Shown here in pieces: positions 1 through 64,000 of a stretch of DNA of 64,000 nucleotides. Position numbers and translations under genes: made by a program. Every line of letters starts with the position of its first letter. The stretch's first letter is position 1. The DNA is from a virus. The notes beneath the pieces are model-generated. The model was given only the letters and a program-made list of their open reading frames with translations, did not search any database and was not told the DNA's origin. The stretch lies in IMG/VR virus record IMGVR_UViG_3300017917_000332, positions 10,453-74,452 of that record; one strand, written 5' to 3'.

Positions 1-1
1 C

Positions 2-172
2 CACAAAGATAGGGATACATTTATTAATGGTGTTCAAACTAATAACGGGAAACATAACCTATTATTATGCCAATGGAGAGATAGTTTAAACGATGCAAGA
101 GAAAAGCTATCTAAAACATTATACTATTCATTCTGGGATAAACAGTACCTAGAAGAAATTCTAAAAACTTAG
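2..172 (+). CDS. 3' end of a hypothetical protein (truncated by the window edge)
   Basis: Open frame 2 read by hand: HKDRDTFINGVQTNNGKHNLLLCQ...YYSFWDKQYLEEILKT*, stop TAG at 170-172. Confidence 0.6.
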   Translation, partial: HKDRDTFINGVQTNNGKHNLLLCQWRDSLNDAREKLSKTLYYSFWDKQYLEEILKT

Positions 173-969
173 TTCCTAGAACTAAGTTCTTTCACTAGCC
201 AGTCTTCAAATACACCTTCTATACGAATAGTCCAACTAATTGGTTTAACAGGTTCAGCATCACCGTGAAAGTCGTGATTGTTCCAATAATAACTTATTCC
301 ACCTGAAATCTTGTAGTTAGCGCCATTTACCTCGTCTTGGACATATAGATGTCTTAACTTTAGAGGATCAAACCACATAAAATGTTCTTGGTGATCGTAG
401 TCATCTCGATTAAAGAACAGATCCTTATGCATAGGTACTGATTTACCAGAAGTCTTTAATAATAAGAATACTGGTCCCATTTTTTTAAAGGGTAGTGTTT
501 CTGCCCAAGATCTCAAAGAAGCAAAGTTGTTAGAAGCCTCTGTCCAAAAGAAGTTAAAGTTATTTTCTTTTAAAGCATCACAGGGCTCATAATCCCAGAA
601 CTGCGGTTTTTCGTAGTCTCGAAGTACTAGGTATGTAAAGTATTCCTGCACTTTATATTCATAGGCTAACCAGTACTCAAACGCAATCTTGTCTGTTTCT
701 AGTAGCTCTAGCCCCTTGGCTTTTTTTTCAGTATCAGTATCGTTAATCCAACAGTTATAAGCTGTAGCAAAATCTTTAGGAGAATCTTTTGCAGTATCTA
801 TTGTAGTAATATCATTAGCTACCTTAACATAGTTTGCTCTTATGTGAGCATGAGATTTTGCTATTCCGTAATTTACATCACTAACTAGGCTTAAAAGTTT
901 TTCAGCATTGGAATAATGATCTAAACACACATAAGGCTTGCCAAATACACCTTTCATCACAAATTCCAA
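169..969 (-). CDS. putative Fe(II)/2OG-dependent oxygenase (cupin/AspH-like)
   Basis: C-terminal HxD (PMHKD) plus distal His (NHDFHG), followed by a beta strand with Arg (WTIRIEG). Confidence 0.55.
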   Translation of the reverse strand: MEFVMKGVFGKPYVCLDHYSNAEKLLSLVSDVNYGIAKSHAHIRANYVKVANDITTIDTAKDSPKDFATAYNCWINDTDTEKKAKGLELLETDKIAFEYWLAYEYKVQEYFTYLVLRDYEKPQFWDYEPCDALKENNFNFFWTEASNNFASLRSWAETLPFKKMGPVFLLLKTSGKSVPMHKDLFFNRDDYDHQEHFMWFDPLKLRHLYVQDEVNGANYKISGGISYYWNNHDFHGDAEPVKPISWTIRIEGVFEDWLVKELSSRN

Positions 970-1517
970 TACTCTTCTTTAATATCTAAAATCATAGTAA
1001 CACGCCACTGGTCACTTTTGTTCCAACCGCCGTGCTTTTTCATACCGTCAAACGAAACAATATCGCCAGTGTCCCATCCTTTAGTTTCGCCTTCTACGTG
1101 GAAGCCTACAACATTTGGATCTGTACTAGGCATACTGATACCAATCATAGTACCATATGCTCTAACCTTACCAACAACTTCTTCACTTAAATCCCAGTAA
1201 TCGTCGGTGTGATCTGGAATATAACTCTTTGGCTGGATAAAGTTAACACAGACGTTTAGTACCCCAGGGATACTTTTTAAAACCTTCATAGTCTTTGGCC
1301 AGTTCTGTGCATATTGGTCATTTATTCTAGTGGCATCAATCAGTGGTAGTCCCCACCAACCTAAATGATCACCTTCGCCATATCTTTCACTAAACTTAAT
1401 ACCGTCTTTAGTTGGCTCAAAATTTTCCTTCCATGTGCCGTATTCTTCAATAAGTGTATCTTTTAGTTCAACTAGTTTAGCATAGTGTTGGCATTTTTTA
1501 GAATCAATCCAGTTCAT
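957..1517 (-). CDS. aspartyl/asparaginyl beta-hydroxylase-family Fe(II)/2OG oxygenase
   Basis: IPDHTD...SFDGMKKHGGWN.S.QWRVTMILD matches the AspH-family HxD...H...R pattern; GGAG Shine-Dalgarno upstream. Confidence 0.8.
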   Translation of the reverse strand: MNWIDSKKCQHYAKLVELKDTLIEEYGTWKENFEPTKDGIKFSERYGEGDHLGWWGLPLIDATRINDQYAQNWPKTMKVLKSIPGVLNVCVNFIQPKSYIPDHTDDYWDLSEEVVGKVRAYGTMIGISMPSTDPNVVGFHVEGETKGWDTGDIVSFDGMKKHGGWNKSDQWRVTMILDIKEEYWNL

Positions 1518-1534
1518 ATTTTTCTCCTGATAAA

Positions 1535-2671
1535 TTATTTAAGTATTTTAGATAAGGTGTCTTTAATAAATGTCATTTCTTCTTGAGAAATGTCATAAAA
1601 ACATAAATGCCAAAACTTGTCCCAGTTGTGATATAGACCAGAGTCATTTAGTGTTTGTTGAAAATTAGTAAAATCATTAGGATACGCTTGTATCATACTA
1701 CCTTTAGCTGTAGCTGTTATACCCTTGTCTAGAAATATAGTTTCTAAGCTCTTGACATAAGGTATAACTGTGTTGTCTATGTAAGATAATAAGTTATTAT
1801 TGTTAATAAAATCAATTGTTGCTACTGCGGCAACTGCACCTATAGTGTTAGTACTCCTAGTGTTACCTATTGCCAACCAACTGTTACTTACAACTTCTGT
1901 AATTTTAGAATCAAGAACAGTCAAACAGAGATTGTCGTGTCCTGAGGTCAATGCTTTTCCTAAAACTATTATGTTAGGCTTTAGTCCTAAAGAATGACTG
2001 TGTACCCAACAACCCATTCGTCCTATACCCGTTAGCACTTCGTCAACGCATAATAAAAGATTGTGTTTAGTAATTGTAGTTTGTAAAGAATTCCACCAAT
2101 CGGCTGGGTTATCAGATAGGCCTTTTCCCCAAGGTACTGTATCTACTAACACGCCTGCTATATTGTCTGCACCAATTTGGTTAACAGTTAATTCTAAATC
2201 ATCAAAAAATTCTACAAATGTTACTGACGGCCAGTCTTTGCTAAAAGGTTGCCCGTGAACCATTTGCCATCCTGTAATCGAGCCACTGTGGTAACTATTT
2301 TTTCTAACAAGAATAACATTTCTTTTCTGTCCTTGTTCAGCCCAGTAGTTCCACATTATTTTTATAGCATTATCTACGGCATCGCTACCTGACAGTGCAG
2401 ATATAAAAGAGCTATATCTACTATCAGTAATAGCATCAATAGACTCTTCTAAGTCGTTCCAAACTTTATGTTTCAGTCTCCAGAAACTTGTATTAGCATT
2501 ATCTAAATGTAACTTTATTCTATCAGTAATAAACTTGTTACCGTAGCCTAATACGTTAGTGCCTGCAGATGCATGTAGATCAAATTTATTATTGATGTAA
2601 TGACCAGATGCATTTAACAACACATCTGAGTTGTATCCTTGGTTTATTGTAAAAATATCTAAACGTTTCAT
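1535..2671 (-). CDS. class III PLP-dependent aminotransferase
   Basis: SGSDAVDNAIK, SYHS, DEVLTGIGRMG, and the PLP lysine in LGKALTSG. Confidence 0.9.
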   Translation of the reverse strand: MKRLDIFTINQGYNSDVLLNASGHYINNKFDLHASAGTNVLGYGNKFITDRIKLHLDNANTSFWRLKHKVWNDLEESIDAITDSRYSSFISALSGSDAVDNAIKIMWNYWAEQGQKRNVILVRKNSYHSGSITGWQMVHGQPFSKDWPSVTFVEFFDDLELTVNQIGADNIAGVLVDTVPWGKGLSDNPADWWNSLQTTITKHNLLLCVDEVLTGIGRMGCWVHSHSLGLKPNIIVLGKALTSGHDNLCLTVLDSKITEVVSNSWLAIGNTRSTNTIGAVAAVATIDFINNNNLLSYIDNTVIPYVKSLETIFLDKGITATAKGSMIQAYPNDFTNFQQTLNDSGLYHNWDKFWHLCFYDISQEEMTFIKDTLSKILK

Positions 2672-3705
2672 ACAATACTTCTTTTCTGACCTTCTCTCTC
2701 AAGGTCAAGAGTACAACAGTGAACTCCGCTTTCCCAGAATAGACCGTGTCGTAGTCTAGTAGAGTAGCATTCTATACCCTGTGACTCAAGATACTTTTCT
2801 AGCTTAGGTTGAGGATTGCTTAACAAAATCTTATTATGATCAAGTACTAGAACGTTTGTATCAAAACAAACATCTTGTGCATAACCTCGCCACTCACCAA
2901 ACCACTTTTGCATCCAAGCTTCTGTAAACTTGCCGCCGCTAGCTTTCATATCACTAACATACCGAGACAAGTCTGGAAACGAAACATAATCTTTTATTTC
3001 AATGACCCTTTTGTTTTGTAAGCAAACAGGTACCCAATCTTTAGTTAAGCAAACTACGGTTTCATCGTCGGTCATAAACCAACATTGATCAATGTGTCCC
3101 CAACCGTTAGAACTAGTACCGACATTATCTACTATGTTAGTTCCCCTAGGAAGATTTCTTCTCAACCATTCTTGTCCTAATTTAGTTCCCGGACCTTCAT
3201 GATTTAAGATTAAACAGTCTCCGGTCTTAGATGCTGTAGCTGTATGCAACAGCAATTTTTCTTTGTATCGTTCTTGGTATATTTCTACACCTTTAGTAAA
3301 CCAAACTTCGTCATTTTGAAGTTTAGGAATATCAGGTATTGGCTGTTGTATCCAGTTATATCCCTGTTTAAACAATTCCGTAAAGATGTTATAATAAAAA
3401 TACTGATCGTAATAACGTTCTTTCATGCTAGTAAATGTGCTGTATATACAGTCGCCATATACTAGATATTGATCCCTTGGAACCATTGGAGGCATTACAT
3501 TCTCAGCAGAGCTAGATACCGTTGGACGGTACACTTCGATGCCAAAAGATTTTAAAAGAGTTGCTAAACTGTCAAAGTCTTCTTTGGTTTCTTCTAGTAT
3601 TTTCGCAAGATATCCGTCAACTTGGTTGTTGTCGGTCTTGAAATCAGTTGTAGTATCTCCTACTACAACTTTGGTTAATCTATCCCATTCGGTCCAAACT
3701 GTCAT
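2668..3705 (-). CDS. amidinotransferase (glycine/inosamine-phosphate amidinotransferase family)
   Basis: N-terminal TEWDRL..VVVG, PRDQY, GHID, C-terminal SGVHCCTLDL carrying the catalytic Cys. Confidence 0.88.
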   Translation of the reverse strand: MTVWTEWDRLTKVVVGDTTTDFKTDNNQVDGYLAKILEETKEDFDSLATLLKSFGIEVYRPTVSSSAENVMPPMVPRDQYLVYGDCIYSTFTSMKERYYDQYFYYNIFTELFKQGYNWIQQPIPDIPKLQNDEVWFTKGVEIYQERYKEKLLLHTATASKTGDCLILNHEGPGTKLGQEWLRRNLPRGTNIVDNVGTSSNGWGHIDQCWFMTDDETVVCLTKDWVPVCLQNKRVIEIKDYVSFPDLSRYVSDMKASGGKFTEAWMQKWFGEWRGYAQDVCFDTNVLVLDHNKILLSNPQPKLEKYLESQGIECYSTRLRHGLFWESGVHCCTLDLEREGQKRSIV

Positions 3706-3748
3706 AATAAAATTATTCTTTACACACTACTTACCTGATAAGTACAGC

Positions 3749-4441
3749 ATGTTTCAAGAATACGAATACTACTATAACAATGTTCCAGGAATTGGACTTT
3801 GTAGAAATAATCTAATCTATACTAGTTTAATAAACAAAGATAAGACAGTGTTTGTCCAATGGTACCACAACGACAGCGAGTATCACAGGGGACAAAACCA
3901 AGTAGTCGATCCATCTAAGATGGAAGAAAAATGGTTAAGAGAAGTTAATTACCTTACACAGATGCGAAATGCATATCCGGATTTGATTCCTAAAATTATT
4001 AAGATTGATCTGGACGCCAAGAAGATTTACTTAGAGATCGAAGGTCCCGACTTTTGGGAACAAGCAGGATGTGACACAAATAACTACGATAAAGTTCTTC
4101 CTGATTGGCAAGATCAAATGTTGAACATCATTCAATCACATCGTGAATTAGGATTCCACAAATACAGTATGCACCCTAGCAGTTACTTTGTAGTTGGAGG
4201 TAAACTAAAAAGTATCAACTACTTCTTTACTTACAAGGATCATGAACCAAACATATCAATAGCAGACGTAGAAAGTCACATCTACTCAACTAGACAAGAT
4301 GAGATGCGTAAGCACTTATCAACACTAGGTATAGATTGGAACAAACCTCAGCCGTGGAGTGTATTTGATACACTATGTTGGGAAAGTTTTAGAACTAACT
4401 ATCCAGCAGAATTTATTGAGAAGGTCAAATGTATAAAATAA
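3749..4441 (+). CDS. protein-kinase-like fold protein with degenerate catalytic motifs
   Basis: REVNYL..M...PKII.ID...IYLE layout; probable start ATG 3749 just after TAAGTA (the ORF-track extension to 3539 overlaps the divergent gene). Confidence 0.5.
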   Translation: MFQEYEYYYNNVPGIGLCRNNLIYTSLINKDKTVFVQWYHNDSEYHRGQNQVVDPSKMEEKWLREVNYLTQMRNAYPDLIPKIIKIDLDAKKIYLEIEGPDFWEQAGCDTNNYDKVLPDWQDQMLNIIQSHRELGFHKYSMHPSSYFVVGGKLKSINYFFTYKDHEPNISIADVESHIYSTRQDEMRKHLSTLGIDWNKPQPWSVFDTLCWESFRTNYPAEFIEKVKCIK

Positions 4442-4983
4442 TTCCGTGGAGTCAAGATCTCGACTTGACAGAGTTTTACAAAACAGCAGAAGAAAAAGGC
4501 TTTGTAAATAATGCTAGCCAAAAGATGCTCGTTGATAGTTTAGCAAAAGAGAAAGAATGGTGCGTGTGGATTCTTTACTACAACAATAACGCCATAGGCA
4601 GTGTAGGCGCACATTCTTTTCCTGAAATAGGTAATAACTGTTACAGAATAGCGGTAAGGACCTGTGTCTTTTCTGATAAGCTACCGCACAACGGTCTTAG
4701 AACTGCAAATCAAATTGTAACACACCAACACGCAACTTCACAATTCTTAATACCTGCTTGCATAGATTGGGCACCAAAAGGTAGTAGATTGTTTATCACC
4801 AGCAACGAGAGCAGTGTTGGAACGCAAAGACTAGTACATAGAATCTTTGCACCAGCAATGGTTAAAACAGGACAGATGGCAAGAGTCTGTGAGATGCACT
4901 ATAGAGGCACAGATCAAACAGTGTGGGAACTATTTCCAGATGTCTTTATGGAGAATTTGAAGAAACACCCGCGTTGGCAATAA
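4429..4983 (+). CDS. GNAT-like N-acyltransferase
   Basis: WILYY...IGSVGAH...YRIAVRTC strand order and ~180 aa length are typical of a GNAT fold. Confidence 0.5.
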   Translation: MYKIIPWSQDLDLTEFYKTAEEKGFVNNASQKMLVDSLAKEKEWCVWILYYNNNAIGSVGAHSFPEIGNNCYRIAVRTCVFSDKLPHNGLRTANQIVTHQHATSQFLIPACIDWAPKGSRLFITSNESSVGTQRLVHRIFAPAMVKTGQMARVCEMHYRGTDQTVWELFPDVFMENLKKHPRWQ

Positions 4984-6055
4984 GTTTGTCTTCTAGGTCG
5001 TATTCTATACACGGGTCAAATATCCTTGCCGCACTTTCAGAGCAGATAAGACCGCAGGCCGCTAGCCTACCATCATCATAACCGTTGTCCCATCCTGCCT
5101 TTATCTTAGAAAAGAACTCACTGTTTACAACATCATACCAACTATTCTTGAGAATATTAACTTTATCACCACCGTAGTTTTCCCATAAGGTAGTCCAACT
5201 ATCACCTAGTTCTTTAGTTTTATATAAATGAAAACAAGTTCCTGTGTAGACACAGGGGAAAACATATCCTTCTGCACTAATATAGATACTGCTCTTCCTT
5301 TGGGCTTCGCAGGTTATTGGACTGTTGTTAGATATGGCCAGAGCATCGTGTATTTTAAAAACTCGATGTTTGCTGAGAATTAGTGGATGTACTAATTGTT
5401 TATTCGTTGGTTGTTCAATTTTAATTTGAAGTTTCTTATTGATGCTTTGCATTTCAAAAAGCGCATCTAATAAGAACTTATGACTCTTACGAACAATAAA
5501 TCTATCAAATCCTTGGCTCAATGCAAACTGTCTTGCTTCTTCAACTTGATGTTCATTATGTTTAAAAGCAATCCACTGCCATTCAGCTTCGCCGCCTGCA
5601 TCAATAAACGCTTTAGAATTTTCAACAACCTTATTCCATCGCACATTTACTCTATAGATATGGTTAGTGTCTTCTAATCCGTCAATAGCAAATCTAACCC
5701 ACGAGCCTTTTCCAAGGATAGTAGCAAGTTCTGCCCACCATTCTGGATTACGCATACCACCGTTAGTACTAACTTTAATGTTAATATGGGGTGCTCTTTG
5801 CTTAATAGCCTTACAAACTTCTAAGAAATTTGGTGCGGCACAGGGATCACCAACCATTCCGCTAAAGAATATAGTGTCTAAATTAGCTAAAACTTCACCA
5901 GGAATAGTTTCTGAATAGAACTCAACTGGCAAATAGCTTTGGTTGAACCAACTATAATCGCCTGGTTTAAGTTCTCTAGTGCAACTTGGACAGGCCGCAT
6001 TACATAATGCACTATGTTCAATGTCTAGTTCTTTGATCTGCTTGTAAAAATCCAT
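4946..6055 (-). CDS. radical SAM protein with C-terminal SPASM/twitch-like Cys region
   Basis: CNAACPSC; GDP; STNG; IDGL; C..(IYISAEG)VFPC..CGLIC; probable start MDFYKQ at 6055. Confidence 0.9.
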   Translation of the reverse strand: MDFYKQIKELDIEHSALCNAACPSCTRELKPGDYSWFNQSYLPVEFYSETIPGEVLANLDTIFFSGMVGDPCAAPNFLEVCKAIKQRAPHINIKVSTNGGMRNPEWWAELATILGKGSWVRFAIDGLEDTNHIYRVNVRWNKVVENSKAFIDAGGEAEWQWIAFKHNEHQVEEARQFALSQGFDRFIVRKSHKFLLDALFEMQSINKKLQIKIEQPTNKQLVHPLILSKHRVFKIHDALAISNNSPITCEAQRKSSIYISAEGYVFPCVYTGTCFHLYKTKELGDSWTTLWENYGGDKVNILKNSWYDVVNSEFFSKIKAGWDNGYDDGRLAACGLICSESAARIFDPCIEYDLEDKLIANAGVSSNSP

Positions 6056-6096
6056 GAATATATTTATGGGGTGTGCTACCATGAATAAATATTTCC

Positions 6097-6714
6097 ATGG
6101 AACGCCAAATTAAACTTGACCTCACTGCTGATATTAACGAACTTAGAGAGTTCTATAATACCATTAAGACAGACTTTGCTGACAGAAAATGGATAGCAAC
6201 TGAGCAAGCAAAGTATATTAAACGAGAAGCATACAATAACCCAAACATTGATCTTTCAAAGATGCCAGGCGGTTGGGCATTAACAACATATCTCAAAGAC
6301 GACAGCCAAATATGCGCACCTTGGAATGTTTTAACTAACGATTTTACCGACGGAAAGAAAAGAACCAACATGGTATTTGGTATTGCAGAACGTCTATTAG
6401 ATAAAATACCTATGGCATATAGACTAGGAATCAGTGTTACCCCAGGCGGCAACTATATTGAATCACACGAAGATGACGCATGGCATATACATTTTCCAAT
6501 TTATAGTCCGCCTAAAAGTTTCTTTACCTGGGACAATGAGAATAGAGAACCAGTAGACTGGGAACATTACGAAGCTGACGGAACTTCATGGGCGTTAAAC
6601 ACTCAACTAATGCACAGTGTTAAGAATTTAGATACAGAAGATAGAGTACACATGTTCTTTAGCGTCAAGCAAGAAGACATGCCAGCATTGTTACAAATTA
6701 CAGGACAGATATGA
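6097..6714 (+). CDS. AspH-family Fe(II)/2OG hydroxylase
   Basis: ESHED..WHIHFPI...LNTQLMHSVKN...DRVHMFF. Confidence 0.8.
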   Translation: MERQIKLDLTADINELREFYNTIKTDFADRKWIATEQAKYIKREAYNNPNIDLSKMPGGWALTTYLKDDSQICAPWNVLTNDFTDGKKRTNMVFGIAERLLDKIPMAYRLGISVTPGGNYIESHEDDAWHIHFPIYSPPKSFFTWDNENREPVDWEHYEADGTSWALNTQLMHSVKNLDTEDRVHMFFSVKQEDMPALLQITGQI

Positions 6715-7310
6715 AGATACTAATAACAGGCCATACTACTGGCCTAGGAGAATTTCTTGCCGATCATTTCTCTAAAGATGGACACGTTATAATAGGTGTT
6801 AGTAGATCTACCGGGTTTGACCTAACTAAAGATGTTAGTAAAGTAGAGAGTCTAGCAAAAGACTGTGACCTAGTAGTTTTAAATTCAAATGCCGGCCAAA
6901 TGGAACTACTAGAGCTGTTGGCATTAGAGAAAAAGTTAATAGTTATGGGAAGTATTGCAGGTCAATACGATCAACTTATTCAAAGTGAATACAGTAGCAC
7001 CAAGAAAAAACTTGCCGAACGTTGTAAAAATCTAAGTTTAGATCCAAAAGTTAAACTACTTCACCTCACAATATCTATGTTAGAAGATGCTATAAGTACT
7101 GACAAAGGAATTACTTTTCTAGAAGTTTACCAAACTATTAACAGTTGGTTAGGTAATCCGTGTTATAATAACATAGATTACGAATTTAAACTAACGCCAT
7201 TCACTTTAGAGCAAATTAAAACTAAGTTTGGCGCAACACAAGAAAGCATCGATAGAATTACACAAAATGTCTGTGACCGAACAAAAGCACAAGTTTTACC
7301 AAATACTTGA
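6711..7310 (+). CDS. short-chain dehydrogenase/reductase
   Basis: MKILITGHTTGLG Rossmann motif, NAG, GS, YSSTK (YxxxK). Confidence 0.85.
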   Translation: MKILITGHTTGLGEFLADHFSKDGHVIIGVSRSTGFDLTKDVSKVESLAKDCDLVVLNSNAGQMELLELLALEKKLIVMGSIAGQYDQLIQSEYSSTKKKLAERCKNLSLDPKVKLLHLTISMLEDAISTDKGITFLEVYQTINSWLGNPCYNNIDYEFKLTPFTLEQIKTKFGATQESIDRITQNVCDRTKAQVLPNT

Positions 7311-8658
7311 AGAGAAAACTGGTAGCAAAACATTCTGTATCCTTCCTTGGATACACTTTGCAACACGACCAAACGGCGATATGCGACTCTGCTGTTCTGC
7401 CAACGCTAGTGGTGCCGGTCACGATCACACTATTGGACTAGTAAAAAACGAATCGGGTGTCCCTGCAAACTTTGGTAATAGTAAACCTTTAGAAGCCTGG
7501 AACAATCAATACATGCGAGATGTCCGTCTAACTATGTTAGAGGGAAAAATTCCAGCTAGTTGTAGCAAGTGTATCGGTGAAGAAGACAAAGGGGTAATTA
7601 GTAAACGCCTTTGGGAAACCTATACTTGGATGGAAGATGGTATTGACATTGAAGAACTAGTTAAACAGACTAAAGAAGACGGCACTGTTCCTGACAAATT
7701 AACATACTTGGACCTTAGACTAGGGCACACTTGCAACCTTAAATGCGTAATGTGTAGTCCGCACGACAGTAGTCGATGGGTTCAAGATCACGAAAAGCTC
7801 TTAAAGAAGACTACTATCCCTATTATAGCAGAGCAAATGGACTGGGATAGCAAAACGTTTAATAATACATGGTACGAAAACCCAGATTTCTGGGAACAAA
7901 TTAATGCTCAGATTCCAAATCTAAAACAAGTTTATTTTGCAGGTGGCGAACCTTTGATGATCAAAGAACATAAAAAGTTCTTACAAGAAATTATTAGACA
8001 AGGTTATGCTGACAAGATCCTTATAAGATACAACAGTAATGCGTTATTACTAGATGACGAAACTATCGACTTGTGGAAATCTTTTTCTAAAGTTAAATTT
8101 GCTGTTAGTTTAGATGCGGCTGACCAACGCAACTGGTATATTAGATATCCTAGTGACTGGGACACTATTGTAAAGAATCTTCATAAGTTAGATAACACAC
8201 CTAGCAACATACAAGTAAGTATTGCTACCGCTATACAGATTCTAAACATTAAACACCTTCCAGACTTTGCTCGTTGGAAGATAACACAGAACTTTAAGAA
8301 GATTAACTTTGAAAATGTTACAGGCGGTATCGAAGCCGGCGGTGGCATTTTTAATATGCACCTTTTGTACTTGCCAACATTCCTAAGTATTCGTTGTTTG
8401 CCTCAAGCAGATAAAGCAGAGGTTAGGAAGATATTTGGAGAATTTGCAAACTGGTTGCAGGTTAACTACAGACAAGATAAAGATTTTTGGAAAGATAATC
8501 CCTACGGTTGGAAACGTTGGCAGGCTATACTAGACTTTATGGACTCTGAAGATCACACTAACCAGTTGCCTGCGTTTAAAGAATACATAGAAAATCTAGA
8601 CAGCATTCGAGGTACAGATTTTAAATCTATCTTTCCAGAACTAGCGCATCTATTATGA
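7267..8658 (+). CDS. radical SAM protein with N-terminal twitch-like domain
   Basis: FCILPW..RLCC..CSKC at the N-terminus; CNLKCVMC; AGGEP; probable start 7267. Confidence 0.92.
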   Translation: MSVTEQKHKFYQILEEKTGSKTFCILPWIHFATRPNGDMRLCCSANASGAGHDHTIGLVKNESGVPANFGNSKPLEAWNNQYMRDVRLTMLEGKIPASCSKCIGEEDKGVISKRLWETYTWMEDGIDIEELVKQTKEDGTVPDKLTYLDLRLGHTCNLKCVMCSPHDSSRWVQDHEKLLKKTTIPIIAEQMDWDSKTFNNTWYENPDFWEQINAQIPNLKQVYFAGGEPLMIKEHKKFLQEIIRQGYADKILIRYNSNALLLDDETIDLWKSFSKVKFAVSLDAADQRNWYIRYPSDWDTIVKNLHKLDNTPSNIQVSIATAIQILNIKHLPDFARWKITQNFKKINFENVTGGIEAGGGIFNMHLLYLPTFLSIRCLPQADKAEVRKIFGEFANWLQVNYRQDKDFWKDNPYGWKRWQAILDFMDSEDHTNQLPAFKEYIENLDSIRGTDFKSIFPELAHLL

Positions 8659-9671
8659 ACGTTGTAAAAGTTCTTCAAAAATGGCCTAACGACACGTTAC
8701 GCATCGAAATGATGATCGGTAACACTTGTAATTACAAGTGTTGGTACTGCTTTCCCGGTAGTAACGAAGGCACACATCGCTGGCCAGACTTTGAAAGATT
8801 TAAAACCAATACACATCATTTGCTGAAGTATTACCAAGAACAGCTAGGAAAAAATAAGTTTGAAATACATTTCATCGGCGGCGAACCAACGCTGTGGCCT
8901 GAACTCGGCGAGTATGTAAAGTATCTCAAAGAGAATTTTAATGTGGTAACTTCTATGAGTACTAACGGATCAAGAACGATTCGTTGGTGGAAAGAATACG
9001 GAAAGTACTTTGATAAAGTAGTTATAAGCTGTCATTACGAAGCAATTGATGTACAGCATGTATGCGATGTTGGAGATATTTTATACGATCAAAAAGTTAT
9101 TGTCGGCGGATTAGTATTAATGGATCCTAACAACTGGGACAAGTGTTGGGAAGTCATGAAAGGTGTCTGTAAAAGTAAAAGGAGTTGGGGTGTTGACCTT
9201 CAAGAACTTTACGTACAAGGCCAAAAGATTGAATATACCCCTGAACAAATAAAACTCTTAAGAAAGCATCGCTTTAGACAAATAAACATTTTTCACTTTT
9301 TTAAAAATAACAAACACACTCTACAAAGAGTGAAAGTTGAATTTGAAAACGGTAAAACTCAACGAGTAAAAAGCAACGAGATTATTCTAAACAAGTGGAA
9401 TAAGTTTAAAGGTTGGGACTGTAATCTTGGCATTGACAGTATTTTTATCAGTAAAGAAGGATACGTTACAGGTGCCTGCGGTGAAAAACTTTACAACCTT
9501 GACTTTAAATATAATATTATGGATCAAGACTTTCCACAAAAGTTCAATCCATCAATTACCACAACTACCTGTTATCAAGAAAATTGCTGGTGTCAACCAG
9601 AGTCTAACTTAACTAAGAGTCAAGAAAATCCTGTTTACACTAAAAAGATTATTCCGATACTACCTGTTTAG
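8655..9671 (+). CDS. radical SAM protein with C-terminal twitch-like domain
   Basis: CNYKCWYC; GGEPT; STNG; C-terminal CNLG..C..C..CWC. Confidence 0.92.
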   Translation: MNVVKVLQKWPNDTLRIEMMIGNTCNYKCWYCFPGSNEGTHRWPDFERFKTNTHHLLKYYQEQLGKNKFEIHFIGGEPTLWPELGEYVKYLKENFNVVTSMSTNGSRTIRWWKEYGKYFDKVVISCHYEAIDVQHVCDVGDILYDQKVIVGGLVLMDPNNWDKCWEVMKGVCKSKRSWGVDLQELYVQGQKIEYTPEQIKLLRKHRFRQINIFHFFKNNKHTLQRVKVEFENGKTQRVKSNEIILNKWNKFKGWDCNLGIDSIFISKEGYVTGACGEKLYNLDFKYNIMDQDFPQKFNPSITTTTCYQENCWCQPESNLTKSQENPVYTKKIIPILPV

Positions 9672-10542
9672 TAATAGGAATATCTGCGGCACACGTACAC
9701 CAGTCTCTAGTACATATAACTGGATCGCTAGGAGCAACAAAGCTATCTTCATAAATGTTGCCTAGGCTACCACCAACTCTACAAGTTGCTCGATGTACTT
9801 CCCCATCCCAATTGATCATGAGGCTTTCGAGACCGGCGTTACATGTCCAGTCTTTATACTTGTTTAGATGTAACTTAATCACATCGTTAGCATGTATTAC
9901 TTGTTCGTTATCAATTACACAGTTACCTTGAACTGTAGCATCTTGTTCTTTAATCCATGCTAGGTCATCTGGGTGATAACGCATGTCGTCAAACAGATTA
10001 TGATCGCCTTCTGTCCATCGAATTCGTCTTACGGTACACGGAATACTGTCATGTATCAATAGTCCCCTAACAAACTTAACTTGATGCATGTAGTCATGAT
10101 GCGACATAATCTGACCAATGAGTTTTTTATTAGATTTTTCTGCTAACTGTTGTAATGTTTTAACTACTCTTCGCCACTCGAATTCAAAATGTATGCTAAA
10201 CACATACTGTTCTACTGGTAATGATTGATAAAACTCAAACGGTAAAGTGCCGTTAGTTGTTACACTGATCCAACTAACACCTTTATACTTTGCATACTTT
10301 ACTAGTTCGTAAAACTTAGGGTGTACACAGGGTTCGCCGCCTGTGAAACTTAGGCGAACGGGTTTATTTAAAGACACTAGTTTATCTATAGCAGACTTTA
10401 ACACTTCTATATCAGTGTGCGGACTAGAATTGTCATGTATCGAACTTGGACAATAGCTACAATCGTAATTGCAACGTTTGCCTAAGTTCCATTCAACCTT
10501 AATGCTATCTTGATGAGGCCAACGACTAGTTACCTTAAACAT
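9649..10542 (-). CDS. radical SAM protein with C-terminal twitch-like domain
   Basis: CNYDCSYC; TGGEP; TTNG; CNAG..C..C..CTC. Confidence 0.92.
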   Translation of the reverse strand: MFKVTSRWPHQDSIKVEWNLGKRCNYDCSYCPSSIHDNSSPHTDIEVLKSAIDKLVSLNKPVRLSFTGGEPCVHPKFYELVKYAKYKGVSWISVTTNGTLPFEFYQSLPVEQYVFSIHFEFEWRRVVKTLQQLAEKSNKKLIGQIMSHHDYMHQVKFVRGLLIHDSIPCTVRRIRWTEGDHNLFDDMRYHPDDLAWIKEQDATVQGNCVIDNEQVIHANDVIKLHLNKYKDWTCNAGLESLMINWDGEVHRATCRVGGSLGNIYEDSFVAPSDPVICTRDWCTCAADIPITKQVVSE

Positions 10543-11800
10543 AAGGTTTAAACTCCGGAACTGCTTGAAGAAGATCTTGATTTCTAGTTTTATCTAATCT
10601 TCGATTAAATTCTAAAAAGTCATTCCATAGATGACTTTGATCTTTAGCACGTAGATAGTTAATGTTATCTTTTATCTGTTGCTGTGTGATTTTTTCTAGT
10701 ATAGGATACTTCTCGACGTTGCTAAAAGTAAACACACGACTTGCTATTGCTTCGAGCCTAGATATTGCTAGTTCTTTTAGATCTTGTGGCAAGACTTGTG
10801 CTGACAATACATTAGGATAACTAACTCTATGGCTATAAAAGACAATGTTTAAGTGATTGATGAAATAATCAATACATTCCGCTGCCTGTAATATATTACC
10901 CGCTTGGGCTGTGAATGCCCCGACAACTCTACTAACATTTGGTATCGTTTGTATTTCTCTAATGTTAGCCTCCACTTGAGAAAAGTTACCGTTACCACGA
11001 ATGTAATTATAAACATCGTGAATGCCGTCAATGCTAACATTAACGGCAACTGACTTAAAATAAGGCCAATAGTCATGAATTGTTCTTCCTTTGCTTATAC
11101 CTAGTGTTGTTCCATTGGTTGCATACTTGATTTCAATACTCTTTCCATAAGGTTTAAGCATATCTAAAATCTTATAGTGATGAGGATCCATTAACGGCTC
11201 ACCGCCCGCAAATTCTACACGCCTAAAATGTGGAAGTAACTTTTCAAAACTAGCCCACCATTTATCTGTATCATCAAATGGTCCAATATATTGTCCAGGC
11301 TTCTGAACTAATTTTCCAATAGTTGGCACTAGATAGTTGTTTTCTTTTTCGTAAAAGGGTTTTACTTCGTCCCAGTCTTGCCAGCTAGTGCTGTCTAAAG
11401 GATTGCACATTCTGCATTTTAGATTGCAGAGGTTATTAATTTTAATTTCCATTGTAGGAAATTCAAAAGGCAATGTATAGTTGTCAGTTAACTGATCAAG
11501 TGCTGTTGGATATAAGTTTATTCTAGCTTCGGGTATGACGCCGTTGATGTGTCGTTGTCTTAGACTTTCAACGCCCTGATCTTCTAGATCAAAACAAGGC
11601 TTACATACATCAGGACGCCCTCCGTTTAAGACTTGTCGTCTAACTTCTTGCATCTTAGAATTGTTCCATACCTCTTCTAAGCTATTTTCTTGTATCCAGC
11701 CAATAGGTTGACTGCGGCAACATATTTTAATTGCACCGTCTTCTCGTGTTGCCAGTCCTGTAAAAGGATGCATACAGAATGTCTTACTTTGATTGTTCAA
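10535..11800 (-). CDS. radical SAM protein with N-terminal twitch-like domain
   Basis: FCMHPF..ICC..CKPC; CNLKCRMC; AGGEP; probable TTG start at 11800, overlapping the upstream stop. Confidence 0.9.
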   Translation of the reverse strand: MNNQSKTFCMHPFTGLATREDGAIKICCRSQPIGWIQENSLEEVWNNSKMQEVRRQVLNGGRPDVCKPCFDLEDQGVESLRQRHINGVIPEARINLYPTALDQLTDNYTLPFEFPTMEIKINNLCNLKCRMCNPLDSTSWQDWDEVKPFYEKENNYLVPTIGKLVQKPGQYIGPFDDTDKWWASFEKLLPHFRRVEFAGGEPLMDPHHYKILDMLKPYGKSIEIKYATNGTTLGISKGRTIHDYWPYFKSVAVNVSIDGIHDVYNYIRGNGNFSQVEANIREIQTIPNVSRVVGAFTAQAGNILQAAECIDYFINHLNIVFYSHRVSYPNVLSAQVLPQDLKELAISRLEAIASRVFTFSNVEKYPILEKITQQQIKDNINYLRAKDQSHLWNDFLEFNRRLDKTRNQDLLQAVPEFKPYV

Positions 11801-12500
11801 TTGCCCACTCTCGTTCTTTACACCAAAAACATTTCCCGCACGTTGGCACAAACTGTCCCGGTGTGTAGGTCTCATAAGTTATGTTTGGAAATTCGCCTTC
11901 ACAACTTCTGGTTAAGTTTAACAACTTTTCAAGACCTAATTCTTTATATTTTAACACAATCCAACTCTTATCTACAAACCTAAAAGGATGACAAGCTAAC
12001 TTGCCCAAATGAATCATTTTTTCTAAATGCCTGTTATCATTAGTTGGATCGATATTTCTTGCTTCTGGACCGCCTTCGACATTTTTAGGATTTCGAGTAA
12101 CTCCGTTAAAGTATGCATCGACGTCGTAGGTAATGCATACGTATTCTGCAAAAGATCTTAATTCTAAAGTATCACCGCTAACAGTTTTACCATACTCATC
12201 TGTTATCATTGTACCATAGGCGTGTTCCATTTCTGGAGGTATAAAATTAGTATGTAACTCAAAGTTTATATGAACAAACTCTTGTCTTAACCAATTATAA
12301 ACATTTTTAAAATCTTGTTGTTGCCAAGGTTTAGTTTTCCAGCACCGTATGTTATTAATAATGTGTACGGTAAACGGCTCAACACTATTATCTTTAACTG
12401 TTTGGCATACCATATAAGCCAACAAGGCACTGTCAGCACCGCCGCTAACGGCAATAGCAACGCTTCTCCAATCTTTGCTAAACGGTATTTCAACTTTCAT
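11784..12500 (-). CDS. QueC-like PP-loop ATPase (7-cyano-7-deazaguanine synthase-like)
   Basis: AVSGGADS PP-loop; TRSC...CGKCFWC zinc site as in QueC; start MKVEIP at 12500. Confidence 0.75.
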   Translation of the reverse strand: MKVEIPFSKDWRSVAIAVSGGADSALLAYMVCQTVKDNSVEPFTVHIINNIRCWKTKPWQQQDFKNVYNWLRQEFVHINFELHTNFIPPEMEHAYGTMITDEYGKTVSGDTLELRSFAEYVCITYDVDAYFNGVTRNPKNVEGGPEARNIDPTNDNRHLEKMIHLGKLACHPFRFVDKSWIVLKYKELGLEKLLNLTRSCEGEFPNITYETYTPGQFVPTCGKCFWCKEREWAIEQSK

Positions 12501-12510
12501 AAGTATAATT

Positions 12511-13188
12511 ATGCTCACAAAACTTCCACAGAAATTTTCTATAGACCCAATAGTTGATCAAGTTAACAACTTATCTTTTGAAAAAAGATTGGATCTTAAT
12601 CGTCCAACTGGTAAGTTTTTTAACGACCCTTGGGAAACATTGTCAGAATTTCAAAACACTCCAATTGGCGAAGTTTTAAATACAGTTGGATCAATTGGGC
12701 AAGCAAGACTTTTAAAGTTAGAATCTGCTGAAAGTTATACTGCTCATGCTGACCCCGACGATAGAATACATCTTGCTATTGTTACTAATCCGTATAGTTT
12801 TTTAGTTGACATAACCGATAATCATCTACATCATTTGCCAGCTGACGGTCAGCTTTGGTATATGGATACTGGGAAGATTCATGTTGCGGCAAACTGGGGA
12901 GCCACTACACGAATACACTTAAACATTAGGGTATTATTACCTAAACTAGATAGATCTAAAGAAGTTCTACAGATTAAAGTGCTTAGTGGCGGTTTTGATT
13001 GGAAACAAGCATCTTACTTGCCAATTATGAAACTAGTTAATAAAGATGTAAAGTCTGGAAACATTACTGGATTTGAGTCAAGCAACGAAAAAGAACTTTT
13101 CTTAAACATAAACGACAAGTCTGAGATTATTAAGATGCTAGAGAATATAAAGCAACACGGTATAGATATAATTACCAATACTTTATAG
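12511..13188 (+). CDS. AspH-family Fe(II)/2OG hydroxylase with C-terminal extension
   Basis: YTAHADPDDRIHLAI...MDTGKIHVAAN...RIHL; start ATG 12511. Confidence 0.78.
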   Translation: MLTKLPQKFSIDPIVDQVNNLSFEKRLDLNRPTGKFFNDPWETLSEFQNTPIGEVLNTVGSIGQARLLKLESAESYTAHADPDDRIHLAIVTNPYSFLVDITDNHLHHLPADGQLWYMDTGKIHVAANWGATTRIHLNIRVLLPKLDRSKEVLQIKVLSGGFDWKQASYLPIMKLVNKDVKSGNITGFESSNEKELFLNINDKSEIIKMLENIKQHGIDIITNTL

Positions 13189-14278
13189 GATCTTCTTTCT
13201 TAACAGTTCCCTCAACTAATTGTTTAAGATTAGTTGAACAACTCTTAACACATACTAATTTCTTATCAGTTGTAAAGTGCTTGGGCAAGGTTTCATTCCA
13301 ATTTGAGTCTAACAATACTTGTATAATGTTAGAACCATGCAATGATGGAATACCAATATCTTGTTTGATATCTTCTCCGGATATGCGCAATCTTTCTCTG
13401 ATAATAAAGTCTGCGCCAGTAGTTGGTAAATGCTCTGCTGTCATTAAACTACCAACGAAACAACATGGCCATACTTCTCCAAGCGCATTTACAAATAAAT
13501 CTTTTCCTGTTGCACACTTGGCATCGATAATAGAATCATCAATCATCTTTTTGTAGACTTCTTTATCAACTAGTCTAACAAAATTTGGTTGCATTACTTT
13601 TTCGCCAAACTCAGGAAGTGTTGGACTTTGAATGTAGTATTCAATGTTTCCTTGCTTATCTTTAACGGGATAATTTTCTAATCCGTAAAATCTTTGTGTT
13701 GGTTTTAAAGCAACTTCGTCAAAGCCTAGACCTAATAGAAAGTCTTTTAGCTCGTGGACTCTAGCTTCATTATGCTTAAAAATAATAGTATCGGACTTTG
13801 CTCGGCCACCGGCTGCAATATATGTCTTTGCATTTTCAATAACCTTAGACCAACTAGTGTTTCTTCTGTAGATTTCGTGTTCACCTTCAAACCCGTCAAT
13901 GGCAAAAATAACATGACCTCTATTGCCAAGGACCTTAGCAAGACTTGTCCACCAGTCTTTGTTTCTTAGACTGCCGTTAGTGTGTATGTCAAGTCTACAG
14001 GTTTCTTTTGTGTTCTCTACAAGGTACTGAAAAATTTCTAAACAATCTCTAGCAAGTAGGGGATCTCCGTTATTGCCGCAGGCATAAAAGTGATCCAACT
14101 GCATTAGAAACTCTCTAGGAAACCACTGTTTAAATTCTTCTAACGAAATTTCTACGTTTCTAATATGACTTCTTTCTGCACCACCAAATACGTTTCTTGG
14201 ACACATAGGACACGCGGCTTGGCACTTATCAGTCAGCTCGATATGTACTGATTTAATGTTATAAGGATATACTTGCAT
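13172..14278 (-). CDS. radical SAM protein with SPASM/twitch-like domain
   Basis: CQAACPMC; CGNNGDP; HTNG; IDG; C..VWPCC..CVKSC. Confidence 0.92.
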   Translation of the reverse strand: MQVYPYNIKSVHIELTDKCQAACPMCPRNVFGGAERSHIRNVEISLEEFKQWFPREFLMQLDHFYACGNNGDPLLARDCLEIFQYLVENTKETCRLDIHTNGSLRNKDWWTSLAKVLGNRGHVIFAIDGFEGEHEIYRRNTSWSKVIENAKTYIAAGGRAKSDTIIFKHNEARVHELKDFLLGLGFDEVALKPTQRFYGLENYPVKDKQGNIEYYIQSPTLPEFGEKVMQPNFVRLVDKEVYKKMIDDSIIDAKCATGKDLFVNALGEVWPCCFVGSLMTAEHLPTTGADFIIRERLRISGEDIKQDIGIPSLHGSNIIQVLLDSNWNETLPKHFTTDKKLVCVKSCSTNLKQLVEGTVKKEDPIKYW

Positions 14279-14879
14279 CGCGTTTTCCAATAATCATAAA
14301 TCTTTTATATAAGGGTAACTCTAGTTCGCCGGCCCAGATAACATTTAAACGACTTTGATCTTTAAACTGTTCTAAAGATTCAGCTATCCTTACGTGTTCT
14401 GGTATTTGATAGTTGTTAGACTGCAACACAATCAAACTATCTAAAGGTAATTTAGATAGCCACTTATCGTATTGCTCTTGTGTAATGTGTTCAAAGCTAG
14501 TGTTGATAATAATGTCAGCGCGACTATTGTATTCGCACATATCAGCAGTTACAGCACGAAACCGTCCTGTTTGTAGTTCTAGCTGATTCATTGTGTTGGC
14601 AATCTCTTCGCAGGTTGGGTCTATGTCAATACTGGTTATTCTTTCAATAAACATAGTGCTTTGAAACATCAAACTTGCTAGAGTGCCTACCCAACCTCCG
14701 TGAATGTCTATAGTTGGCCAATCTTTATGATGATATCGTTGCTTCTGTAGCTCATCAATAAGCCATTCTTTACTACGTATCTGTCCCTTCCAGAATGCGT
14801 CCATAGTACGCATAGGATCTTTGCTGTTTCTAATAGCTAACATCCAGTAATGGATGTGATCGAGGTCAAGCTCTATCAA
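14259..14879 (-). CDS. class I SAM-dependent methyltransferase
   Basis: IHGGWVG motif I, SIDID acidic strand, IINTSFEH. Confidence 0.75.
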   Translation of the reverse strand: MIELDLDHIHYWMLAIRNSKDPMRTMDAFWKGQIRSKEWLIDELQKQRYHHKDWPTIDIHGGWVGTLASLMFQSTMFIERITSIDIDPTCEEIANTMNQLELQTGRFRAVTADMCEYNSRADIIINTSFEHITQEQYDKWLSKLPLDSLIVLQSNNYQIPEHVRIAESLEQFKDQSRLNVIWAGELELPLYKRFMIIGKRDASISL

Positions 14880-15858
14880 ACTGTGCTCCTAGCTTATCAA
14901 ATTTACCGCACTGTTTAGCACACTCTAACAAAGGCTCTTTGTCCCAAGTGTCTGATATCTTTCCAAAATATCCACTATCAAACATTTCTTTTAGAGACAT
15001 TTTGTTAAGATTAGGAATAGTTCTAATACGATCCATATAGTCTACTCGAGAATCTTGCCTAGGCAAAATCCATTGGAAATCTAACCAACAGCAGGGACTT
15101 ACGTTTCCGTTTGCCGCAACATAAAGTTGATTAGTTTGTTTTGCTTTACAACTAATTGATGAAGGCTTAATCTCAATAATAGATTCTTGAACCTGCTGTA
15201 TCATTCCAGAACTTCTTTCTGTAGGATAAATGATATGAGTAGTATAACCTTCATCGTCGAGAACATGTAATTTGTTCCCTGTAAACCGTGAAGTATGTTT
15301 TGTAGTAAAGTGTTTGAATCCGTATTGCTCGCTAAGAGCTTTGCAGTCCTCTACTTGATGTTCGTTATGTTTAAAAACTAGCATGTGCCATTCAGCATTG
15401 CCACCTGCTTCGATAAATGCCTTAGCATTTTCAATAATCTTGTGCCAGTCCGTTGATATACGATATAAATGATGTGTGTCAGCTAGTCCATCTATGCCAA
15501 AAGTAGTTCTTACATCAAGTTTAGCAAGCTCTTTCCACCATTCGGTAGTCCTAGCACTTCCGTTAGTATGCATACTCAAAGCAATATTAGGGTTATGCTC
15601 TTTGAGATACTGATAAATTTCTAAAGTATCTTGGGCAATAATAGGATCGCCTAGGTTACCACACATGATTAAACTTCCTAGTTGCTTAACAAAGTCAACT
15701 GGGAACCATTCTTTAAACTGTTCAAGTGTAATCTCCTCAAGGTCAATTAACGGATTCATTATACCGCCATTGACTCTTCTAGGACACATAGGACACCTAG
15801 CTTGGCATTTAGATGTTACTTCAAGGTGTATAGATTTTATATCTTCGTAATTGTACAT
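14866..15858 (-). CDS. radical SAM protein with SPASM/twitch-like domain
   Basis: CQARCPMC; CGNLGDP; HTNG; IDGL; C..VSPCC..CAKQC. Confidence 0.92.
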   Translation of the reverse strand: MYNYEDIKSIHLEVTSKCQARCPMCPRRVNGGIMNPLIDLEEITLEQFKEWFPVDFVKQLGSLIMCGNLGDPIIAQDTLEIYQYLKEHNPNIALSMHTNGSARTTEWWKELAKLDVRTTFGIDGLADTHHLYRISTDWHKIIENAKAFIEAGGNAEWHMLVFKHNEHQVEDCKALSEQYGFKHFTTKHTSRFTGNKLHVLDDEGYTTHIIYPTERSSGMIQQVQESIIEIKPSSISCKAKQTNQLYVAANGNVSPCCWLDFQWILPRQDSRVDYMDRIRTIPNLNKMSLKEMFDSGYFGKISDTWDKEPLLECAKQCGKFDKLGAQFDRA

Positions 15859-16829
15859 GTCTTTGGTATTTTCGAATCTGCTGAACTAACGCAACTAGGT
15901 GTAATACACTGTTGCGGTTGTTTAAACAATTCAAATCCTGTTGTTAGTGTGCCTAGTGGTTGATCGTGGCAACTGTAGCTACGTTTAACCTCGGCTCCCC
16001 TGATTATAACACTTTGATATCCAGCATTACAAGTCCAGTTGGTAAATTTATTAAATCCAAATGCATTAAATCTTTCAGCTTGATCAAACAAGTATTCTGT
16101 GTTGTCTTTGTCATACAGAGCAATTTGATAAACTTCTTCACCTTGAGACTGTTGAGGGAAACCATTTTTCATTAAATGAATCATGTCTTCAGTATATCCA
16201 TCAACTACTTGACTAGCAGTTGGATCGCTTTGTGGCTTTAGAGTAACGTTAATTCCTCTACTGTGCAGTCTAGACATCCTGTCGTAAAGCTCGTAGAACT
16301 TTTCTGGAACCATAACTTGATTAACAGTAACGTAGACGTTTTCGTCAATAAGTTTTAAACACTTGTCTCCAAATTCAGATTCTTTAGCAAATTCTGCATG
16401 ATAGCTGGCTGTAATACTTCTGCGCTGTAAAGCAGATGTTATACTTGCCCAGGTCTTCCACCAATTGATGCTGGGACTAAGATTAGTAGTCATGTGTATG
16501 CTTTGATATGGGCTGACTAAATCTTGTTCTAAATGTCTAGTTAGGTCTAGCAGTCTTTTATAAGCAGTAGGTTCCCCGCCACTAAAACTCCAATGAAATT
16601 CAGTAAATCCATTTTGGCGAGCTTGCCGTTTGATTTCATCAATAGTCTGAACATATAATTCAAATGATTGGTAATCGAGCTCATCGGACCTAGCATAGGG
16701 CCAGCAGTAAGAACATTTATAATTACAGAAGCGACCAAGTATCCAACTAACAGAAAACAATGGCCTATTGAGCATTGTCCTTTGTCCAAAACGGACAATA
16801 TCCTTAAATGGTATAGTATCGAAGTTCAT
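15837..16829 (-). CDS. radical SAM protein with C-terminal twitch-like domain
   Basis: CNYKCSYC; SGGEPT; CNAG..SC..C..CVSSAD; probable start ATG 16829. Confidence 0.92.
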   Translation of the reverse strand: MNFDTIPFKDIVRFGQRTMLNRPLFSVSWILGRFCNYKCSYCWPYARSDELDYQSFELYVQTIDEIKRQARQNGFTEFHWSFSGGEPTAYKRLLDLTRHLEQDLVSPYQSIHMTTNLSPSINWWKTWASITSALQRRSITASYHAEFAKESEFGDKCLKLIDENVYVTVNQVMVPEKFYELYDRMSRLHSRGINVTLKPQSDPTASQVVDGYTEDMIHLMKNGFPQQSQGEEVYQIALYDKDNTEYLFDQAERFNAFGFNKFTNWTCNAGYQSVIIRGAEVKRSYSCHDQPLGTLTTGFELFKQPQQCITPSCVSSADSKIPKTCTITKI

Positions 16830-16857
16830 TGACACTATTTACAAACGAATATATAAT
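16829..16857 (+). promoter_or_regulatory. consensus sigma70 promoter driving the tRNA-like RNA and the downstream operon
   Basis: TTGACA 16829-16834, 17-nt spacer, TATAAT 16852-16857. Confidence 0.9.
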
Positions 16858-16863
16858 TACAAT

Positions 16864-16972
16864 GTAGACGTGAGTGTAACTGGTAAACCTCCTCCAAAGG
16901 CTTCGGCCGGCGGAGGGTCCGGGGCTAGCCAATATGGCGCCTTTGTAGGTTCGAATCCTACCGTCTACACCA
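16864..16972 (+). ncRNA. tRNA-like RNA lacking a canonical anticodon loop (109 nt, CCA end)
   Basis: Acceptor GTAGACG/CGTCTAC, A discriminator, CCA; T arm GTAGG-TTCGAAT-CCTAC; D loop AACTGGTAA; anticodon position holds CCTCC..GGC-TTCG-GCC..GGAGG; long variable arm. Confidence 0.8.
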
Positions 16973-16999
16973 AATAACTTAGGCACAGTAGAGGCAGAC

Positions 17000-17329
17000 A
17001 TGAGAAGAACGTTAGCAGTTTTGTTAGCAGTAGTTTCAACAGCTAGTTGGGCACAACTTGAAAAAAGTCCGTACGACACTTTCGATGCTACTAAAAAGAT
17101 GTCAGAAACTGTAACTATTACATGGAAGACTGTGCCAAACGTACAAGAAGTTTGTAATAAAGAATCTAAAAGTAGAGGTAAAGGAACATTTGGTTATGCA
17201 GTCGACGCTTGTGCATTTTGGGACAAGAGTTTAAGCGGTACAGTCTGTACTATTGTAACTAAACCAAGACCTAACTATTGGGACGTAGGACACGAAATGC
17301 GGCATTGTTTCCAAGGTAATTGGCACTAG
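17000..17329 (+). CDS. secreted protein with HExxH motif
   Basis: Signal peptide MRRTLAVLLAVVSTASWA; 4 Cys; GHEMRHCF. Confidence 0.6.
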   Translation: MRRTLAVLLAVVSTASWAQLEKSPYDTFDATKKMSETVTITWKTVPNVQEVCNKESKSRGKGTFGYAVDACAFWDKSLSGTVCTIVTKPRPNYWDVGHEMRHCFQGNWH

Positions 17330-17330
17330 A

Positions 17331-17888
17331 ATGAAAAAAGTTTCAAAAAGCCCAGAACGTCATACCTTTCAAAAAGAAGGGTACATAGAACGCCAGAAAG
17401 AAAAAGGCGAGCCTCTTAACGAGAGCTATCTCGAGATGTTTGATAAAATCCTTGAACAAGATAAACATAAGTTCGACGATCCAGAATCTCACAAAGATAA
17501 CTTAGAGTACGACTTACTTACTACTGATTGGATTTTAGAAAAAGTTCGTGCTAGCGAAGCCTATGCCCAAAATTTATATGCGGCTATGTGCAACAACGAC
17601 TTTATACGCAGAGAAATGTGGCCCATTCTTAAAGAAGAAAAATGGAGTTGCTCTTGGAGGTATGCCGGTGGTATAATTGCAGATATGCGCCAAGAAGGTG
17701 ACTACATTGATTGGTACTGTTCAGGCATGGGCGGACTCAATCGAGAGTACGAAGGTGACGAAACTAACGAAGAATGGCAAAAGCGTACAGGGTATGTTCC
17801 CGAAAGTGTAGTGACTGACGAGATTGAAAAAGATTTAAATCAACTAGGATGGATTGTGGTTAAATATGACGATGCAGAGAACATTTAA
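17331..17888 (+). CDS. hypothetical phage protein
   Basis: Long ORF in operon; YAQNLYAAMCNN..SWRYAGG..DWYCSG block. Confidence 0.7.
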   Translation: MKKVSKSPERHTFQKEGYIERQKEKGEPLNESYLEMFDKILEQDKHKFDDPESHKDNLEYDLLTTDWILEKVRASEAYAQNLYAAMCNNDFIRREMWPILKEEKWSCSWRYAGGIIADMRQEGDYIDWYCSGMGGLNREYEGDETNEEWQKRTGYVPESVVTDEIEKDLNQLGWIVVKYDDAENI

Positions 17889-18039
17889 AGCAGAAGAAAT
17901 TTTTGAAGAAATTCCCGGGGATCCCGATAACGTCATGATGAAAATTCCTGACGAAATTTGTGAAGCCCAGGGATGGAAAGAGGGAGACACATTGAATATT
18001 CAAGTAGAAGACGGTAAGATTATCGTCACAAAGGTATAA
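17872..18039 (+). CDS. AbrB/MazE/SpoVT-like small DNA-binding protein
   Basis: MKIPDEICEAQGWKEGDTLNIQVEDGKIIV swapped-hairpin pattern; TAAATA at 17861. Confidence 0.7.
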   Translation: MQRTFKAEEIFEEIPGDPDNVMMKIPDEICEAQGWKEGDTLNIQVEDGKIIVTKV

Positions 18040-18257
18040 TGGCAAAAGACGATATCATTGAACTAACTGGTGTTGTTGAGGAAGTATTGCCAGGCAACAT
18101 GTTTAGAGTTAAGGTAGAAAACATGCAGGCTATTTTACTCTGTTACATGGGTGGAAAATTAAAACAACATAAGATCCGAATAATCTTAGGTGATAAGGTC
18201 AAAGTGGAAGTAAGCCCATACGATCTTACGAAGGGTAGAGTAACTTATAGGTTATAA
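18039..18257 (+). CDS. infA: translation initiation factor IF-1
   Basis: MAKDDIIEL.G.V.EVLP..MFRV...IRIILGDKVKVEVSPYDLTKGRVTYR, 72 aa. Confidence 0.97.
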   Translation: MAKDDIIELTGVVEEVLPGNMFRVKVENMQAILLCYMGGKLKQHKIRIILGDKVKVEVSPYDLTKGRVTYRL

Positions 18258-18259
18258 TC

Positions 18260-18934
18260 ATGAACAGCGTTTTGGAAACTGTATGCGGTATTTGTAACAG
18301 GGTTCGCCTAAAAACAAAAACTGGCACAAACTTCCAGACACTGTTAAAAGAGATACGCCGAGAGTTTCGAAAAACTGACATTGACCTAAAGATTAAAAGT
18401 CAGTCAAAAAAGTTCTTAACCCAAGAAGAATTCTACGTTAATGCCTATTATGACTCCGAAGACGATTTAGAAAAAGAAACGCCAATTGAAGTTATAATAT
18501 ATCACAACTTTAATAAAGAAGTAGTTTGGGACGAGAAACAAATTACTGATCTTCTTGTACAGGTTTTTGATGCAGTTGTACATGAAATAAAACATCAAAG
18601 ACAAAGTCGCAAACGACAACATATCCAATATTGGGATCACCACGATGCTGGATATCACTACAGAGAATACCTTCAAGATCCTGACGAAATTGATGCGTAT
18701 GCATTTAGTATAGCAATCGAACTCTGTAGAACTTTGGGCAAACACAGAGCAATTCGTTATATGCCAAAGTTCACTGCCCTTGCTAGGCTTAAGATCAACG
18801 ACCAATATGCTAGTCCAAACTTAAATGCTTATGTAAGCCATTTTGAAAAACCAATCAGCCCGTTACTACGTCTGTTAGCCAAAAAGATCTATGTGCGTCT
18901 GAAAAAGATTGACACCGATTACATTTTCCAGTAA
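18260..18934 (+). CDS. putative zincin metallopeptidase-like protein
   Basis: VHEIKHQRQ ... DPDEIDAYA (HExxH plus downstream Glu). Confidence 0.6.
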   Translation: MNSVLETVCGICNRVRLKTKTGTNFQTLLKEIRREFRKTDIDLKIKSQSKKFLTQEEFYVNAYYDSEDDLEKETPIEVIIYHNFNKEVVWDEKQITDLLVQVFDAVVHEIKHQRQSRKRQHIQYWDHHDAGYHYREYLQDPDEIDAYAFSIAIELCRTLGKHRAIRYMPKFTALARLKINDQYASPNLNAYVSHFEKPISPLLRLLAKKIYVRLKKIDTDYIFQ

Positions 18935-18937
18935 AAT
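18909..18937 (+). promoter_or_regulatory. sigma70-type promoter
   Basis: TTGACA-17-TAAAAT upstream of 18972. Confidence 0.75.
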
Positions 18938-18971
18938 ACAAACATCTTAAAACTTCCGGCACAATCCCAAA

Positions 18972-19667
18972 ATGGAAAAAGAATTTTCGGTACAGCAGGT
19001 TCTTGCCCTAGCCTGCGCCGCACAGCGATACAACAAAGACTATCTAAAAGAAACTGTTCCGGTTTATAGCAACGACATGAAAATCATGAGCTATAAATGG
19101 GCTAACAAAATGCTGGTGTTGCTAACTCTAATGCCAGAGAATCATCGAAAGGCTACCCCTGACGAGCCAAATCCACCAATCCTAAAACCAAATCAAGAAG
19201 ATGTAACCTTAGCAGATGAAATTACAAAATACTTTCGACGTTTGATGTTTGCGGCAGTACAAGGTGAAAACGAATTTCAAACCAAAGTCAACAGTCTACT
19301 AGAAAGCGATATTGTAAAACCTAGCGAAATTGGATTCATTGCCTGTTTGCCTAGCGTGTATAAAAGAGACTACTCTCAAAATCAAATTAAAAAACGTGTA
19401 AAAACAGTTGACAGCGAATACCTTGCCGAAGTAGGAGAAAACATTCTTGACAAGGACTGCGAAATACTAGAGTGCAATCGCTCAAAGAACTATGATGCTT
19501 GGAACGTTTGTGCTATAATTGATAATAAAATGGTCAGTTGGTTTAGTAAAGTTGATATGAAACTTGGGCCCGCTGTTGTAGTAAAAGCCAAAGTTAAAGA
19601 TCATAGTAAGCATTGGAAACACGAAAACCCTGTAACTAGATTAAACTATGTAAAGGCAGTGCAATGA
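18972..19667 (+). CDS. hypothetical protein with possible C-terminal OB fold
   Basis: ORF after the promoter; C-terminal KAKVKDH..TRLNYVK strand pattern. Confidence 0.6.
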   Translation: MEKEFSVQQVLALACAAQRYNKDYLKETVPVYSNDMKIMSYKWANKMLVLLTLMPENHRKATPDEPNPPILKPNQEDVTLADEITKYFRRLMFAAVQGENEFQTKVNSLLESDIVKPSEIGFIACLPSVYKRDYSQNQIKKRVKTVDSEYLAEVGENILDKDCEILECNRSKNYDAWNVCAIIDNKMVSWFSKVDMKLGPAVVVKAKVKDHSKHWKHENPVTRLNYVKAVQ

Positions 19668-20101
19668 ACGAAGATCAAGAGTTTATGGACTACGAAAAAT
19701 TTGCCGAACGGTTAGAGAAGTCTTATCCAAAAATGTATAGTGGCAAATACGGTGGCTTTGCTGTAGGCAAAGGTTGGTGGCCAATCATTGAGAGCTTGAG
19801 TGAAAATATCCAGCAACACATTGAATGGGCAAACAGAACAGAAGAAGTTTGTCCACAGGTAGTTGTAGAACAAGTTAAAGAAAAGTTTGGCGGCTTGCGT
19901 TTCTACTATCAAGGCGGTGACGAGCAAATCCACGGAATGGTTCGTATGGCCGAAGCGTGGGCAGGAATGGCCTGTGAAGAGTGCGGAGGCATTGGCAAGC
20001 GTAGAGGTGGTGGTTGGGTCCGTACATTATGTGATGTACATGAAGCAGAATATCAAGCACGTCAAGAAAAATACGCAAAAGAGAATGGATTAGAGCTATG
20101 A
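19664..20101 (+). CDS. hypothetical phage protein (QVKEKFGGLRFY motif, CxxC...CxxH)
   Basis: ATGA overlap with the previous gene; zinc-finger-like CEECG..LCDVH. Confidence 0.75.
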   Translation: MNEDQEFMDYEKFAERLEKSYPKMYSGKYGGFAVGKGWWPIIESLSENIQQHIEWANRTEEVCPQVVVEQVKEKFGGLRFYYQGGDEQIHGMVRMAEAWAGMACEECGGIGKRRGGGWVRTLCDVHEAEYQARQEKYAKENGLEL

Positions 20102-20349
20102 CTAAGAAAGAACTGAAGATTGAATTTGCACCAGGTTGTTTTGACAACTTTGAAGGGACTCAAGAAGAACTTGACGAAATGGTTGCTGAAATTCAAAATA
20201 TGTTTGCAAATAAATCTTCTGAAGAAATTGCGGCTATGAGTCGTCCTTTGACCGAAGAAGACTTTGACGATTTGCCAGAAGATGTTAAACTTCAACTGCT
20301 GGACCTTGATCCTGAAGACCTAACACAACCAAAAAGGAAATTACAATGA
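20098..20349 (+). CDS. hypothetical acidic protein
   Basis: ATGA-coupled ORF. Confidence 0.7.
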   Translation: MTKKELKIEFAPGCFDNFEGTQEELDEMVAEIQNMFANKSSEEIAAMSRPLTEEDFDDLPEDVKLQLLDLDPEDLTQPKRKLQ

Positions 20350-20909
20350 TTACCTTGAAAGATTTTTTAGAAGCTGTTGACTATAAAATTACAGGTGGCA
20401 GTGAGTTCCAATGGGAATGCTTTGGCCCAAACGCTCGGTATCTTGATGCTAACGACGGTGATGGTTCAGACAGCAATTACAGCATCAATGCTATTTTTGA
20501 CAGCGTTGACCAAACTGTATATGTCATTGAAGCATGGGATTACCTAACTGATAGAGAGTATCGTTGGTTCAACCCTGACTACAAGTTTAGCTACGATGAC
20601 GAAGCTTCTGGTAGAGACATTGATCCTAACGAGTCGCTTGACGGTCGACGTTATATCGATCTCGAAGTTCCGGAAGATATTTTGGAAAAGATTCACGCTA
20701 TTGTTGCCGGAGAAGAATACGACAGCCGTGTAAAAGTTCCAGTTGACTTCACCGACGAAGAACTGTTAAAATATATGAAACTAGCGCATGATCGTGATAT
20801 CACCTTTAACCAATTAGTTGAAGAAGCATTACGCCATGCTATATCTGAACACCAAGCTGGGCGTCTAACTAGAGAGGACGCACAGCGTTTTATACGAGAA
20901 CGAGAATGA
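20346..20909 (+). CDS. hypothetical protein with C-terminal ribbon-helix-helix-like segment
   Basis: VPVDFTDEELL..LAHDRDITFNQLVEEALR. Confidence 0.6.
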   Translation: MITLKDFLEAVDYKITGGSEFQWECFGPNARYLDANDGDGSDSNYSINAIFDSVDQTVYVIEAWDYLTDREYRWFNPDYKFSYDDEASGRDIDPNESLDGRRYIDLEVPEDILEKIHAIVAGEEYDSRVKVPVDFTDEELLKYMKLAHDRDITFNQLVEEALRHAISEHQAGRLTREDAQRFIRERE

Positions 20910-21760
20910 AAATTACACTAGTATCAGATCTCCATCTCGAGTTTTCTGATTGCTTTGATATTAAAAATGAAAACAACGCAGATGTGTTGATCCTTGGCGG
21001 CGACATTATGATTGCCGAGGACCTACACGACCATCCGCACGTTCCTAGTATTTACGAATACGGCTCATTTGCCGACTTGGGTCGTAAGCAAAAGCGTGTG
21101 CAAACATTCCGTGATTTCCTAACACGGATGAGCAATCTGTTTCCGCATGTTATCTATGTTGCTGGTAATCACGAGTTCTATCACGGCAAGTGGGTCAAGG
21201 GTATTCAGTATCTGCGTGAAACTTGCGCACAGTATCCTAATGTTCACTTCCTCGAACGTGACACTGTTAAAATAGACGATGTGACCTTTGTGGGCGGTAC
21301 ACTGTGGACTGACATGAACAAAGGTGATCCCTTAACACTTCATGCTGTTCGAGATATGATGAATGACTATAGGATTATCCGCAACGATGATAAGGGCTAT
21401 ACAACTCTTAAGCCTGCAGATACAGTTATTCGTCACCGTGAAACACTAAACTACATTCGTAGTGTTGTAGCAGAACGACATGATGAAAAGTTTGTTGTTG
21501 TCGGACATCACAGTCCTAGCCATCAAAGTATTCATCCGCAATATGCACACGACAGTTTAATGAACGGCGCATATCACAGCGACCTGAGTGAGTTCATTTT
21601 GGATCACCCACAGATCAAACTGTGGACACATGGACATACTCATCATTGCTTTGACTATGTAATTGGCGAAACAAGAATTGTCTGTAACCCACGTGGTTAC
21701 GAAAACGATGGTTACAGCGAAGACACTGGCTGGAACCCAAACTTAATTTTGGAGGTTTAA
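20906..21760 (+). CDS. calcineurin-like metallophosphoesterase
   Basis: SDLHLE, GGD, AGNHEFY, GHH.P, HGHTH, NPRGY. Confidence 0.92.
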   Translation: MKITLVSDLHLEFSDCFDIKNENNADVLILGGDIMIAEDLHDHPHVPSIYEYGSFADLGRKQKRVQTFRDFLTRMSNLFPHVIYVAGNHEFYHGKWVKGIQYLRETCAQYPNVHFLERDTVKIDDVTFVGGTLWTDMNKGDPLTLHAVRDMMNDYRIIRNDDKGYTTLKPADTVIRHRETLNYIRSVVAERHDEKFVVVGHHSPSHQSIHPQYAHDSLMNGAYHSDLSEFILDHPQIKLWTHGHTHHCFDYVIGETRIVCNPRGYENDGYSEDTGWNPNLILEV

Positions 21761-21943
21761 ATGGAACAAGAAAATAAGACACCAACTATTAGCGAGATGC
21801 TAAGAATTACTGCTGGGAATAATCAAGCACTGTTGATTAAGATTGCAGATCGAATTGATGAAATGCAAGCAGAGATTGACAGGCTTGCCCAGCGTGTAAT
21901 TGAACTAGAAGGTTCGCAAAATGACAATCCAAAGTCTGAATGA
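21761..21943 (+). CDS. hypothetical coiled-coil protein
   Basis: GGAGG Shine-Dalgarno; heptad pattern. Confidence 0.65.
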   Translation: MEQENKTPTISEMLRITAGNNQALLIKIADRIDEMQAEIDRLAQRVIELEGSQNDNPKSE

Positions 21944-22247
21944 GAAAGAATTTAAGCTATTTAAAAAATGGCTAAAGAGTCACTTGGCCTTTGGGCCAGT
22001 GACTGTAACTTTTACCAAAAAAGATGGTACCGAACGGGTTATGGAATGTACAACCAAACCAGAACTTGTTCCAGTTGACATAGTTGAAGAAAAGCATTAT
22101 ACTAACACAAATGATCCTGTAGACTTTCCTAAGCCAAAACGTGAAAAGAAAGTTAATGAAGATGTATGTCCAGTGTTTGATCTCGAAGCACAACATTGGA
22201 AAAGTTTTCGCTGGGATTCTGTAAAATCTGTTTCAATTAAACTCTGA
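21921..22247 (+). CDS. SH3/Sm-like beta-barrel protein (WYL_2-like)
   Basis: VTFTKKDGTERVMECT...VFDLE...WKSFRWDSV. Confidence 0.7.
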   Translation: MTIQSLNEKEFKLFKKWLKSHLAFGPVTVTFTKKDGTERVMECTTKPELVPVDIVEEKHYTNTNDPVDFPKPKREKKVNEDVCPVFDLEAQHWKSFRWDSVKSVSIKL

Positions 22248-22255
22248 AAGTTATT

Positions 22256-22705
22256 ATGAAAATTGGTCTTAGTTATAGTAGATGCATCCGAGATATTGTA
22301 GATGGTGCAGTAGACATCAATGACGTTTTGGTAATTATTGCTCGTACAGACTTTGATCCTAGAGATGACAAACAATGGGCAGGTATCTGGAAGGGCTACG
22401 GTGGCGGCTCTGAAGGAAACTCAATGCGAGGCTTTTTTAGTGGTAGCCACCCAGAATGGGATGGCTATGATGATGACATGGAGCAAAAATTCCGCGAAGT
22501 TAGTATTCAACTTTGGGATGAAGGTAAGTTTCATCAGCCTCGTAAGTTTGGTGCTCACCCACGTAGACTTCCACATATTTGGCTAGAAACTATTCTTCCA
22601 AGTGAAGAATTAGACCAAAATCCTGGTATCAAAGCCGCTTGGAATAAATTTCAAACCTTGGCTAGCTTGTCTAGCGTAGACTTGAATAAAGACCATCAAG
22701 TATGA
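22256..22705 (+). CDS. hypothetical phage protein
   Basis: ORF within the operon. Confidence 0.7.
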   Translation: MKIGLSYSRCIRDIVDGAVDINDVLVIIARTDFDPRDDKQWAGIWKGYGGGSEGNSMRGFFSGSHPEWDGYDDDMEQKFREVSIQLWDEGKFHQPRKFGAHPRRLPHIWLETILPSEELDQNPGIKAAWNKFQTLASLSSVDLNKDHQV

Positions 22706-23232
22706 AACTCCTTGCCTTACTAGCACTAGCAGTTTCGTTGCCGGTACTAGCACAAGAATCTTGTGTAGTCAAGCAAACTAGCCAAATGGTTAACCAACGT
22801 AAAGTGGGTGCCGTAACTGATCTAGTTAAAAATAAAAGTCCAAACAAATGCCAGGTCCGTTTTAAGATAAATGTCGACGGAGATTGGCATACTATAAATT
22901 GGACTCAAGAAGGACTTTGGCAGGAAGAGATTCTTTGCGCCGACGCAATTCGTCATGGTACTAACGACCTTTTGGTAAGATTGCCTGGAGTTTATAAAAC
23001 TGAAACTATCACCGTCTGCACTGACAAACCAAAAGTTTTGGCTAAAGGGTACGAAGGTTTAGAAACTGAATTCGGCATTGATCGTTCCAAATTCAAAGGC
23101 TACTTCCGAGCAGGCCACGCTGTTAAATGTAGATTCTTTAATGGGTTCTACGACAGTGGTAAAGAGATTTCGGCTAGCGGAGTCATTTGCCTAAACAATA
23201 ATGAACTTTGGACAGTGATTGACAAGTTCTGA
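22702..23232 (+). CDS. secreted Cys-containing protein
   Basis: Signal peptide MKLLALLALAVSLPVLA; 6 Cys. Confidence 0.7.
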   Translation: MKLLALLALAVSLPVLAQESCVVKQTSQMVNQRKVGAVTDLVKNKSPNKCQVRFKINVDGDWHTINWTQEGLWQEEILCADAIRHGTNDLLVRLPGVYKTETITVCTDKPKVLAKGYEGLETEFGIDRSKFKGYFRAGHAVKCRFFNGFYDSGKEISASGVICLNNNELWTVIDKF

Positions 23233-23233
23233 C

Positions 23234-23262
23234 TTGACAACTATCTCTGTTGGCTTTACAAT
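23234..23262 (+). promoter_or_regulatory. sigma70-type promoter
   Basis: TTGACA-17-TACAAT. Confidence 0.75.
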
Positions 23263-23294
23263 ACAAAGTATCGTAATTCGATAGAGAGGCATTT

Positions 23295-23423
23295 ATGAAG
23301 GCATTTATTTTAGGCACAATCTTTGGTTTGGTACTAGCTACTGTTGGTTTCAGCGGTATTGCTCGTATGCTTGACAAAGGCATTGACACAGTTAAAACAC
23401 AGTCACAGGAGATGGCAAAATGA
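23295..23423 (+). CDS. small membrane protein (42 aa, not in the ORF track)
   Basis: MKAFILGTIFGLVLATVGFSGIARMLDKGIDTVKTQSQEMAK*; GAGG Shine-Dalgarno; ATGA-coupled to the next gene. Confidence 0.75.
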   Translation: MKAFILGTIFGLVLATVGFSGIARMLDKGIDTVKTQSQEMAK

Positions 23424-23542
23424 AAATGGTACTTGCAATTTTGGTTTCCATTATGCTTACCGCTTGTGGTACAATCGGTGGTGCAGTTTCCGGCGCTGGC
23501 TCCGATTTGACTAAAGCCGGGGAATGGATTCGTTCAAAATGA
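23420..23542 (+). CDS. entericidin EcnA/B-like small lipoprotein (40 aa, not in the ORF track)
   Basis: MKMVLAILVSIMLTAC-GTIGGAVSGAGSDLTKAGEWIRSK*; lipobox LTAC; GAGxDxxxAG amphipathic helix. Confidence 0.7.
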   Translation: MKMVLAILVSIMLTACGTIGGAVSGAGSDLTKAGEWIRSK

Positions 23543-24093
23543 GAAAACTAATTCTACTGCCAATCTTAGCCGCACTTACAGCCTGTGGAACAACTGATCC
23601 CTACGGTAAAAGAGCAGAGCAAGAACAAAGACGTCAAGCCCGTGCTATCGAACAGTCTATCGACAAAGCACCTAAATGGATGTTCGAGCTTCCTGTAAGT
23701 TCTAGTGCAGTATTTGAAAACGGTACTGCTGTTAGTGGCGACTGGATGATGGCCGATGCCAAAGCCAAGGCGACTGCTTATGGTAAGATCTGTATGATGG
23801 CGGGCGGCACAGCAAGCCAACAGACTAAAATTTATCGTACCGACAGTGAAGTAACTTCAACTGAACTCAGCGAACAAGCTATCAAAACTGGTTGCAAGAG
23901 TGTAGACCTTACAGGTGTTGAAGTTAAAGACAAGAAAGTTGTCCAAGAAGGTAACCGTTACCGAGTATATGTTCTTGTAGTATTGCCAACTGGTGACGCT
24001 AATATTCTTCGCAAGGCTTCCGATGCTCGTAAGCAAAGAGATCTTGCTGAAAAACGTGCTCCAGAAGCATTTAAAGAAATGGAACGTCAATGA
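23539..24093 (+). CDS. lipoprotein (LPP20-like)
   Basis: MRKLILLPILAALTAC lipobox; APKW motif; start 23539 via ATGA overlap. Confidence 0.75.
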   Translation: MRKLILLPILAALTACGTTDPYGKRAEQEQRRQARAIEQSIDKAPKWMFELPVSSSAVFENGTAVSGDWMMADAKAKATAYGKICMMAGGTASQQTKIYRTDSEVTSTELSEQAIKTGCKSVDLTGVEVKDKKVVQEGNRYRVYVLVVLPTGDANILRKASDARKQRDLAEKRAPEAFKEMERQ

Positions 24094-24266
24094 TTAGAGT
24101 AATTCTTCTTTTTATAATTCTAGCGGCACTAGTTTGGGGCGCCATCATTGGTGTTCAAAAACTTTCAGGTAAACAAGCCTTGGACTTGACTAAGGCTGGC
24201 GTTTACGCTATAATTAGTTCATCAGTTGCAGTTGCTCTGATGTTTGTATTAGTTGAACTTTTTTAA
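24090..24266 (+). CDS. two-TM small membrane protein (58 aa, not in the ORF track)
   Basis: MIRVILLFIILAALVWGAIIGV...AIISSSVAVALMFVLVELF*; ATGA overlap. Confidence 0.7.
   Translation: MIRVILLFIILAALVWGAIIGVQKLSGKQALDLTKAGVYAIISSSVAVALMFVLVELF
24186..24214 (+). promoter_or_regulatory. sigma70-type promoter (intragenic)
   Basis: TTGACT-17-TATAAT. Confidence 0.65.
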
Positions 24267-24273
24267 GGTTTAT

Positions 24274-24360
24274 ATGATTAATGATTTTTGGTTGCGGCCC
24301 CTGTACTTTGTACTTGGATTCGTTGTTTGTTTTTTTCTAATGGTTAAAGGATTTATTTAA
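24274..24360 (+). CDS. 28-aa membrane peptide (not in the ORF track)
   Basis: MINDFWLRPLYFVLGFVVCFFLMVKGFI*; AAGG upstream; fills the gap exactly. Confidence 0.5.
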   Translation: MINDFWLRPLYFVLGFVVCFFLMVKGFI

Positions 24361-24361
24361 A

Positions 24362-25156
24362 ATGAAACGTATTTTTACTCTCTCCATTCTTGCCGCCGCA
24401 GTTCTTGCTACTGGCTGTACTCGTATTGAAACAGGTGAAGTCGGAGTCCGTGTTGGCTTTGACAAGCAGGTTAAATCGGGTGAACTTATGCCTGGTTCGT
24501 TCAATCAGGTTTTGATTGGCGATGTGTTGACTTTCCCAGTTAAGGATGTAAACGTTGTCATCGATAACATGACTCCTGTTGCCAAAGATAACTCAACCAT
24601 GAAAGATTTGGATATGGTTGTTGTCTACAACATTAATCCTCAACAAGTATCGGAACTCTATTCAACTAAGAACCGTGCCTTCCACGCAGAAGCCAAAGGC
24701 GATGTTTATCTAATGTATAACTACATCGTCCAAAACGCCCGTAATGCTATGTACAAGGCCGCCCGTAAGTACGAAGCACTAGACATGGCTGATAACCGTG
24801 AAGCAATGGAAACTCAGGTCCGAGAAGAAATTCAAAAGAACCTTGCTGAAGAAAAGCTGGACGGTACTATTACTATCAGCCAAGTGTTGATTCGTAACGT
24901 AACTCCTGCTGACTCAGTCGTTGAATCTGCTAACGCACTAGTCCGTGCCAAGAATGAACTCAAGCAGAAAGAAGTAGAAGTTAAGACTGCTGAAGCAGAA
25001 GCACGTCGAATGGCCGCTCTTGCTAACAACTCTGCCAGTTCAATCGCATTTATGAACGCACAGGCCGCACTTAATATCTCCGAAGGTATTAAGAATGGTA
25101 AGGTACAGACTATTGTTGTTCCATCTAACATGACATCTTTGATGTTGCCTAAGTAA
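24362..25156 (+). CDS. SPFH/band 7/prohibitin family lipoprotein
   Basis: ATGC lipobox-like; RIETGEVGVRV; C-terminal AEAEA coiled coil. Confidence 0.88.
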   Translation: MKRIFTLSILAAAVLATGCTRIETGEVGVRVGFDKQVKSGELMPGSFNQVLIGDVLTFPVKDVNVVIDNMTPVAKDNSTMKDLDMVVVYNINPQQVSELYSTKNRAFHAEAKGDVYLMYNYIVQNARNAMYKAARKYEALDMADNREAMETQVREEIQKNLAEEKLDGTITISQVLIRNVTPADSVVESANALVRAKNELKQKEVEVKTAEAEARRMAALANNSASSIAFMNAQAALNISEGIKNGKVQTIVVPSNMTSLMLPK

Positions 25157-25157
25157 T

Positions 25158-25343
25158 ATGTTGTGGACTTTAATACTGTTTGCACATGCCGGTATTATGA
25201 GTGATAAGGACTCCATGGCACTGACCACAGTGCCTGGATTCCAAAGTCAAGCTCAATGTCAAGCCGCAGGCGAAGCATCTAAGAAGATGGCATCAGCAAC
25301 TACCAAAGTAATCAAATATCACTGTGTAGAGGTTACAAAATGA
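25158..25343 (+). CDS. small secreted protein
   Basis: Hydrophobic N-terminus; F.S.AQC.AA...C pattern. Confidence 0.6.
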   Translation: MLWTLILFAHAGIMSDKDSMALTTVPGFQSQAQCQAAGEASKKMASATTKVIKYHCVEVTK

Positions 25344-25684
25344 GTTTTCTAAGTTTTCTAGGGTTTGGCAAAATGGTTGAAGATGGTGCAAAAGTTCTAG
25401 AGTTTCCAAAACCAAAAGTCGTTGCACCTATGCCGCCTGTCGCTCCTCCCAAGAAGTCCGAACCTAAAGAGCATTATCGTGTAGGTTATGTTGCCGAAAC
25501 CGGCATGACTACACTAACCATTCTATCAAACGATGGATGGGGTAGCATTACACTAAGTATGAATCGCGAAGCCTGTGAAGCAATGATTAGACTTCTTCGT
25601 GCAACATACGATGACAGCTTTACTCCGGAAGACGATCCAGATGGTGGATTACCTGTAGAAGAAAGTGAAGCAAAAGTAGCTTAA
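25340..25684 (+). CDS. hypothetical protein
   Basis: ATGA-coupled ORF; Pro-rich linker. Confidence 0.65.
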
Positions 25685-25703
25685 TATTAAAAATGGAGTA
25701 ATA

Positions 25704-26324
25704 ATGACAAGACTAATTCCAACCGTTATCGAAACTGAAGCACGTGGCGAACGTGCTTATGACATTTACAGTCGCTTGCTTAAAGACCGTATTGTTATGC
25801 TTGATAGTGATGTTAACGAGCATACTGCCAGTGTTATTGTCGCACAGCTTCTATTCTTAGAAAGCCAAGGAAACGAAGACATCCAGTTCTTTATTAATAG
25901 TCCAGGTGGTCTGGTTACAGCTGGCTTGGCTATCTATGACACAATGCAGTTTATTAAACCTGATGTATCAACTATTGTTTTGGGACAGGCCGCAAGTATG
26001 GGGTCGTTCCTAGCACAGGCGGGTGCGCCGGGTAAACGTTTTGTCTTGCCCGAAAGCCGTACAATGGTACACCGTGTTAGTTCGGGTACACCAGGTACAC
26101 GTGGATCTGTCCACGTACAAGAACTTCAATTTGAAGACGCAAAACGTACCTATGAAGAAAGCCAGCGTATTAACAAGCGTTTAACTGAGCTATATGTTAA
26201 GCATAATACAGCGGGCAAAACCTACGATCAGCTTTACGAAACTATGAAATTTGACACGTTCCTAAGTGCAGATCAGGCTGTAGAATACGGTTTAGCCGAT
26301 AAAGTTATCACCAAACGCCCTTGA
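25704..26324 (+). CDS. clpP: ATP-dependent Clp protease proteolytic subunit
   Basis: [24 protein letters not shown] (Ser), MVHR (His), FDTFLSA (Asp), EYGLADKV. Confidence 0.95.
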
Positions 26325-26385
26325 TAAATCCTGTATCTGTGTTAGAATATAAATATACGCAGATAATGATCAAAAAGGGCTCGCC

Positions 26386-26958
26386 GTGAAAAAATTAGAG
26401 GAATTTACCGCTGACGAACGAATTAATGTTAAACTACTCGATAATCATGTACATTTCTTAGTAGGTGAAATTGAAGAAGAAAACGTTAATAATTGTATTC
26501 GTTGGATTACATACGAGAACCTAGACTTTAAAGAAAAAACTCTTACACTGTATATCAACTCAACGGGCGGTGACTTATACCAAGCATTGGCCCTAATTGA
26601 TATCATGAAGTCTAGTAATCACCCAATTAGAGTAGTTGGAATTGGTGCTGTAATGAGTGCGGCATTTTTGATATTTGCTAGCGGTACTAAAGGTGAGCGG
26701 GCGGCCGCTTCGAACACTAGTTTTATGTGTCATCAGTTCAGTTCTGGAATAGAAGCCAAATATCACGACATCAAAGCCGAAATGAAAGAAAACGAATCAT
26801 TAAACACCAAAATGGTTAACATTCTCAAAGAGGCTACAGGACTGCCAACAGCCAAAGTTAAAGCCAAATTGCTACCGGCTTCGGACGTTTATCTTAGCGC
26901 AGACGAAGTAGTTGATTTGGGTGTAGCTGATTATATTTTGGGCTTAGAAGAAGAATAA
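26386..26958 (+). CDS. divergent ClpP-family protease
   Basis: YINSTGG, GAVMSAA, MCHQ, SDVYLSADE..GVADYI; GTG start. Confidence 0.85.
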   Translation: MKKLEEFTADERINVKLLDNHVHFLVGEIEEENVNNCIRWITYENLDFKEKTLTLYINSTGGDLYQALALIDIMKSSNHPIRVVGIGAVMSAAFLIFASGTKGERAAASNTSFMCHQFSSGIEAKYHDIKAEMKENESLNTKMVNILKEATGLPTAKVKAKLLPASDVYLSADEVVDLGVADYILGLEEE

Positions 26959-26961
26959 TCC

Positions 26962-26990
26962 TTGACATTTGTTAGTGTTGGTTGTATAAT
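26962..26990 (+). promoter_or_regulatory. consensus sigma70 promoter
   Basis: TTGACA-17-TATAAT upstream of the ligase. Confidence 0.88.
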
Positions 26991-27018
26991 AGACTTATAT
27001 AATTAACTAAGGACCAAA

Positions 27019-28338
27019 ATGACAACTCCATGGGAAGTTATCAAACAGTTAGAAGCAGATTCTAGCCGTCTAAACAAAGAAGCAATTATCTTTGACCAAG
27101 CAAGAGAAGGCAACGAAGAATTCTTCCAAGGGTGCAGACTAGCACTTGATACCCTAATTACTTTTGGTCTTAAACAAATTCCGGAGAAAACAAATGAAGA
27201 TGGCCCTGGCTTACCTTGGGATGGTTTTAATAGCGTTGTTCAACGTCTATGTAATCGTGACATCACAGGTAACAATGCCCGTTCCGCTGTTGATGCGATG
27301 ATGAACACTGCCACTAAGGCACAGTGGAATGATTGGTATCGTCGTATCCTTATCAAAGATCTACGTTGCGGTACTAGCGAAAAGACCGTTAACAAAGTTG
27401 TAGAAAAAGAATGGCCCGAATATGCAGTTCCTGTTTTTAGTTGCCAGCTTGCTCATGATAGTTCTAATCATGAGGGAAAGGTTTCAGGCAAGAAATATAT
27501 CGAAGTCAAGCTCGATGGCGTTCGAGTTCTTACTATTGTTCGTACAGATGGTCGCGTTGATCAATTTAGTCGCAATGGTAAAGAGCTGGTAAACTTTGAA
27601 CATATCACTAAACAGATCAGTGAAGTTGTAAAAAAAGATCCACCTAAGTATGACCTTGTGTTAGATGGCGAGGTTATGTCTAGCTCATTCCAGGATCTTA
27701 TGAAGCAGGTACATCGTAAGTCAGATGTCGAAGCTAATGACGCTGTCCTACATCTGTTCGACATGTGTCCACTAGACAAGTTTCAAGAAGGTCGTTGGGA
27801 TAAGGATCAAGAAACTCGTAGTCTTTATGTCTACGAATGGCATAAGAAACACAAAGCTGATCTGCCTAATGTTCGTGTCGTTGGACACGAACTTGTAGAC
27901 CTTGCTACCGACGAAGGCAAAAAACGTTTCAAAGAAATTAATCAGTTTGCCATCGACGGTGGCTTCGAAGGTATTATGATCAAGGATCCGAAGGCTCCTT
28001 ATGAATGTAAGCGTACTGCTAGCTGGCTCAAACTCAAACCATTTATCGAAGTAAGTTTGACTGTTGTTGCTGTTGAAGAAGGAACTGGTCGTAACGTAGG
28101 TAAACTTGGTGCATTAGTCTGTGAGGGTGTAGATGACGGAAAAGCAATTCGTGTTAACGTGGGGTCTGGGTTTTCTGATTCCGATCGTGATTCTTTTTGG
28201 AATAGTCGTGAAACCATTGTTGGGCAAGTTGTGGAAGTCCGTGCTGACGCTATCACACAAAACCAGGATGGAAGTTACTCTTTACGCTTTCCGCGCTTCC
28301 TACATTTTAGAGGGTTTGACAATGGCGAGAAAATATGA
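27019..28338 (+). CDS. ATP-dependent DNA ligase
   Basis: EVKLDGVR (motif I), LDGE, FEGIMIK, WLKLK, VGSGFS, SLRFPRF. Confidence 0.96.
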   Translation: MTTPWEVIKQLEADSSRLNKEAIIFDQAREGNEEFFQGCRLALDTLITFGLKQIPEKTNEDGPGLPWDGFNSVVQRLCNRDITGNNARSAVDAMMNTATKAQWNDWYRRILIKDLRCGTSEKTVNKVVEKEWPEYAVPVFSCQLAHDSSNHEGKVSGKKYIEVKLDGVRVLTIVRTDGRVDQFSRNGKELVNFEHITKQISEVVKKDPPKYDLVLDGEVMSSSFQDLMKQVHRKSDVEANDAVLHLFDMCPLDKFQEGRWDKDQETRSLYVYEWHKKHKADLPNVRVVGHELVDLATDEGKKRFKEINQFAIDGGFEGIMIKDPKAPYECKRTASWLKLKPFIEVSLTVVAVEEGTGRNVGKLGALVCEGVDDGKAIRVNVGSGFSDSDRDSFWNSRETIVGQVVEVRADAITQNQDGSYSLRFPRFLHFRGFDNGEKI

Positions 28339-28570
28339 TATCAGACGAAGTATGCATAAGGACATGTTATACGGTTCGTTACTCGAACTAAGTAAAAATT
28401 CAAGAGTTTGGCACGAAAGCTCTGTAAGTCCTGAGTACAGTCACTTGACCGAGGAAGGCAAAGATGCTATTATACATGTAGTTGAAGAACTGTTCCGAGG
28501 GCTCCAAACTATACATAAACAAGAAGTCAACGAAGAAGCCAAACGTCAAACTCTAGAGTCTTTAAAATGA
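28322..28570 (+). CDS. hypothetical protein
   Basis: Probable start MARKYD at 28322; the longer ORF-track call overlaps the ligase. Confidence 0.65.
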   Translation: MARKYDIRRSMHKDMLYGSLLELSKNSRVWHESSVSPEYSHLTEEGKDAIIHVVEELFRGLQTIHKQEVNEEAKRQTLESLK

Positions 28571-28806
28571 TTGAGTTTACTAATCATATGAAAAAGAATG
28601 ACATAAAAGCTATTCGTCAGGGCGATGATAACTTCATGCTGTCTGACGGATTGGTTATGTACCCTAGGGCAATGATTCATATCTTGCCCGAGTGTCCTGC
28701 AAACATACGACATTATATCCAATGGGCTGTTGCAGAAGGATACCTAAAGACAGTTGCACATGTTCAAGGAAAAGAATTAACTTGGGAAAAATTAACAAAT
28801 GACTAA
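28567..28806 (+). CDS. hypothetical protein
   Basis: ATGA-coupled ORF. Confidence 0.65.
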   Translation: MIEFTNHMKKNDIKAIRQGDDNFMLSDGLVMYPRAMIHILPECPANIRHYIQWAVAEGYLKTVAHVQGKELTWEKLTND

Positions 28807-29170
28807 TCCGTTTCGTGATCAAGAAAAATTTATGCGGGCTTGCGATCAAACCGTAGGCGAATACAACGAAGCACAGTATAAACTATACCTCGACCTTATG
28901 GAAGAGGAATGGAAAGAACTAAGAGTAGCACTAGACAGCGGTGATCGTGTAGAGCAGTTAGACGCCTTACTTGACTTTATTGTTGTTACGACAGGTGCTA
29001 TTCACAGTGCCGGTTTCAACGGCGAAGGCGGTTGGAAAGAAGTTATGAGTACTAACTTTGCTAAGATTGATAAAGAAACTGGCAAGGTTCGTAAGCGTGA
29101 AGATGGCAAGGTTTTAAAACCTATAGGCTGGGTTCCTCCAGACCTCAAACCTTTTATTAACAAGGAGTAA
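28799..29170 (+). CDS. MazG-like all-alpha NTP pyrophosphohydrolase
   Basis: EEEWKEL..EQLDALLD..NFAK..REDGKVLKP.GW.PP. Confidence 0.85.
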   Translation: MTNPFRDQEKFMRACDQTVGEYNEAQYKLYLDLMEEEWKELRVALDSGDRVEQLDALLDFIVVTTGAIHSAGFNGEGGWKEVMSTNFAKIDKETGKVRKREDGKVLKPIGWVPPDLKPFINKE

Positions 29171-29173
29171 TAT

Positions 29174-29866
29174 ATGTTTGGTACAAGTTATTCAGGCGGT
29201 ATGTCAACATATCGCTCAGCAACACAGATTAATAGTGCAATGGCACGTGTCTATGGACACATGGGCCTAGCAGTTATTACATCTATGATTGTTAGTTTTC
29301 TAGTAGGAAACAGTGCCGCACTAATGGCATTTTTCTTTACTGGCATTATGAAGTGGATTGTAATTTTTGCACCGCTAGTAGCTATCCTAGCTGTTAGCTT
29401 TGCAATGGATAAGTTTAGCAAAAGTGCGCTAACCATTTTCCTACACGGCTTTGCCGCACTAATGGGATTGAGCTTTGCTACAATCTTTGTAGTCTATAAC
29501 CTAGGTAGCATTGTATCAGCGTTTATGGCTGCGGCTGTATTGTTTGGTGTCATGAGTTTCTACGGTTATTTTACTAAAAAGAACTTAGACTCTTTTGGAT
29601 CATTTTTGCTTGTAGGGCTAATTGCAATCATTATCGCTAGCATCATTAATATCTTTATTGGTAGCACAGTATTCCAGATGGTAATTAGTGCTATTGCAGT
29701 ACTTGTGTTCTTAGGTCTAACTGCCTACGATACGCAAAAGATTCGTGAAATGGTCAGCTACGATAACGATGGCAAGGCAGAAATTATGGGCGCACTAAGC
29801 CTATACCTAGACTTTATTAACCTGTTCCTATCATTGCTACAACTATTTGGCGGACGTAAGGATTAA
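29174..29866 (+). CDS. Bax inhibitor-1/YccA family membrane protein
   Basis: 7 TM segments; TAYDTQKI; ALSLYLDFINLFLSLL. Confidence 0.93.
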   Translation: MFGTSYSGGMSTYRSATQINSAMARVYGHMGLAVITSMIVSFLVGNSAALMAFFFTGIMKWIVIFAPLVAILAVSFAMDKFSKSALTIFLHGFAALMGLSFATIFVVYNLGSIVSAFMAAAVLFGVMSFYGYFTKKNLDSFGSFLLVGLIAIIIASIINIFIGSTVFQMVISAIAVLVFLGLTAYDTQKIREMVSYDNDGKAEIMGALSLYLDFINLFLSLLQLFGGRKD

Positions 29867-29868
29867 AA

Positions 29869-30708
29869 ATGCGTAACCACTACTGGACATGTTCAAAATT
29901 TGCCGACTGGCTTCGCGGTACTACCAAACTAAAAATGGGTACTGCGGAGCAGTGGGATGAATGGGAAAGTCGTGCAAAACGTGACTACCCTGTCCGGTGG
30001 TGGCTTGCAGAAGAAGGCCTTGATTACCTTCAAAAGATCGTTTTCTTTATTCCGGATAAGTTATATGCTATTAAGTACTATATCAACAATCGTTGGGTCA
30101 CTAGCACTCATTGCCTTACTGCACACCCTCGAGACATCAAGCGTGGGCAATGGCAAGATGTTGGCAACAGGTTTCTTCCTTGTCTTTTTAACGAGCTTGT
30201 TGATTTTGTGGAAGTAGAATTAGCATGGTGGCATATTGCATGGGCAGACAAAGATGAAAAGAACAAATATAAAGCACCGTTCTGGGCGACAGGTTGGTTC
30301 CGTTGGAGAACTTGGCGCTGTCCACAAGCTGGACTTGACAACTTGGAGTGGCAACGCAATCTACGTTGGAAAGCTGATGAAGTCGGAGATGATAGCCCAG
30401 ACATTGGCAAGCCAACTCCGCAAGCCATTAAAGCACAAGAAATCTTAGACTTGTACAAGTGGTGGACTGAAACATATCGTAATCGTCCAGATCCGCATGA
30501 TGCTAGTGGGTGGAGTGCTTACTGTGAAGCAAGTCGAGAAGCTAATGGTGGCAAACTCAGCTGGAATGGACATAAAGACAATCCAGAACTTAAAAAGATG
30601 AGCAACAAGGCACACAAACTACTTCGTAAGATTGAGGCGGCTTATGAGAAAGAAGATGAAGAAATGATGATTCGTCTTATCAAGGTTCGCCACGGGCTAT
30701 GGACATAG
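29869..30708 (+). CDS. hypothetical Trp-rich phage protein
   Basis: Long ORF in operon. Confidence 0.7.
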   Translation: MRNHYWTCSKFADWLRGTTKLKMGTAEQWDEWESRAKRDYPVRWWLAEEGLDYLQKIVFFIPDKLYAIKYYINNRWVTSTHCLTAHPRDIKRGQWQDVGNRFLPCLFNELVDFVEVELAWWHIAWADKDEKNKYKAPFWATGWFRWRTWRCPQAGLDNLEWQRNLRWKADEVGDDSPDIGKPTPQAIKAQEILDLYKWWTETYRNRPDPHDASGWSAYCEASREANGGKLSWNGHKDNPELKKMSNKAHKLLRKIEAAYEKEDEEMMIRLIKVRHGLWT

Positions 30709-30932
30709 AAGTACGAGAAGGCAATTATAGATGGCTAGCAGAGGTTTGGAGTGATGATGATTCCGAACCTCTTGTTGCAGAAGGCTTTAAAGAACCCTAT
30801 CCTGAAGAAACATACCAGGAAATAAATCAATGGTGCATCGATAATTTAGGGTATCATGCAAGAACTTCGTACCATGTCTTTGAATTCAAAAAGCGTTCGG
30901 ACTTAGACTGGTTTTTACTCCGTTGGTCATAA
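30699..30932 (+). CDS. hypothetical protein
   Basis: WC...F.FK...D..WFLLRW C-terminal pattern. Confidence 0.65.
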   Translation: MDIEVREGNYRWLAEVWSDDDSEPLVAEGFKEPYPEETYQEINQWCIDNLGYHARTSYHVFEFKKRSDLDWFLLRWS

Positions 30933-30940
30933 TTAGTAAT

Positions 30941-32311
30941 ATGAACGAAAAAACCATATGGCTTAAAGAAGCCAAAACTGTATTAGATAGAACTGGCCCA
31001 GGTATGTGCCTTGCAAAATGGTTGCAGGTAACACTACACTTGCAAAATGGCCATACTCACAGTTGCCACCATCCCAACACCCACAAAATACCTTTAGAAG
31101 AAATACAAGCAGATCCCAGTGCTTTACATAATACTTCGTTTAAAAAAGAACAACGCAAACTAATGATGACTGGACAGCGTCCAGACGAGTGCCATTACTG
31201 CTGGAATATTGAAGACAATGTGCCGGCAGGCGCAGATGTTTTTAGTGATAGAATCTACAAGAGCACTGAAGATTGGGCAGGTGAAAAGCATTACTTTGAT
31301 GTAATGATTAAAGGTTGGGAACAGAATATTAATCCAACATACCTTGAAGTTAGTTTTAGTCACGCATGTAATTTTAAGTGTGCCTATTGTAGTCCTCACA
31401 TTAGCAGTAAGTGGATGGAAGAAATTGAACAGCACGGCGAGTATCCAACTAGTTTCAAATACAACAGTCTAGAACATACCAAGTACCAAAACAAAATGCC
31501 AATTCCATTAAAGGAAGACAATCCGTATGTAGAAGCATTTTGGAAATGGTGGCCTAGTGTTTATCCAAACCTGCATACATTCCGTATCACCGGCGGCGAA
31601 CCATTAATGAGTAAAGATACTTTTAAAGTTCTTGACTATATCATTGAAAATCCTAATCCTAAACTAGAACTTGCCATCAACAGTAATTGCGTACTTCCAG
31701 ATAAACTATTTGACAAGTTTCTTGAAAAGATTAAAGTTATTCAAGAAAATAACCTAGTAAAAAAATTCACTCTGTTTACTAGTGCAGAAGCATATGGTAA
31801 TAAAGCAGAATATATTCGTAACGGAATGAATTATGAAACTTGGTTATCTAACTGTCATAAATTTTTAGAAACTATCCCTAACGCACATTTTAGTATAATG
31901 AGTACGTATAATGCTTTATCGATTACTTCTTATACAGAATTTCTAAAAGATGTTTTAATTTTAAAATTGAAACATTATAATACATCAAGAGGTATTACAT
32001 TAGATATTCCATATCTAGATAATCCAAAATGGATGAGTGTGAGAATATTACCAACCGAGTACGTTCCAATGTTGCTCAAACAAGTTCAATTTATGAAAGA
32101 TAATAACTGCGAGGGCAAAGGATTCCAAAGTTGGGAAATTGAAAAGTTGGATAGAATCCAATATCTAATGAAAGAAGATCCAGAACAAAATTGGCTTAAG
32201 GATTTTTGGATATTCTTTGACGAACACGATCGTAGAAGGAATACTAGCTTTTTGGACACATTCCCAGAGCTAGCCAAATTTTATAACGACTGTAAAAAAT
32301 TGAGCAGTTGA
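30941..32311 (+). CDS. radical SAM protein with N-terminal twitch-like domain
   Basis: MCLAKW..HSCHHP..CHYC; CNFKCAYC; TGGEP; D.RR.T.F..TFPEL tail; start ATG 30941. Confidence 0.92.
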   Translation: MNEKTIWLKEAKTVLDRTGPGMCLAKWLQVTLHLQNGHTHSCHHPNTHKIPLEEIQADPSALHNTSFKKEQRKLMMTGQRPDECHYCWNIEDNVPAGADVFSDRIYKSTEDWAGEKHYFDVMIKGWEQNINPTYLEVSFSHACNFKCAYCSPHISSKWMEEIEQHGEYPTSFKYNSLEHTKYQNKMPIPLKEDNPYVEAFWKWWPSVYPNLHTFRITGGEPLMSKDTFKVLDYIIENPNPKLELAINSNCVLPDKLFDKFLEKIKVIQENNLVKKFTLFTSAEAYGNKAEYIRNGMNYETWLSNCHKFLETIPNAHFSIMSTYNALSITSYTEFLKDVLILKLKHYNTSRGITLDIPYLDNPKWMSVRILPTEYVPMLLKQVQFMKDNNCEGKGFQSWEIEKLDRIQYLMKEDPEQNWLKDFWIFFDEHDRRRNTSFLDTFPELAKFYNDCKKLSS

Positions 32312-32336
32312 CAATCCAATCAGTTGGTGCTATAAT
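32308..32336 (+). promoter_or_regulatory. consensus sigma70 promoter with extended -10
   Basis: TTGACA-17-TATAAT with TG at -15/-14. Confidence 0.9.
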
Positions 32337-32368
32337 ATACATATTGTTAAACATTAGGAGTGATTCAA

Positions 32369-33571
32369 ATGGCAAAGACCGCAACTAAAACTCGTGTTAC
32401 CAAAAAGCAAGTTATTGCCCATCGTACTCGTGCTACGAAGGATACTAGCCCTGTTTGGGACGGTTGCGAATCTTGGACTGGTGATGAGTTTCATCGTCAC
32501 TTTCGTCGTGCTATGGACTACTACCGTCTTGAGTCCGATATTAAAAGTTACAAGCCGTTTGTAATTAAATGGATGGAAACTCAAAAAGCCGCTAAGGGAG
32601 ATATTGCGGCTGTTAAAAAAGTCAAAGACAATCGTATTAGCACCACTATGGGTGCTATTGCTCACTGCCTATTGCGTGGTATGCAACCTCAACGTGCTGA
32701 TTTTAACAACGGCAAGGACACTGCGGCTTGGCTTCGCAATGAAATTGTTCAAGTAATCAATGCAGGCAAGGATGACGTTGATCCAGAAATTGCAGCCGCT
32801 GAAAAAGAAGCCGCAAAGACAGATGTGTATGTTCCCAGCATCCAAGAACGTGTTCGTGATGCGGCTTATGCTATGACTGAAGAACTGGAAGATGCTTATC
32901 ACAGTTTTCAAACTGATCCAGAGAACTTTGATCCCAAAGCGTTCAAGGTGTTGAGCCTGTTGCGTGGCAAAGGTGTTAAAGCCGCACATGCTCGTATTAT
33001 CAAGGACTTTTATGCCCGCGATTTGGCAGAGCTAAACGAATTGGCTAGTGGCAAAGCCGACGATCAACTTCGTGAAGGTTACAGCCATCGTAGCCGCAAA
33101 CAGATTAAGAACTTTATTGCGTTCTTGCAAGAAATTGAATCAGCTTGCAAAATGCTTATGGAAGAAGCCAAAGTTAACAAGAAGCCACGTGCTAAAAAGG
33201 CTGTTCCTGCAGAAAAGATTGTTGCTAAACTCAAGTACCTCAAAGTATTTGAACAGCTCAAACTAGTTAGTATCAATCCTGTAGATATCCTTCGTGCTAA
33301 GGAACTGTGGATCTACAACACTAAAACACGCAAACTAGGCAAGTATGTTGCTGGCGAGTTTAGCGAATTAGGTGTTAAAGGCACTACAATTACTGGGTTT
33401 GATGAGAACGCTAGTATCCAGAAAACTCTGCGTAAACCGGAAGAAAAACTCAAAGAATTTAAGAGTGCAGGCAAGGTTGCACTACGCAAATTCCTAGAAG
33501 ATATCAACGCTGTTGATACTAAAATGAATGGTCGTATCAACGAAGACACTATCTTGCTCAAAGTAGCGTAA
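32369..33571 (+). CDS. hypothetical basic phage protein
   Basis: Strong promoter and AGGAG Shine-Dalgarno; long ORF; followed by a terminator. Confidence 0.75.
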   Translation: MAKTATKTRVTKKQVIAHRTRATKDTSPVWDGCESWTGDEFHRHFRRAMDYYRLESDIKSYKPFVIKWMETQKAAKGDIAAVKKVKDNRISTTMGAIAHCLLRGMQPQRADFNNGKDTAAWLRNEIVQVINAGKDDVDPEIAAAEKEAAKTDVYVPSIQERVRDAAYAMTEELEDAYHSFQTDPENFDPKAFKVLSLLRGKGVKAAHARIIKDFYARDLAELNELASGKADDQLREGYSHRSRKQIKNFIAFLQEIESACKMLMEEAKVNKKPRAKKAVPAEKIVAKLKYLKVFEQLKLVSINPVDILRAKELWIYNTKTRKLGKYVAGEFSELGVKGTTITGFDENASIQKTLRKPEEKLKEFKSAGKVALRKFLEDINAVDTKMNGRINEDTILLKVA

Positions 33572-33572
33572 C

Positions 33573-33602
33573 AAAATAGGGCCCTAAGGCCCTATTTTTT
33601 TG
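33573..33602 (+). terminator. intrinsic terminator
   Basis: AAAATAGGGCC-CTAA-GGCCCTATTTT stem followed by a T run. Confidence 0.9.
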
Positions 33603-33651
33603 GCTTTAGGATACTCGTTATCTAAGATAAATACTGGACGAGAGACCTATT

Positions 33652-35142
33652 ATGAGCCAAATTTTTACAATCGAAAACGACAAAATCGTAATCAAAAAGC
33701 TGTTATTAGAAGAGCTTCAAGGGAACATTGTTCACCATGGTGAACTAAGCCTAAGTGGCCCTGTTGAAGTTACTGGCGAGTTAACAGTTGATACACTCAA
33801 AGTTAAAAACCTTATTACCGAGTCTTCAATAAAGAATGCTACGTTTGGCGAATGGGCAGTCATTGAAGAAGCAGACCTTTTAGGTAAAGGTTTAAGTTGG
33901 ACTTGGGGTAAAGGTCATGTAAGTTTAGGTTATAGACCCGGGGGTCGTTTAGGCGTTAACGGTGATGTAGATCTCGATGCAGGTAAATCATATCAAATTA
34001 ACGGTGTTACTGTCCTTTCGGAAACAGAGCTTGCTCCGCAAGTTACTAAGAGTAGATTAAAGGAACTTGGCCCTCTAAAAGGCCTAAGAGTAACCGGAGA
34101 CGCACTCGTTGGTGAATTTGCATATTTCAATAGCAATACACAACGCTTAGGTATCGGAACAGACGAGCCTAATGGTAATCTTAGTGTTGCCCAGGGTGAC
34201 TTAGAAGCAATTATCAGTTTTAATAAAGATGGTATAGTAGAAATTGGTTCCTATACTAACACTGATGTGTCGATTGTAACTGATAACACCTCAAGGGTAA
34301 CATTTAAGAAAACAGGCGAAACAGTATTTGGTAACGAAGTAACAAAAAACGCAGATGTAAGAATTTACGGTACACTAACTGTTGACACTGTAGTTACTGA
34401 CAATAGAATTGATCGTTATCAACCTTTAGAGTTTAAAACATCTAGAGAGCGCGGTATATACGGACAGGGTTTAATTTGGACTGGCACTGGCAATATGCGT
34501 CAATTAATTATGATGGCTAATCCAGACAGACTGTGGACTACAGAAAATCTTGACCTTGCCGCTGACCGCAGTTACTATATTAACGGAGAGCCTGTATTAT
34601 CTTCAGTAGGTTTAGGTAGTTCCGTTACACAGTCAAATCTATCAAAATTAGGTACGCTAGAAAGCCTAACAGTAGCTGGCGAAGCTACTTTTATGGAACG
34701 TGTTAATGCTAGCCGTACAGTTATTAACGCAAAAGTTATTGAGTTTAATGATGGTTCTGACTTTGTTATTTCAAATTCAAAACTCCATGCTAGCGACAAG
34801 ATGAGTTTCTCTGTAAGAGGAGACGAAGTCTACTACGCAGACTTAAACGAAATCGCAGTCGGTAACAAACAAAATCCTAATAGACCAGTAAAGGTATTTG
34901 GCCAATTAACTGTCGGTGTTAACAATCCAGATCCAGATATTAGTCTTGCAGTCAAGGGAAATATCAGCTTTGCTGATAAAAAGTTCTTAACAGGGTCATC
35001 TGCGCCTGCACAAGGTTCATTCTCTAAAGGAGATGTTTGCTGGAACAATAATCCTGCACCAGACAACTACATTGGTTGGGTTTGTGTTGAAACAGGTTCA
35101 CCGGGTCGTTGGCTACCATTTGGTTCTATCGCTAGACAATAA
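33652..35142 (+). CDS. virion structural/tail-fibre-like protein
   Basis: Duplicated Y.ING..VLS...L...VT.S.L..LG.L..L.V.G repeat; C-terminal GDVCWN..P...GWVC...G.W.PFG; TAAATA upstream. Confidence 0.7.
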   Translation: MSQIFTIENDKIVIKKLLLEELQGNIVHHGELSLSGPVEVTGELTVDTLKVKNLITESSIKNATFGEWAVIEEADLLGKGLSWTWGKGHVSLGYRPGGRLGVNGDVDLDAGKSYQINGVTVLSETELAPQVTKSRLKELGPLKGLRVTGDALVGEFAYFNSNTQRLGIGTDEPNGNLSVAQGDLEAIISFNKDGIVEIGSYTNTDVSIVTDNTSRVTFKKTGETVFGNEVTKNADVRIYGTLTVDTVVTDNRIDRYQPLEFKTSRERGIYGQGLIWTGTGNMRQLIMMANPDRLWTTENLDLAADRSYYINGEPVLSSVGLGSSVTQSNLSKLGTLESLTVAGEATFMERVNASRTVINAKVIEFNDGSDFVISNSKLHASDKMSFSVRGDEVYYADLNEIAVGNKQNPNRPVKVFGQLTVGVNNPDPDISLAVKGNISFADKKFLTGSSAPAQGSFSKGDVCWNNNPAPDNYIGWVCVETGSPGRWLPFGSIARQ

Positions 35143-35202
35143 TCTGTACTTTTTATAGATTTTGCGACGCCTATAAATATTTGTCACAAGGCAAATACTA
35201 TT

Positions 35203-35532
35203 ATGGGCAAAATTACAGAACAACTACATAAACAAATCAAAGGCTGGAGAGTTTATTCGGTTATAGCACCGGCAATATTCACAGCCGCATCAGCGTGGCT
35301 ATACCTTCATTATGGTACACCGTTCGAAACTATTTTTTACACAGGCTTAATCGTTTTATCAGTTACTTGTATCAGTTGGTGGCATTGGAGTCTATCAACT
35401 ATGGTTACTATGTTAGCCATTATGAAAGACACAGACGACCACTTTGAAGGCGTCCAACAAGAACTAAAACGACTAAGAGAAAATATGAAACCGGACTTAC
35501 GTGTAGTCAAATCTATTGACATTAACAAATAA
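35203..35532 (+). CDS. two-TM membrane protein with coiled-coil tail (holin-like candidate)
   Basis: Two hydrophobic helices; TATAAATA upstream. Confidence 0.5.
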   Translation: MGKITEQLHKQIKGWRVYSVIAPAIFTAASAWLYLHYGTPFETIFYTGLIVLSVTCISWWHWSLSTMVTMLAIMKDTDDHFEGVQQELKRLRENMKPDLRVVKSIDINK

Positions 35533-35543
35533 ATTAGTATAAT
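35516..35543 (+). promoter_or_regulatory. sigma70 promoter of queD
   Basis: TTGACA 35516-35521, 16-nt spacer, TATAAT 35538-35543. Confidence 0.8.
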
Positions 35544-35549
35544 TATAGT

Positions 35550-35627
35550 ATGCGGTCTTAGACGCTCAACCCGCATTATAAATTCTGCGTGTCATCAAAC
35601 TTGCTACTTTTATAAAGGAGAGAAGAG
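35550..35627 (+). promoter_or_regulatory. structured 5' leader of queD (candidate pseudoknot/riboswitch)
   Basis: Stem ATGCGG/CCGCAT at the predicted TSS; loop ACGC complementary to GCGT 35587-35590. Confidence 0.45.
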
Positions 35628-36155
35628 ATGGCAAAATATCTTTCAACAAAAACTTACGGTAACGATAGAGGTCTATCTTGCTGTTTTAGACAATGGCGCA
35701 GTACCCATAGCCATTGCTCACTACTACACGGATACTCAATTGGTATAAAATTAATTTTTGAATCCGAAACACTAGACGATCGTAATTGGGTTATGGACTT
35801 TGGCGGTTTAAAAGAGTTCAAAGAGTGGGCCGAATATATGTTCGACCATACTACTGTAATTGCACAAGACGATCCAATGTTAGATAGATTTAAAGAAATG
35901 TCTGGATGGAGTAGCAATCCAGAACATGACGGTAATCCAGACCGTGTTCAAACTGAACCATATCGACGTAATGGTGTTTGCGACCTACGTATTGTAGAAG
36001 GTGTAGGTTGCGAACTATTTGCTAAAATGTGCTACGAAAAAATGGATTGGTTATTGAAGAACGGCAACCATCGATACCCTATCAACTCTACAGTACGCAT
36101 TAAGAGTGCAGAAGTGTTTGAACATGCGGGGAACTCAGCAATCTACGAAGTATGA
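35628..36155 (+). CDS. queD: 6-carboxy-5,6,7,8-tetrahydropterin synthase / 6-pyruvoyl-H4pterin synthase
   Basis: HCSLLHGYS, WVMDFG, FDH, GCELFA, EVFEH..NSAIY. Confidence 0.85.
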   Translation: MAKYLSTKTYGNDRGLSCCFRQWRSTHSHCSLLHGYSIGIKLIFESETLDDRNWVMDFGGLKEFKEWAEYMFDHTTVIAQDDPMLDRFKEMSGWSSNPEHDGNPDRVQTEPYRRNGVCDLRIVEGVGCELFAKMCYEKMDWLLKNGNHRYPINSTVRIKSAEVFEHAGNSAIYEV

Positions 36156-36343
36156 ACAGTTTTGAAAAAATCTGGGCCAGGGCTACTGGCCACTTAATGG
36201 GCAATACTGATGAGGATCGTCCAGATGTACCGATTCTAACTTTGCGAGAAGCAAGAATCGCTTTGTTTTTAAAAACTTTTTGGGTTGTAATCCACGTAGT
36301 CACTTGTTGTTTTATTATCGCTAACACTATTAGACATTGGTAA
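36152..36343 (+). CDS. small membrane protein
   Basis: ATGA overlap; C-terminal TM ending IANTIRHW. Confidence 0.7.
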   Translation: MNSFEKIWARATGHLMGNTDEDRPDVPILTLREARIALFLKTFWVVIHVVTCCFIIANTIRHW

Positions 36344-36351
36344 AGCAAACA

Positions 36352-36397
36352 TTGACTTTCTAAGGACATAATGCTATAATGTATTATGTCCTTTTTT
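36352..36397 (+). promoter_or_regulatory. sigma70 promoter overlapped by a terminator-like inverted repeat
   Basis: TTGACT-17-TATAAT (36375-36380) with TG; AAGGACATAAT/ATTATGTCCTT stem followed by a T run. Confidence 0.8.
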
Positions 36398-36410
36398 ATT
36401 ACTCACACAC

Positions 36411-37427
36411 ATGACTAAACGTATTGGTTTTGCCTGCAAATGGATTGACCGCCCAGACCAAGTAGATGGTATCAAAGCCAAAGACGACTGCAAACAGTAC
36501 AACACTGGTACTACTACAGTGGCTTGGCTCAAACGTCAAACTCGAGACGTTGCAGAAGAAAAACTATGGGATTTGATGAAAGGCAACATTGAGTCCATTC
36601 GTAAACTTGTAACTAAAGTGGGAGAACAAGATGTTAACCTTAGAATGGTTCGCCTTTCAAGCGATATTCTGCCTGTCTACACTGAGCCTAGTTGGCGGTA
36701 TTTTTGGCAGCTTCCTGACGTACGACAATATGCAGAGAGGCATTTTGCAGAGGTCGGTCGCATTGCCCGTGATCGGAATGTGCGCCTTAGTTTCCATCCT
36801 GGGCAGTTTACCGTTCTGGCTAGCGACAATCCTGATATTGTAAATAGAAGTACTGAGGAGTTTGAATATCATGTGGATATGGCCCGCTGGATGGGATACG
36901 GCAAATCATTTCAAGACTTTAAAATCAACGTCCACATTGCGGGTCGAGCCGGTCCAGCCGGTATCATCAGTGTGCTTTCACGACTCACTCCAGAAGCAAG
37001 AAACTGTATTACTATCGAGAACGAAGAAAATGCGTGGGGGCTCAACTCAACACTCGAACTCGCAAAACATTGCGCCCTTGTACTCGATATACACCATCAC
37101 TGGTGCCGTGAAGGAGAGTACATTCAACCCACCGACGATAGAGTTCTACGTGTAATCGATTCATGGCGTGGTGTTCGTCCAGTTATTCACTACAGCATTA
37201 GTCGCGAAGATGTTCTTGTAGACCACTGTAATAAAACACTACCAGACTACAAAACACTACTAGGATTTGGATACAAAAAAGCTAAACTTCGAGCACACAG
37301 CAACTTCTACTGGAACAACGCTGTCAACGATTGGGCCGCTAGTTTCTGGGAACACTGCGATATTATGTGCGAGAGCAAAGCTAAGAATCTAGCCAGCTTT
37401 GAGTTTCACCAACATGCCATTAGATAA
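36411..37427 (+). CDS. uvsE: UV DNA damage endonuclease
   Basis: RIGFAC, RLSSDILP, RLSFHPGQF, INVH, IENEE, LDIHHH, HYS, RAHS, MCESKAK. Confidence 0.93.
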   Translation: MTKRIGFACKWIDRPDQVDGIKAKDDCKQYNTGTTTVAWLKRQTRDVAEEKLWDLMKGNIESIRKLVTKVGEQDVNLRMVRLSSDILPVYTEPSWRYFWQLPDVRQYAERHFAEVGRIARDRNVRLSFHPGQFTVLASDNPDIVNRSTEEFEYHVDMARWMGYGKSFQDFKINVHIAGRAGPAGIISVLSRLTPEARNCITIENEENAWGLNSTLELAKHCALVLDIHHHWCREGEYIQPTDDRVLRVIDSWRGVRPVIHYSISREDVLVDHCNKTLPDYKTLLGFGYKKAKLRAHSNFYWNNAVNDWAASFWEHCDIMCESKAKNLASFEFHQHAIR

Positions 37428-37656
37428 GACAGTGTGGTCTTACGACAGTAATCAAGCATGGAAAGATCACTGTATTGGCTGGAAAAAACAGCTATCAATC
37501 ATTCCGAGATATTGTTTTTACAGTAACAAACTTATCTGGTTACAAATGGCATATAAGGGAACAGCGATGTGGACAGGTCCCGGTGAACCTGTCTTTGAAC
37601 ATCGCTGGGTTAATAAAAACCAATACCTTTTAGAAAAAGTAAAAGGTACTATTTAG
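37414..37656 (+). CDS. hypothetical protein
   Basis: Start ATG 37414 overlapping the uvsE end. Confidence 0.65.
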   Translation: MPLDKTVWSYDSNQAWKDHCIGWKKQLSIIPRYCFYSNKLIWLQMAYKGTAMWTGPGEPVFEHRWVNKNQYLLEKVKGTI

Positions 37657-37889
37657 GCCTTAGGTGCTTTTGGTGCCTTTGGCTTTCTTGGTGCTTTTGG
37701 TTTTGCACCGCCCTGCTTCTTAGGCTTTTGACCGCCTTGTTTTTTAGCAGGTGCTGGCTTTGCTTGAGGTTCTGGTGCTTTTTCTACAACAGGTGCAGGT
37801 TCTTGTACAACAGGTGCCTCAACCTTATAAGGTGCTTCTGGTGCTGGTTGGCTACCAATACCAAAAAGCTTCTTAAAAAAGTTAATCAT
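37653..37889 (-). CDS. small Pro/Lys/Ala-rich protein
   Basis: MINFFKKLFG amphipathic start; PKAP repeats; AGGAG Shine-Dalgarno; TAAATA upstream. Confidence 0.75.
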   Translation of the reverse strand: MINFFKKLFGIGSQPAPEAPYKVEAPVVQEPAPVVEKAPEPQAKPAPAKKQGGQKPKKQGGAKPKAPRKPKAPKAPKA

Positions 37890-37940
37890 AGTTAATCTCC
37901 TTGTTGATTATTTATGATTAAATATGCTACTATATTAAAA

Positions 37941-38867
37941 ATGATGGAAAATACTCCTGTTATTACTGTTACCTGTGCTAGAGATTTGCCAATGCTAGAA
38001 TTGCAGGCTCAAAGCATACACAATTTTTTATCTAAAGATTGTCCAGTATTCATTATAGTAAACGAAGATGATACAGATTTTTGGCAGTTAGAATTTGATA
38101 AAAACATAAAACATTATTATCAACATCATAAACTAACTATTATCTATAAAAGCGAATTTCAAAGCAATTGGTCACAGTGGATACCGAGTATTGCCAACCC
38201 CTGGTCTGTGGGTTGGGAAACTCAACAGATACTAAAGTTAGCAATCTCTGAGAAAATACACTCGCCTCGGTATCTTGTTTTAGACAGTCAGAACTTTTTA
38301 ATTAAACATTGGGATCCGAGTGTATATCCTCAAATGGGGTCTAAGGTTCCAGCAAGACCCGGCAATTTTGTTATGCCTGTAGAAATCTGGAACCAGTACT
38401 CAGAAAGTCTCGATATTAGTCTAGCACCTCCTACAGACAGCACAATGTCTATGTGTACTCCAATATTTTTTAAAACTAAGCTAGTTAAAACATTAATTGA
38501 ACACGCAGGTGGCATTGTTAAGTTTACAAACTGGTTTAAAAATGCCAGCAAAATTAAAAGCGAATTTATACTTTACTTAATTTGGGCTGAAAAACAAAAC
38601 GGGTTTGAAAGACACCATTATATGATTGATATATCTAAAGACTGGGCTAATCCGTACCTACGAGACTGTAGAACAGAAGAAGAATTTAACAACTTCGTAT
38701 CGTTTGTTGGAGTACACGATTCACACGCATGGATCAGCATAAATCACAGAGCGTGGGGTAACATGACCCAAGAACAATACAAAAACCTCAGCACGGTTCT
38801 TTCTCACTACAATCTAACTCCAAAGTTTGAGCAATACCGTAGCGAATACGTAGACATTAAAATTTAA
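37941..38867 (+). CDS. GT-A glycosyltransferase-like protein (DUF6492-like)
   Basis: ITVTC.RD...QA.S; GWETQQILKL; YLVLDS; TP; SEF..Y; start uncertain (37914-37944). Confidence 0.6.
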   Translation: MMENTPVITVTCARDLPMLELQAQSIHNFLSKDCPVFIIVNEDDTDFWQLEFDKNIKHYYQHHKLTIIYKSEFQSNWSQWIPSIANPWSVGWETQQILKLAISEKIHSPRYLVLDSQNFLIKHWDPSVYPQMGSKVPARPGNFVMPVEIWNQYSESLDISLAPPTDSTMSMCTPIFFKTKLVKTLIEHAGGIVKFTNWFKNASKIKSEFILYLIWAEKQNGFERHHYMIDISKDWANPYLRDCRTEEEFNNFVSFVGVHDSHAWISINHRAWGNMTQEQYKNLSTVLSHYNLTPKFEQYRSEYVDIKI

Positions 38868-38878
38868 ATAAATATAGG

Positions 38879-39436
38879 ATGTACAATTTTATCAAGTGGA
38901 CTTTAAACGAAGGCAAAACTCCAAAAACCTTAGAATTACTGCCTTTGCCATATAAAAAAGACGAATTAGATCCTGCTATCAGCGAGGACACAATCAACTA
39001 CCACTATGGTAAATTAGCCAAAGCATACGTTACACGTTTTAATGACGGCGAGGGCGATGCTGAATTTAACGAAGCTGGTGCATTTTTACACAACATACTA
39101 TTTCAACAATATCAAGCACCTAGTAGAAATAATATTCCAGACGGAACTGCGGCTGAATTTATAGAAAAACACTGGAAAACATTTGATCGTTTTCAACAGG
39201 AATTTAACAAAGTTGCAATGTCTATACAGGGTAGCGGGTGGGTTTATTTGGCTAGAGATGGCGAAATAAAGACCGTTACAAACCATCAAATCAAGCAAGA
39301 TATCGTATTGTTAATTGATTGGTGGGAACATGCTTGGGCATTAGATTATCAACACGATAAGAAAAAATACTTAGAAAACCAGTGGAAGATTATTAACTGG
39401 AATGTAATTAGTGCTAGAGTTGGCCTAGTTGTTTAA
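38879..39436 (+). CDS. sod: Fe/Mn superoxide dismutase
   Basis: LPY..DELDP.IS..T..YHYGK; LHN; QGSGWV; DWWEHAW.LDY metal ligands. Confidence 0.88.
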   Translation: MYNFIKWTLNEGKTPKTLELLPLPYKKDELDPAISEDTINYHYGKLAKAYVTRFNDGEGDAEFNEAGAFLHNILFQQYQAPSRNNIPDGTAAEFIEKHWKTFDRFQQEFNKVAMSIQGSGWVYLARDGEIKTVTNHQIKQDIVLLIDWWEHAWALDYQHDKKKYLENQWKIINWNVISARVGLVV

Positions 39437-39701
39437 GACTGCTAACTGGCATATCCCATATCTTACGAGCTTCAACACCCTTTTCCTGTGCAAACTTTTT
39501 AACATCACAGTCACCACAAACGTGGTAGTAATTATTGTTTAAACGCTTAGGATCCATGTTTCCCTTGTCTCGTTTAAATATTCCTTGGCAACAATCACAA
39601 CGAAAGATCAACACAGTTTTCTTTCGTGTATAGGCATGCATAGTACCGTACTTACTCTTACGGTAGTGCGCTTGTTGTGCGTATTCTTGTCCCAAGTACA
39701 T
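39414..39701 (-). CDS. hypothetical zinc-ribbon protein
   Basis: CDCC...HVCGDC; TAAATA upstream. Confidence 0.65.
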   Translation of the reverse strand: MYLGQEYAQQAHYRKSKYGTMHAYTRKKTVLIFRCDCCQGIFKRDKGNMDPKRLNNNYYHVCGDCDVKKFAQEKGVEARKIWDMPVSSLKQLGQL

Positions 39702-39761
39702 ATTACTATTTACATTAAGGTTATAAAATCCTTTTGCTAAATATGATATCGAGGGGCTATT

Positions 39762-40085
39762 GTGATCACAATTACTGATTCAGCAAAACAAAAAATCAAA
39801 GACCTTCTTTACGAAGAGGGCAATCCTAAACTATCGCTAAGAACTTTTATACAAGGCGGTGGCTGTAGCGGCTTTAGCTACGGCTTTACGTTTGATGAAG
39901 AAATTAACGAGGACGATTTTGAGATTCCTCTAGACGAGTTTAAAGTACTTGTAGACAGCATGAGCATGACTTATCTACAAGGTGCAGAGATTGACTTTGT
40001 AGAAGATCTACATGGCAGTCAGTTTTCAATTAAGAATCCAAACGCAACTACTACCTGCGGTTGCGGATCAAGTTTCGGAGTATAA
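39762..40085 (+). CDS. erpA: A-type Fe-S carrier ErpA/IscA (HesB family)
   Basis: [10 protein letters not shown]; [14 protein letters not shown]; GTG start. Confidence 0.92.
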
Positions 40086-40090
40086 TATAA

Positions 40091-51819
<11,729 letters not shown>

Positions 51820-51820
<1 letters not shown>

Positions 51821-54765
51821 TGGCTAAGCAAGTAATCAACATTGGAACAGTAGCTAATGATAAAAGCGGTGATCCGTTACGCACCGCTTTTGCCAAAGTA
51901 AACAATAACTTTACAGAACTTTATAACATAATCGAAACTGCAAGTTTAACGGAATTAGCTCAAGACTATGCAGCCGCAATGTTTACTGGTGGTACACATA
52001 GCGGTATTGCTGTAACATATGACGACGCTAACAATAAACTAAACTTAGCAGTTGATGCGTTAGATTTATCAGCAGTATCTCAAGACATTGTTCCAGACTC
52101 AGACAATACCCACGATTTAGGATCCCCAACTAAACAATGGCGACACGTATATACTTCGGGCGGCAGTATTTACTTAGATAATATTAAACTTACAAACGTA
52201 AACGGCAAATTTACTGCTACTAAAGTTATTAATCCAGGTGAAGAAAACGAAGCAGAGGATCCGGAAGATTCAGATGCTACCAGCGAAATAGGTGGGGGTG
52301 GAGGACAGGGGTTACCATCTATCACTATACCAGCGACTCCCGTAGTACTCTACAAAGGCCTACAGGCCAGTTATGGTGTTGTACATTCTAACAATAATAG
52401 TAATGAACTAAATGTCAACAAGATAGTTATACATAAGCCAGCAACTACTACATTAACTATAGATCCAACAGGCAATCAAGACGATTTCCAAGTCAGCGGA
52501 TTAGGCAGTAGTGATGTCCTAGCTATGTTTGTAGTCTACGGTGATACCAACGGGGCTAAGCCGTTAAGCGCACTACAAAACTTTACCCGAGCAGTTATTG
52601 ACAATGTTATTTTAGTTGACGGTGTAACAGGAGACTTTCGCACAGTTGACCAAATGAAGACTGCGTTCTATGGCAACTATCAGATTTTAGCCAGTGCCGC
52701 AGGTGGATTATACACTAACTTCCAATTCTTGGCAAACAATGTCAACACCCTAACAGGAGGAGCAACTACTACTCGTGAAGGCAGTGGAGCGGTGTTTGAA
52801 ATTACAGATGTTGGCAATGGTACTTACCAAACGCAGGGTACACTGAACCCTGGCACTAACTATCGTGAAGGACACAAGATCAAAATTTTAGGCACTGACT
52901 TGGGCGGTGTGACTCCAGACAATGACTGTATCATAACTTTAGGTGCTACTGGCGAAAATGGATCTGTGTTTTTATGGAGTGTAGAAGGCACGGCAGCAGG
53001 CGCTGGCCCTGACCCAATAATATATTCTCCAGTAAGTGGCACTAACATCGATGTAGGCAGCGGATTAGCCATTGCCAGTGTTAATAACAATAACGGAACA
53101 TTAGAAATCAGCGCATTCGGATTAGGTAACAACTATGTGGTAGGTGATGTGATTACCCTAGCTGGCGACGAACTCGAAGGTGGTGTAACACCAGATAACG
53201 ATATGACTCTTACAGTTACTAATGTAGGTAATATTCGTGGTCCAGCATTTGGAGTCACAGTCTCTGGAACATTACCAAGGTTATGGCCCTTGAACAATGT
53301 CTCCGATGGTGGAGTGGACCAATACGACACAGCCAACTACATCAATACCAATCTTGCTAACCAAATCAACTACAACGGTGGCAACACAGTTGTAGACGGT
53401 ACACTGGCGTTTGGCGCGGGCAGTACCTACAGTTTCGTCTATGACACAGCGATATTTGGTTTATTCGTCACAGGCAACGGCGCTACATCAATCAGCACCA
53501 GCGGTAACAGCGGAGCAGACGGTGGCAGTACCACTGAAACAGGTTATGTGTTTGGTGGTGGCGTAGCCGCAGAGACTTTTGACAATGCTGTCACACACAT
53601 CAATCTTGTTGGCGATCCTTACGATGGCGAAGCAGTATCATTTACAAAAACTGACAACGGCAGCGAAGTTGACATCTTAATCGCAGACGACGGTGCGGGT
53701 GCTGGTGTAGGTATTACCAGAGACGGCAACAACGGTATATACAACCCTTATAGAGAAGGTTCCTGGGACAGCGATGTCAGTCCAGGCGGTACACTATGGA
53801 ACATAGACGGCTGGACAGATTTAACTGATGTTGAGTCTAGAGATTATGTTCCGTTGTATGAAGCATTTGGTTTTGGTGGACTAGGAAACAAGATTGTTGG
53901 CACGGAGTGCGTGATGTACTTGCCAGACAACGGCAAATATTATGCTGTTAAGTTTACACAATGGACACAGGGCAATGCGGGGGGCGGTTTTGCCTATACC
54001 CGTAGAGAATTAGATCTTACAAGCCTAGCAGAAGGTATTCGTTTTGCTGACGGTACAGTATTGAAATCTGCGGCGGGAATAGGTCCTGTCAAACTTGAAT
54101 CGCCCGGTAATCGCAGAATCGAAGAAGTATATGGCTATAAATCTGTTTCTGTAACACAAAGACAAACCACTAACCTAACTACCACCGCATCACGAAATGC
54201 CACAGGCGAGTTTAGATTCTGGATTGACACTACTACAACGACTATAGATGACATACTGAACAATACCACTGCCGCAGGCATCTGGGACACTACAACTATA
54301 GAGTTTAGTTTAGACAATGTTACTTGGTACAGATACGATTTTAACTCTACTGGTGCTGGCAATGAAATAGGCTATGGGGTTGCGCTTTCACAAAATAACT
54401 TAAACTACAACCAAGGTGACACTATCTACTTTAGATATCAAACTGGTGGTGCGCCTGTAGTATGGTGGGATAGAAATGAACTACCAGGCGGCGCCACAAA
54501 CTTCCGCGGTGCTATCATAGACTATCACGCCTATGATACTGATTCCGGAACAATGATAGGAACTATACATATCGCCAGAGACAGTGGAGATGAATTTATC
54601 ACTCATACTGAAGTATTCAGTGGAGGCACTGATGGCGAAAATATAGATCTGTGGTTACAGACTACCGAAGGACAACTGAAATATCGTCGCTTAGACGGCG
54701 AAAGTTCTACATTAAAAGTACAGTGGAGTGCTAAGGTATTCTACGGTTCAGAGTATTGGGATTAA
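51820..54765 (+). CDS. tail fibre/receptor-binding-like protein
   Basis: Same gp9/gp10-like N-terminal motif; Gly/Thr-rich; internal GGVTPDND duplication. Confidence 0.7.
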
Positions 54766-54781
54766 TTAGGGGCAAACAAAA

Positions 54782-56320
54782 ATGACAAGAATAAGACGAA
54801 TAAATGTAAGTCAAGTTGAAGGCAACGGCTCTAACGATAATAACACAGATGAAATACGCCCCTATGGTGAAATAGCAGTTTATGTTGGAGATAACAACAA
54901 GTTAGAACTGCTGATGTTTGACGGTGTTCGCACACACCAACGAAGCAAAGTCCTAAACAAAGGCACATTCTACGGTGGAGATGCTGACAGTGCTGATGGA
55001 GCAGGTTACGATACTATTAAGTTAGTGCCCGACGAAACTCTTAGACAAGGTGGAAGTCAGCAATACATTATCGTTGAACCCACAGGCGGCGAGCCAGGAC
55101 ATGTACACATCAGAGCAGGCGGTACAATAGATAACAGCAGTGCTGATTTGTTCTTAGGTGGCGAATTAAATCATGTCCGAGTAAGCGACACCAGTAATAT
55201 CGTAACAATATCCGCGGATGCTGGCGGTGGTGCTACTCGCAATTGGTTATTTGATGCTAATGGCCTTTTATCAGTTCCAGCAATTAACAACGAAAGTTTG
55301 TTTATCCAAGGTGCTGAAATAGGTTCAACAACTTCAGGTATTGGTATAACAGCGACTAACGGCATTACATTAACTACAGACGCACTAGGAGCACCAAAGT
55401 TTTGGCAGTTTGGCGCTGATGGTAATCTAACTCTTCCAGCAGGATTTGTTAGATCAACACAGATTACAGGATTAAATTTAGCATCCAACTACGATGTACA
55501 TATCTTAGCAGACTATACAGATAATAATCACGAATGGATATTCGAAGCCAGTACAGCAGAACTCACTGTACCAGGTGCTATCAAGAGTAAAACTAATACC
55601 CCCACAGGTACACAGATTGCTAACCTTCCTTACACATTAGGAGCAGGTGCTGCCAACGGATATGTAGGCATTGGTGTAGAGTGGAACGCGGTAATAGCAC
55701 TGGGCAATTTAACTGGCTACACCTTAACCGCACAGCAAACTGGCAGCACCATTTTCACAACTATCATTACCCAGATGCGTGATGATTTAGGTGGAGCACC
55801 TGCTTTCCAGACTGCGGATGGTCTCCCTGGTTATGCTGCCGATATAACATTTACACTTACCAGCCCAGATTATGCGCCACAGACTATTAATGATTTAGAA
55901 CTTGCCGCCGGTACCAACACTTGGACATTTAGTAGCACAACTGGCGGATTGACATTCCCAGATTCTACAGTACAGACCACAGCATGGACCGGAACAACCG
56001 CTGTAACCACTGTCAGTACCGGTGGCGTTGTAAATGCTACATTATCTCAAGAAATATTGTTATGCGATCCTAACGCTGCCGGCGCTAACGTTAATATTCT
56101 TTTACCAACAAGTCCTTACGAAGGTAAAATATATACTGTAAAAAATATCAATGCTGGAAGCTACGTTGTTTATGTTCAACCAGATATTGCTCATGCTATA
56201 GAAACTGAAACAGGAACAGTTGCCACTGAAACATTTGCTACTTTGACTAATACTGGTGCGACAATGACTTGGGTTTATTCAAATGGCACCTGGAGAGCTA
56301 TTAACAAGTTTGGCATATAA
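54782..56320 (+). CDS. tail fibre-like protein
   Basis: Repeated W.F...G.L..P motifs; FPDSTVQTTAW; C-terminal LP...G..Y.VK domain. Confidence 0.7.
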   Translation: MTRIRRINVSQVEGNGSNDNNTDEIRPYGEIAVYVGDNNKLELLMFDGVRTHQRSKVLNKGTFYGGDADSADGAGYDTIKLVPDETLRQGGSQQYIIVEPTGGEPGHVHIRAGGTIDNSSADLFLGGELNHVRVSDTSNIVTISADAGGGATRNWLFDANGLLSVPAINNESLFIQGAEIGSTTSGIGITATNGITLTTDALGAPKFWQFGADGNLTLPAGFVRSTQITGLNLASNYDVHILADYTDNNHEWIFEASTAELTVPGAIKSKTNTPTGTQIANLPYTLGAGAANGYVGIGVEWNAVIALGNLTGYTLTAQQTGSTIFTTIITQMRDDLGGAPAFQTADGLPGYAADITFTLTSPDYAPQTINDLELAAGTNTWTFSSTTGGLTFPDSTVQTTAWTGTTAVTTVSTGGVVNATLSQEILLCDPNAAGANVNILLPTSPYEGKIYTVKNINAGSYVVYVQPDIAHAIETETGTVATETFATLTNTGATMTWVYSNGTWRAINKFGI

Positions 56321-56344
56321 TAAATATACTAAAGAGAGTAAACT

Positions 56345-56764
56345 ATGAGATTTCGTGAATTTATTATTAAACCTGAAGAACTAGACCTACAAGAGGGTGA
56401 TAGCTTTGATATCGAATTAGATAACATGGTACTAGAAACTGGTATTTTAGAAGTACTAGAAGACGGTGTTCTAGTAGAAATGGATGCTGTGGGAATGAGC
56501 TATTTGTCTAGCTTTCAGCTAGATGAAGCTGAATATCAAGGTCGAAACGTTCCTCTTGGTAAGCCTATGAAAGGCGATGTTAAAAAATCTAAAGTTTACG
56601 TAAAAGGTCCTAGCGGACGTGTAGTTAAAGTAAACTTTGGCGATAAAAAAATGAAAATTAAAAAGTCTAACCCTAAACGCCGTAAGAGTTTTAGAGCTAG
56701 ACATAATTGTGCAAATCCAGGGCCTCGTTGGAAGGCACGTTACTGGTCATGCCGTGCATGGTAA
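56345..56764 (+). CDS. putative head-associated protein (acidic N-terminus, basic Cys/Trp C-terminus)
   Basis: LDEAEYQGR...RKSFRARHNC...ARYWSCRAW; TAAATA upstream. Confidence 0.65.
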   Translation: MRFREFIIKPEELDLQEGDSFDIELDNMVLETGILEVLEDGVLVEMDAVGMSYLSSFQLDEAEYQGRNVPLGKPMKGDVKKSKVYVKGPSGRVVKVNFGDKKMKIKKSNPKRRKSFRARHNCANPGPRWKARYWSCRAW

Positions 56765-56776
56765 TAGGAAAATAAA

Positions 56777-57367
56777 ATGCCAATACAAACAATTAACGTA
56801 GGTGGTTATGCAAACGATGGCACGGGTGACGATTTGCGCACAGCATTTGAAAAAGTAAATGCTAACTTTACATTATTAGGTGCAACTTCTGGAGCACAAA
56901 ATGGTGCTAACCTTGGAGCAGGTGTTGGCGTTTTTGCGCAAAGAAACAATACTACAACTAACTTAGAATTTAAGAGTTTAACAAGTATTGACAGTTCTGT
57001 AGAAATTACAGCAACTACAACTACCGTTAACTTAAAAAATAAATCAAAATTAATTAATGACACCACCCCACAATTAGGAGCAAACTTAGATCTTAATGGA
57101 CGTAACATCATTGACGTTGCGGGAGGCGGAAGTGTTAATACTAGCATATTTGGTCTCGATGTTAGACTAATAAACGGTTTAGTCGAACTGATGATTGCGT
57201 CAAATTCAGTTAATATTGATTTTGGAACTATTCTAAGCCCTACTGGATTTACAGGCGTAACCGGAAATGACGGTTTTGACGTTGATATGAACGGATTGTT
57301 GCTTAACGGATTTGTTGGAATTCCCAACGTTAGTAACCTAGACTTCGGACAAATTGCCCAAATTTAA
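56777..57367 (+). CDS. baseplate/tail protein with gp9/gp10-like N-terminus
   Basis: INVG..ANDGTGDDLRTAFEKVNANF; DTTPQLGANLDLNG. Confidence 0.72.
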   Translation: MPIQTINVGGYANDGTGDDLRTAFEKVNANFTLLGATSGAQNGANLGAGVGVFAQRNNTTTNLEFKSLTSIDSSVEITATTTTVNLKNKSKLINDTTPQLGANLDLNGRNIIDVAGGGSVNTSIFGLDVRLINGLVELMIASNSVNIDFGTILSPTGFTGVTGNDGFDVDMNGLLLNGFVGIPNVSNLDFGQIAQI

Positions 57368-57397
57368 CGATAAATATTGCTACAACCGAGAGCAATT

Positions 57398-60019
57398 ATG
57401 GCGTTAAATGTCTGGACTAAAACATCAGGGTATTCGTTTGGAACTTTCCAAGAACGTTTAACCTTTAATCAACAACTTCCTATAGATCCTGCAATTACTG
57501 GAGTTACTTTTGCAGTAATTTCTGGAAAACTACCTCCTGGTCTAAGAATCGACGGCTCAAGCATTGTAGGGTCTCCTTTTGAAGTAGCAAGATCAACTAC
57601 TTTTACATTCTGTATTAGAGCTAGTAAAAATAACGAAATATCAGATAGAACATTTTCAATCACAATTGAAGGTGAAGATATTCCAGAATTTATAACACCC
57701 GAAGGATTTTTAAATATCGATGATCCCGGTGAACTGTTTATCTTAGATAGTACATACGTAGATTATCAAATACAAGCTCTAGACACTGACACTGCCGCAG
57801 GTCAACGATTAAGCTATTTCATTGCCAAAGACGACGGACAGTTACCACCAGGACTAATCCTTACCGAAGATGGAAGAATTGTTGGTTTTGTACAACCAGC
57901 ACTATCAATTAGACCAGAAGACGGTAATGGAACGTTTGATAACAGTACCTACGATGCTGTTGCGTACGACTTTGCGTTTTTACCTACTAACGGTTACGAC
58001 AGCTACATTTATGATAGCGTGTTTTTTGATTTTGCATTACCAAGTACTAAACCAAGAAAACTAAACAGAACATACGAATTCAAAATAACTGTAACAGACG
58101 GTGACAGTTATACAAAAAGATCGTTTAAGATCTTTGTTGTAGGTGACGATTACTTCCGTGCTGACAACACAACATGGCAAACTGGTAACGCTATGTTTAA
58201 CGCAGACGTTACTTACATGCGAGCACCAATGTGGCTAACTCCTAGCTACTTAGGTCTGTACAGAGCAAACAACTACGTTACATTAATTTTAGATACTTAC
58301 GAAAAAGAAAACGTTATCTATAATCTTGAAACAGTTAATGCTGATTGTATTGCAACTACAAGAAGAATAGGACAGCCTGACAATATTCAAGGTAGCAATA
58401 CTTTAACAATTACACTAGCAACTACTAGACCAACTGTAGGACACTTCTTAACACTACAAGGTTTAGTTGACGGAGAAACACAAATTAACCGTGTTGACAA
58501 TGTTATTGATTTAGGCAATAACGAATACAGACTAACTCTTTACTACCCGTTACAGGCAGTAATACCAGATAACGTTACATTCTTAATTGGTACACTAAGT
58601 CAACTTCCAGACGGCATGCAGTTTGACGAAAACAATGCAGAAATTTTTGGCCGTGTACCCTACCAGCCTGCTATTACTAAGAGCTACAGATTTACAGTAA
58701 ATGCTACAAGACTTAGCGACAAAGGTGAAAAAGCCAGCACTCCTAAAATATTCACTGTTGATTTATTAGGTGAAGTTGACAGTGTTTTATCTTGGAATAC
58801 TCCATCCGATTTAGGAACTATTAATGCTAACTTTGTTTCAACATTAAGTGTTAAAGCCACAAGCACTGTTCCTAATGCTACACTCCTATACAGAGTAACT
58901 AGTGGCAGTTTACCACCTGGACTAAGTTTAGACCTTGACGGAGAAATTGTAGGTAAAGTTAATCAATACGGAAATCCAAGTTTAGGTATCCCCGGATTAA
59001 CTACATTTGACTTTCAAACAGGCGTAACCACATTTGATGGCGGCACAACTAGCGTTGATAGATTATATCAGTTTACTATTGAAGCTAGGGATCCGTTTGG
59101 TTACAGTGCAATTTCAAGAACATTTACAATAGCAATTGACACACCAAATCAGCTAGTCTACAGCAACATCAGAGTTAAGCCGTTCTTAAAACAAGAACAA
59201 AGAGCTCTCTGGAGAGAATTTATTGAAAACACATCTGTGTTTACTCCCGATAGTATCTACAGAGCCAACGATATAAACTTTGGCATACAGCGAGAGTTAG
59301 CTATGCTAGTCTATGCCGGTATTGAAACTAAAGAAGCGGCCGCGTATGTCAGTGCTATAGGGTTAAATCATAAAAAGAAACGATTTCATTTTGGAGAAGT
59401 AAAGAAAGCAGTTGCTTACATACCCGGAACAAAAACTGCGGTCTATGAAGTAATCTACGTAGAAATGTTAGACCCTCTTGAACCTAACGGAAAACGTTTA
59501 CCCAACAAATTAGAAAAATTAGGAAAACAGCCTAATAAAATTACTGCTGACACTAGCAATAGTTTCTGGAGTAGAAGTATCAGTGACTTGTCTATAGACG
59601 CTCCTAGTTCAGTAAGACCAGACAATATTATTACTGTTGACAGCAGAGGATATGAAGTTTCTAACCCTAACGTAACAGAATACTTCCCTAACAGTATTAG
59701 TAACTGGAGAGATCGTTTACGAAACTGGCAAGACGGGTCAGAGTCGTTTGAAACTGAAAGAAATTACTTACCCTTGTGGATGCGAAGCATTCAGCCAGGA
59801 ACTAAGCAAGAGCTTGATTTTAGACTAGCAGTTCCGCTTTGCTATTGCAAAGTTGGAACAGCAGATGACATCTTGCTAAACATTAAAAATTACATAAAAG
59901 TATCTGGATTTAAGTTTAATCAGCTTGATTACACAGCTGATAGATACATAATTGACTCTGTAGAGGGTCTAACACAAGATAAATATCTAGTATTCAGGAA
60001 TGATAGGATAACCATATGA
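57398..60019 (+). CDS. virion protein with putative Ig-like (cadherin/He_PIG-type) repeats
   Basis: Repeated G.LPPGL.L...G.I.G and F.I.A motifs; start ATG 57398. Confidence 0.75.
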   Translation: MALNVWTKTSGYSFGTFQERLTFNQQLPIDPAITGVTFAVISGKLPPGLRIDGSSIVGSPFEVARSTTFTFCIRASKNNEISDRTFSITIEGEDIPEFITPEGFLNIDDPGELFILDSTYVDYQIQALDTDTAAGQRLSYFIAKDDGQLPPGLILTEDGRIVGFVQPALSIRPEDGNGTFDNSTYDAVAYDFAFLPTNGYDSYIYDSVFFDFALPSTKPRKLNRTYEFKITVTDGDSYTKRSFKIFVVGDDYFRADNTTWQTGNAMFNADVTYMRAPMWLTPSYLGLYRANNYVTLILDTYEKENVIYNLETVNADCIATTRRIGQPDNIQGSNTLTITLATTRPTVGHFLTLQGLVDGETQINRVDNVIDLGNNEYRLTLYYPLQAVIPDNVTFLIGTLSQLPDGMQFDENNAEIFGRVPYQPAITKSYRFTVNATRLSDKGEKASTPKIFTVDLLGEVDSVLSWNTPSDLGTINANFVSTLSVKATSTVPNATLLYRVTSGSLPPGLSLDLDGEIVGKVNQYGNPSLGIPGLTTFDFQTGVTTFDGGTTSVDRLYQFTIEARDPFGYSAISRTFTIAIDTPNQLVYSNIRVKPFLKQEQRALWREFIENTSVFTPDSIYRANDINFGIQRELAMLVYAGIETKEAAAYVSAIGLNHKKKRFHFGEVKKAVAYIPGTKTAVYEVIYVEMLDPLEPNGKRLPNKLEKLGKQPNKITADTSNSFWSRSISDLSIDAPSSVRPDNIITVDSRGYEVSNPNVTEYFPNSISNWRDRLRNWQDGSESFETERNYLPLWMRSIQPGTKQELDFRLAVPLCYCKVGTADDILLNIKNYIKVSGFKFNQLDYTADRYIIDSVEGLTQDKYLVFRNDRITI

Positions 60020-62508
60020 GCAGCCAAATAAACTCTAACAACATTGACGCTACCTACCCAGTAGCAGGGCAAGATAACGACAGCCAAGGCTTTCGTGATA
60101 ACTTCTCTGCCATTAAAAACAACTTTACTTACACTAAGAGTGAAATTGAAGACCTACAAAGCAAGGTAGTTTTAAAGGCGGCTTTAACTGGCGGCAGTTT
60201 AAACAACGATATGGGAGGTAGCAATATCTCCAACGGAACTTATACTAACTTCCATGGCACATCATATGCTCAAACTGTTAACACTGCGGCAGATATTAAT
60301 ATTGAAAATGGATCCTTACAAGCATTTACCTTAAACAGTAACACTACATTTACATTTAAAAATTGGCCAGACTCTGGAACCTACGCAAACGTTAGAGTAC
60401 ATTTTGTCAACAACTCAACCCCAATTAACGTAGGCAGTAGCATTACTGTTGGAAAAAGATATACCATCAATGAAGTTGGAACAACTAACTTTATTTCTAT
60501 GGGTGCTGACCCAACTGTAACATTAACCGGCGGTATCACCGGAACTACCTTAACTGTTAGCGCAGTATCGGGTGGTACTATTACGGTTGGTACTTATATC
60601 TACGGTACTGGTGTTATTGCTGGCACACGAGTAAGTGGACTTATTACAGGCCAAGGCGGTACAGGAACATACCAAGTTGACGTAACTCATAGTTCCGCAG
60701 TTCCAAGCGGAACACCGATGACTGGTGTAACTTCGGGGGTTGTATTTACTGCTGATACACAAGGTTCAGGAACTGGTACAGTTAAACCATGGTTAGAAGC
60801 TGTACTTCAATCCGAAGGTGTTAGCGAAGTTATTCCTGACTCAGAATTTGATTTACCGTTACTATTGAATCCCAACGGTGCTAGCCAAGTAATCGAAGCA
60901 TGGACATGGACTGGAAGCAGTTCTAGAAAGATTTACGTAAACTATATTGGTAATTTAGATAATACAAACGGTTCTAATTTCAACACATTTAGAACAGGAT
61001 CTGTTATCCTTGACAATGATCAAGATTCTTCAAGTGTCGACACTGGTGCGTTACAAGTTGCTGGTGGCGCAGGTATTGGTAAAAATTTAAATGTTGGCGG
61101 TAACGTTGTTGTAACTGGTAACTTAACTGTCGCAGGAAACACAACATTAACAACATCATCAGTAACTATAAACGACATTGGTTCAATTACTAATGTTAAC
61201 ATTGATGCTCCTATTAACGGAGATAGCTTAAAATATAACAGCACAACTGAAGAGTGGTCAAATAACGTTGATTTAGTTGAGTATTGGGTCAGCGTTGGTA
61301 ACTTTGGAAACTTAACTCAGCAGGTATTTTATCTTGCAACTACACAAAACGGCTCAGGAACACCTCTAGCATATAGCGACGGTACACAATTTGGGTTAAA
61401 ATTCCAGCCAGGTAAAAAGTATCGTTTCTATCAAAGAAGTGGTGCAAACAACACCAACTATCCTTTAAGATTTTCAAGAACACCAGATACTATTACAACC
61501 TTAAACAACATCGGTGGTGGCACAGTTGTAGACTATACTGAAAATGTACAGTACGCCAAAGATGGTACTGGCGCAGTTATTCCTGCTGGTACAAACGGCG
61601 CATACGCTGAAATTTTAATTACAGAAAATACACCGAGTCCATTATATCTATACGCATTAATGACTGATGGTCCAAATACAACCAATGGTGCATTAATATA
61701 TCAAAACAACGGAAGCACAGGGGCTGGCGGAACAGAAACTGATAAAGTAGGTGCTCAATACCCAGTACAAGTTGGCAGTGGTCCTGTAAGAGTACTTGAT
61801 GATTACAGACCAATTGGTAGTCAAGATATTATGGTCGATACTACTGCTAAAGCCATTACTATTACTCTTCCAGCTAGTCCTTCACAAGGAACTGTTATTA
61901 ATATAGTCGATGCAGGTAATGCACAGACAAATAATATAACTATTGACTCTAACGGTTTAGAAATTAACGGTGTTATTCAAGATATTATTATAGCAGGTAA
62001 TCACGGTGCAGTTATGTTAGTATTCAACACTGTTGCATCAGGTTGGTCTGCTGTTAGAACTAGCTTTAACGGAACTGAAGATGTTGCACCTAATGCATCG
62101 ATTAACCTTAATACTGCTGTTAGTTACTTTGCAGTTAATGGTGCAGAATCAGCATCGTTAGCTAACGGTGTTGAAGGACAAGTTAAAACATTAATAATGC
62201 AAAGTGCGGCTGGATCTATGACTGTTTCTGTAGCCAGCGCAGGTTGGAGAACTAGTGGATCTGGTAGTATCAAGTTTGATGCTAACGGCGACAGCGTTAT
62301 TTTACAATTCATCCAAAACAAGTGGTATATTATTTCTAATAACGGATGCGAAATTGACAGCGTTCTTCCTGCACAGATCGTTGCGGCACCAGCTACAAAA
62401 ACTAGCCCAGGTGTTCCGGGTCAAATTGCATACACTGCCACAGAACTATACATCTGTACAGCAACCAATATTTGGGCAAGAGTAGCAATTAATCCAAACT
62501 GGCCATAA
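60016..62508 (+). CDS. virion structural/tail protein
   Basis: YPVAGQDNDSQGFRDNF N-terminus; GALQVAGGAGIGKNLNVGG; C-terminal G.PGQIAY....YIC...N.W.R. Confidence 0.72.
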   Translation: MSSQINSNNIDATYPVAGQDNDSQGFRDNFSAIKNNFTYTKSEIEDLQSKVVLKAALTGGSLNNDMGGSNISNGTYTNFHGTSYAQTVNTAADINIENGSLQAFTLNSNTTFTFKNWPDSGTYANVRVHFVNNSTPINVGSSITVGKRYTINEVGTTNFISMGADPTVTLTGGITGTTLTVSAVSGGTITVGTYIYGTGVIAGTRVSGLITGQGGTGTYQVDVTHSSAVPSGTPMTGVTSGVVFTADTQGSGTGTVKPWLEAVLQSEGVSEVIPDSEFDLPLLLNPNGASQVIEAWTWTGSSSRKIYVNYIGNLDNTNGSNFNTFRTGSVILDNDQDSSSVDTGALQVAGGAGIGKNLNVGGNVVVTGNLTVAGNTTLTTSSVTINDIGSITNVNIDAPINGDSLKYNSTTEEWSNNVDLVEYWVSVGNFGNLTQQVFYLATTQNGSGTPLAYSDGTQFGLKFQPGKKYRFYQRSGANNTNYPLRFSRTPDTITTLNNIGGGTVVDYTENVQYAKDGTGAVIPAGTNGAYAEILITENTPSPLYLYALMTDGPNTTNGALIYQNNGSTGAGGTETDKVGAQYPVQVGSGPVRVLDDYRPIGSQDIMVDTTAKAITITLPASPSQGTVINIVDAGNAQTNNITIDSNGLEINGVIQDIIIAGNHGAVMLVFNTVASGWSAVRTSFNGTEDVAPNASINLNTAVSYFAVNGAESASLANGVEGQVKTLIMQSAAGSMTVSVASAGWRTSGSGSIKFDANGDSVILQFIQNKWYIISNNGCEIDSVLPAQIVAAPATKTSPGVPGQIAYTATELYICTATNIWARVAINPNWP

Positions 62509-62509
62509 T

Positions 62510-62740
62510 ATGCATCCTTTAATACACGACTTAGACAATCTTAAGGATAGCGAGTTAGAAAACAGAATTAGTGATCTAACTCGCAAATACCTTTCTACAC
62601 ATAATTTCCAACTACAGCAACAACTTGTTATGGTATTGGACACTTATAAAGAAGAATTGGCTAAACGCCAGCGAGAAGCCTATACAAAAATGATGGAAAC
62701 TCGCAATAAAGATCTTGACAAACTAATTAAAGTCGACTAA
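62510..62740 (+). CDS. hypothetical coiled-coil protein
   Basis: Helical ORF directly after the tail gene. Confidence 0.7.
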   Translation: MHPLIHDLDNLKDSELENRISDLTRKYLSTHNFQLQQQLVMVLDTYKEELAKRQREAYTKMMETRNKDLDKLIKVD

Positions 62741-62743
62741 AAT
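62715..62743 (+). promoter_or_regulatory. sigma70-type promoter giving a nearly leaderless mRNA
   Basis: TTGACA-17-TAAAAT; ATG at 62751. Confidence 0.7.
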
Positions 62744-62750
62744 AGTCGAT

Positions 62751-63260
62751 ATGCGTCTAGACAAATATTCTAATCCCGTACTTAACGAAAAGGACTTATT
62801 TGATGCCCTGTATAAAGGGCACAAGTTTGATCCTAGCGACATTGTGTTTGTTGAAGAACGTAACTGGGAAATACTACAGTTTGAGGGCGCAACCAGTCTC
62901 CGTTTTAGCGAGCCAATAAACAGCCCAACACTTACTCCAGAACAACTAGATTTGGCATACCAAGAAACCTGGAATATGCCTGACGAATACAAGCAATTGG
63001 ACATTGAAGAGTTCCTAGTCAGTGTTTGTCCAAAAGAAAACTATCAGCGACTTGTAGAAGAATTGGATGCGTACAAAGCAAGAAACATGCTAGATTTGCT
63101 ACGCTGGTTAAAATATTTTGTAGATAATTGCTCAAAAAACAATATTGTATGGGGTTTAGGTCGAGGGTCTAGTGTAGCCAGCTATGTTTTATACTTAATA
63201 GGTGTACACAGTATTGACTCGATCAAATATAATTTAGACTGGCAAGAATTCCTGAGATAA
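62751..63260 (+). CDS. DNA polymerase III alpha (DnaE)-like fragment
   Basis: RL.EEL....Y.VD......WG.GRGSSVAS.VLYLIG...ID.IKY.L...FLR; only 169 aa. Confidence 0.85.
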   Translation: MRLDKYSNPVLNEKDLFDALYKGHKFDPSDIVFVEERNWEILQFEGATSLRFSEPINSPTLTPEQLDLAYQETWNMPDEYKQLDIEEFLVSVCPKENYQRLVEELDAYKARNMLDLLRWLKYFVDNCSKNNIVWGLGRGSSVASYVLYLIGVHSIDSIKYNLDWQEFLR

Positions 63261-63286
63261 GTAATTCATAATCCAAGGAGATTAAT

Positions 63287-63538
63287 ATGGCAATGAAAGA
63301 ACAACCAAAACAAGTTTACCGAAGTATGCAAGGTAAAGAAGTAGACATGCATAAGCTCGTCATGCAAAATGAAATGACTGTGGCTGTAGGCAACGTAAAA
63401 GTCAACGCACGAGGCGATGAACTTGGCCCAGGTGGCAAAATTATTCGTAAACGTGAAGACGTTCTAAGAGAAGCACCAGGAACTAAAACCGCTAATGTAA
63501 AAAATGTAGCTGATATGGATCCAGAGGGTAACGAATGA
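63287..63538 (+). CDS. hypothetical phage protein
   Basis: AGGAG Shine-Dalgarno; AVGN.KVNARGDELGPGG block; TAAGTA upstream. Confidence 0.75.
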   Translation: MAMKEQPKQVYRSMQGKEVDMHKLVMQNEMTVAVGNVKVNARGDELGPGGKIIRKREDVLREAPGTKTANVKNVADMDPEGNE

Positions 63539-63933
63539 AAGCAGTAGCAAGTAAAATTAAACCAATTCGCAAGCATATTCTTGTAAGAGACATGAACTTT
63601 GGTGAGCAGAAGACTGCCAGCGGTATTGTTTTACGCAGTGATGACGGAAAGTCAGAAGGTGTTAAGCCTCGCTGGGCAAAGGTGTTTGCTGTTGGCCCAG
63701 AACAAACTGATGTAAAGGTAGGCGAATGGATTTTACTCGAGCACGGTCGATGGACTCGAGGTGTTGAAGTTGAGGAAGACGACGGTACTAAATTTACTCT
63801 TTGGAGAGCTGATCCAGACGGCATCCTTGCATCAGCTGACGAAAAACCAAACGACCTCGAACTCGGTCAGTTTGCTACACCGACACACGGTTCGGTACAC
63901 AGTCCAGCAGACTTTATTCGTCCATCTTTATAA
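63535..63933 (+). CDS. groES: co-chaperonin GroES-like protein
   Basis: IKPI..HILV....EQKTASGIVL.....KP....V.AVGP...VKVGE. Confidence 0.85.
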   Translation: MKAVASKIKPIRKHILVRDMNFGEQKTASGIVLRSDDGKSEGVKPRWAKVFAVGPEQTDVKVGEWILLEHGRWTRGVEVEEDDGTKFTLWRADPDGILASADEKPNDLELGQFATPTHGSVHSPADFIRPSL

Positions 63934-63943
63934 TCTTTTGAGT

Positions 63944-63982
63944 AACAGGGCTATTGACAAGCCCTGTTCTCTCCTTTATACT
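63944..63982 (+). promoter_or_regulatory. hairpin/terminator overlapping a sigma70 promoter for the next gene (off-window)
   Basis: AACAGGGCT-ATTGACA-AGCCCTGTT; TTGACA 63954-63959, 17-nt spacer, TATACT 63977-63982; AGGAG at the window end. Confidence 0.75.
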
Positions 63983-64000
63983 TAGATAGTAAAAAGGAGA

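Follow-up and report, generated by a model that had tools for sequence, protein, structure and literature searches.

An uncultured aquatic jumbo phage of the myovirus type, ~350 kb in size, carries an island of tightly packed soluble modifying-enzyme genes that spans at least 27 kb and whose members, on comparative sequence evidence, are supported as a co-inherited unit rather than a chance run. We tentatively read the island as a possible pathway for the stepwise tailoring of a small amino- or guanidino-sugar-like metabolite. The division of the island into core and accessory genes, its full size, and its chromosomal counterpart in Bdellovibrionota, which is new in this analysis, were all missed in the preliminary description of this DNA.

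Extent and gene content of the island

The window, the 64,000-nucleotide stretch analyzed here, holds the right-hand 17 kb of the island; the viral contig to which it belongs covers ~20% of the phage genome. The IMG/VR record supports phage origin, as do PHROG matches to the ligase, endonuclease, and fibre-like proteins of phages. The ORF listing returned exactly the 19 consecutive enzyme genes described earlier (positions 169–16835), with overlapping or abutting ends, and the suspected continuation past the left edge was borne out by the left flank (L001), which adds 11 genes over the 10.4 kb up to the contig end, among them four more radical SAM (rSAM) genes and a Trp (flavin) halogenase (E = 1e-88). 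A detached gene brings the rSAM total on the contig to 13.

169–969, minus strand: W01, 2OG/Fe(II)-oxygenase-like, 266 aa, accessory (family motif)
957–1517, minus: W02, AspH-type Fe(II)/2OG hydroxylase, accessory (PF05118, E = 1.2e-16)
1535–2671, minus: W03, class-III (PLP) aminotransferase, accessory (PF00202, E = 2.8e-31)
2668–3705, minus: W04, amidinotransferase, AGAT/StrB1/HsvA fold family, accessory (PDB sequence search)
3749–4441, plus: W05, kinase-like (RIO/Bud32-like), ~230 aa, conserved periphery (weak profile match)
4429–4983, plus: W06, GNAT-fold acyl/acetyltransferase, conserved periphery (AF2 model)
4946–6082, minus: W07, rSAM with C-terminal SPASM-like Cys motif (PF04055, 29.0 bits; SPASM, E = 0.0034)
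6097–6714, plus: W08, AspH-type hydroxylase (PF05118, E = 9.3e-6)
6711–7310, plus: W09, short SDR-like Rossmann protein (adh_short, E = 4.2e-5)
7228–8658, plus: W10 (NtwiD), N-terminal-twitch rSAM (NF033640, 404 bits; cut-off 170)
8655–9671, plus: W11, short rSAM with Cys-rich C-terminal tail, core (PF04055, E = 3.3e-13)
9649–10542, minus: W12, short rSAM, STM4011-like, core (PF04055, E = 2.5e-12)
10535–11875, minus: W13 (NtwiE), second N-terminal-twitch rSAM, core (NF033640, 319 bits)
11784–12518, minus: W14, PP-loop ATP pyrophosphatase, core (PP-loop, E = 1.9e-4)
12475–13188, plus: W15, AspH-like cupin, core or periphery (PF05118, E = 1.9e-4, 21.7 bits; cut-off 22.6)
13172–14290, minus: W16, rSAM with SPASM-like C-terminus (PF04055, E = 1.2e-8)
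14259–14879, minus: W17, small probable class-I methyltransferase, core (weak Pfam match plus motifs)
14866–15858, minus: W18, rSAM/SPASM, core (PF04055, E = 5.2e-11; SPASM, E = 1.5e-6)
15837–16835, minus: W19, short rSAM, core, right end of island (PF04055, E = 4.2e-11)
30923–32311, plus: W20 (NtwiF), detached sixth NF033640 rSAM (349 bits)

Eight rSAM genes had been claimed within the 19, and PF04055 indeed matches eight, each with CxxxCxxC; seven exceed the curated Pfam cut-off (29.5 bits), with W07 just below it in the window search (31.3 bits in the genome search). SPASM/twitch matches or additional conserved Cys support the proposed auxiliary clusters. NtwiD belongs to the core and anchors the island, being present at ≥50% identity in 77 of 79 viral loci; numbered from its likely true start at 7267, Cys 24/42/99/102 and 156/160/163 are invariant. 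NtwiE has orthologues at ≥60% in 52/79 loci, and the detached W20, which adjoins a fibre-like gene (33652–35142; PHROG fibre/virion matches), is 39–45% identical to copies in G001, G002, G003, and one Bdellovibrionales chromosome. W11, W12, and W19 form a second subfamily: W11 adjoins NtwiD in most loci, W12 has orthologues at ≥40% in 56/79, and W19, whose true start is likely the ATG at 16829 with TAAATA 12 nt upstream, reaches ≥60% in 43/79. The best NCBIfam matches of W11 span the rSAM core only (viperin_w_prok, 55.9 bits; cut-off 180), and W12 resembles the STM4011 family but does not belong to it (NF038073, 54.7 bits; cut-off 200). The third subfamily comprises W07 (CxxxCxxC at residue 27; orthologues 68–72% identical in L005, L006, L007, and L043), W16 (residue 23; 67% in L007 and L043), and W18. 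To our knowledge, a reaction has yet to be assigned to any enzyme of NF033640 or the other two rSAM subfamilies, and the core families are uncharacterized.

Three of the four Fe(II)/2OG hydroxylases counted earlier are AspH-type by PF05118. The fourth, W01, lacks any Pfam or PDB sequence match and is recognized by its invariant family motif (H177-x-D179...H233 and R246 in alignment A3); it is a paralogue of left-flank Lg09, with an orthologue in L002 only (53%), where W02 (50%) and W03 (54%) also have orthologues. W08 is 84% identical in L005, with TAAATA 11 nt upstream; W15 follows W14 in most loci and likely starts at ATG 12511, with TAAGTA 11 nt upstream. The class-III aminotransferase assignment holds at the PF00202 match listed above, and W04 matched solved amidinotransferases (HsvA, 1.2e-15; StrB1, 2.3e-11; AGAT, 3e-8; SxtG, 4.5e-7), its C-terminal ...GVHCC... 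segment aligning to that of AGAT; only three viral relatives (47–71%) and no close cellular relative of W04 were found. The GNAT call for W06, which always adjoins W05, is sustained by its AF2 model (pLDDT 90.8; Foldseek matches SpeG, HP0935, AAC(6')-Ib, and PaiA at E 1e-5, TM 0.5–0.58, with protein acetyltransferases among the matches at that level).

Other assignments survive in part. Kinase likeness of W05 is weak (profile A1 against PDB gives Bud32/protein kinases at E 0.01, with an Atlas lead to RIO1/Kdo/APH clusters); W05 is a distant paralogue of left-flank Lg06, is 62% identical to its G002 counterpart, and likely starts at 3749 rather than the listed 3539 because its orthologues measure 226–234 aa. 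The SDR label of W09, a gene frequently duplicated in relatives, rests on two sub-cut-off matches to its N-terminal stretch (adh_short as listed; RmlD_sub_bind, E = 0.007). W14, found in 47/79 loci, is a PP-loop ATPase with a QueC-style layout, invariant in SGGxDS and C206, C227, C230, and C233; QueC membership itself fails (16.6 bits; cut-off 22), and its profile matches PDB entries at the PP-loop motif level only. W17 is a weak methyltransferase match (Methyltransf_25, E = 0.028) and drew none in the PDB sequence search; its GG-x-G and acidic motifs do not vary across 22 sequences, and it occurs at ≥40% in 73/79 loci.

As described previously, neither NRPS/PKS nor transporter was found in the cluster; for the island, searches for a membrane protein, canonical glycosyltransferase, TGT/DpdA, or true QueC likewise came back empty. 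All island products are soluble cytoplasmic enzymes. The TAAATA motif proved real: no other 6-mer is as enriched ahead of genes, with 11 occurrences in the window where 0.6 are expected and 71 in a complete relative where 5.8 are expected. In the window it precedes both island and fibre/large-protein genes, while almost no gene of the 17–33 kb small-gene block carries it. The motif resembles the T4 late promoter TATAAATA, an analogy from which the label 'late' derives; transcription from TAAATA-type promoters is likely.

Core and accessory genes in related phages

Independent shuffling of the core genes was not seen among relatives; the core travels as a block, its order and orientation kept in 79 viral contigs. 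This core comprises NtwiD, NtwiE, the short rSAMs W11/W12/W19, two or three SPASM-type rSAMs (W07, W16, W18), the PP-loop ATPase, the small probable methyltransferase, AspH-like and other 2OG oxygenases, and the kinase-like/GNAT pair. Between this phage (G000) and the complete G002, identities of NtwiD (72%), NtwiE (71%), W06 (72%), and W19 (65%) compare with 64% for ligase and 66% for endonuclease. Judged from these sequences, the core is vertically inherited, and purifying selection acts on it as strongly as on replication genes.

The accessory modules are swappable; here they are the amidinotransferase, class-III aminotransferase, and two hydroxylases, together with the left-flank halogenase. 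Relatives' islands, essentially gap-free over 30–60 kb, number B12-rSAM methylases, a carbamoyltransferase (NodU/CmcH type), and sugar enzymes of the DegT/4,6-dehydratase kind among their accessory modules, and also encode an NAD-epimerase/GDP-mannose-dehydratase, an aldehyde dehydrogenase, and an AMP-binding enzyme. G001–G005 carry 13–21 rSAM genes, nearly all clustered (13–15 clustered per near-complete relative, 21 in one 48%-complete relative, and all 13 in G002), and metagenomes contain tandem double and triple Ntwi fusions. Because core order is kept and conservation equals that of replication genes, an uncharacterized multi-step modification system fits; the genes may serve a single product, which co-inheritance alone leaves unproven.

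Candidate pathway and its targets

In the proposed pathway, the island would act in multiple steps on one shared scaffold. Each rSAM would abstract hydrogen from an unactivated carbon, leading to oxidation, C–C or C–heteroatom bond formation, epimerization, or methylation; oxygenases would then hydroxylate the scaffold, the PP-loop enzyme would activate a carboxylate for amidation, and transferases would attach amino, amidino, acyl, phospho, methyl, carbamoyl, or halogen groups. The substrate would most likely be a metabolite of low molecular weight, rich in nitrogen and resembling a sugar or cyclitol, which may or may not later be joined to a phage structure.

Several observations favor such a substrate: i) the solved amidinotransferases matched by W04 all use small amines, ii) W06 is closest to polyamine and aminoglycoside acetyltransferases, iii) a class-III aminotransferase is present, with carbamoyltransferase, B12-rSAM, sugar-type, aldehyde dehydrogenase, and AMP-binding enzymes in relatives' islands, and iv) none of the 31 island proteins has a transmembrane segment. 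Against this reading, no sugar-, cyclitol-, or other scaffold-building enzyme was identified, GT2 and GT4 glycosyltransferases were not above cut-off in two near-complete relatives, about 30 of 53 non-rSAM island protein families lack a Pfam match, and sugar-type enzymes are absent from the core, being accessory and patchy.

A ribosomal peptide is a less likely substrate: no conserved small, precursor-like ORF was found in phage or bacterial clusters, in line with the earlier failure to see a precursor. Two further points count against the small-metabolite reading. The fold of the NtwiD model (AF2 pLDDT 89.9) is as close to the peptide maturases anSME, CteB, and SkfB as to the sugar/nucleoside enzymes BlsE and viperin, and the classical targets of AspH-type hydroxylases are proteins or lipid A. 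The target may also be a protein, a lipid, or a nucleic acid. Hypermodification of DNA, offered as one option in the preliminary description, is weakened by the failure to find TGT/DpdA or canonical QueC in two near-complete relatives. Of that interpretation, a multi-step modification system fits, and the shared motif is real.

A chromosomal counterpart in Bdellovibrionota

Unexpectedly, chromosomes of Bdellovibrionota, predatory Bdellovibrio-type bacteria, carry orthologous clusters, with 31 of 151 genomes from this phylum positive against 0 of 14 controls and 12–20 NF033640 genes per genome. These loci hold orthologues of NtwiD (46–51%), W19 (48–54%), and W18 (33–41%, beside NtwiD) and homologues of W17 (29–35%) and W14 (25–27%, inside rSAM clusters), together with AspH, B12-rSAM, and GNAT genes, and their neighbours on either side are ordinary bacterial genes. 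In the tree, the phage clade of NtwiD lies nested within Bdellovibrionota sequences. Since these multi-copy clusters comprise orthologues of the core families, the pathway probably arose in cells, from which this phage lineage would then have captured it.

Layout and conservation of the radical SAM island

The source record is an IMG/VR virus of 74,452 bp at a CheckV completeness of ~20%, and the window covers bases 10453–74452 of it. The preliminary description had reported a 19-gene run that encodes eight radical SAM (rSAM) proteins and continues past the left edge, and all of this was borne out: the ORF listing holds 19 ORFs on both strands, with abutting or overlapping ends, at 169–16835 (W01–W19), Pfam recognizes eight of the products as rSAM enzymes, and island genes extend through the left flank (L001, genes numbered Lg) to the contig end. 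Across the contig, 13 proteins match PF04055 above cut-off, and the CxxxCxxC motif is present in all 13. The left flank contributes three N-terminal-twitch rSAMs, one rSAM whose Zn ribbon is of the pterin-methylase type, a flavin Trp-halogenase, two SGNH/DUF6473-like proteins, and cupin-like and kinase-like paralogues. None of the 31 island proteins possesses a membrane segment.

Features outside the 19-gene run
L001 101–835 and 9313–10131: two paralogous proteins with a weak DUF6473 match and G-C-S-x-T at the position of the SGNH G-D-S-x-T
L001 6907–8511 (contig 6907–8511), left of the window: flavin-dependent Trp-halogenase homologue (PF04820, E 1e-88)
30923–32311: W20, the thirteenth rSAM (NF033640, 349 bits)

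Judged by their altered motif, the paralogous pair may be Cys-nucleophile esterase/acyltransferase-like enzymes. Divergent halogenase copies are present in two related phage genomes (G001 and G003), and a characterized cyanophage halogenase is mentioned in two publications (PMC10452541, PMC6864650).

Relatives of NtwiD (W10, 7228–8658, + strand), a core N-twitch rSAM, were found on 79 viral contigs at 59–85% identity and in the thousands in metagenomes; the Atlas clusters around NtwiD are viral. Synteny was compared across the relatives, as the preliminary description had proposed, and the order and orientation of the core are kept on marine and freshwater contigs at 60–85% protein identity. 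The order reads W19, W17, W18/W16, NtwiD, W11, W12, NtwiE (W13, 10535–11875, – strand), W14 and W15, beyond which come cupin, kinase-like, SDR and GNAT genes. Counted at ≥40% identity and ≤10 kb from NtwiD, on contigs many of which are truncated, orthologues of W17 are present at 73 of the 79 loci, of W12 at 56, of NtwiE at 52, of W14 at 47 and of W19 at 45. The amidinotransferase/aminotransferase/hydroxylase module is found on three contigs only, and the halogenase on one or two.

Two near-complete relatives of 331 and 357 kb carry 15 and 13 rSAM genes, respectively, within one 22–37-kb region, and a 48%-complete relative carries 21. Their islands span 30–60 kb with almost no intergenic space and bring in B12-rSAMs, 2OG-FeII_Oxy_5 proteins, methyltransferases, NodU/CmcH carbamoyltransferase, DegT, a 4,6-dehydratase-like SDR, aldehyde dehydrogenase, an AMP-binding enzyme and nitroreductase. 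Of the non-rSAM families in these islands, over half lack a Pfam match. Between our contig and the complete relative G002, core proteins are 58–72% identical, DNA ligase 64% and the endonuclease 66%, and the genomic neighborhood of the island differs. Pfam annotated none of ten further dark G002 proteins. Taken together, the island is a strongly conserved, co-inherited set of soluble enzymes in which accessory modules are exchanged around a constant core.

Among cultured phages the correspondence is distant. Against 50,697 phage records, megablast of the island returned no match, and tblastn found only matches at ~23% identity, to jumbo phages of Vibrio and Ralstonia. These phages (the Vibrio K566/6E35.1a group and Ralstonia RsoM2USA) possess NF033640-like rSAMs in a block of ~10 genes, several of them annotated as radical SAM; the blocks are much smaller than the island and very divergent from it. 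Judged by another gene, the cultured phages nearest to ours are jumbo phages of the PA5oct-like and T4-like kinds.

Cultured-phage locus
OZ196521.1, 160041–171009 (L110): rSAM block of Vibrio phage K566, a 255-kb cultured jumbo phage; ~10 genes, at least three annotated rSAM

PagP, NAMPT and PnuC genes lie near the K566 block.

Enzyme families of the island

The contig rSAMs fall into three subfamilies. Six exceed the 170-bit cut-off of NF033640 (NtwiD 404, W20 349, NtwiE 319, Lg04 287, Lg03 281 and Lg02 268 bits), and the other seven score at most 52 bits. The architecture of NF033640 comprises a Cys-rich N-terminal twitch, a CxxxCxxC barrel and a C-terminal helical domain; accordingly placed, the Pfam SPASM match lies N-terminal to Radical_SAM in NtwiD, NtwiE and Lg02–Lg04, and Cys24, Cys42, Cys99 and Cys102 of the four-Cys twitch module are invariant among 40 sequences. 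The second subfamily consists of the short rSAMs W11, W12 and W19, which resemble the viperin, STM4011 and QueE models in the generic core alone. Assignment of the short rSAMs to prokaryotic viperins (NF038283) was rejected, with W11, W12 and W19 scoring 55.9, 54.3 and 34.7 bits against 180 and matching in the N-terminal rSAM core only, as was membership of STM4011, for which NCBIfam similarity is confined to the generic core. The third subfamily is of SPASM type (W07, W16 and W18). Sequence searches of the PDB with all three subfamilies returned generic rSAM matches only.

NF033640 has been known only as a catalogue entry; our literature search found no characterized member and no paper on its function. 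Here, six ancient paralogues reside in one phage island, and the profile detects 6,943 clusters (50% identity) in metagenomes at E ≤ 1e-30. Many of the metagenome representatives P0121–P0158 are proteins of 800–1400 residues in which two or three N-twitch rSAM modules are joined head to tail; these could be genuine enzymes of several modules, or else separate genes merged in gene calling. Among long NF033640 proteins, a search for fusions ("Rosetta stone") likewise retrieved mostly tandem Ntwi–Ntwi arrangements, with one fusion to an FkbM-like methyltransferase and one to an unannotated island family, none of which informs on the substrate.

The non-rSAM assignments of the preliminary description fared unevenly. 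Three of its four hydroxylases are AspH-type by Pfam (PF05118 cut-off 22.6 bits; W02 61.4 and W08 26.0 above, W15 21.7 just under), and the fourth, of 266 residues, is 2OG-oxygenase-like only via the invariant HxD...H and R of the family. Pfam agrees on a class-III aminotransferase, and the amidinotransferase matches the solved structures of HsvA (1.2e-15) and StrB1 (1bwd, 2.3e-11), as well as AGAT and SxtG. For the 184-residue W06, called a GNAT, the predicted fold (pLDDT 90.8) concurs: the model has 185 PDB matches at E ≤ 0.001, the top ones listed being GNAT, with SpeG, AAC(6') and protein acetyltransferases as neighbors. PDB sequence and profile searches with W06, the oxygenase family W01/Lg09 and W17 yielded no match. 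The ~230-residue kinase-like protein retains a weak likeness to RIO/Bud32 kinases, and the SDR and methyltransferase (W17) calls stand as weak ones. W14, described as a QueC-like ATPase, is a PP-loop protein with SGGxDS and a QueC-style C-terminal C...CxxCxxC site; its membership of QueC did not hold, as the PF06508 match is confined to the C-terminal 50–65 residues and reaches 16.6 bits where the cut-off is 22, and a W14 profile retrieves no QueC structures from the PDB.

A cellular counterpart in Bdellovibrionota

Scans of cellular genomes with NtwiD and the amidinotransferase as single queries found nothing; a profile built from the Ntwi alignment, scanned against genomes of 185,579 species, returned 56 loci, ~35 of which are in Bdellovibrionota (Pseudobdellovibrionaceae and Bacteriovoracaceae). 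These loci lie on one 1.9-Mb chromosome and on contigs as long as 3 Mb, flanked by ordinary bacterial genes (LysR, dioxygenase, PhoH/PIN, AsnB), and their best matches to NtwiD reach 46–51% identity. They also hold genes of the W19 type (48–54%), the W18 type (33–41%), and the W17, W12 and PP-loop W14 types, along with AspH-like, B12-rSAM and GNAT genes; one cluster contains a fatty-acid desaturase. NF033640 was detected in 31 of 151 sampled Bdellovibrionota genomes and in none of 14 model organisms, with 12–20 genes per genome in five Bdellovibrionota genomes. The W01/Lg09 oxygenase family is present in three of the 151, all three NF033640-positive, and the W06 family in none.

On the Bdellovibrionales chromosome OZ220490.1 (loci L137 and L123), four to seven NF033640 genes stand in tandem arrays. 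Some are near-identical, with tree branch lengths of 0.05–0.07 and transposase-like fragments in the gaps, which together indicate recent local amplification.

In a maximum-likelihood tree (quick search, midpoint root), phage NtwiD orthologues form a single clade (SH-aLRT 100) that is sister to a Bdellovibrionota clade (support 99), both nested among further Bdellovibrionota sequences. This nesting points to an island core that is of cellular origin or was exchanged with Bdellovibrionota, and it raises the possibility that the phages infect Bdellovibrionota. The counterpart is new here; no literature was found on rSAM expansion in Bdellovibrio.

The counterpart also bears on whether a single pathway is encoded at all. 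The island could be a hyperplastic "parking lot" in which independent auxiliary enzymes, multiplied by paralogue duplication, each act on a different host metabolite. Accessory content does vary strongly among relatives, the rSAM paralogues are old (25–30% identity), and many stand-alone genes of oxygenase type are known from T4-like aquatic phages. Nishimura et al. (2017, mSphere; PMC5332604) described an uncultured T4-like marine environmental viral genome of 183 kb whose 12 rSAM genes, found alongside Fe-S-related genes, were listed merely as Fe-S client proteins. That genome is probably an instance of the same phenomenon; the paper does not describe the anatomy of a cluster, divide core from accessory genes, assign families or point to a cellular counterpart, and its passing gene count was the only mention that our literature search found. 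A mere accumulation nonetheless seems improbable, given that core gene order and orientation persist despite the sequence divergence among relatives, that the combination of three rSAM subfamilies with PP-loop, methyltransferase and AspH genes recurs in Bdellovibrionota chromosomes, that Ntwi modules are fused in tandem, and that stop and start codons of island genes overlap, which suggests co-translation.

Candidate substrates and significance

We favor, tentatively, a small nitrogen-rich sugar- or cyclitol-like metabolite as the substrate. In one stepwise pathway, the many rSAMs, oxygenases and group-transferases would edit a common scaffold. This reading draws on the nameable transferase families, which act on small molecules in characterized members, and on the lack of a precursor gene. 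That no precursor peptide is visible, as had been stated from the sequence, proved correct in gap-free islands: more than 80 viral loci and the Bdellovibrionota loci hold no conserved intergenic small ORF, and the Bdellovibrionota clusters no precursor-like ORF. The core itself offers no clue to the substrate, and no scaffold-forming enzyme was recognized.

The enzyme vocabulary is that of aminoglycoside and aminocyclitol clusters (streptomycin StrB1, butirosin BtrN, apramycin AprD4, gentamicin GenK, tobramycin TobZ), which share amidinotransferase, aminotransferase, twitch/auxiliary-cluster rSAM, B12-rSAM methylases, carbamoyltransferase, SDR, 2OG oxygenases, and kinase-like and GNAT proteins. 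Unlike those clusters, the island is carried by a phage, its aminotransferase is class III rather than DegT, and it has no cyclitol/sugar synthase or recognized glycosyltransferase: 2-deoxy-scyllo-inosose/inositol-phosphate synthase had no Pfam match in the window, the flank or the relatives' islands, where many proteins are unannotated, and GT2 and GT4 glycosyltransferases fell below cut-off in the near-complete G001 and G002. BtrN and AprD4 have no orthologues among the island rSAMs (E no better than 0.007; Z 8.7).

Upstream sequences and neighboring genes bear on when the island acts and on what. The preliminary description had pointed to a late-type TAAATA motif, and TAAATA is indeed the top enriched hexamer 5–45 nt upstream of window genes (11 observed vs 0.6 expected); in the complete relative it is the most enriched after the Shine-Dalgarno sequence (71 vs 5.8). 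In the window, TAA[AG]TA stands upstream of five island genes and of fibre-like and large-protein genes, and of only one gene in the 17–33 kb small-gene block. The T4 late promoter is TATAAATA. By likeness to it, TAAATA would be a late promoter, and we infer its timing from that analogy.

Neighboring features in the window
17866–18039, + strand, just right of the island: 57-aa ORF with an AbrB/SpoVT-like C-terminal motif
35628–36155, + strand: QueD-like gene (60% orthologue at G002:C1:206358–206891)
40091–51820, + strand: 3909-aa ORF, then ORFs of 981, 512, 880 and 830 aa

The 57-aa ORF is kept at 66–75% identity in 13–17 related viral loci and may encode a small regulator that binds DNA or a protein akin to antitoxins. 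Only parts of the large ORFs recur in the complete relative (38% over 843 aa); several of these ORFs have TAAATA upstream, and they probably encode virion or fibre proteins. An anticodon-less tRNA-shaped RNA proposed at 16829–16972, beside the island, is not supported by ARAGORN, which detected neither tRNA nor tmRNA anywhere in the window, or by Rfam, which at gathering thresholds matched no family.

The motif common to island and fibre-like/large-protein genes would suit a toolkit that modifies side chains of phage (virion, fibre, giant) or host proteins by cross-linking, hydroxylation, epimerization or methylation, with the kinase-like protein, GNAT and halogenase among its agents. The name of PF05118 refers to hydroxylases of protein Asp/Asn residues, protein acetyltransferases are among the matches of the GNAT fold, and the fold of the kinase-like protein is reminiscent of Bud32/RIO. 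Structural neighbors of the NtwiD model (pLDDT 89.9; Foldseek and VIA-align) further include the peptide and protein maturases anSME, CteB, SkfB, SuiB and ChlB; RiPP/protein rSAM-SPASM maturases (anSME, CteB, SkfB, SuiB, PqqE) rank at the top with Z 11–12.6 and, like the island enzymes, possess a SPASM/twitch-type auxiliary Fe-S domain. These predicted matches cover the barrel only and tie peptide maturases with sugar/nucleoside enzymes, among them the non-peptide BlsE and viperin, and the auxiliary domain of NtwiD is N-terminal rather than C-terminal. Protein substrates are unlikely on other grounds as well: neither the island nor its immediate surroundings contain a precursor or conserved small ORF, whether in phages or in Bdellovibrionota, Pfam finds no PqqD/RRE leader-binding domain in any island protein (a divergent RRE could escape it), and the island is tied to no particular structural gene, its neighbors differing between our contig and G002. 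We know of no protein substrates for the amidinotransferase, class-III aminotransferase, carbamoyltransferase and DegT families, whose presence likewise counts against this proposal.

The QueD-like gene opens a nucleic-acid route, in which the island and the phage FolE and QueD would make a 7-deazapurine or pterin-derived base for DNA or tRNA, one short rSAM acting like QueE, the PP-loop enzyme like QueC, and the remaining enzymes elaborating the base. FolE (GTP cyclohydrolase I) is present in all four relatives searched, W14 has the motifs described for it, the Zn ribbon of the left-flank rSAM belongs to the pterin-methylating family PF23545 (E 1.7e-10), and W12 weakly matches QueE models (TIGR03963, 2.8e-9, core only). 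Set against the phage FolE-QueD-QueE-QueC-DpdA pathway, however, the later members were not found: DpdA/TGT (PF01702, a model that could miss very divergent DpdA subfamilies) was found in none of our contig, G001 (93% complete), G002 (100%), G003 and G005, whereas all 14 control genomes match; neither canonical QueC nor canonical QueE was detected, and no rSAM has the size or score of QueE. Neither FolE nor QueD is located in the island, and in G002 the two are far from each other. At least 13 rSAM enzymes also far exceed any base-modification pathway known to us. QueD and FolE without these partners look like a partial pterin/deazapurine pathway, and we regard the nucleic-acid route as quite unlikely.

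A lipid or envelope route would have acyl/isoprenoid chains or lipid A functionalized by radical C–C coupling, methylation and hydroxylation, remodeling the envelope of the infected cell; predatory Bdellovibrionota may do the same to their own or prey envelopes. PF05118 includes the lipid A hydroxylase LpxO, the Zn-ribbon rSAM of the left flank matches the tetraether lipid synthase Tes over the first 206 positions (E 6.7e-20), W11 and W12 weakly match Tes/GDGT-MAS, a desaturase lies within a Bdellovibrionota cluster, and in Vibrio phage K566 PagP stands two genes past the small rSAM cluster. These hints are single, scattered genes, and the Tes matches are far under cut-off (71 vs 450 bits); with no membrane segment in any island protein and no acyltransferase, acyl-carrier or lipid A enzymes recognized in the islands, we give the lipid route little credence.

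Beyond the small-metabolite reading of the substrate, a broader proposal takes the multi-rSAM core as an undescribed system of biosynthesis or modification common to two bacterial "predators", Bdellovibrionota and the cosmopolitan aquatic clade of ~350-kb jumbo phages that would have captured it. Its product would be a new, heavily radical-tailored metabolite or a surface/virion decoration for attacking or exploiting Gram-negative cells. We hold this proposal as speculative and on the doubtful side.

Radical SAM enzymes catalyze some of biology's hardest reactions, and here 10–17% of a ~350-kb viral genome is given to 13–21 of them and their tailoring enzymes, in a core as conserved as replication genes. 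Solving one NF033640 member would annotate a large body of viral and bacterial dark matter (~7,000 metagenome sequence clusters) and would probably reveal new enzyme chemistry together with a new natural product or modification. Vibrio phage K566 is a possible experimental handle. The Bdellovibrionota link provides cellular and perhaps cultivable systems for studying function, and a concrete, testable host and ecological hypothesis for an abundant uncultured jumbo-phage clade: if the two-predator proposal is true, these phages may themselves infect Bdellovibrionota.

What the first reader, a model, noticed from the sequence alone, without database searches (positions are those of the whole stretch)
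16829..16972. Anticodon-less tRNA-shaped RNA with its own perfect promoter, next to the radical SAM cluster
Seen in sequence: a 7-bp acceptor stem (GTAGACG 16864-16870 / CGTCTAC 16962-16968), A discriminator and encoded CCA; a canonical T arm (GTAGG-TTCGAAT-CCTAC); and a D arm AG(T)GT/ACCT with a bulged T around loop AACTGGTAA. There is no 7-nt anticodon loop. In its place is CCTCC-AAA-GGC-TTCG-GCC-GGC-GGAGG, an elongated arm capped by a cUUCGg tetraloop, followed by a ~28-nt variable region with nested stems (GGC/GCC, GCCA-ATA-TGGC). The TTGACA-17-TATAAT promoter places +1 at or next to G16864, so no 5' processing would be needed. The intact pairing in the substituted arms argues against simple decay. 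Established: bacterial LeuRS largely ignores the anticodon and relies on A73 plus tertiary features such as U8:A14 and A15:U48, all of which appear present here; staphylococcal non-proteinogenic tRNA-Gly species supply amino acids to Fem ligases. Inference: this is a non-decoding tRNA mimic. It could be an aminoacyl donor or substrate for the adjacent enzyme cluster, a nuclease-resistant decoy against anticodon-nuclease defences, or a ribosome/RelA modulator.
Basis: partly seen in the sequence, partly recalled or inferred. Interest (0 to 1): 0.88.

Follow-up and report, generated by a model that had tools for sequence, protein, structure and literature searches.

The report
Anticodon-less leucine-type tRNA mimic of phages
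A clade of large uncultured phages carries a conserved, promoter-driven RNA that keeps the whole body of a leucine tRNA but has a plain capped hairpin where the codon-reading loop should be, so it can be handled like a tRNA yet cannot decode, and no catalogue or paper I could search describes it.

Summary
Window 16864-16972 (+) is a real, conserved, tRNA-shaped RNA gene with no anticodon loop. ARAGORN misses it and it falls just under Rfam's tRNA threshold.

- **Family size:** it occurs in at least 170 IMG/VR phage contigs (over 110 distinct sequences, 95-119 nt), once per genome in 8 of 9 large genomes (133-364 kb).
- **Structure:** the acceptor, T, variable and anticodon-replacing helices all show compensatory changes. 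The replacing arm runs from 4 bp plus CUUG to about 13 bp, mostly capped by tetraloops (UNCG, GNRA and CUUG together are about half of the caps). Only 2 of 111 have a 7-nt loop.
- **Promoter:** a near-consensus sigma-70 promoter sits exactly 6 nt before G1 in 107 of 110 distinct upstream regions, so the RNA starts without a leader.
- **Leucine type:** its near-invariant D loop is found in 11 of 13 of these phages' tRNA-Leu genes and in 0 of 127 of their other tRNAs. A73, U48 and the T loop are fixed.

Best reading: a trans-acting, non-decoding tRNA-Leu mimic that keeps the known anticodon-independent LeuRS determinants. What it does after that (decoy or leucine carrier) is open.

The link to the radical SAM cluster is adjacency only. 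This scan has noted other anticodon-less phage tRNA mimics on unrelated DNA, but not this family.

The parts
16829..16857 (+). Sigma-70-type promoter, TTGACA (16829-16834), 17 nt, TATAAT (16852-16857). The 6-nt spacer TACAAT (16858-16863) puts +1 at G16864.
   Evidence: 12 of 12 consensus match. Over 110 distinct upstream regions of the family, the -10 hexamer has at most 1 mismatch in 109, the spacer to G1 is 6 nt in 107, the -35 hexamer has at most 1 mismatch in 106, and the 17-nt spacing holds in 108.
16864..16870 (+). Acceptor stem, 5' strand (GTAGACG), positions 1-7.
   Evidence: Pairs with 16962-16968. Six of 7 pairs show changes on both sides across the family and 99% of cells are paired.
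16871..16890 (+). U8 G9 followed by the D arm: a 3-bp stem (A-U, G-C, bulged U, G-C) and a leucine-type D loop holding A14 A15 and G18 G19 U20 A.
   Evidence: Invariant in all 100 contigs that were found by the 3' 28-mer alone. The motif occurs in 11 of 13 phage tRNA-Leu genes and 0 of 127 other phage tRNAs. The G008 subtype has AGC/GCU without the bulge, one compensatory event.
16891..16916 (+). Hairpin in place of the anticodon arm: CCTCC/GGAGG stem, internal loop, GGC/GCC, UUCG cap.
   Evidence: Four of 5 basal pairs covary. The arm is 12-35 nt with 57 distinct sequences. Of 111 caps, 32 are UNCG, 12 CUUG and 10 GNRA, and only 2 loops are 7 nt long.
16917..16944 (+). Long variable region: a 4-nt linker, a two-part stem (GGGGC/GCCTT and GCCA-ATA-TGGC), and U48 at 16944.
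   Evidence: Nine of 9 pairs show changes on both sides. The U just before the T stem is invariant in the 100 TL rows of A4 (101 hits minus one ordinary tRNA).
16945..16961 (+). T arm GTAGG-TTCGAAT-CCTAC.
   Evidence: Three of 5 pairs covary in the members found through the D-region pattern. T54 T55 C56 and A58 are invariant.
16962..16972 (+). Acceptor stem 3' strand (CGTCTAC), discriminator A73, and the encoded CCA.
   Evidence: A73, C74 and C75 are present in 100 of 100 sequences and A76 in 98 of 100.
16973..16999 (+). A/U-rich 27-nt spacer with no terminator, then the next ORF (ATG at 17000). It is the likely site of 3' endonucleolytic release.
   Evidence: No terminator-like site after the CCA. 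A same-strand ORF starts about 27 nt downstream in 88 of 101 loci. In the G008 subtype the next gene is instead tRNA-Arg(CCU), 5 nt downstream.

Best explanation
This is a stand-alone gene for a stable, trans-acting, non-decoding mimic of a class II (leucine-type) tRNA.

1. Host RNA polymerase starts at G1 from a near-consensus sigma-70 promoter, so the RNA needs no RNase P cut and begins with a 5' triphosphate. This is inferred from the conserved geometry.
2. The 3' end is freed at the encoded CCA by the host's tRNA 3'-processing enzymes from a transcript that runs on into mRNA or another tRNA. This is inferred.
3. The RNA folds into an L shape with a canonical elbow, acceptor end and long variable arm. 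The helices are shown by covariation.
4. The anticodon stem-loop is replaced by a hairpin of variable length, often tetraloop-capped, so it cannot read a codon. This is shown.
5. The parts that stay fixed are A73-CCA, U8, A14/A15, U48, a G18G19-U20-A D loop and the T loop. These are the parts bacterial LeuRS uses, and LeuRS ignores the anticodon. So the RNA is most likely bound, and probably leucylated, by host LeuRS and then handled as a tRNA by other acceptor/elbow-binding proteins. This is inferred.

My preferred use is a decoy that soaks up a host factor acting on tRNA bodies or CCA ends early in infection. A leucine carrier for a non-ribosomal reaction comes second.
For: - Structure and conservation: at least 170 loci and over 110 distinct sequences. 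All four variable helices covary, with 0 of 500 shuffles as good.
- Selection: flanking proteins are only 39-64% identical at the median. Ordinary tRNAs of the same phages are about 79% identical between genomes. The mimic's core is nearly invariant.
- No decoding: no conserved 7-nt loop, and arms as short as CCAG-CUUG-CUGG.
- Independent gene: there is one copy per genome, 30-40 kb from an array of 26-28 normal tRNAs plus a tmRNA where this was mapped (G001, G002, G004). The promoter geometry is kept even though downstream genes differ: a secreted small protein, an Hc1-like protein, or tRNA-Arg.
- Leucine type: the six best D-region matches among about 80 phage tRNAs are all tRNA-Leu, and the motif is in 11 of 13 Leu versus 0 of 127 others.
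- Literature (PMC9976931): E. coli leucine identity rests on A73, A15-U48, G18G19 and A20a, and tRNA-Leu variants lacking the anticodon and variable arms are still charged.
- Early expression is plausible: the promoter is host-type and one of four perfect ones in the window.
Against: - There is no expression data.
- The host is unknown, so E. coli LeuRS rules are an extrapolation.
- G3.U70, the AlaRS determinant, appears in 5 members. That argues that amino-acid identity is not tightly policed.
- The bulged U in the D stem is not found in normal tRNA-Leu.
- The T arm and acceptor resemble tRNA-Tyr more than tRNA-Leu.
- The conserved shape of the variable arm is not needed by LeuRS, so another partner may be the real constraint.
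- No partner protein was identified.
- One complete genome of the clade lacks the RNA, so it is dispensable in some settings.
- The invariance of the D region and of the 3' end is partly ascertained by the two search patterns used.
Confidence: 0.55

Rival explanations
1. Anti-defence decoy. The RNA is an abundant early tRNA look-alike that binds a host immune effector aimed at tRNAs, either a nuclease that docks on the tRNA body or a toxin that modifies the CCA end. With no anticodon loop it is neither consumed by the ribosome nor cut in the usual place. This can sit on top of the best explanation as its downstream use.
For: - A host-type consensus promoter with leaderless start fits immediate early expression.
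- The anticodon loop is replaced by a capped hairpin, about half the caps being extra-stable UNCG, GNRA or CUUG, and the arm turns over quickly, with 57 distinct arms.
- The mimic is separate from the decoding tRNA array.
- From my own knowledge, phage tRNAs are known to counter tRNA-cleaving defences such as PARIS and retron-Eco7. Toxins such as CapRel and MenT/AbiE act on CCA ends, and MenT3 prefers long-variable-arm tRNA-Ser.
Against: - No defence system or target has been identified.
- The well-studied anticodon nucleases recognise the anticodon loop itself, which is missing here.
- Strict retention of a leucine-type D loop is not obviously needed for a generic decoy.
- One complete relative lacks the RNA.
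Confidence: 0.3
2. Dedicated leucine (or other aminoacyl) carrier. The RNA is charged and hands its amino acid to a non-ribosomal acceptor: a peptide, a protein N-terminus, or a small molecule built by the neighbouring radical SAM / hydroxylase / aminotransferase cluster. Lacking an anticodon keeps it off the ribosome.
For: - A73-CCA and the LeuRS determinants are conserved (PMC9976931).
- The RNA lies divergently next to a radical SAM gene in 90 of 101 loci, and also in the G009 subtype.
- The cluster holds several unassigned ORFs.
- Staphylococcal non-proteinogenic tRNA-Gly is a precedent (my own knowledge).
Against: - No L/F-transferase, FemAB, LanB-N (PEARL-type) or class Ia synthetase turned up in four near-complete genomes of the clade plus the window's own ~20% fragment. 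The LanB search had no positive control.
- The G008 subtype is not next to the cluster.
- Gene order is conserved throughout this clade, so adjacency carries little weight.
- G3.U70 variants would switch the amino acid.
Confidence: 0.12
3. Cis-acting processing or stability element. The tRNA shape only recruits tRNA-processing enzymes to cut the primary transcript and set the 5' end of the downstream mRNA, or it protects that mRNA. The excised RNA has no role of its own.
For: - There is no terminator, and only about 27 nt lie between the CCA and the next start codon in most loci.
- tRNA-like cutting tags are known, such as mascRNA, and this scan's notes e1-3488085 and e1-5838321 propose similar tags in other phages.
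Against: - The element is at the very 5' end, so nothing upstream is released.
- It keeps a complete D arm, variable arm, A73 and a leucine-specific D loop that a cutting tag does not need.
- The downstream gene differs between subtypes (mRNA for unrelated proteins, or a tRNA) while the RNA and its promoter geometry stay the same.
Confidence: 0.08
4. Decaying or intron-containing tRNA gene (Tyr or Leu) with no function of its own.
For: It scores just under the Rfam tRNA threshold. Its best paralog by the covariance model is the phage tRNA-Tyr at 33.7 bits. One locus, L305, holds a truncated remnant.
Against: - Compensatory changes occur in every variable helix.
- The core and promoter are conserved across phages whose proteins have diverged to 40-60% identity.
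- No member regains a 7-nt anticodon loop, and the 12-nt arms leave no room for an intron plus an anticodon.
Confidence: 0.02

Closest known systems
Bacterial and phage tRNA-Leu (class II tRNA), including these phages' own tRNA-Leu genes
   Same: Both have a 7-bp acceptor stem, A73, an encoded CCA, a 3-bp D stem followed by G13.A22-type closure, the D loop GAAYUGGUAKAC, U48, a long variable arm and a canonical T arm.
   Different: The mimic has no anticodon loop. It has a bulged U in the D stem and a longer, two-part variable arm (about 28 nt). It has its own promoter with +1 at G1 instead of lying inside a tRNA array. Its acceptor and T arm are closer to tRNA-Tyr.
Synthetic minimalist tRNA-Leu lacking the anticodon and variable arms (Larkin et al. 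2002, as summarised in PMC9976931)
   Same: Both are tRNA-Leu bodies without an anticodon that keep A73 and the D/T-loop tertiary core. The synthetic ones are still leucylated by E. coli LeuRS.
   Different: Those are laboratory constructs. This is a natural, conserved phage gene that keeps a hairpin and a variable arm. Its charging is untested.
tRNA-like domain of tmRNA
   Same: Both are non-decoding and have an acceptor stem, T arm and CCA end. Both are handled by tRNA enzymes. These phages also carry a tmRNA.
   Different: tmRNA is about 350 nt, with a tag reading frame and pseudoknots, has G3.U70 (alanine) and no D stem, and needs SmpB. The RNA here is 95-119 nt with a full D arm, no coding part, and A3-U70 in most members.
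Staphylococcal non-proteinogenic tRNA-Gly (donors for Fem ligases); own knowledge
   Same: Both are tRNA-shaped molecules kept away from translation and proposed to serve a non-ribosomal role.
   Different: The staphylococcal tRNAs keep an anticodon and evade EF-Tu through T-arm changes. Here the T arm is canonical and the anticodon is gone, and no Fem-type partner was found.
mascRNA and other tRNA-like cutting tags; Y-RNA-like YrlA; T4 stable RNAs C and D (own knowledge)
   Same: All are tRNA-like folds without decoding function, and some are phage-encoded and of unknown function.
   Different: Cutting tags sit at the 3' end of a longer RNA and lack a full D arm. YrlA ends in a Ro-binding stem rather than CCA. 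No Rfam family (mascRNA and Y RNA families, if present in the library, included) matched, and no sequence similarity to any cultured phage beyond T-arm matches was found.

Membership tests
Canonical tRNA (Rfam RF00005) | Score at or above the curated threshold, or detection by a tRNA finder | tested here: not met
   27.8 bits against a 29-bit gathering score, with the anticodon arm skipped in the alignment. ARAGORN reports no gene in the window or in four relatives.
Canonical tRNA (Rfam RF00005) | 5-bp anticodon stem closed by a 7-nt loop carrying an anticodon | tested here: not met
   Arms are 12-35 nt, tetraloop caps dominate, and only 2 of 111 have 7-nt loops, which are unrelated in sequence.
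Canonical tRNA (Rfam RF00005) | Acceptor stem, T arm with TTCRANY loop, D loop with GG, discriminator plus CCA | tested here: met
tRNA-Leu identity set (bacterial, E. coli type) | Discriminator A73 | tested here: met
   100 of 100 distinct sequences.
tRNA-Leu identity set (bacterial, E. coli type) | Leucine-type D loop (A14, A15, placement of G18G19, A after U20) with U48 available for the A15-U48 pair | tested here: met
   The motif is in 11 of 13 phage tRNA-Leu and 0 of 127 other tRNAs. The relevant columns are invariant. The rule itself is taken from PMC9976931.
tRNA-Leu identity set (bacterial, E. coli type) | Actual leucylation by LeuRS | not testable with these tools
   This needs an in vitro aminoacylation assay or an in vivo charging assay.
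tmRNA | Tag-peptide reading frame, pseudoknots and G3.U70 | tested here: not met
   ARAGORN's tmRNA search is negative here, although it finds a true tmRNA elsewhere in a relative. The RNA is 109 nt, and 78 of 100 sequences have A3-U70.
Intron-containing tRNA | Removing an insert restores a 7-nt anticodon loop | tested here: not met
   The shortest members are CCAG-CUUG-CUGG, and no group I/II intron hit appeared in Rfam.
tRNA-like 3' processing tag (mascRNA type) | Lies at the 3' end of a longer functional RNA and has a reduced or absent D arm | tested here: not met
   The promoter puts +1 at G1, so nothing lies upstream. A full D arm is present.
Y RNA / YrlA | Ro-binding terminal stem; Rfam Y-RNA models | tested here: not met
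   No Rfam match even at E up to 10. The ends form a tRNA acceptor stem with CCA. I did not search for a Ro/TROVE gene.

The most novel reading that the evidence does not exclude
The mimic is charged by host LeuRS and serves as a dedicated, ribosome-proof aminoacyl scaffold. The divergently transcribed cluster of radical SAM enzymes, 2OG hydroxylases, an aminotransferase and a PP-loop ATPase would tailor or transfer the tRNA-bound amino acid. That would make it a phage-encoded tRNA-dependent small-molecule or peptide pathway with its own private carrier RNA.
Probability: 0.08. Interest if true: 0.95.

Novelty: new variant of a known kind. Interest (0 to 1): 0.78.

Why it matters
Phage tRNAs are normally explained by codon usage or, more recently, by replacing tRNAs that host defences destroy. 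This RNA cannot be explained either way.

- It keeps everything a synthetase and other tRNA-handling proteins read.
- It has deliberately lost the anticodon.
- It is made from its own strong, host-type (probably early) promoter without needing RNase P.
- It is held under strong selection across a clade with several hundred related contigs in IMG/VR, members of which reach 345-364 kb.

If it is charged, it would be the first natural counterpart of the minimalist tRNA-Leu substrates. It would also point to a use of Leu-tRNA outside translation, or to a new way of interfering with host tRNA biology. If it is a decoy, it adds an RNA-based counter-defence.

The family is easy to test, because the promoter is a consensus E. 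coli-type promoter and the RNA is short. It also shows that standard tRNA finders and Rfam miss a whole class of phage tRNA-derived genes.

Tried and rejected
- **Cultured relatives:** blastn of the 2-kb region and of the RNA against 50,697 phage records gave only T-arm matches to ordinary tRNAs (Tyr, Arg, Asp). tblastn with the conserved 185-aa neighbour found one weak hit, 27.8% identity, in a Bradyrhizobium phage.
- **Bacterial source or host tRNA:** a scan of 185,579 species representatives for GGTTCGAATCC-NNN-CGTCTACA gave 99 places. Of these, 96 are tRNA-Arg(CCG), mostly in Lachnospiraceae, and 3 had no tRNA call. None is the mimic.
- **Neighbour proteins as partners:** Pfam, PHROGs and the ESM Atlas gave nothing related to tRNA. 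The neighbours include a small secreted HExxH protein, a 185-aa protein of unknown family (Atlas score 0.76, which is noise), an IF-1 homolog and a phosphoesterase.
- **Enzyme families in five phage records:** Leu/Phe-transferase, class Ia aaRS, FemAB, LanB-N and the CCA-adding enzyme were all absent. The LanB search had no positive control.
- **Protein-anchored search for more loci:** with 2.5-kb flanks, only 7 of 80 loci held the RNA. This turned out to be mainly a flank-length problem, because in many genomes the RNA lies 3-5 kb upstream.
- **Single-sequence MFE fold:** ViennaRNA pairs the D loop with the variable linker. That pairing is not conserved in relatives, so I rejected it.
- **Literature:** four full-text searches found no description of such an RNA. 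The catalogue of 10,006 viral structured RNAs (PMC10690425) may contain it, but its supplementary files are not held.
Full report
**1. What is in the window**

- TTGACA (16829-16834), 17 nt, TATAAT (16852-16857), then a 6-nt spacer.
- An acceptor strand GTAGACG (16864-16870), followed by U8 G9.
- A D arm (16873-16890).
- A 26-nt hairpin, CCTCC-AAA-GGC-UUCG-GCC-GGC-GGAGG (16891-16916).
- A 28-nt variable region with two stacked stems (16917-16944).
- A canonical T arm (16945-16961).
- The complementary acceptor strand (16962-16968), then A73 and CCA (16969-16972).

The promoter scan gives a 12/12 match. ARAGORN finds no tRNA or tmRNA in the whole window. Rfam finds nothing at gathering thresholds. 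With relaxed thresholds the general tRNA model reaches 27.8 bits against a cut-off of 29, and it does so only by skipping the anticodon arm.

The window lies in a 74-kb IMG/VR virus record that CheckV estimates to be about 20% complete. Its G+C content is 39.6%. The RNA has 57% G+C.

**2. It is a family**

An exact search for the 28-nt 3' end (T arm, acceptor strand and ACCA) found 100 phage contigs. Every one carries the same kind of element, with a TATAAT-like box just upstream.

A second search used only the D-region motif. Two of these were chance hits and five were truncated at a locus end.

Together this gives 170 complete elements and 110 distinct sequences, 95-119 nt long. A third subtype adds 8 more loci.

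A protein-anchored scan shows that at least 516 IMG/VR loci encode the conserved 185-aa neighbour. Members of the clade with near-complete genomes are 345-364 kb.

The RNA is present once in 8 of 9 large genomes examined. It is absent from one genome rated complete, G005.

It was not found in cultured phages. A scan of 185,579 bacterial and archaeal species representatives for its commonest 3' end gave 99 places, 96 of them an unrelated tRNA-Arg.

**3. The fold is supported by covariation**

On a MAFFT alignment of 66 sequences, the anticodon-replacing helix and the variable-arm helices already show many double changes.

I built a covariance model and aligned 101 distinct hits (100 mimics and one ordinary tRNA) with it. 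The pair counts on that alignment are:

| Measure | Result |
|---|---|
| Cells forming a standard pair | 95% |
| Pairs with changes on both sides | 23 of 30 |
| Shuffles reaching the observed values | 0 of 500 |
| Slid registers | all much worse |
| Acceptor stem pairs that covary | 6 of 7 |
| Replacing-arm pairs that covary | 4 of 5 |
| Variable-arm pairs that covary | 9 of 9 |
| T-arm pairs that covary | 3 of 5 |

The D stem (A-U, G-C, bulged U, G-C) is invariant in the main family. In the G008 subtype it is AGC/GCU with no bulge, which amounts to one compensatory event.

One caveat applies. The model-based alignment leans towards the model's structure. However, the acceptor and T columns are ungapped, and the arm results were already seen on the MAFFT alignment.

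**4. There is no anticodon**

The replacing arm is 12-35 nt long, with 57 distinct sequences. The shortest is CCAG-CUUG-CUGG.
- Of 111 caps, 32 are UNCG, 12 are CUUG and 10 are GNRA.
- Thirty-six arms carry both AGUA and a downstream GAA, as in S-turn (loop E) motifs (a crude sequence test).
- Only 2 have 7-nt loops, and those two loops are unrelated.

Homologs do not show a normal anticodon loop with an insert, and there is no room for an intron.

**5. The selection is unusual**

- Flanking proteins are 39-64% identical at the median across loci.
- The decoding tRNAs of three of these genomes are about 79% identical to their orthologs at the median.
- The mimic's U8, G9, A14/A15, G18G19-U20-A, U48, T54-T55-C56, A58, A73 and C74-C75 are invariant in the 100 TL rows of A4 (101 hits minus one ordinary tRNA), and A76 is present in 98.

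Part of this invariance is ascertainment. It is limited by the design of the two searches: the D region was free in the 28-mer search and did not vary, whereas the acceptor and T stems were free in the D-motif search and did vary, always with compensation.

**6. The promoter is part of the gene**

Counts over 110 distinct upstream regions:

| Feature | Count |
|---|---|
| -10 hexamer with at most 1 mismatch | 109 |
| -35 hexamer with at most 1 mismatch | 106 |
| 17-nt spacing between the hexamers | 108 |
| Exactly 6 nt from the -10 hexamer to G1 | 107 |
| Pyrimidine at position -1 | 78 |

This puts the start at G1. The RNA would therefore be made without a 5' leader and without RNase P, carrying a 5' triphosphate. 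That last point is inference.

Such promoters are common on this strand of the window: 4 are perfect and 8 have one mismatch. The promoter is real but not unique.

No terminator follows the CCA. In 88 of 101 loci an ORF starts about 27 nt downstream.

**7. It behaves as an independent gene**

The downstream gene differs between subtypes.
- In the window's subtype it is a small signal-peptide protein with an HExxH motif, followed by a 185-aa protein and an IF-1 homolog.
- In the G009 subtype it is an Hc1-like protein.
- In the G008 subtype it is tRNA-Arg(CCU), starting 5 nt after the CCA.

The RNA and its promoter geometry are the constant part. This argues against a leader specific to one mRNA.

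A divergent radical SAM gene lies upstream in 90 of 101 loci and in the G009 subtype, but not in G008.

**8. The RNA is leucine-type**

Among about 80 tRNAs in the arrays of three of these phages, the six best matches to the mimic's D region are all tRNA-Leu.

The motif G[GA]AAY(N0-2)GGTA[GTA]AC occurs in 11 of 13 tRNA-Leu and in 0 of 127 other tRNAs from the phage arrays.

The acceptor and T arm are closer to tRNA-Tyr. The covariance model's best paralog is tRNA-Tyr at 33.7 bits, and there is 93% identity over 30 nt to the tRNA-Tyr of Aeromonas phages. The acceptor stem, however, covaries freely within the family.

The 2023 identity review (PMC9976931) makes three relevant statements.
- In E. 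coli, A73, the A15-U48 pair, G18G19 and A20a specify leucine, and the anticodon and the long arm do not.
- tRNA-Leu variants lacking both arms remain active.
- The anticodon arm is needed for editing, not for charging.

The fixed parts of the mimic are the parts LeuRS reads. The free parts are the ones it ignores.

The points against a clean leucine identity are the bulged U, the conserved shape of the variable arm, five members with G3.U70, and the unknown host.

**9. What I could not link**

The upstream cluster holds radical SAM/SPASM enzymes, Asp/Asn-hydroxylase-like proteins, a class III aminotransferase and a PP-loop ATPase. It contains no recognisable aminoacyl-tRNA-dependent enzyme.

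Four near-complete genomes of the clade plus the window's own ~20% fragment lack Leu/Phe-transferase, class Ia synthetases, FemAB, LanB-N and a CCA-adding enzyme.

**10. Verdict**

This is a real, strongly selected family found only in phage contigs: anticodon-less, leucine-type tRNA mimics, each with its own leaderless promoter.

The best-supported mechanism is trans action through the acceptor/elbow half, with recognition by LeuRS and probably charging. I put its overall confidence at 0.55.
- That it is a functional non-decoding RNA gene: about 0.9.
- That it is charged with leucine: about 0.4.

The downstream use is open. I give a decoy role 0.3, an aminoacyl-carrier role 0.12, a cis processing role 0.08 and decay 0.02.

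I found no paper or Rfam family describing it.

Earlier notes of this scan describe other anticodon-less phage tRNA mimics on unrelated DNA. Examples are a row of tRNA-Glu mimics and acceptor minihelices. The phenomenon may therefore be broader, but those are unchecked notes and not this family.

Noticed in passing
window 18039-18257 (+): A 72-aa homolog of translation initiation factor IF-1 (infA), 52-57% identical to copies in Lak megaphages and other huge phages. It is conserved at about +1.06 kb from the mimic in 81 loci.
   Followed up: partly
window 25704-26324 and 26386-26958 (+): Two adjacent ClpP protease paralogs (Pfam CLP_protease, E = 5e-61 and 3e-33). An SPFH/Band 7 protein lies upstream at 24362-25156 and an ATP-dependent DNA ligase lies downstream at 27019-28338.
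   Followed up: no
L210:2212-2303 (-), L211:10896-10987 (-), L212:11787-11878 (-): A 92-nt tRNA with a long variable arm that ARAGORN calls tRNA-Ile(UAU). It has a class II shape with an AUA-reading anticodon and is conserved in the tRNA arrays of three related jumbo phages. That is an unusual combination.
   Followed up: no
L380:9840-10304 (-) (genome G005, a relative that lacks the mimic): A GOLLD RNA (Rfam RF02032, 198 bits) with an embedded tRNA-like segment, sitting inside the phage tRNA array.
   Followed up: no
L211:16208-16624 (-) (genome G002): A phage-encoded tmRNA, with the tag ANANTFEYFKVPASVAFSANDADFAMAA, lies next to an array of 27 tRNAs. In G001 and G002 no tRNA-Tyr or tRNA-Cys was found in the stretch of the array that I fetched.
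   Followed up: no
L305:1871-1999 (+): A truncated remnant of the mimic. Only the 3' half (variable-arm 3' strand, T arm, acceptor strand and ACCA) is left, fused to the upstream radical SAM gene region. It is an example of loss by deletion.
   Followed up: partly
window 17000-17329 (+) and 18260-18934 (+): Two proteins of no known family that carry HExxH motifs. One is a 109-aa protein with a signal peptide (HEMRH near the C-terminus) and the other is a 224-aa protein (HEIKH). They may be small metallopeptidases.
   Followed up: no
window 40091-51820 (+): A single 3,909-aa ORF followed by ORFs of 981, 512, 880 and 830 aa. The 512-, 880- and 830-aa ORFs gave no PHROG hit; the 3,909- and 981-aa ORFs were not searched. 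They are probably virion or injection proteins of the jumbo phage.
   Followed up: no
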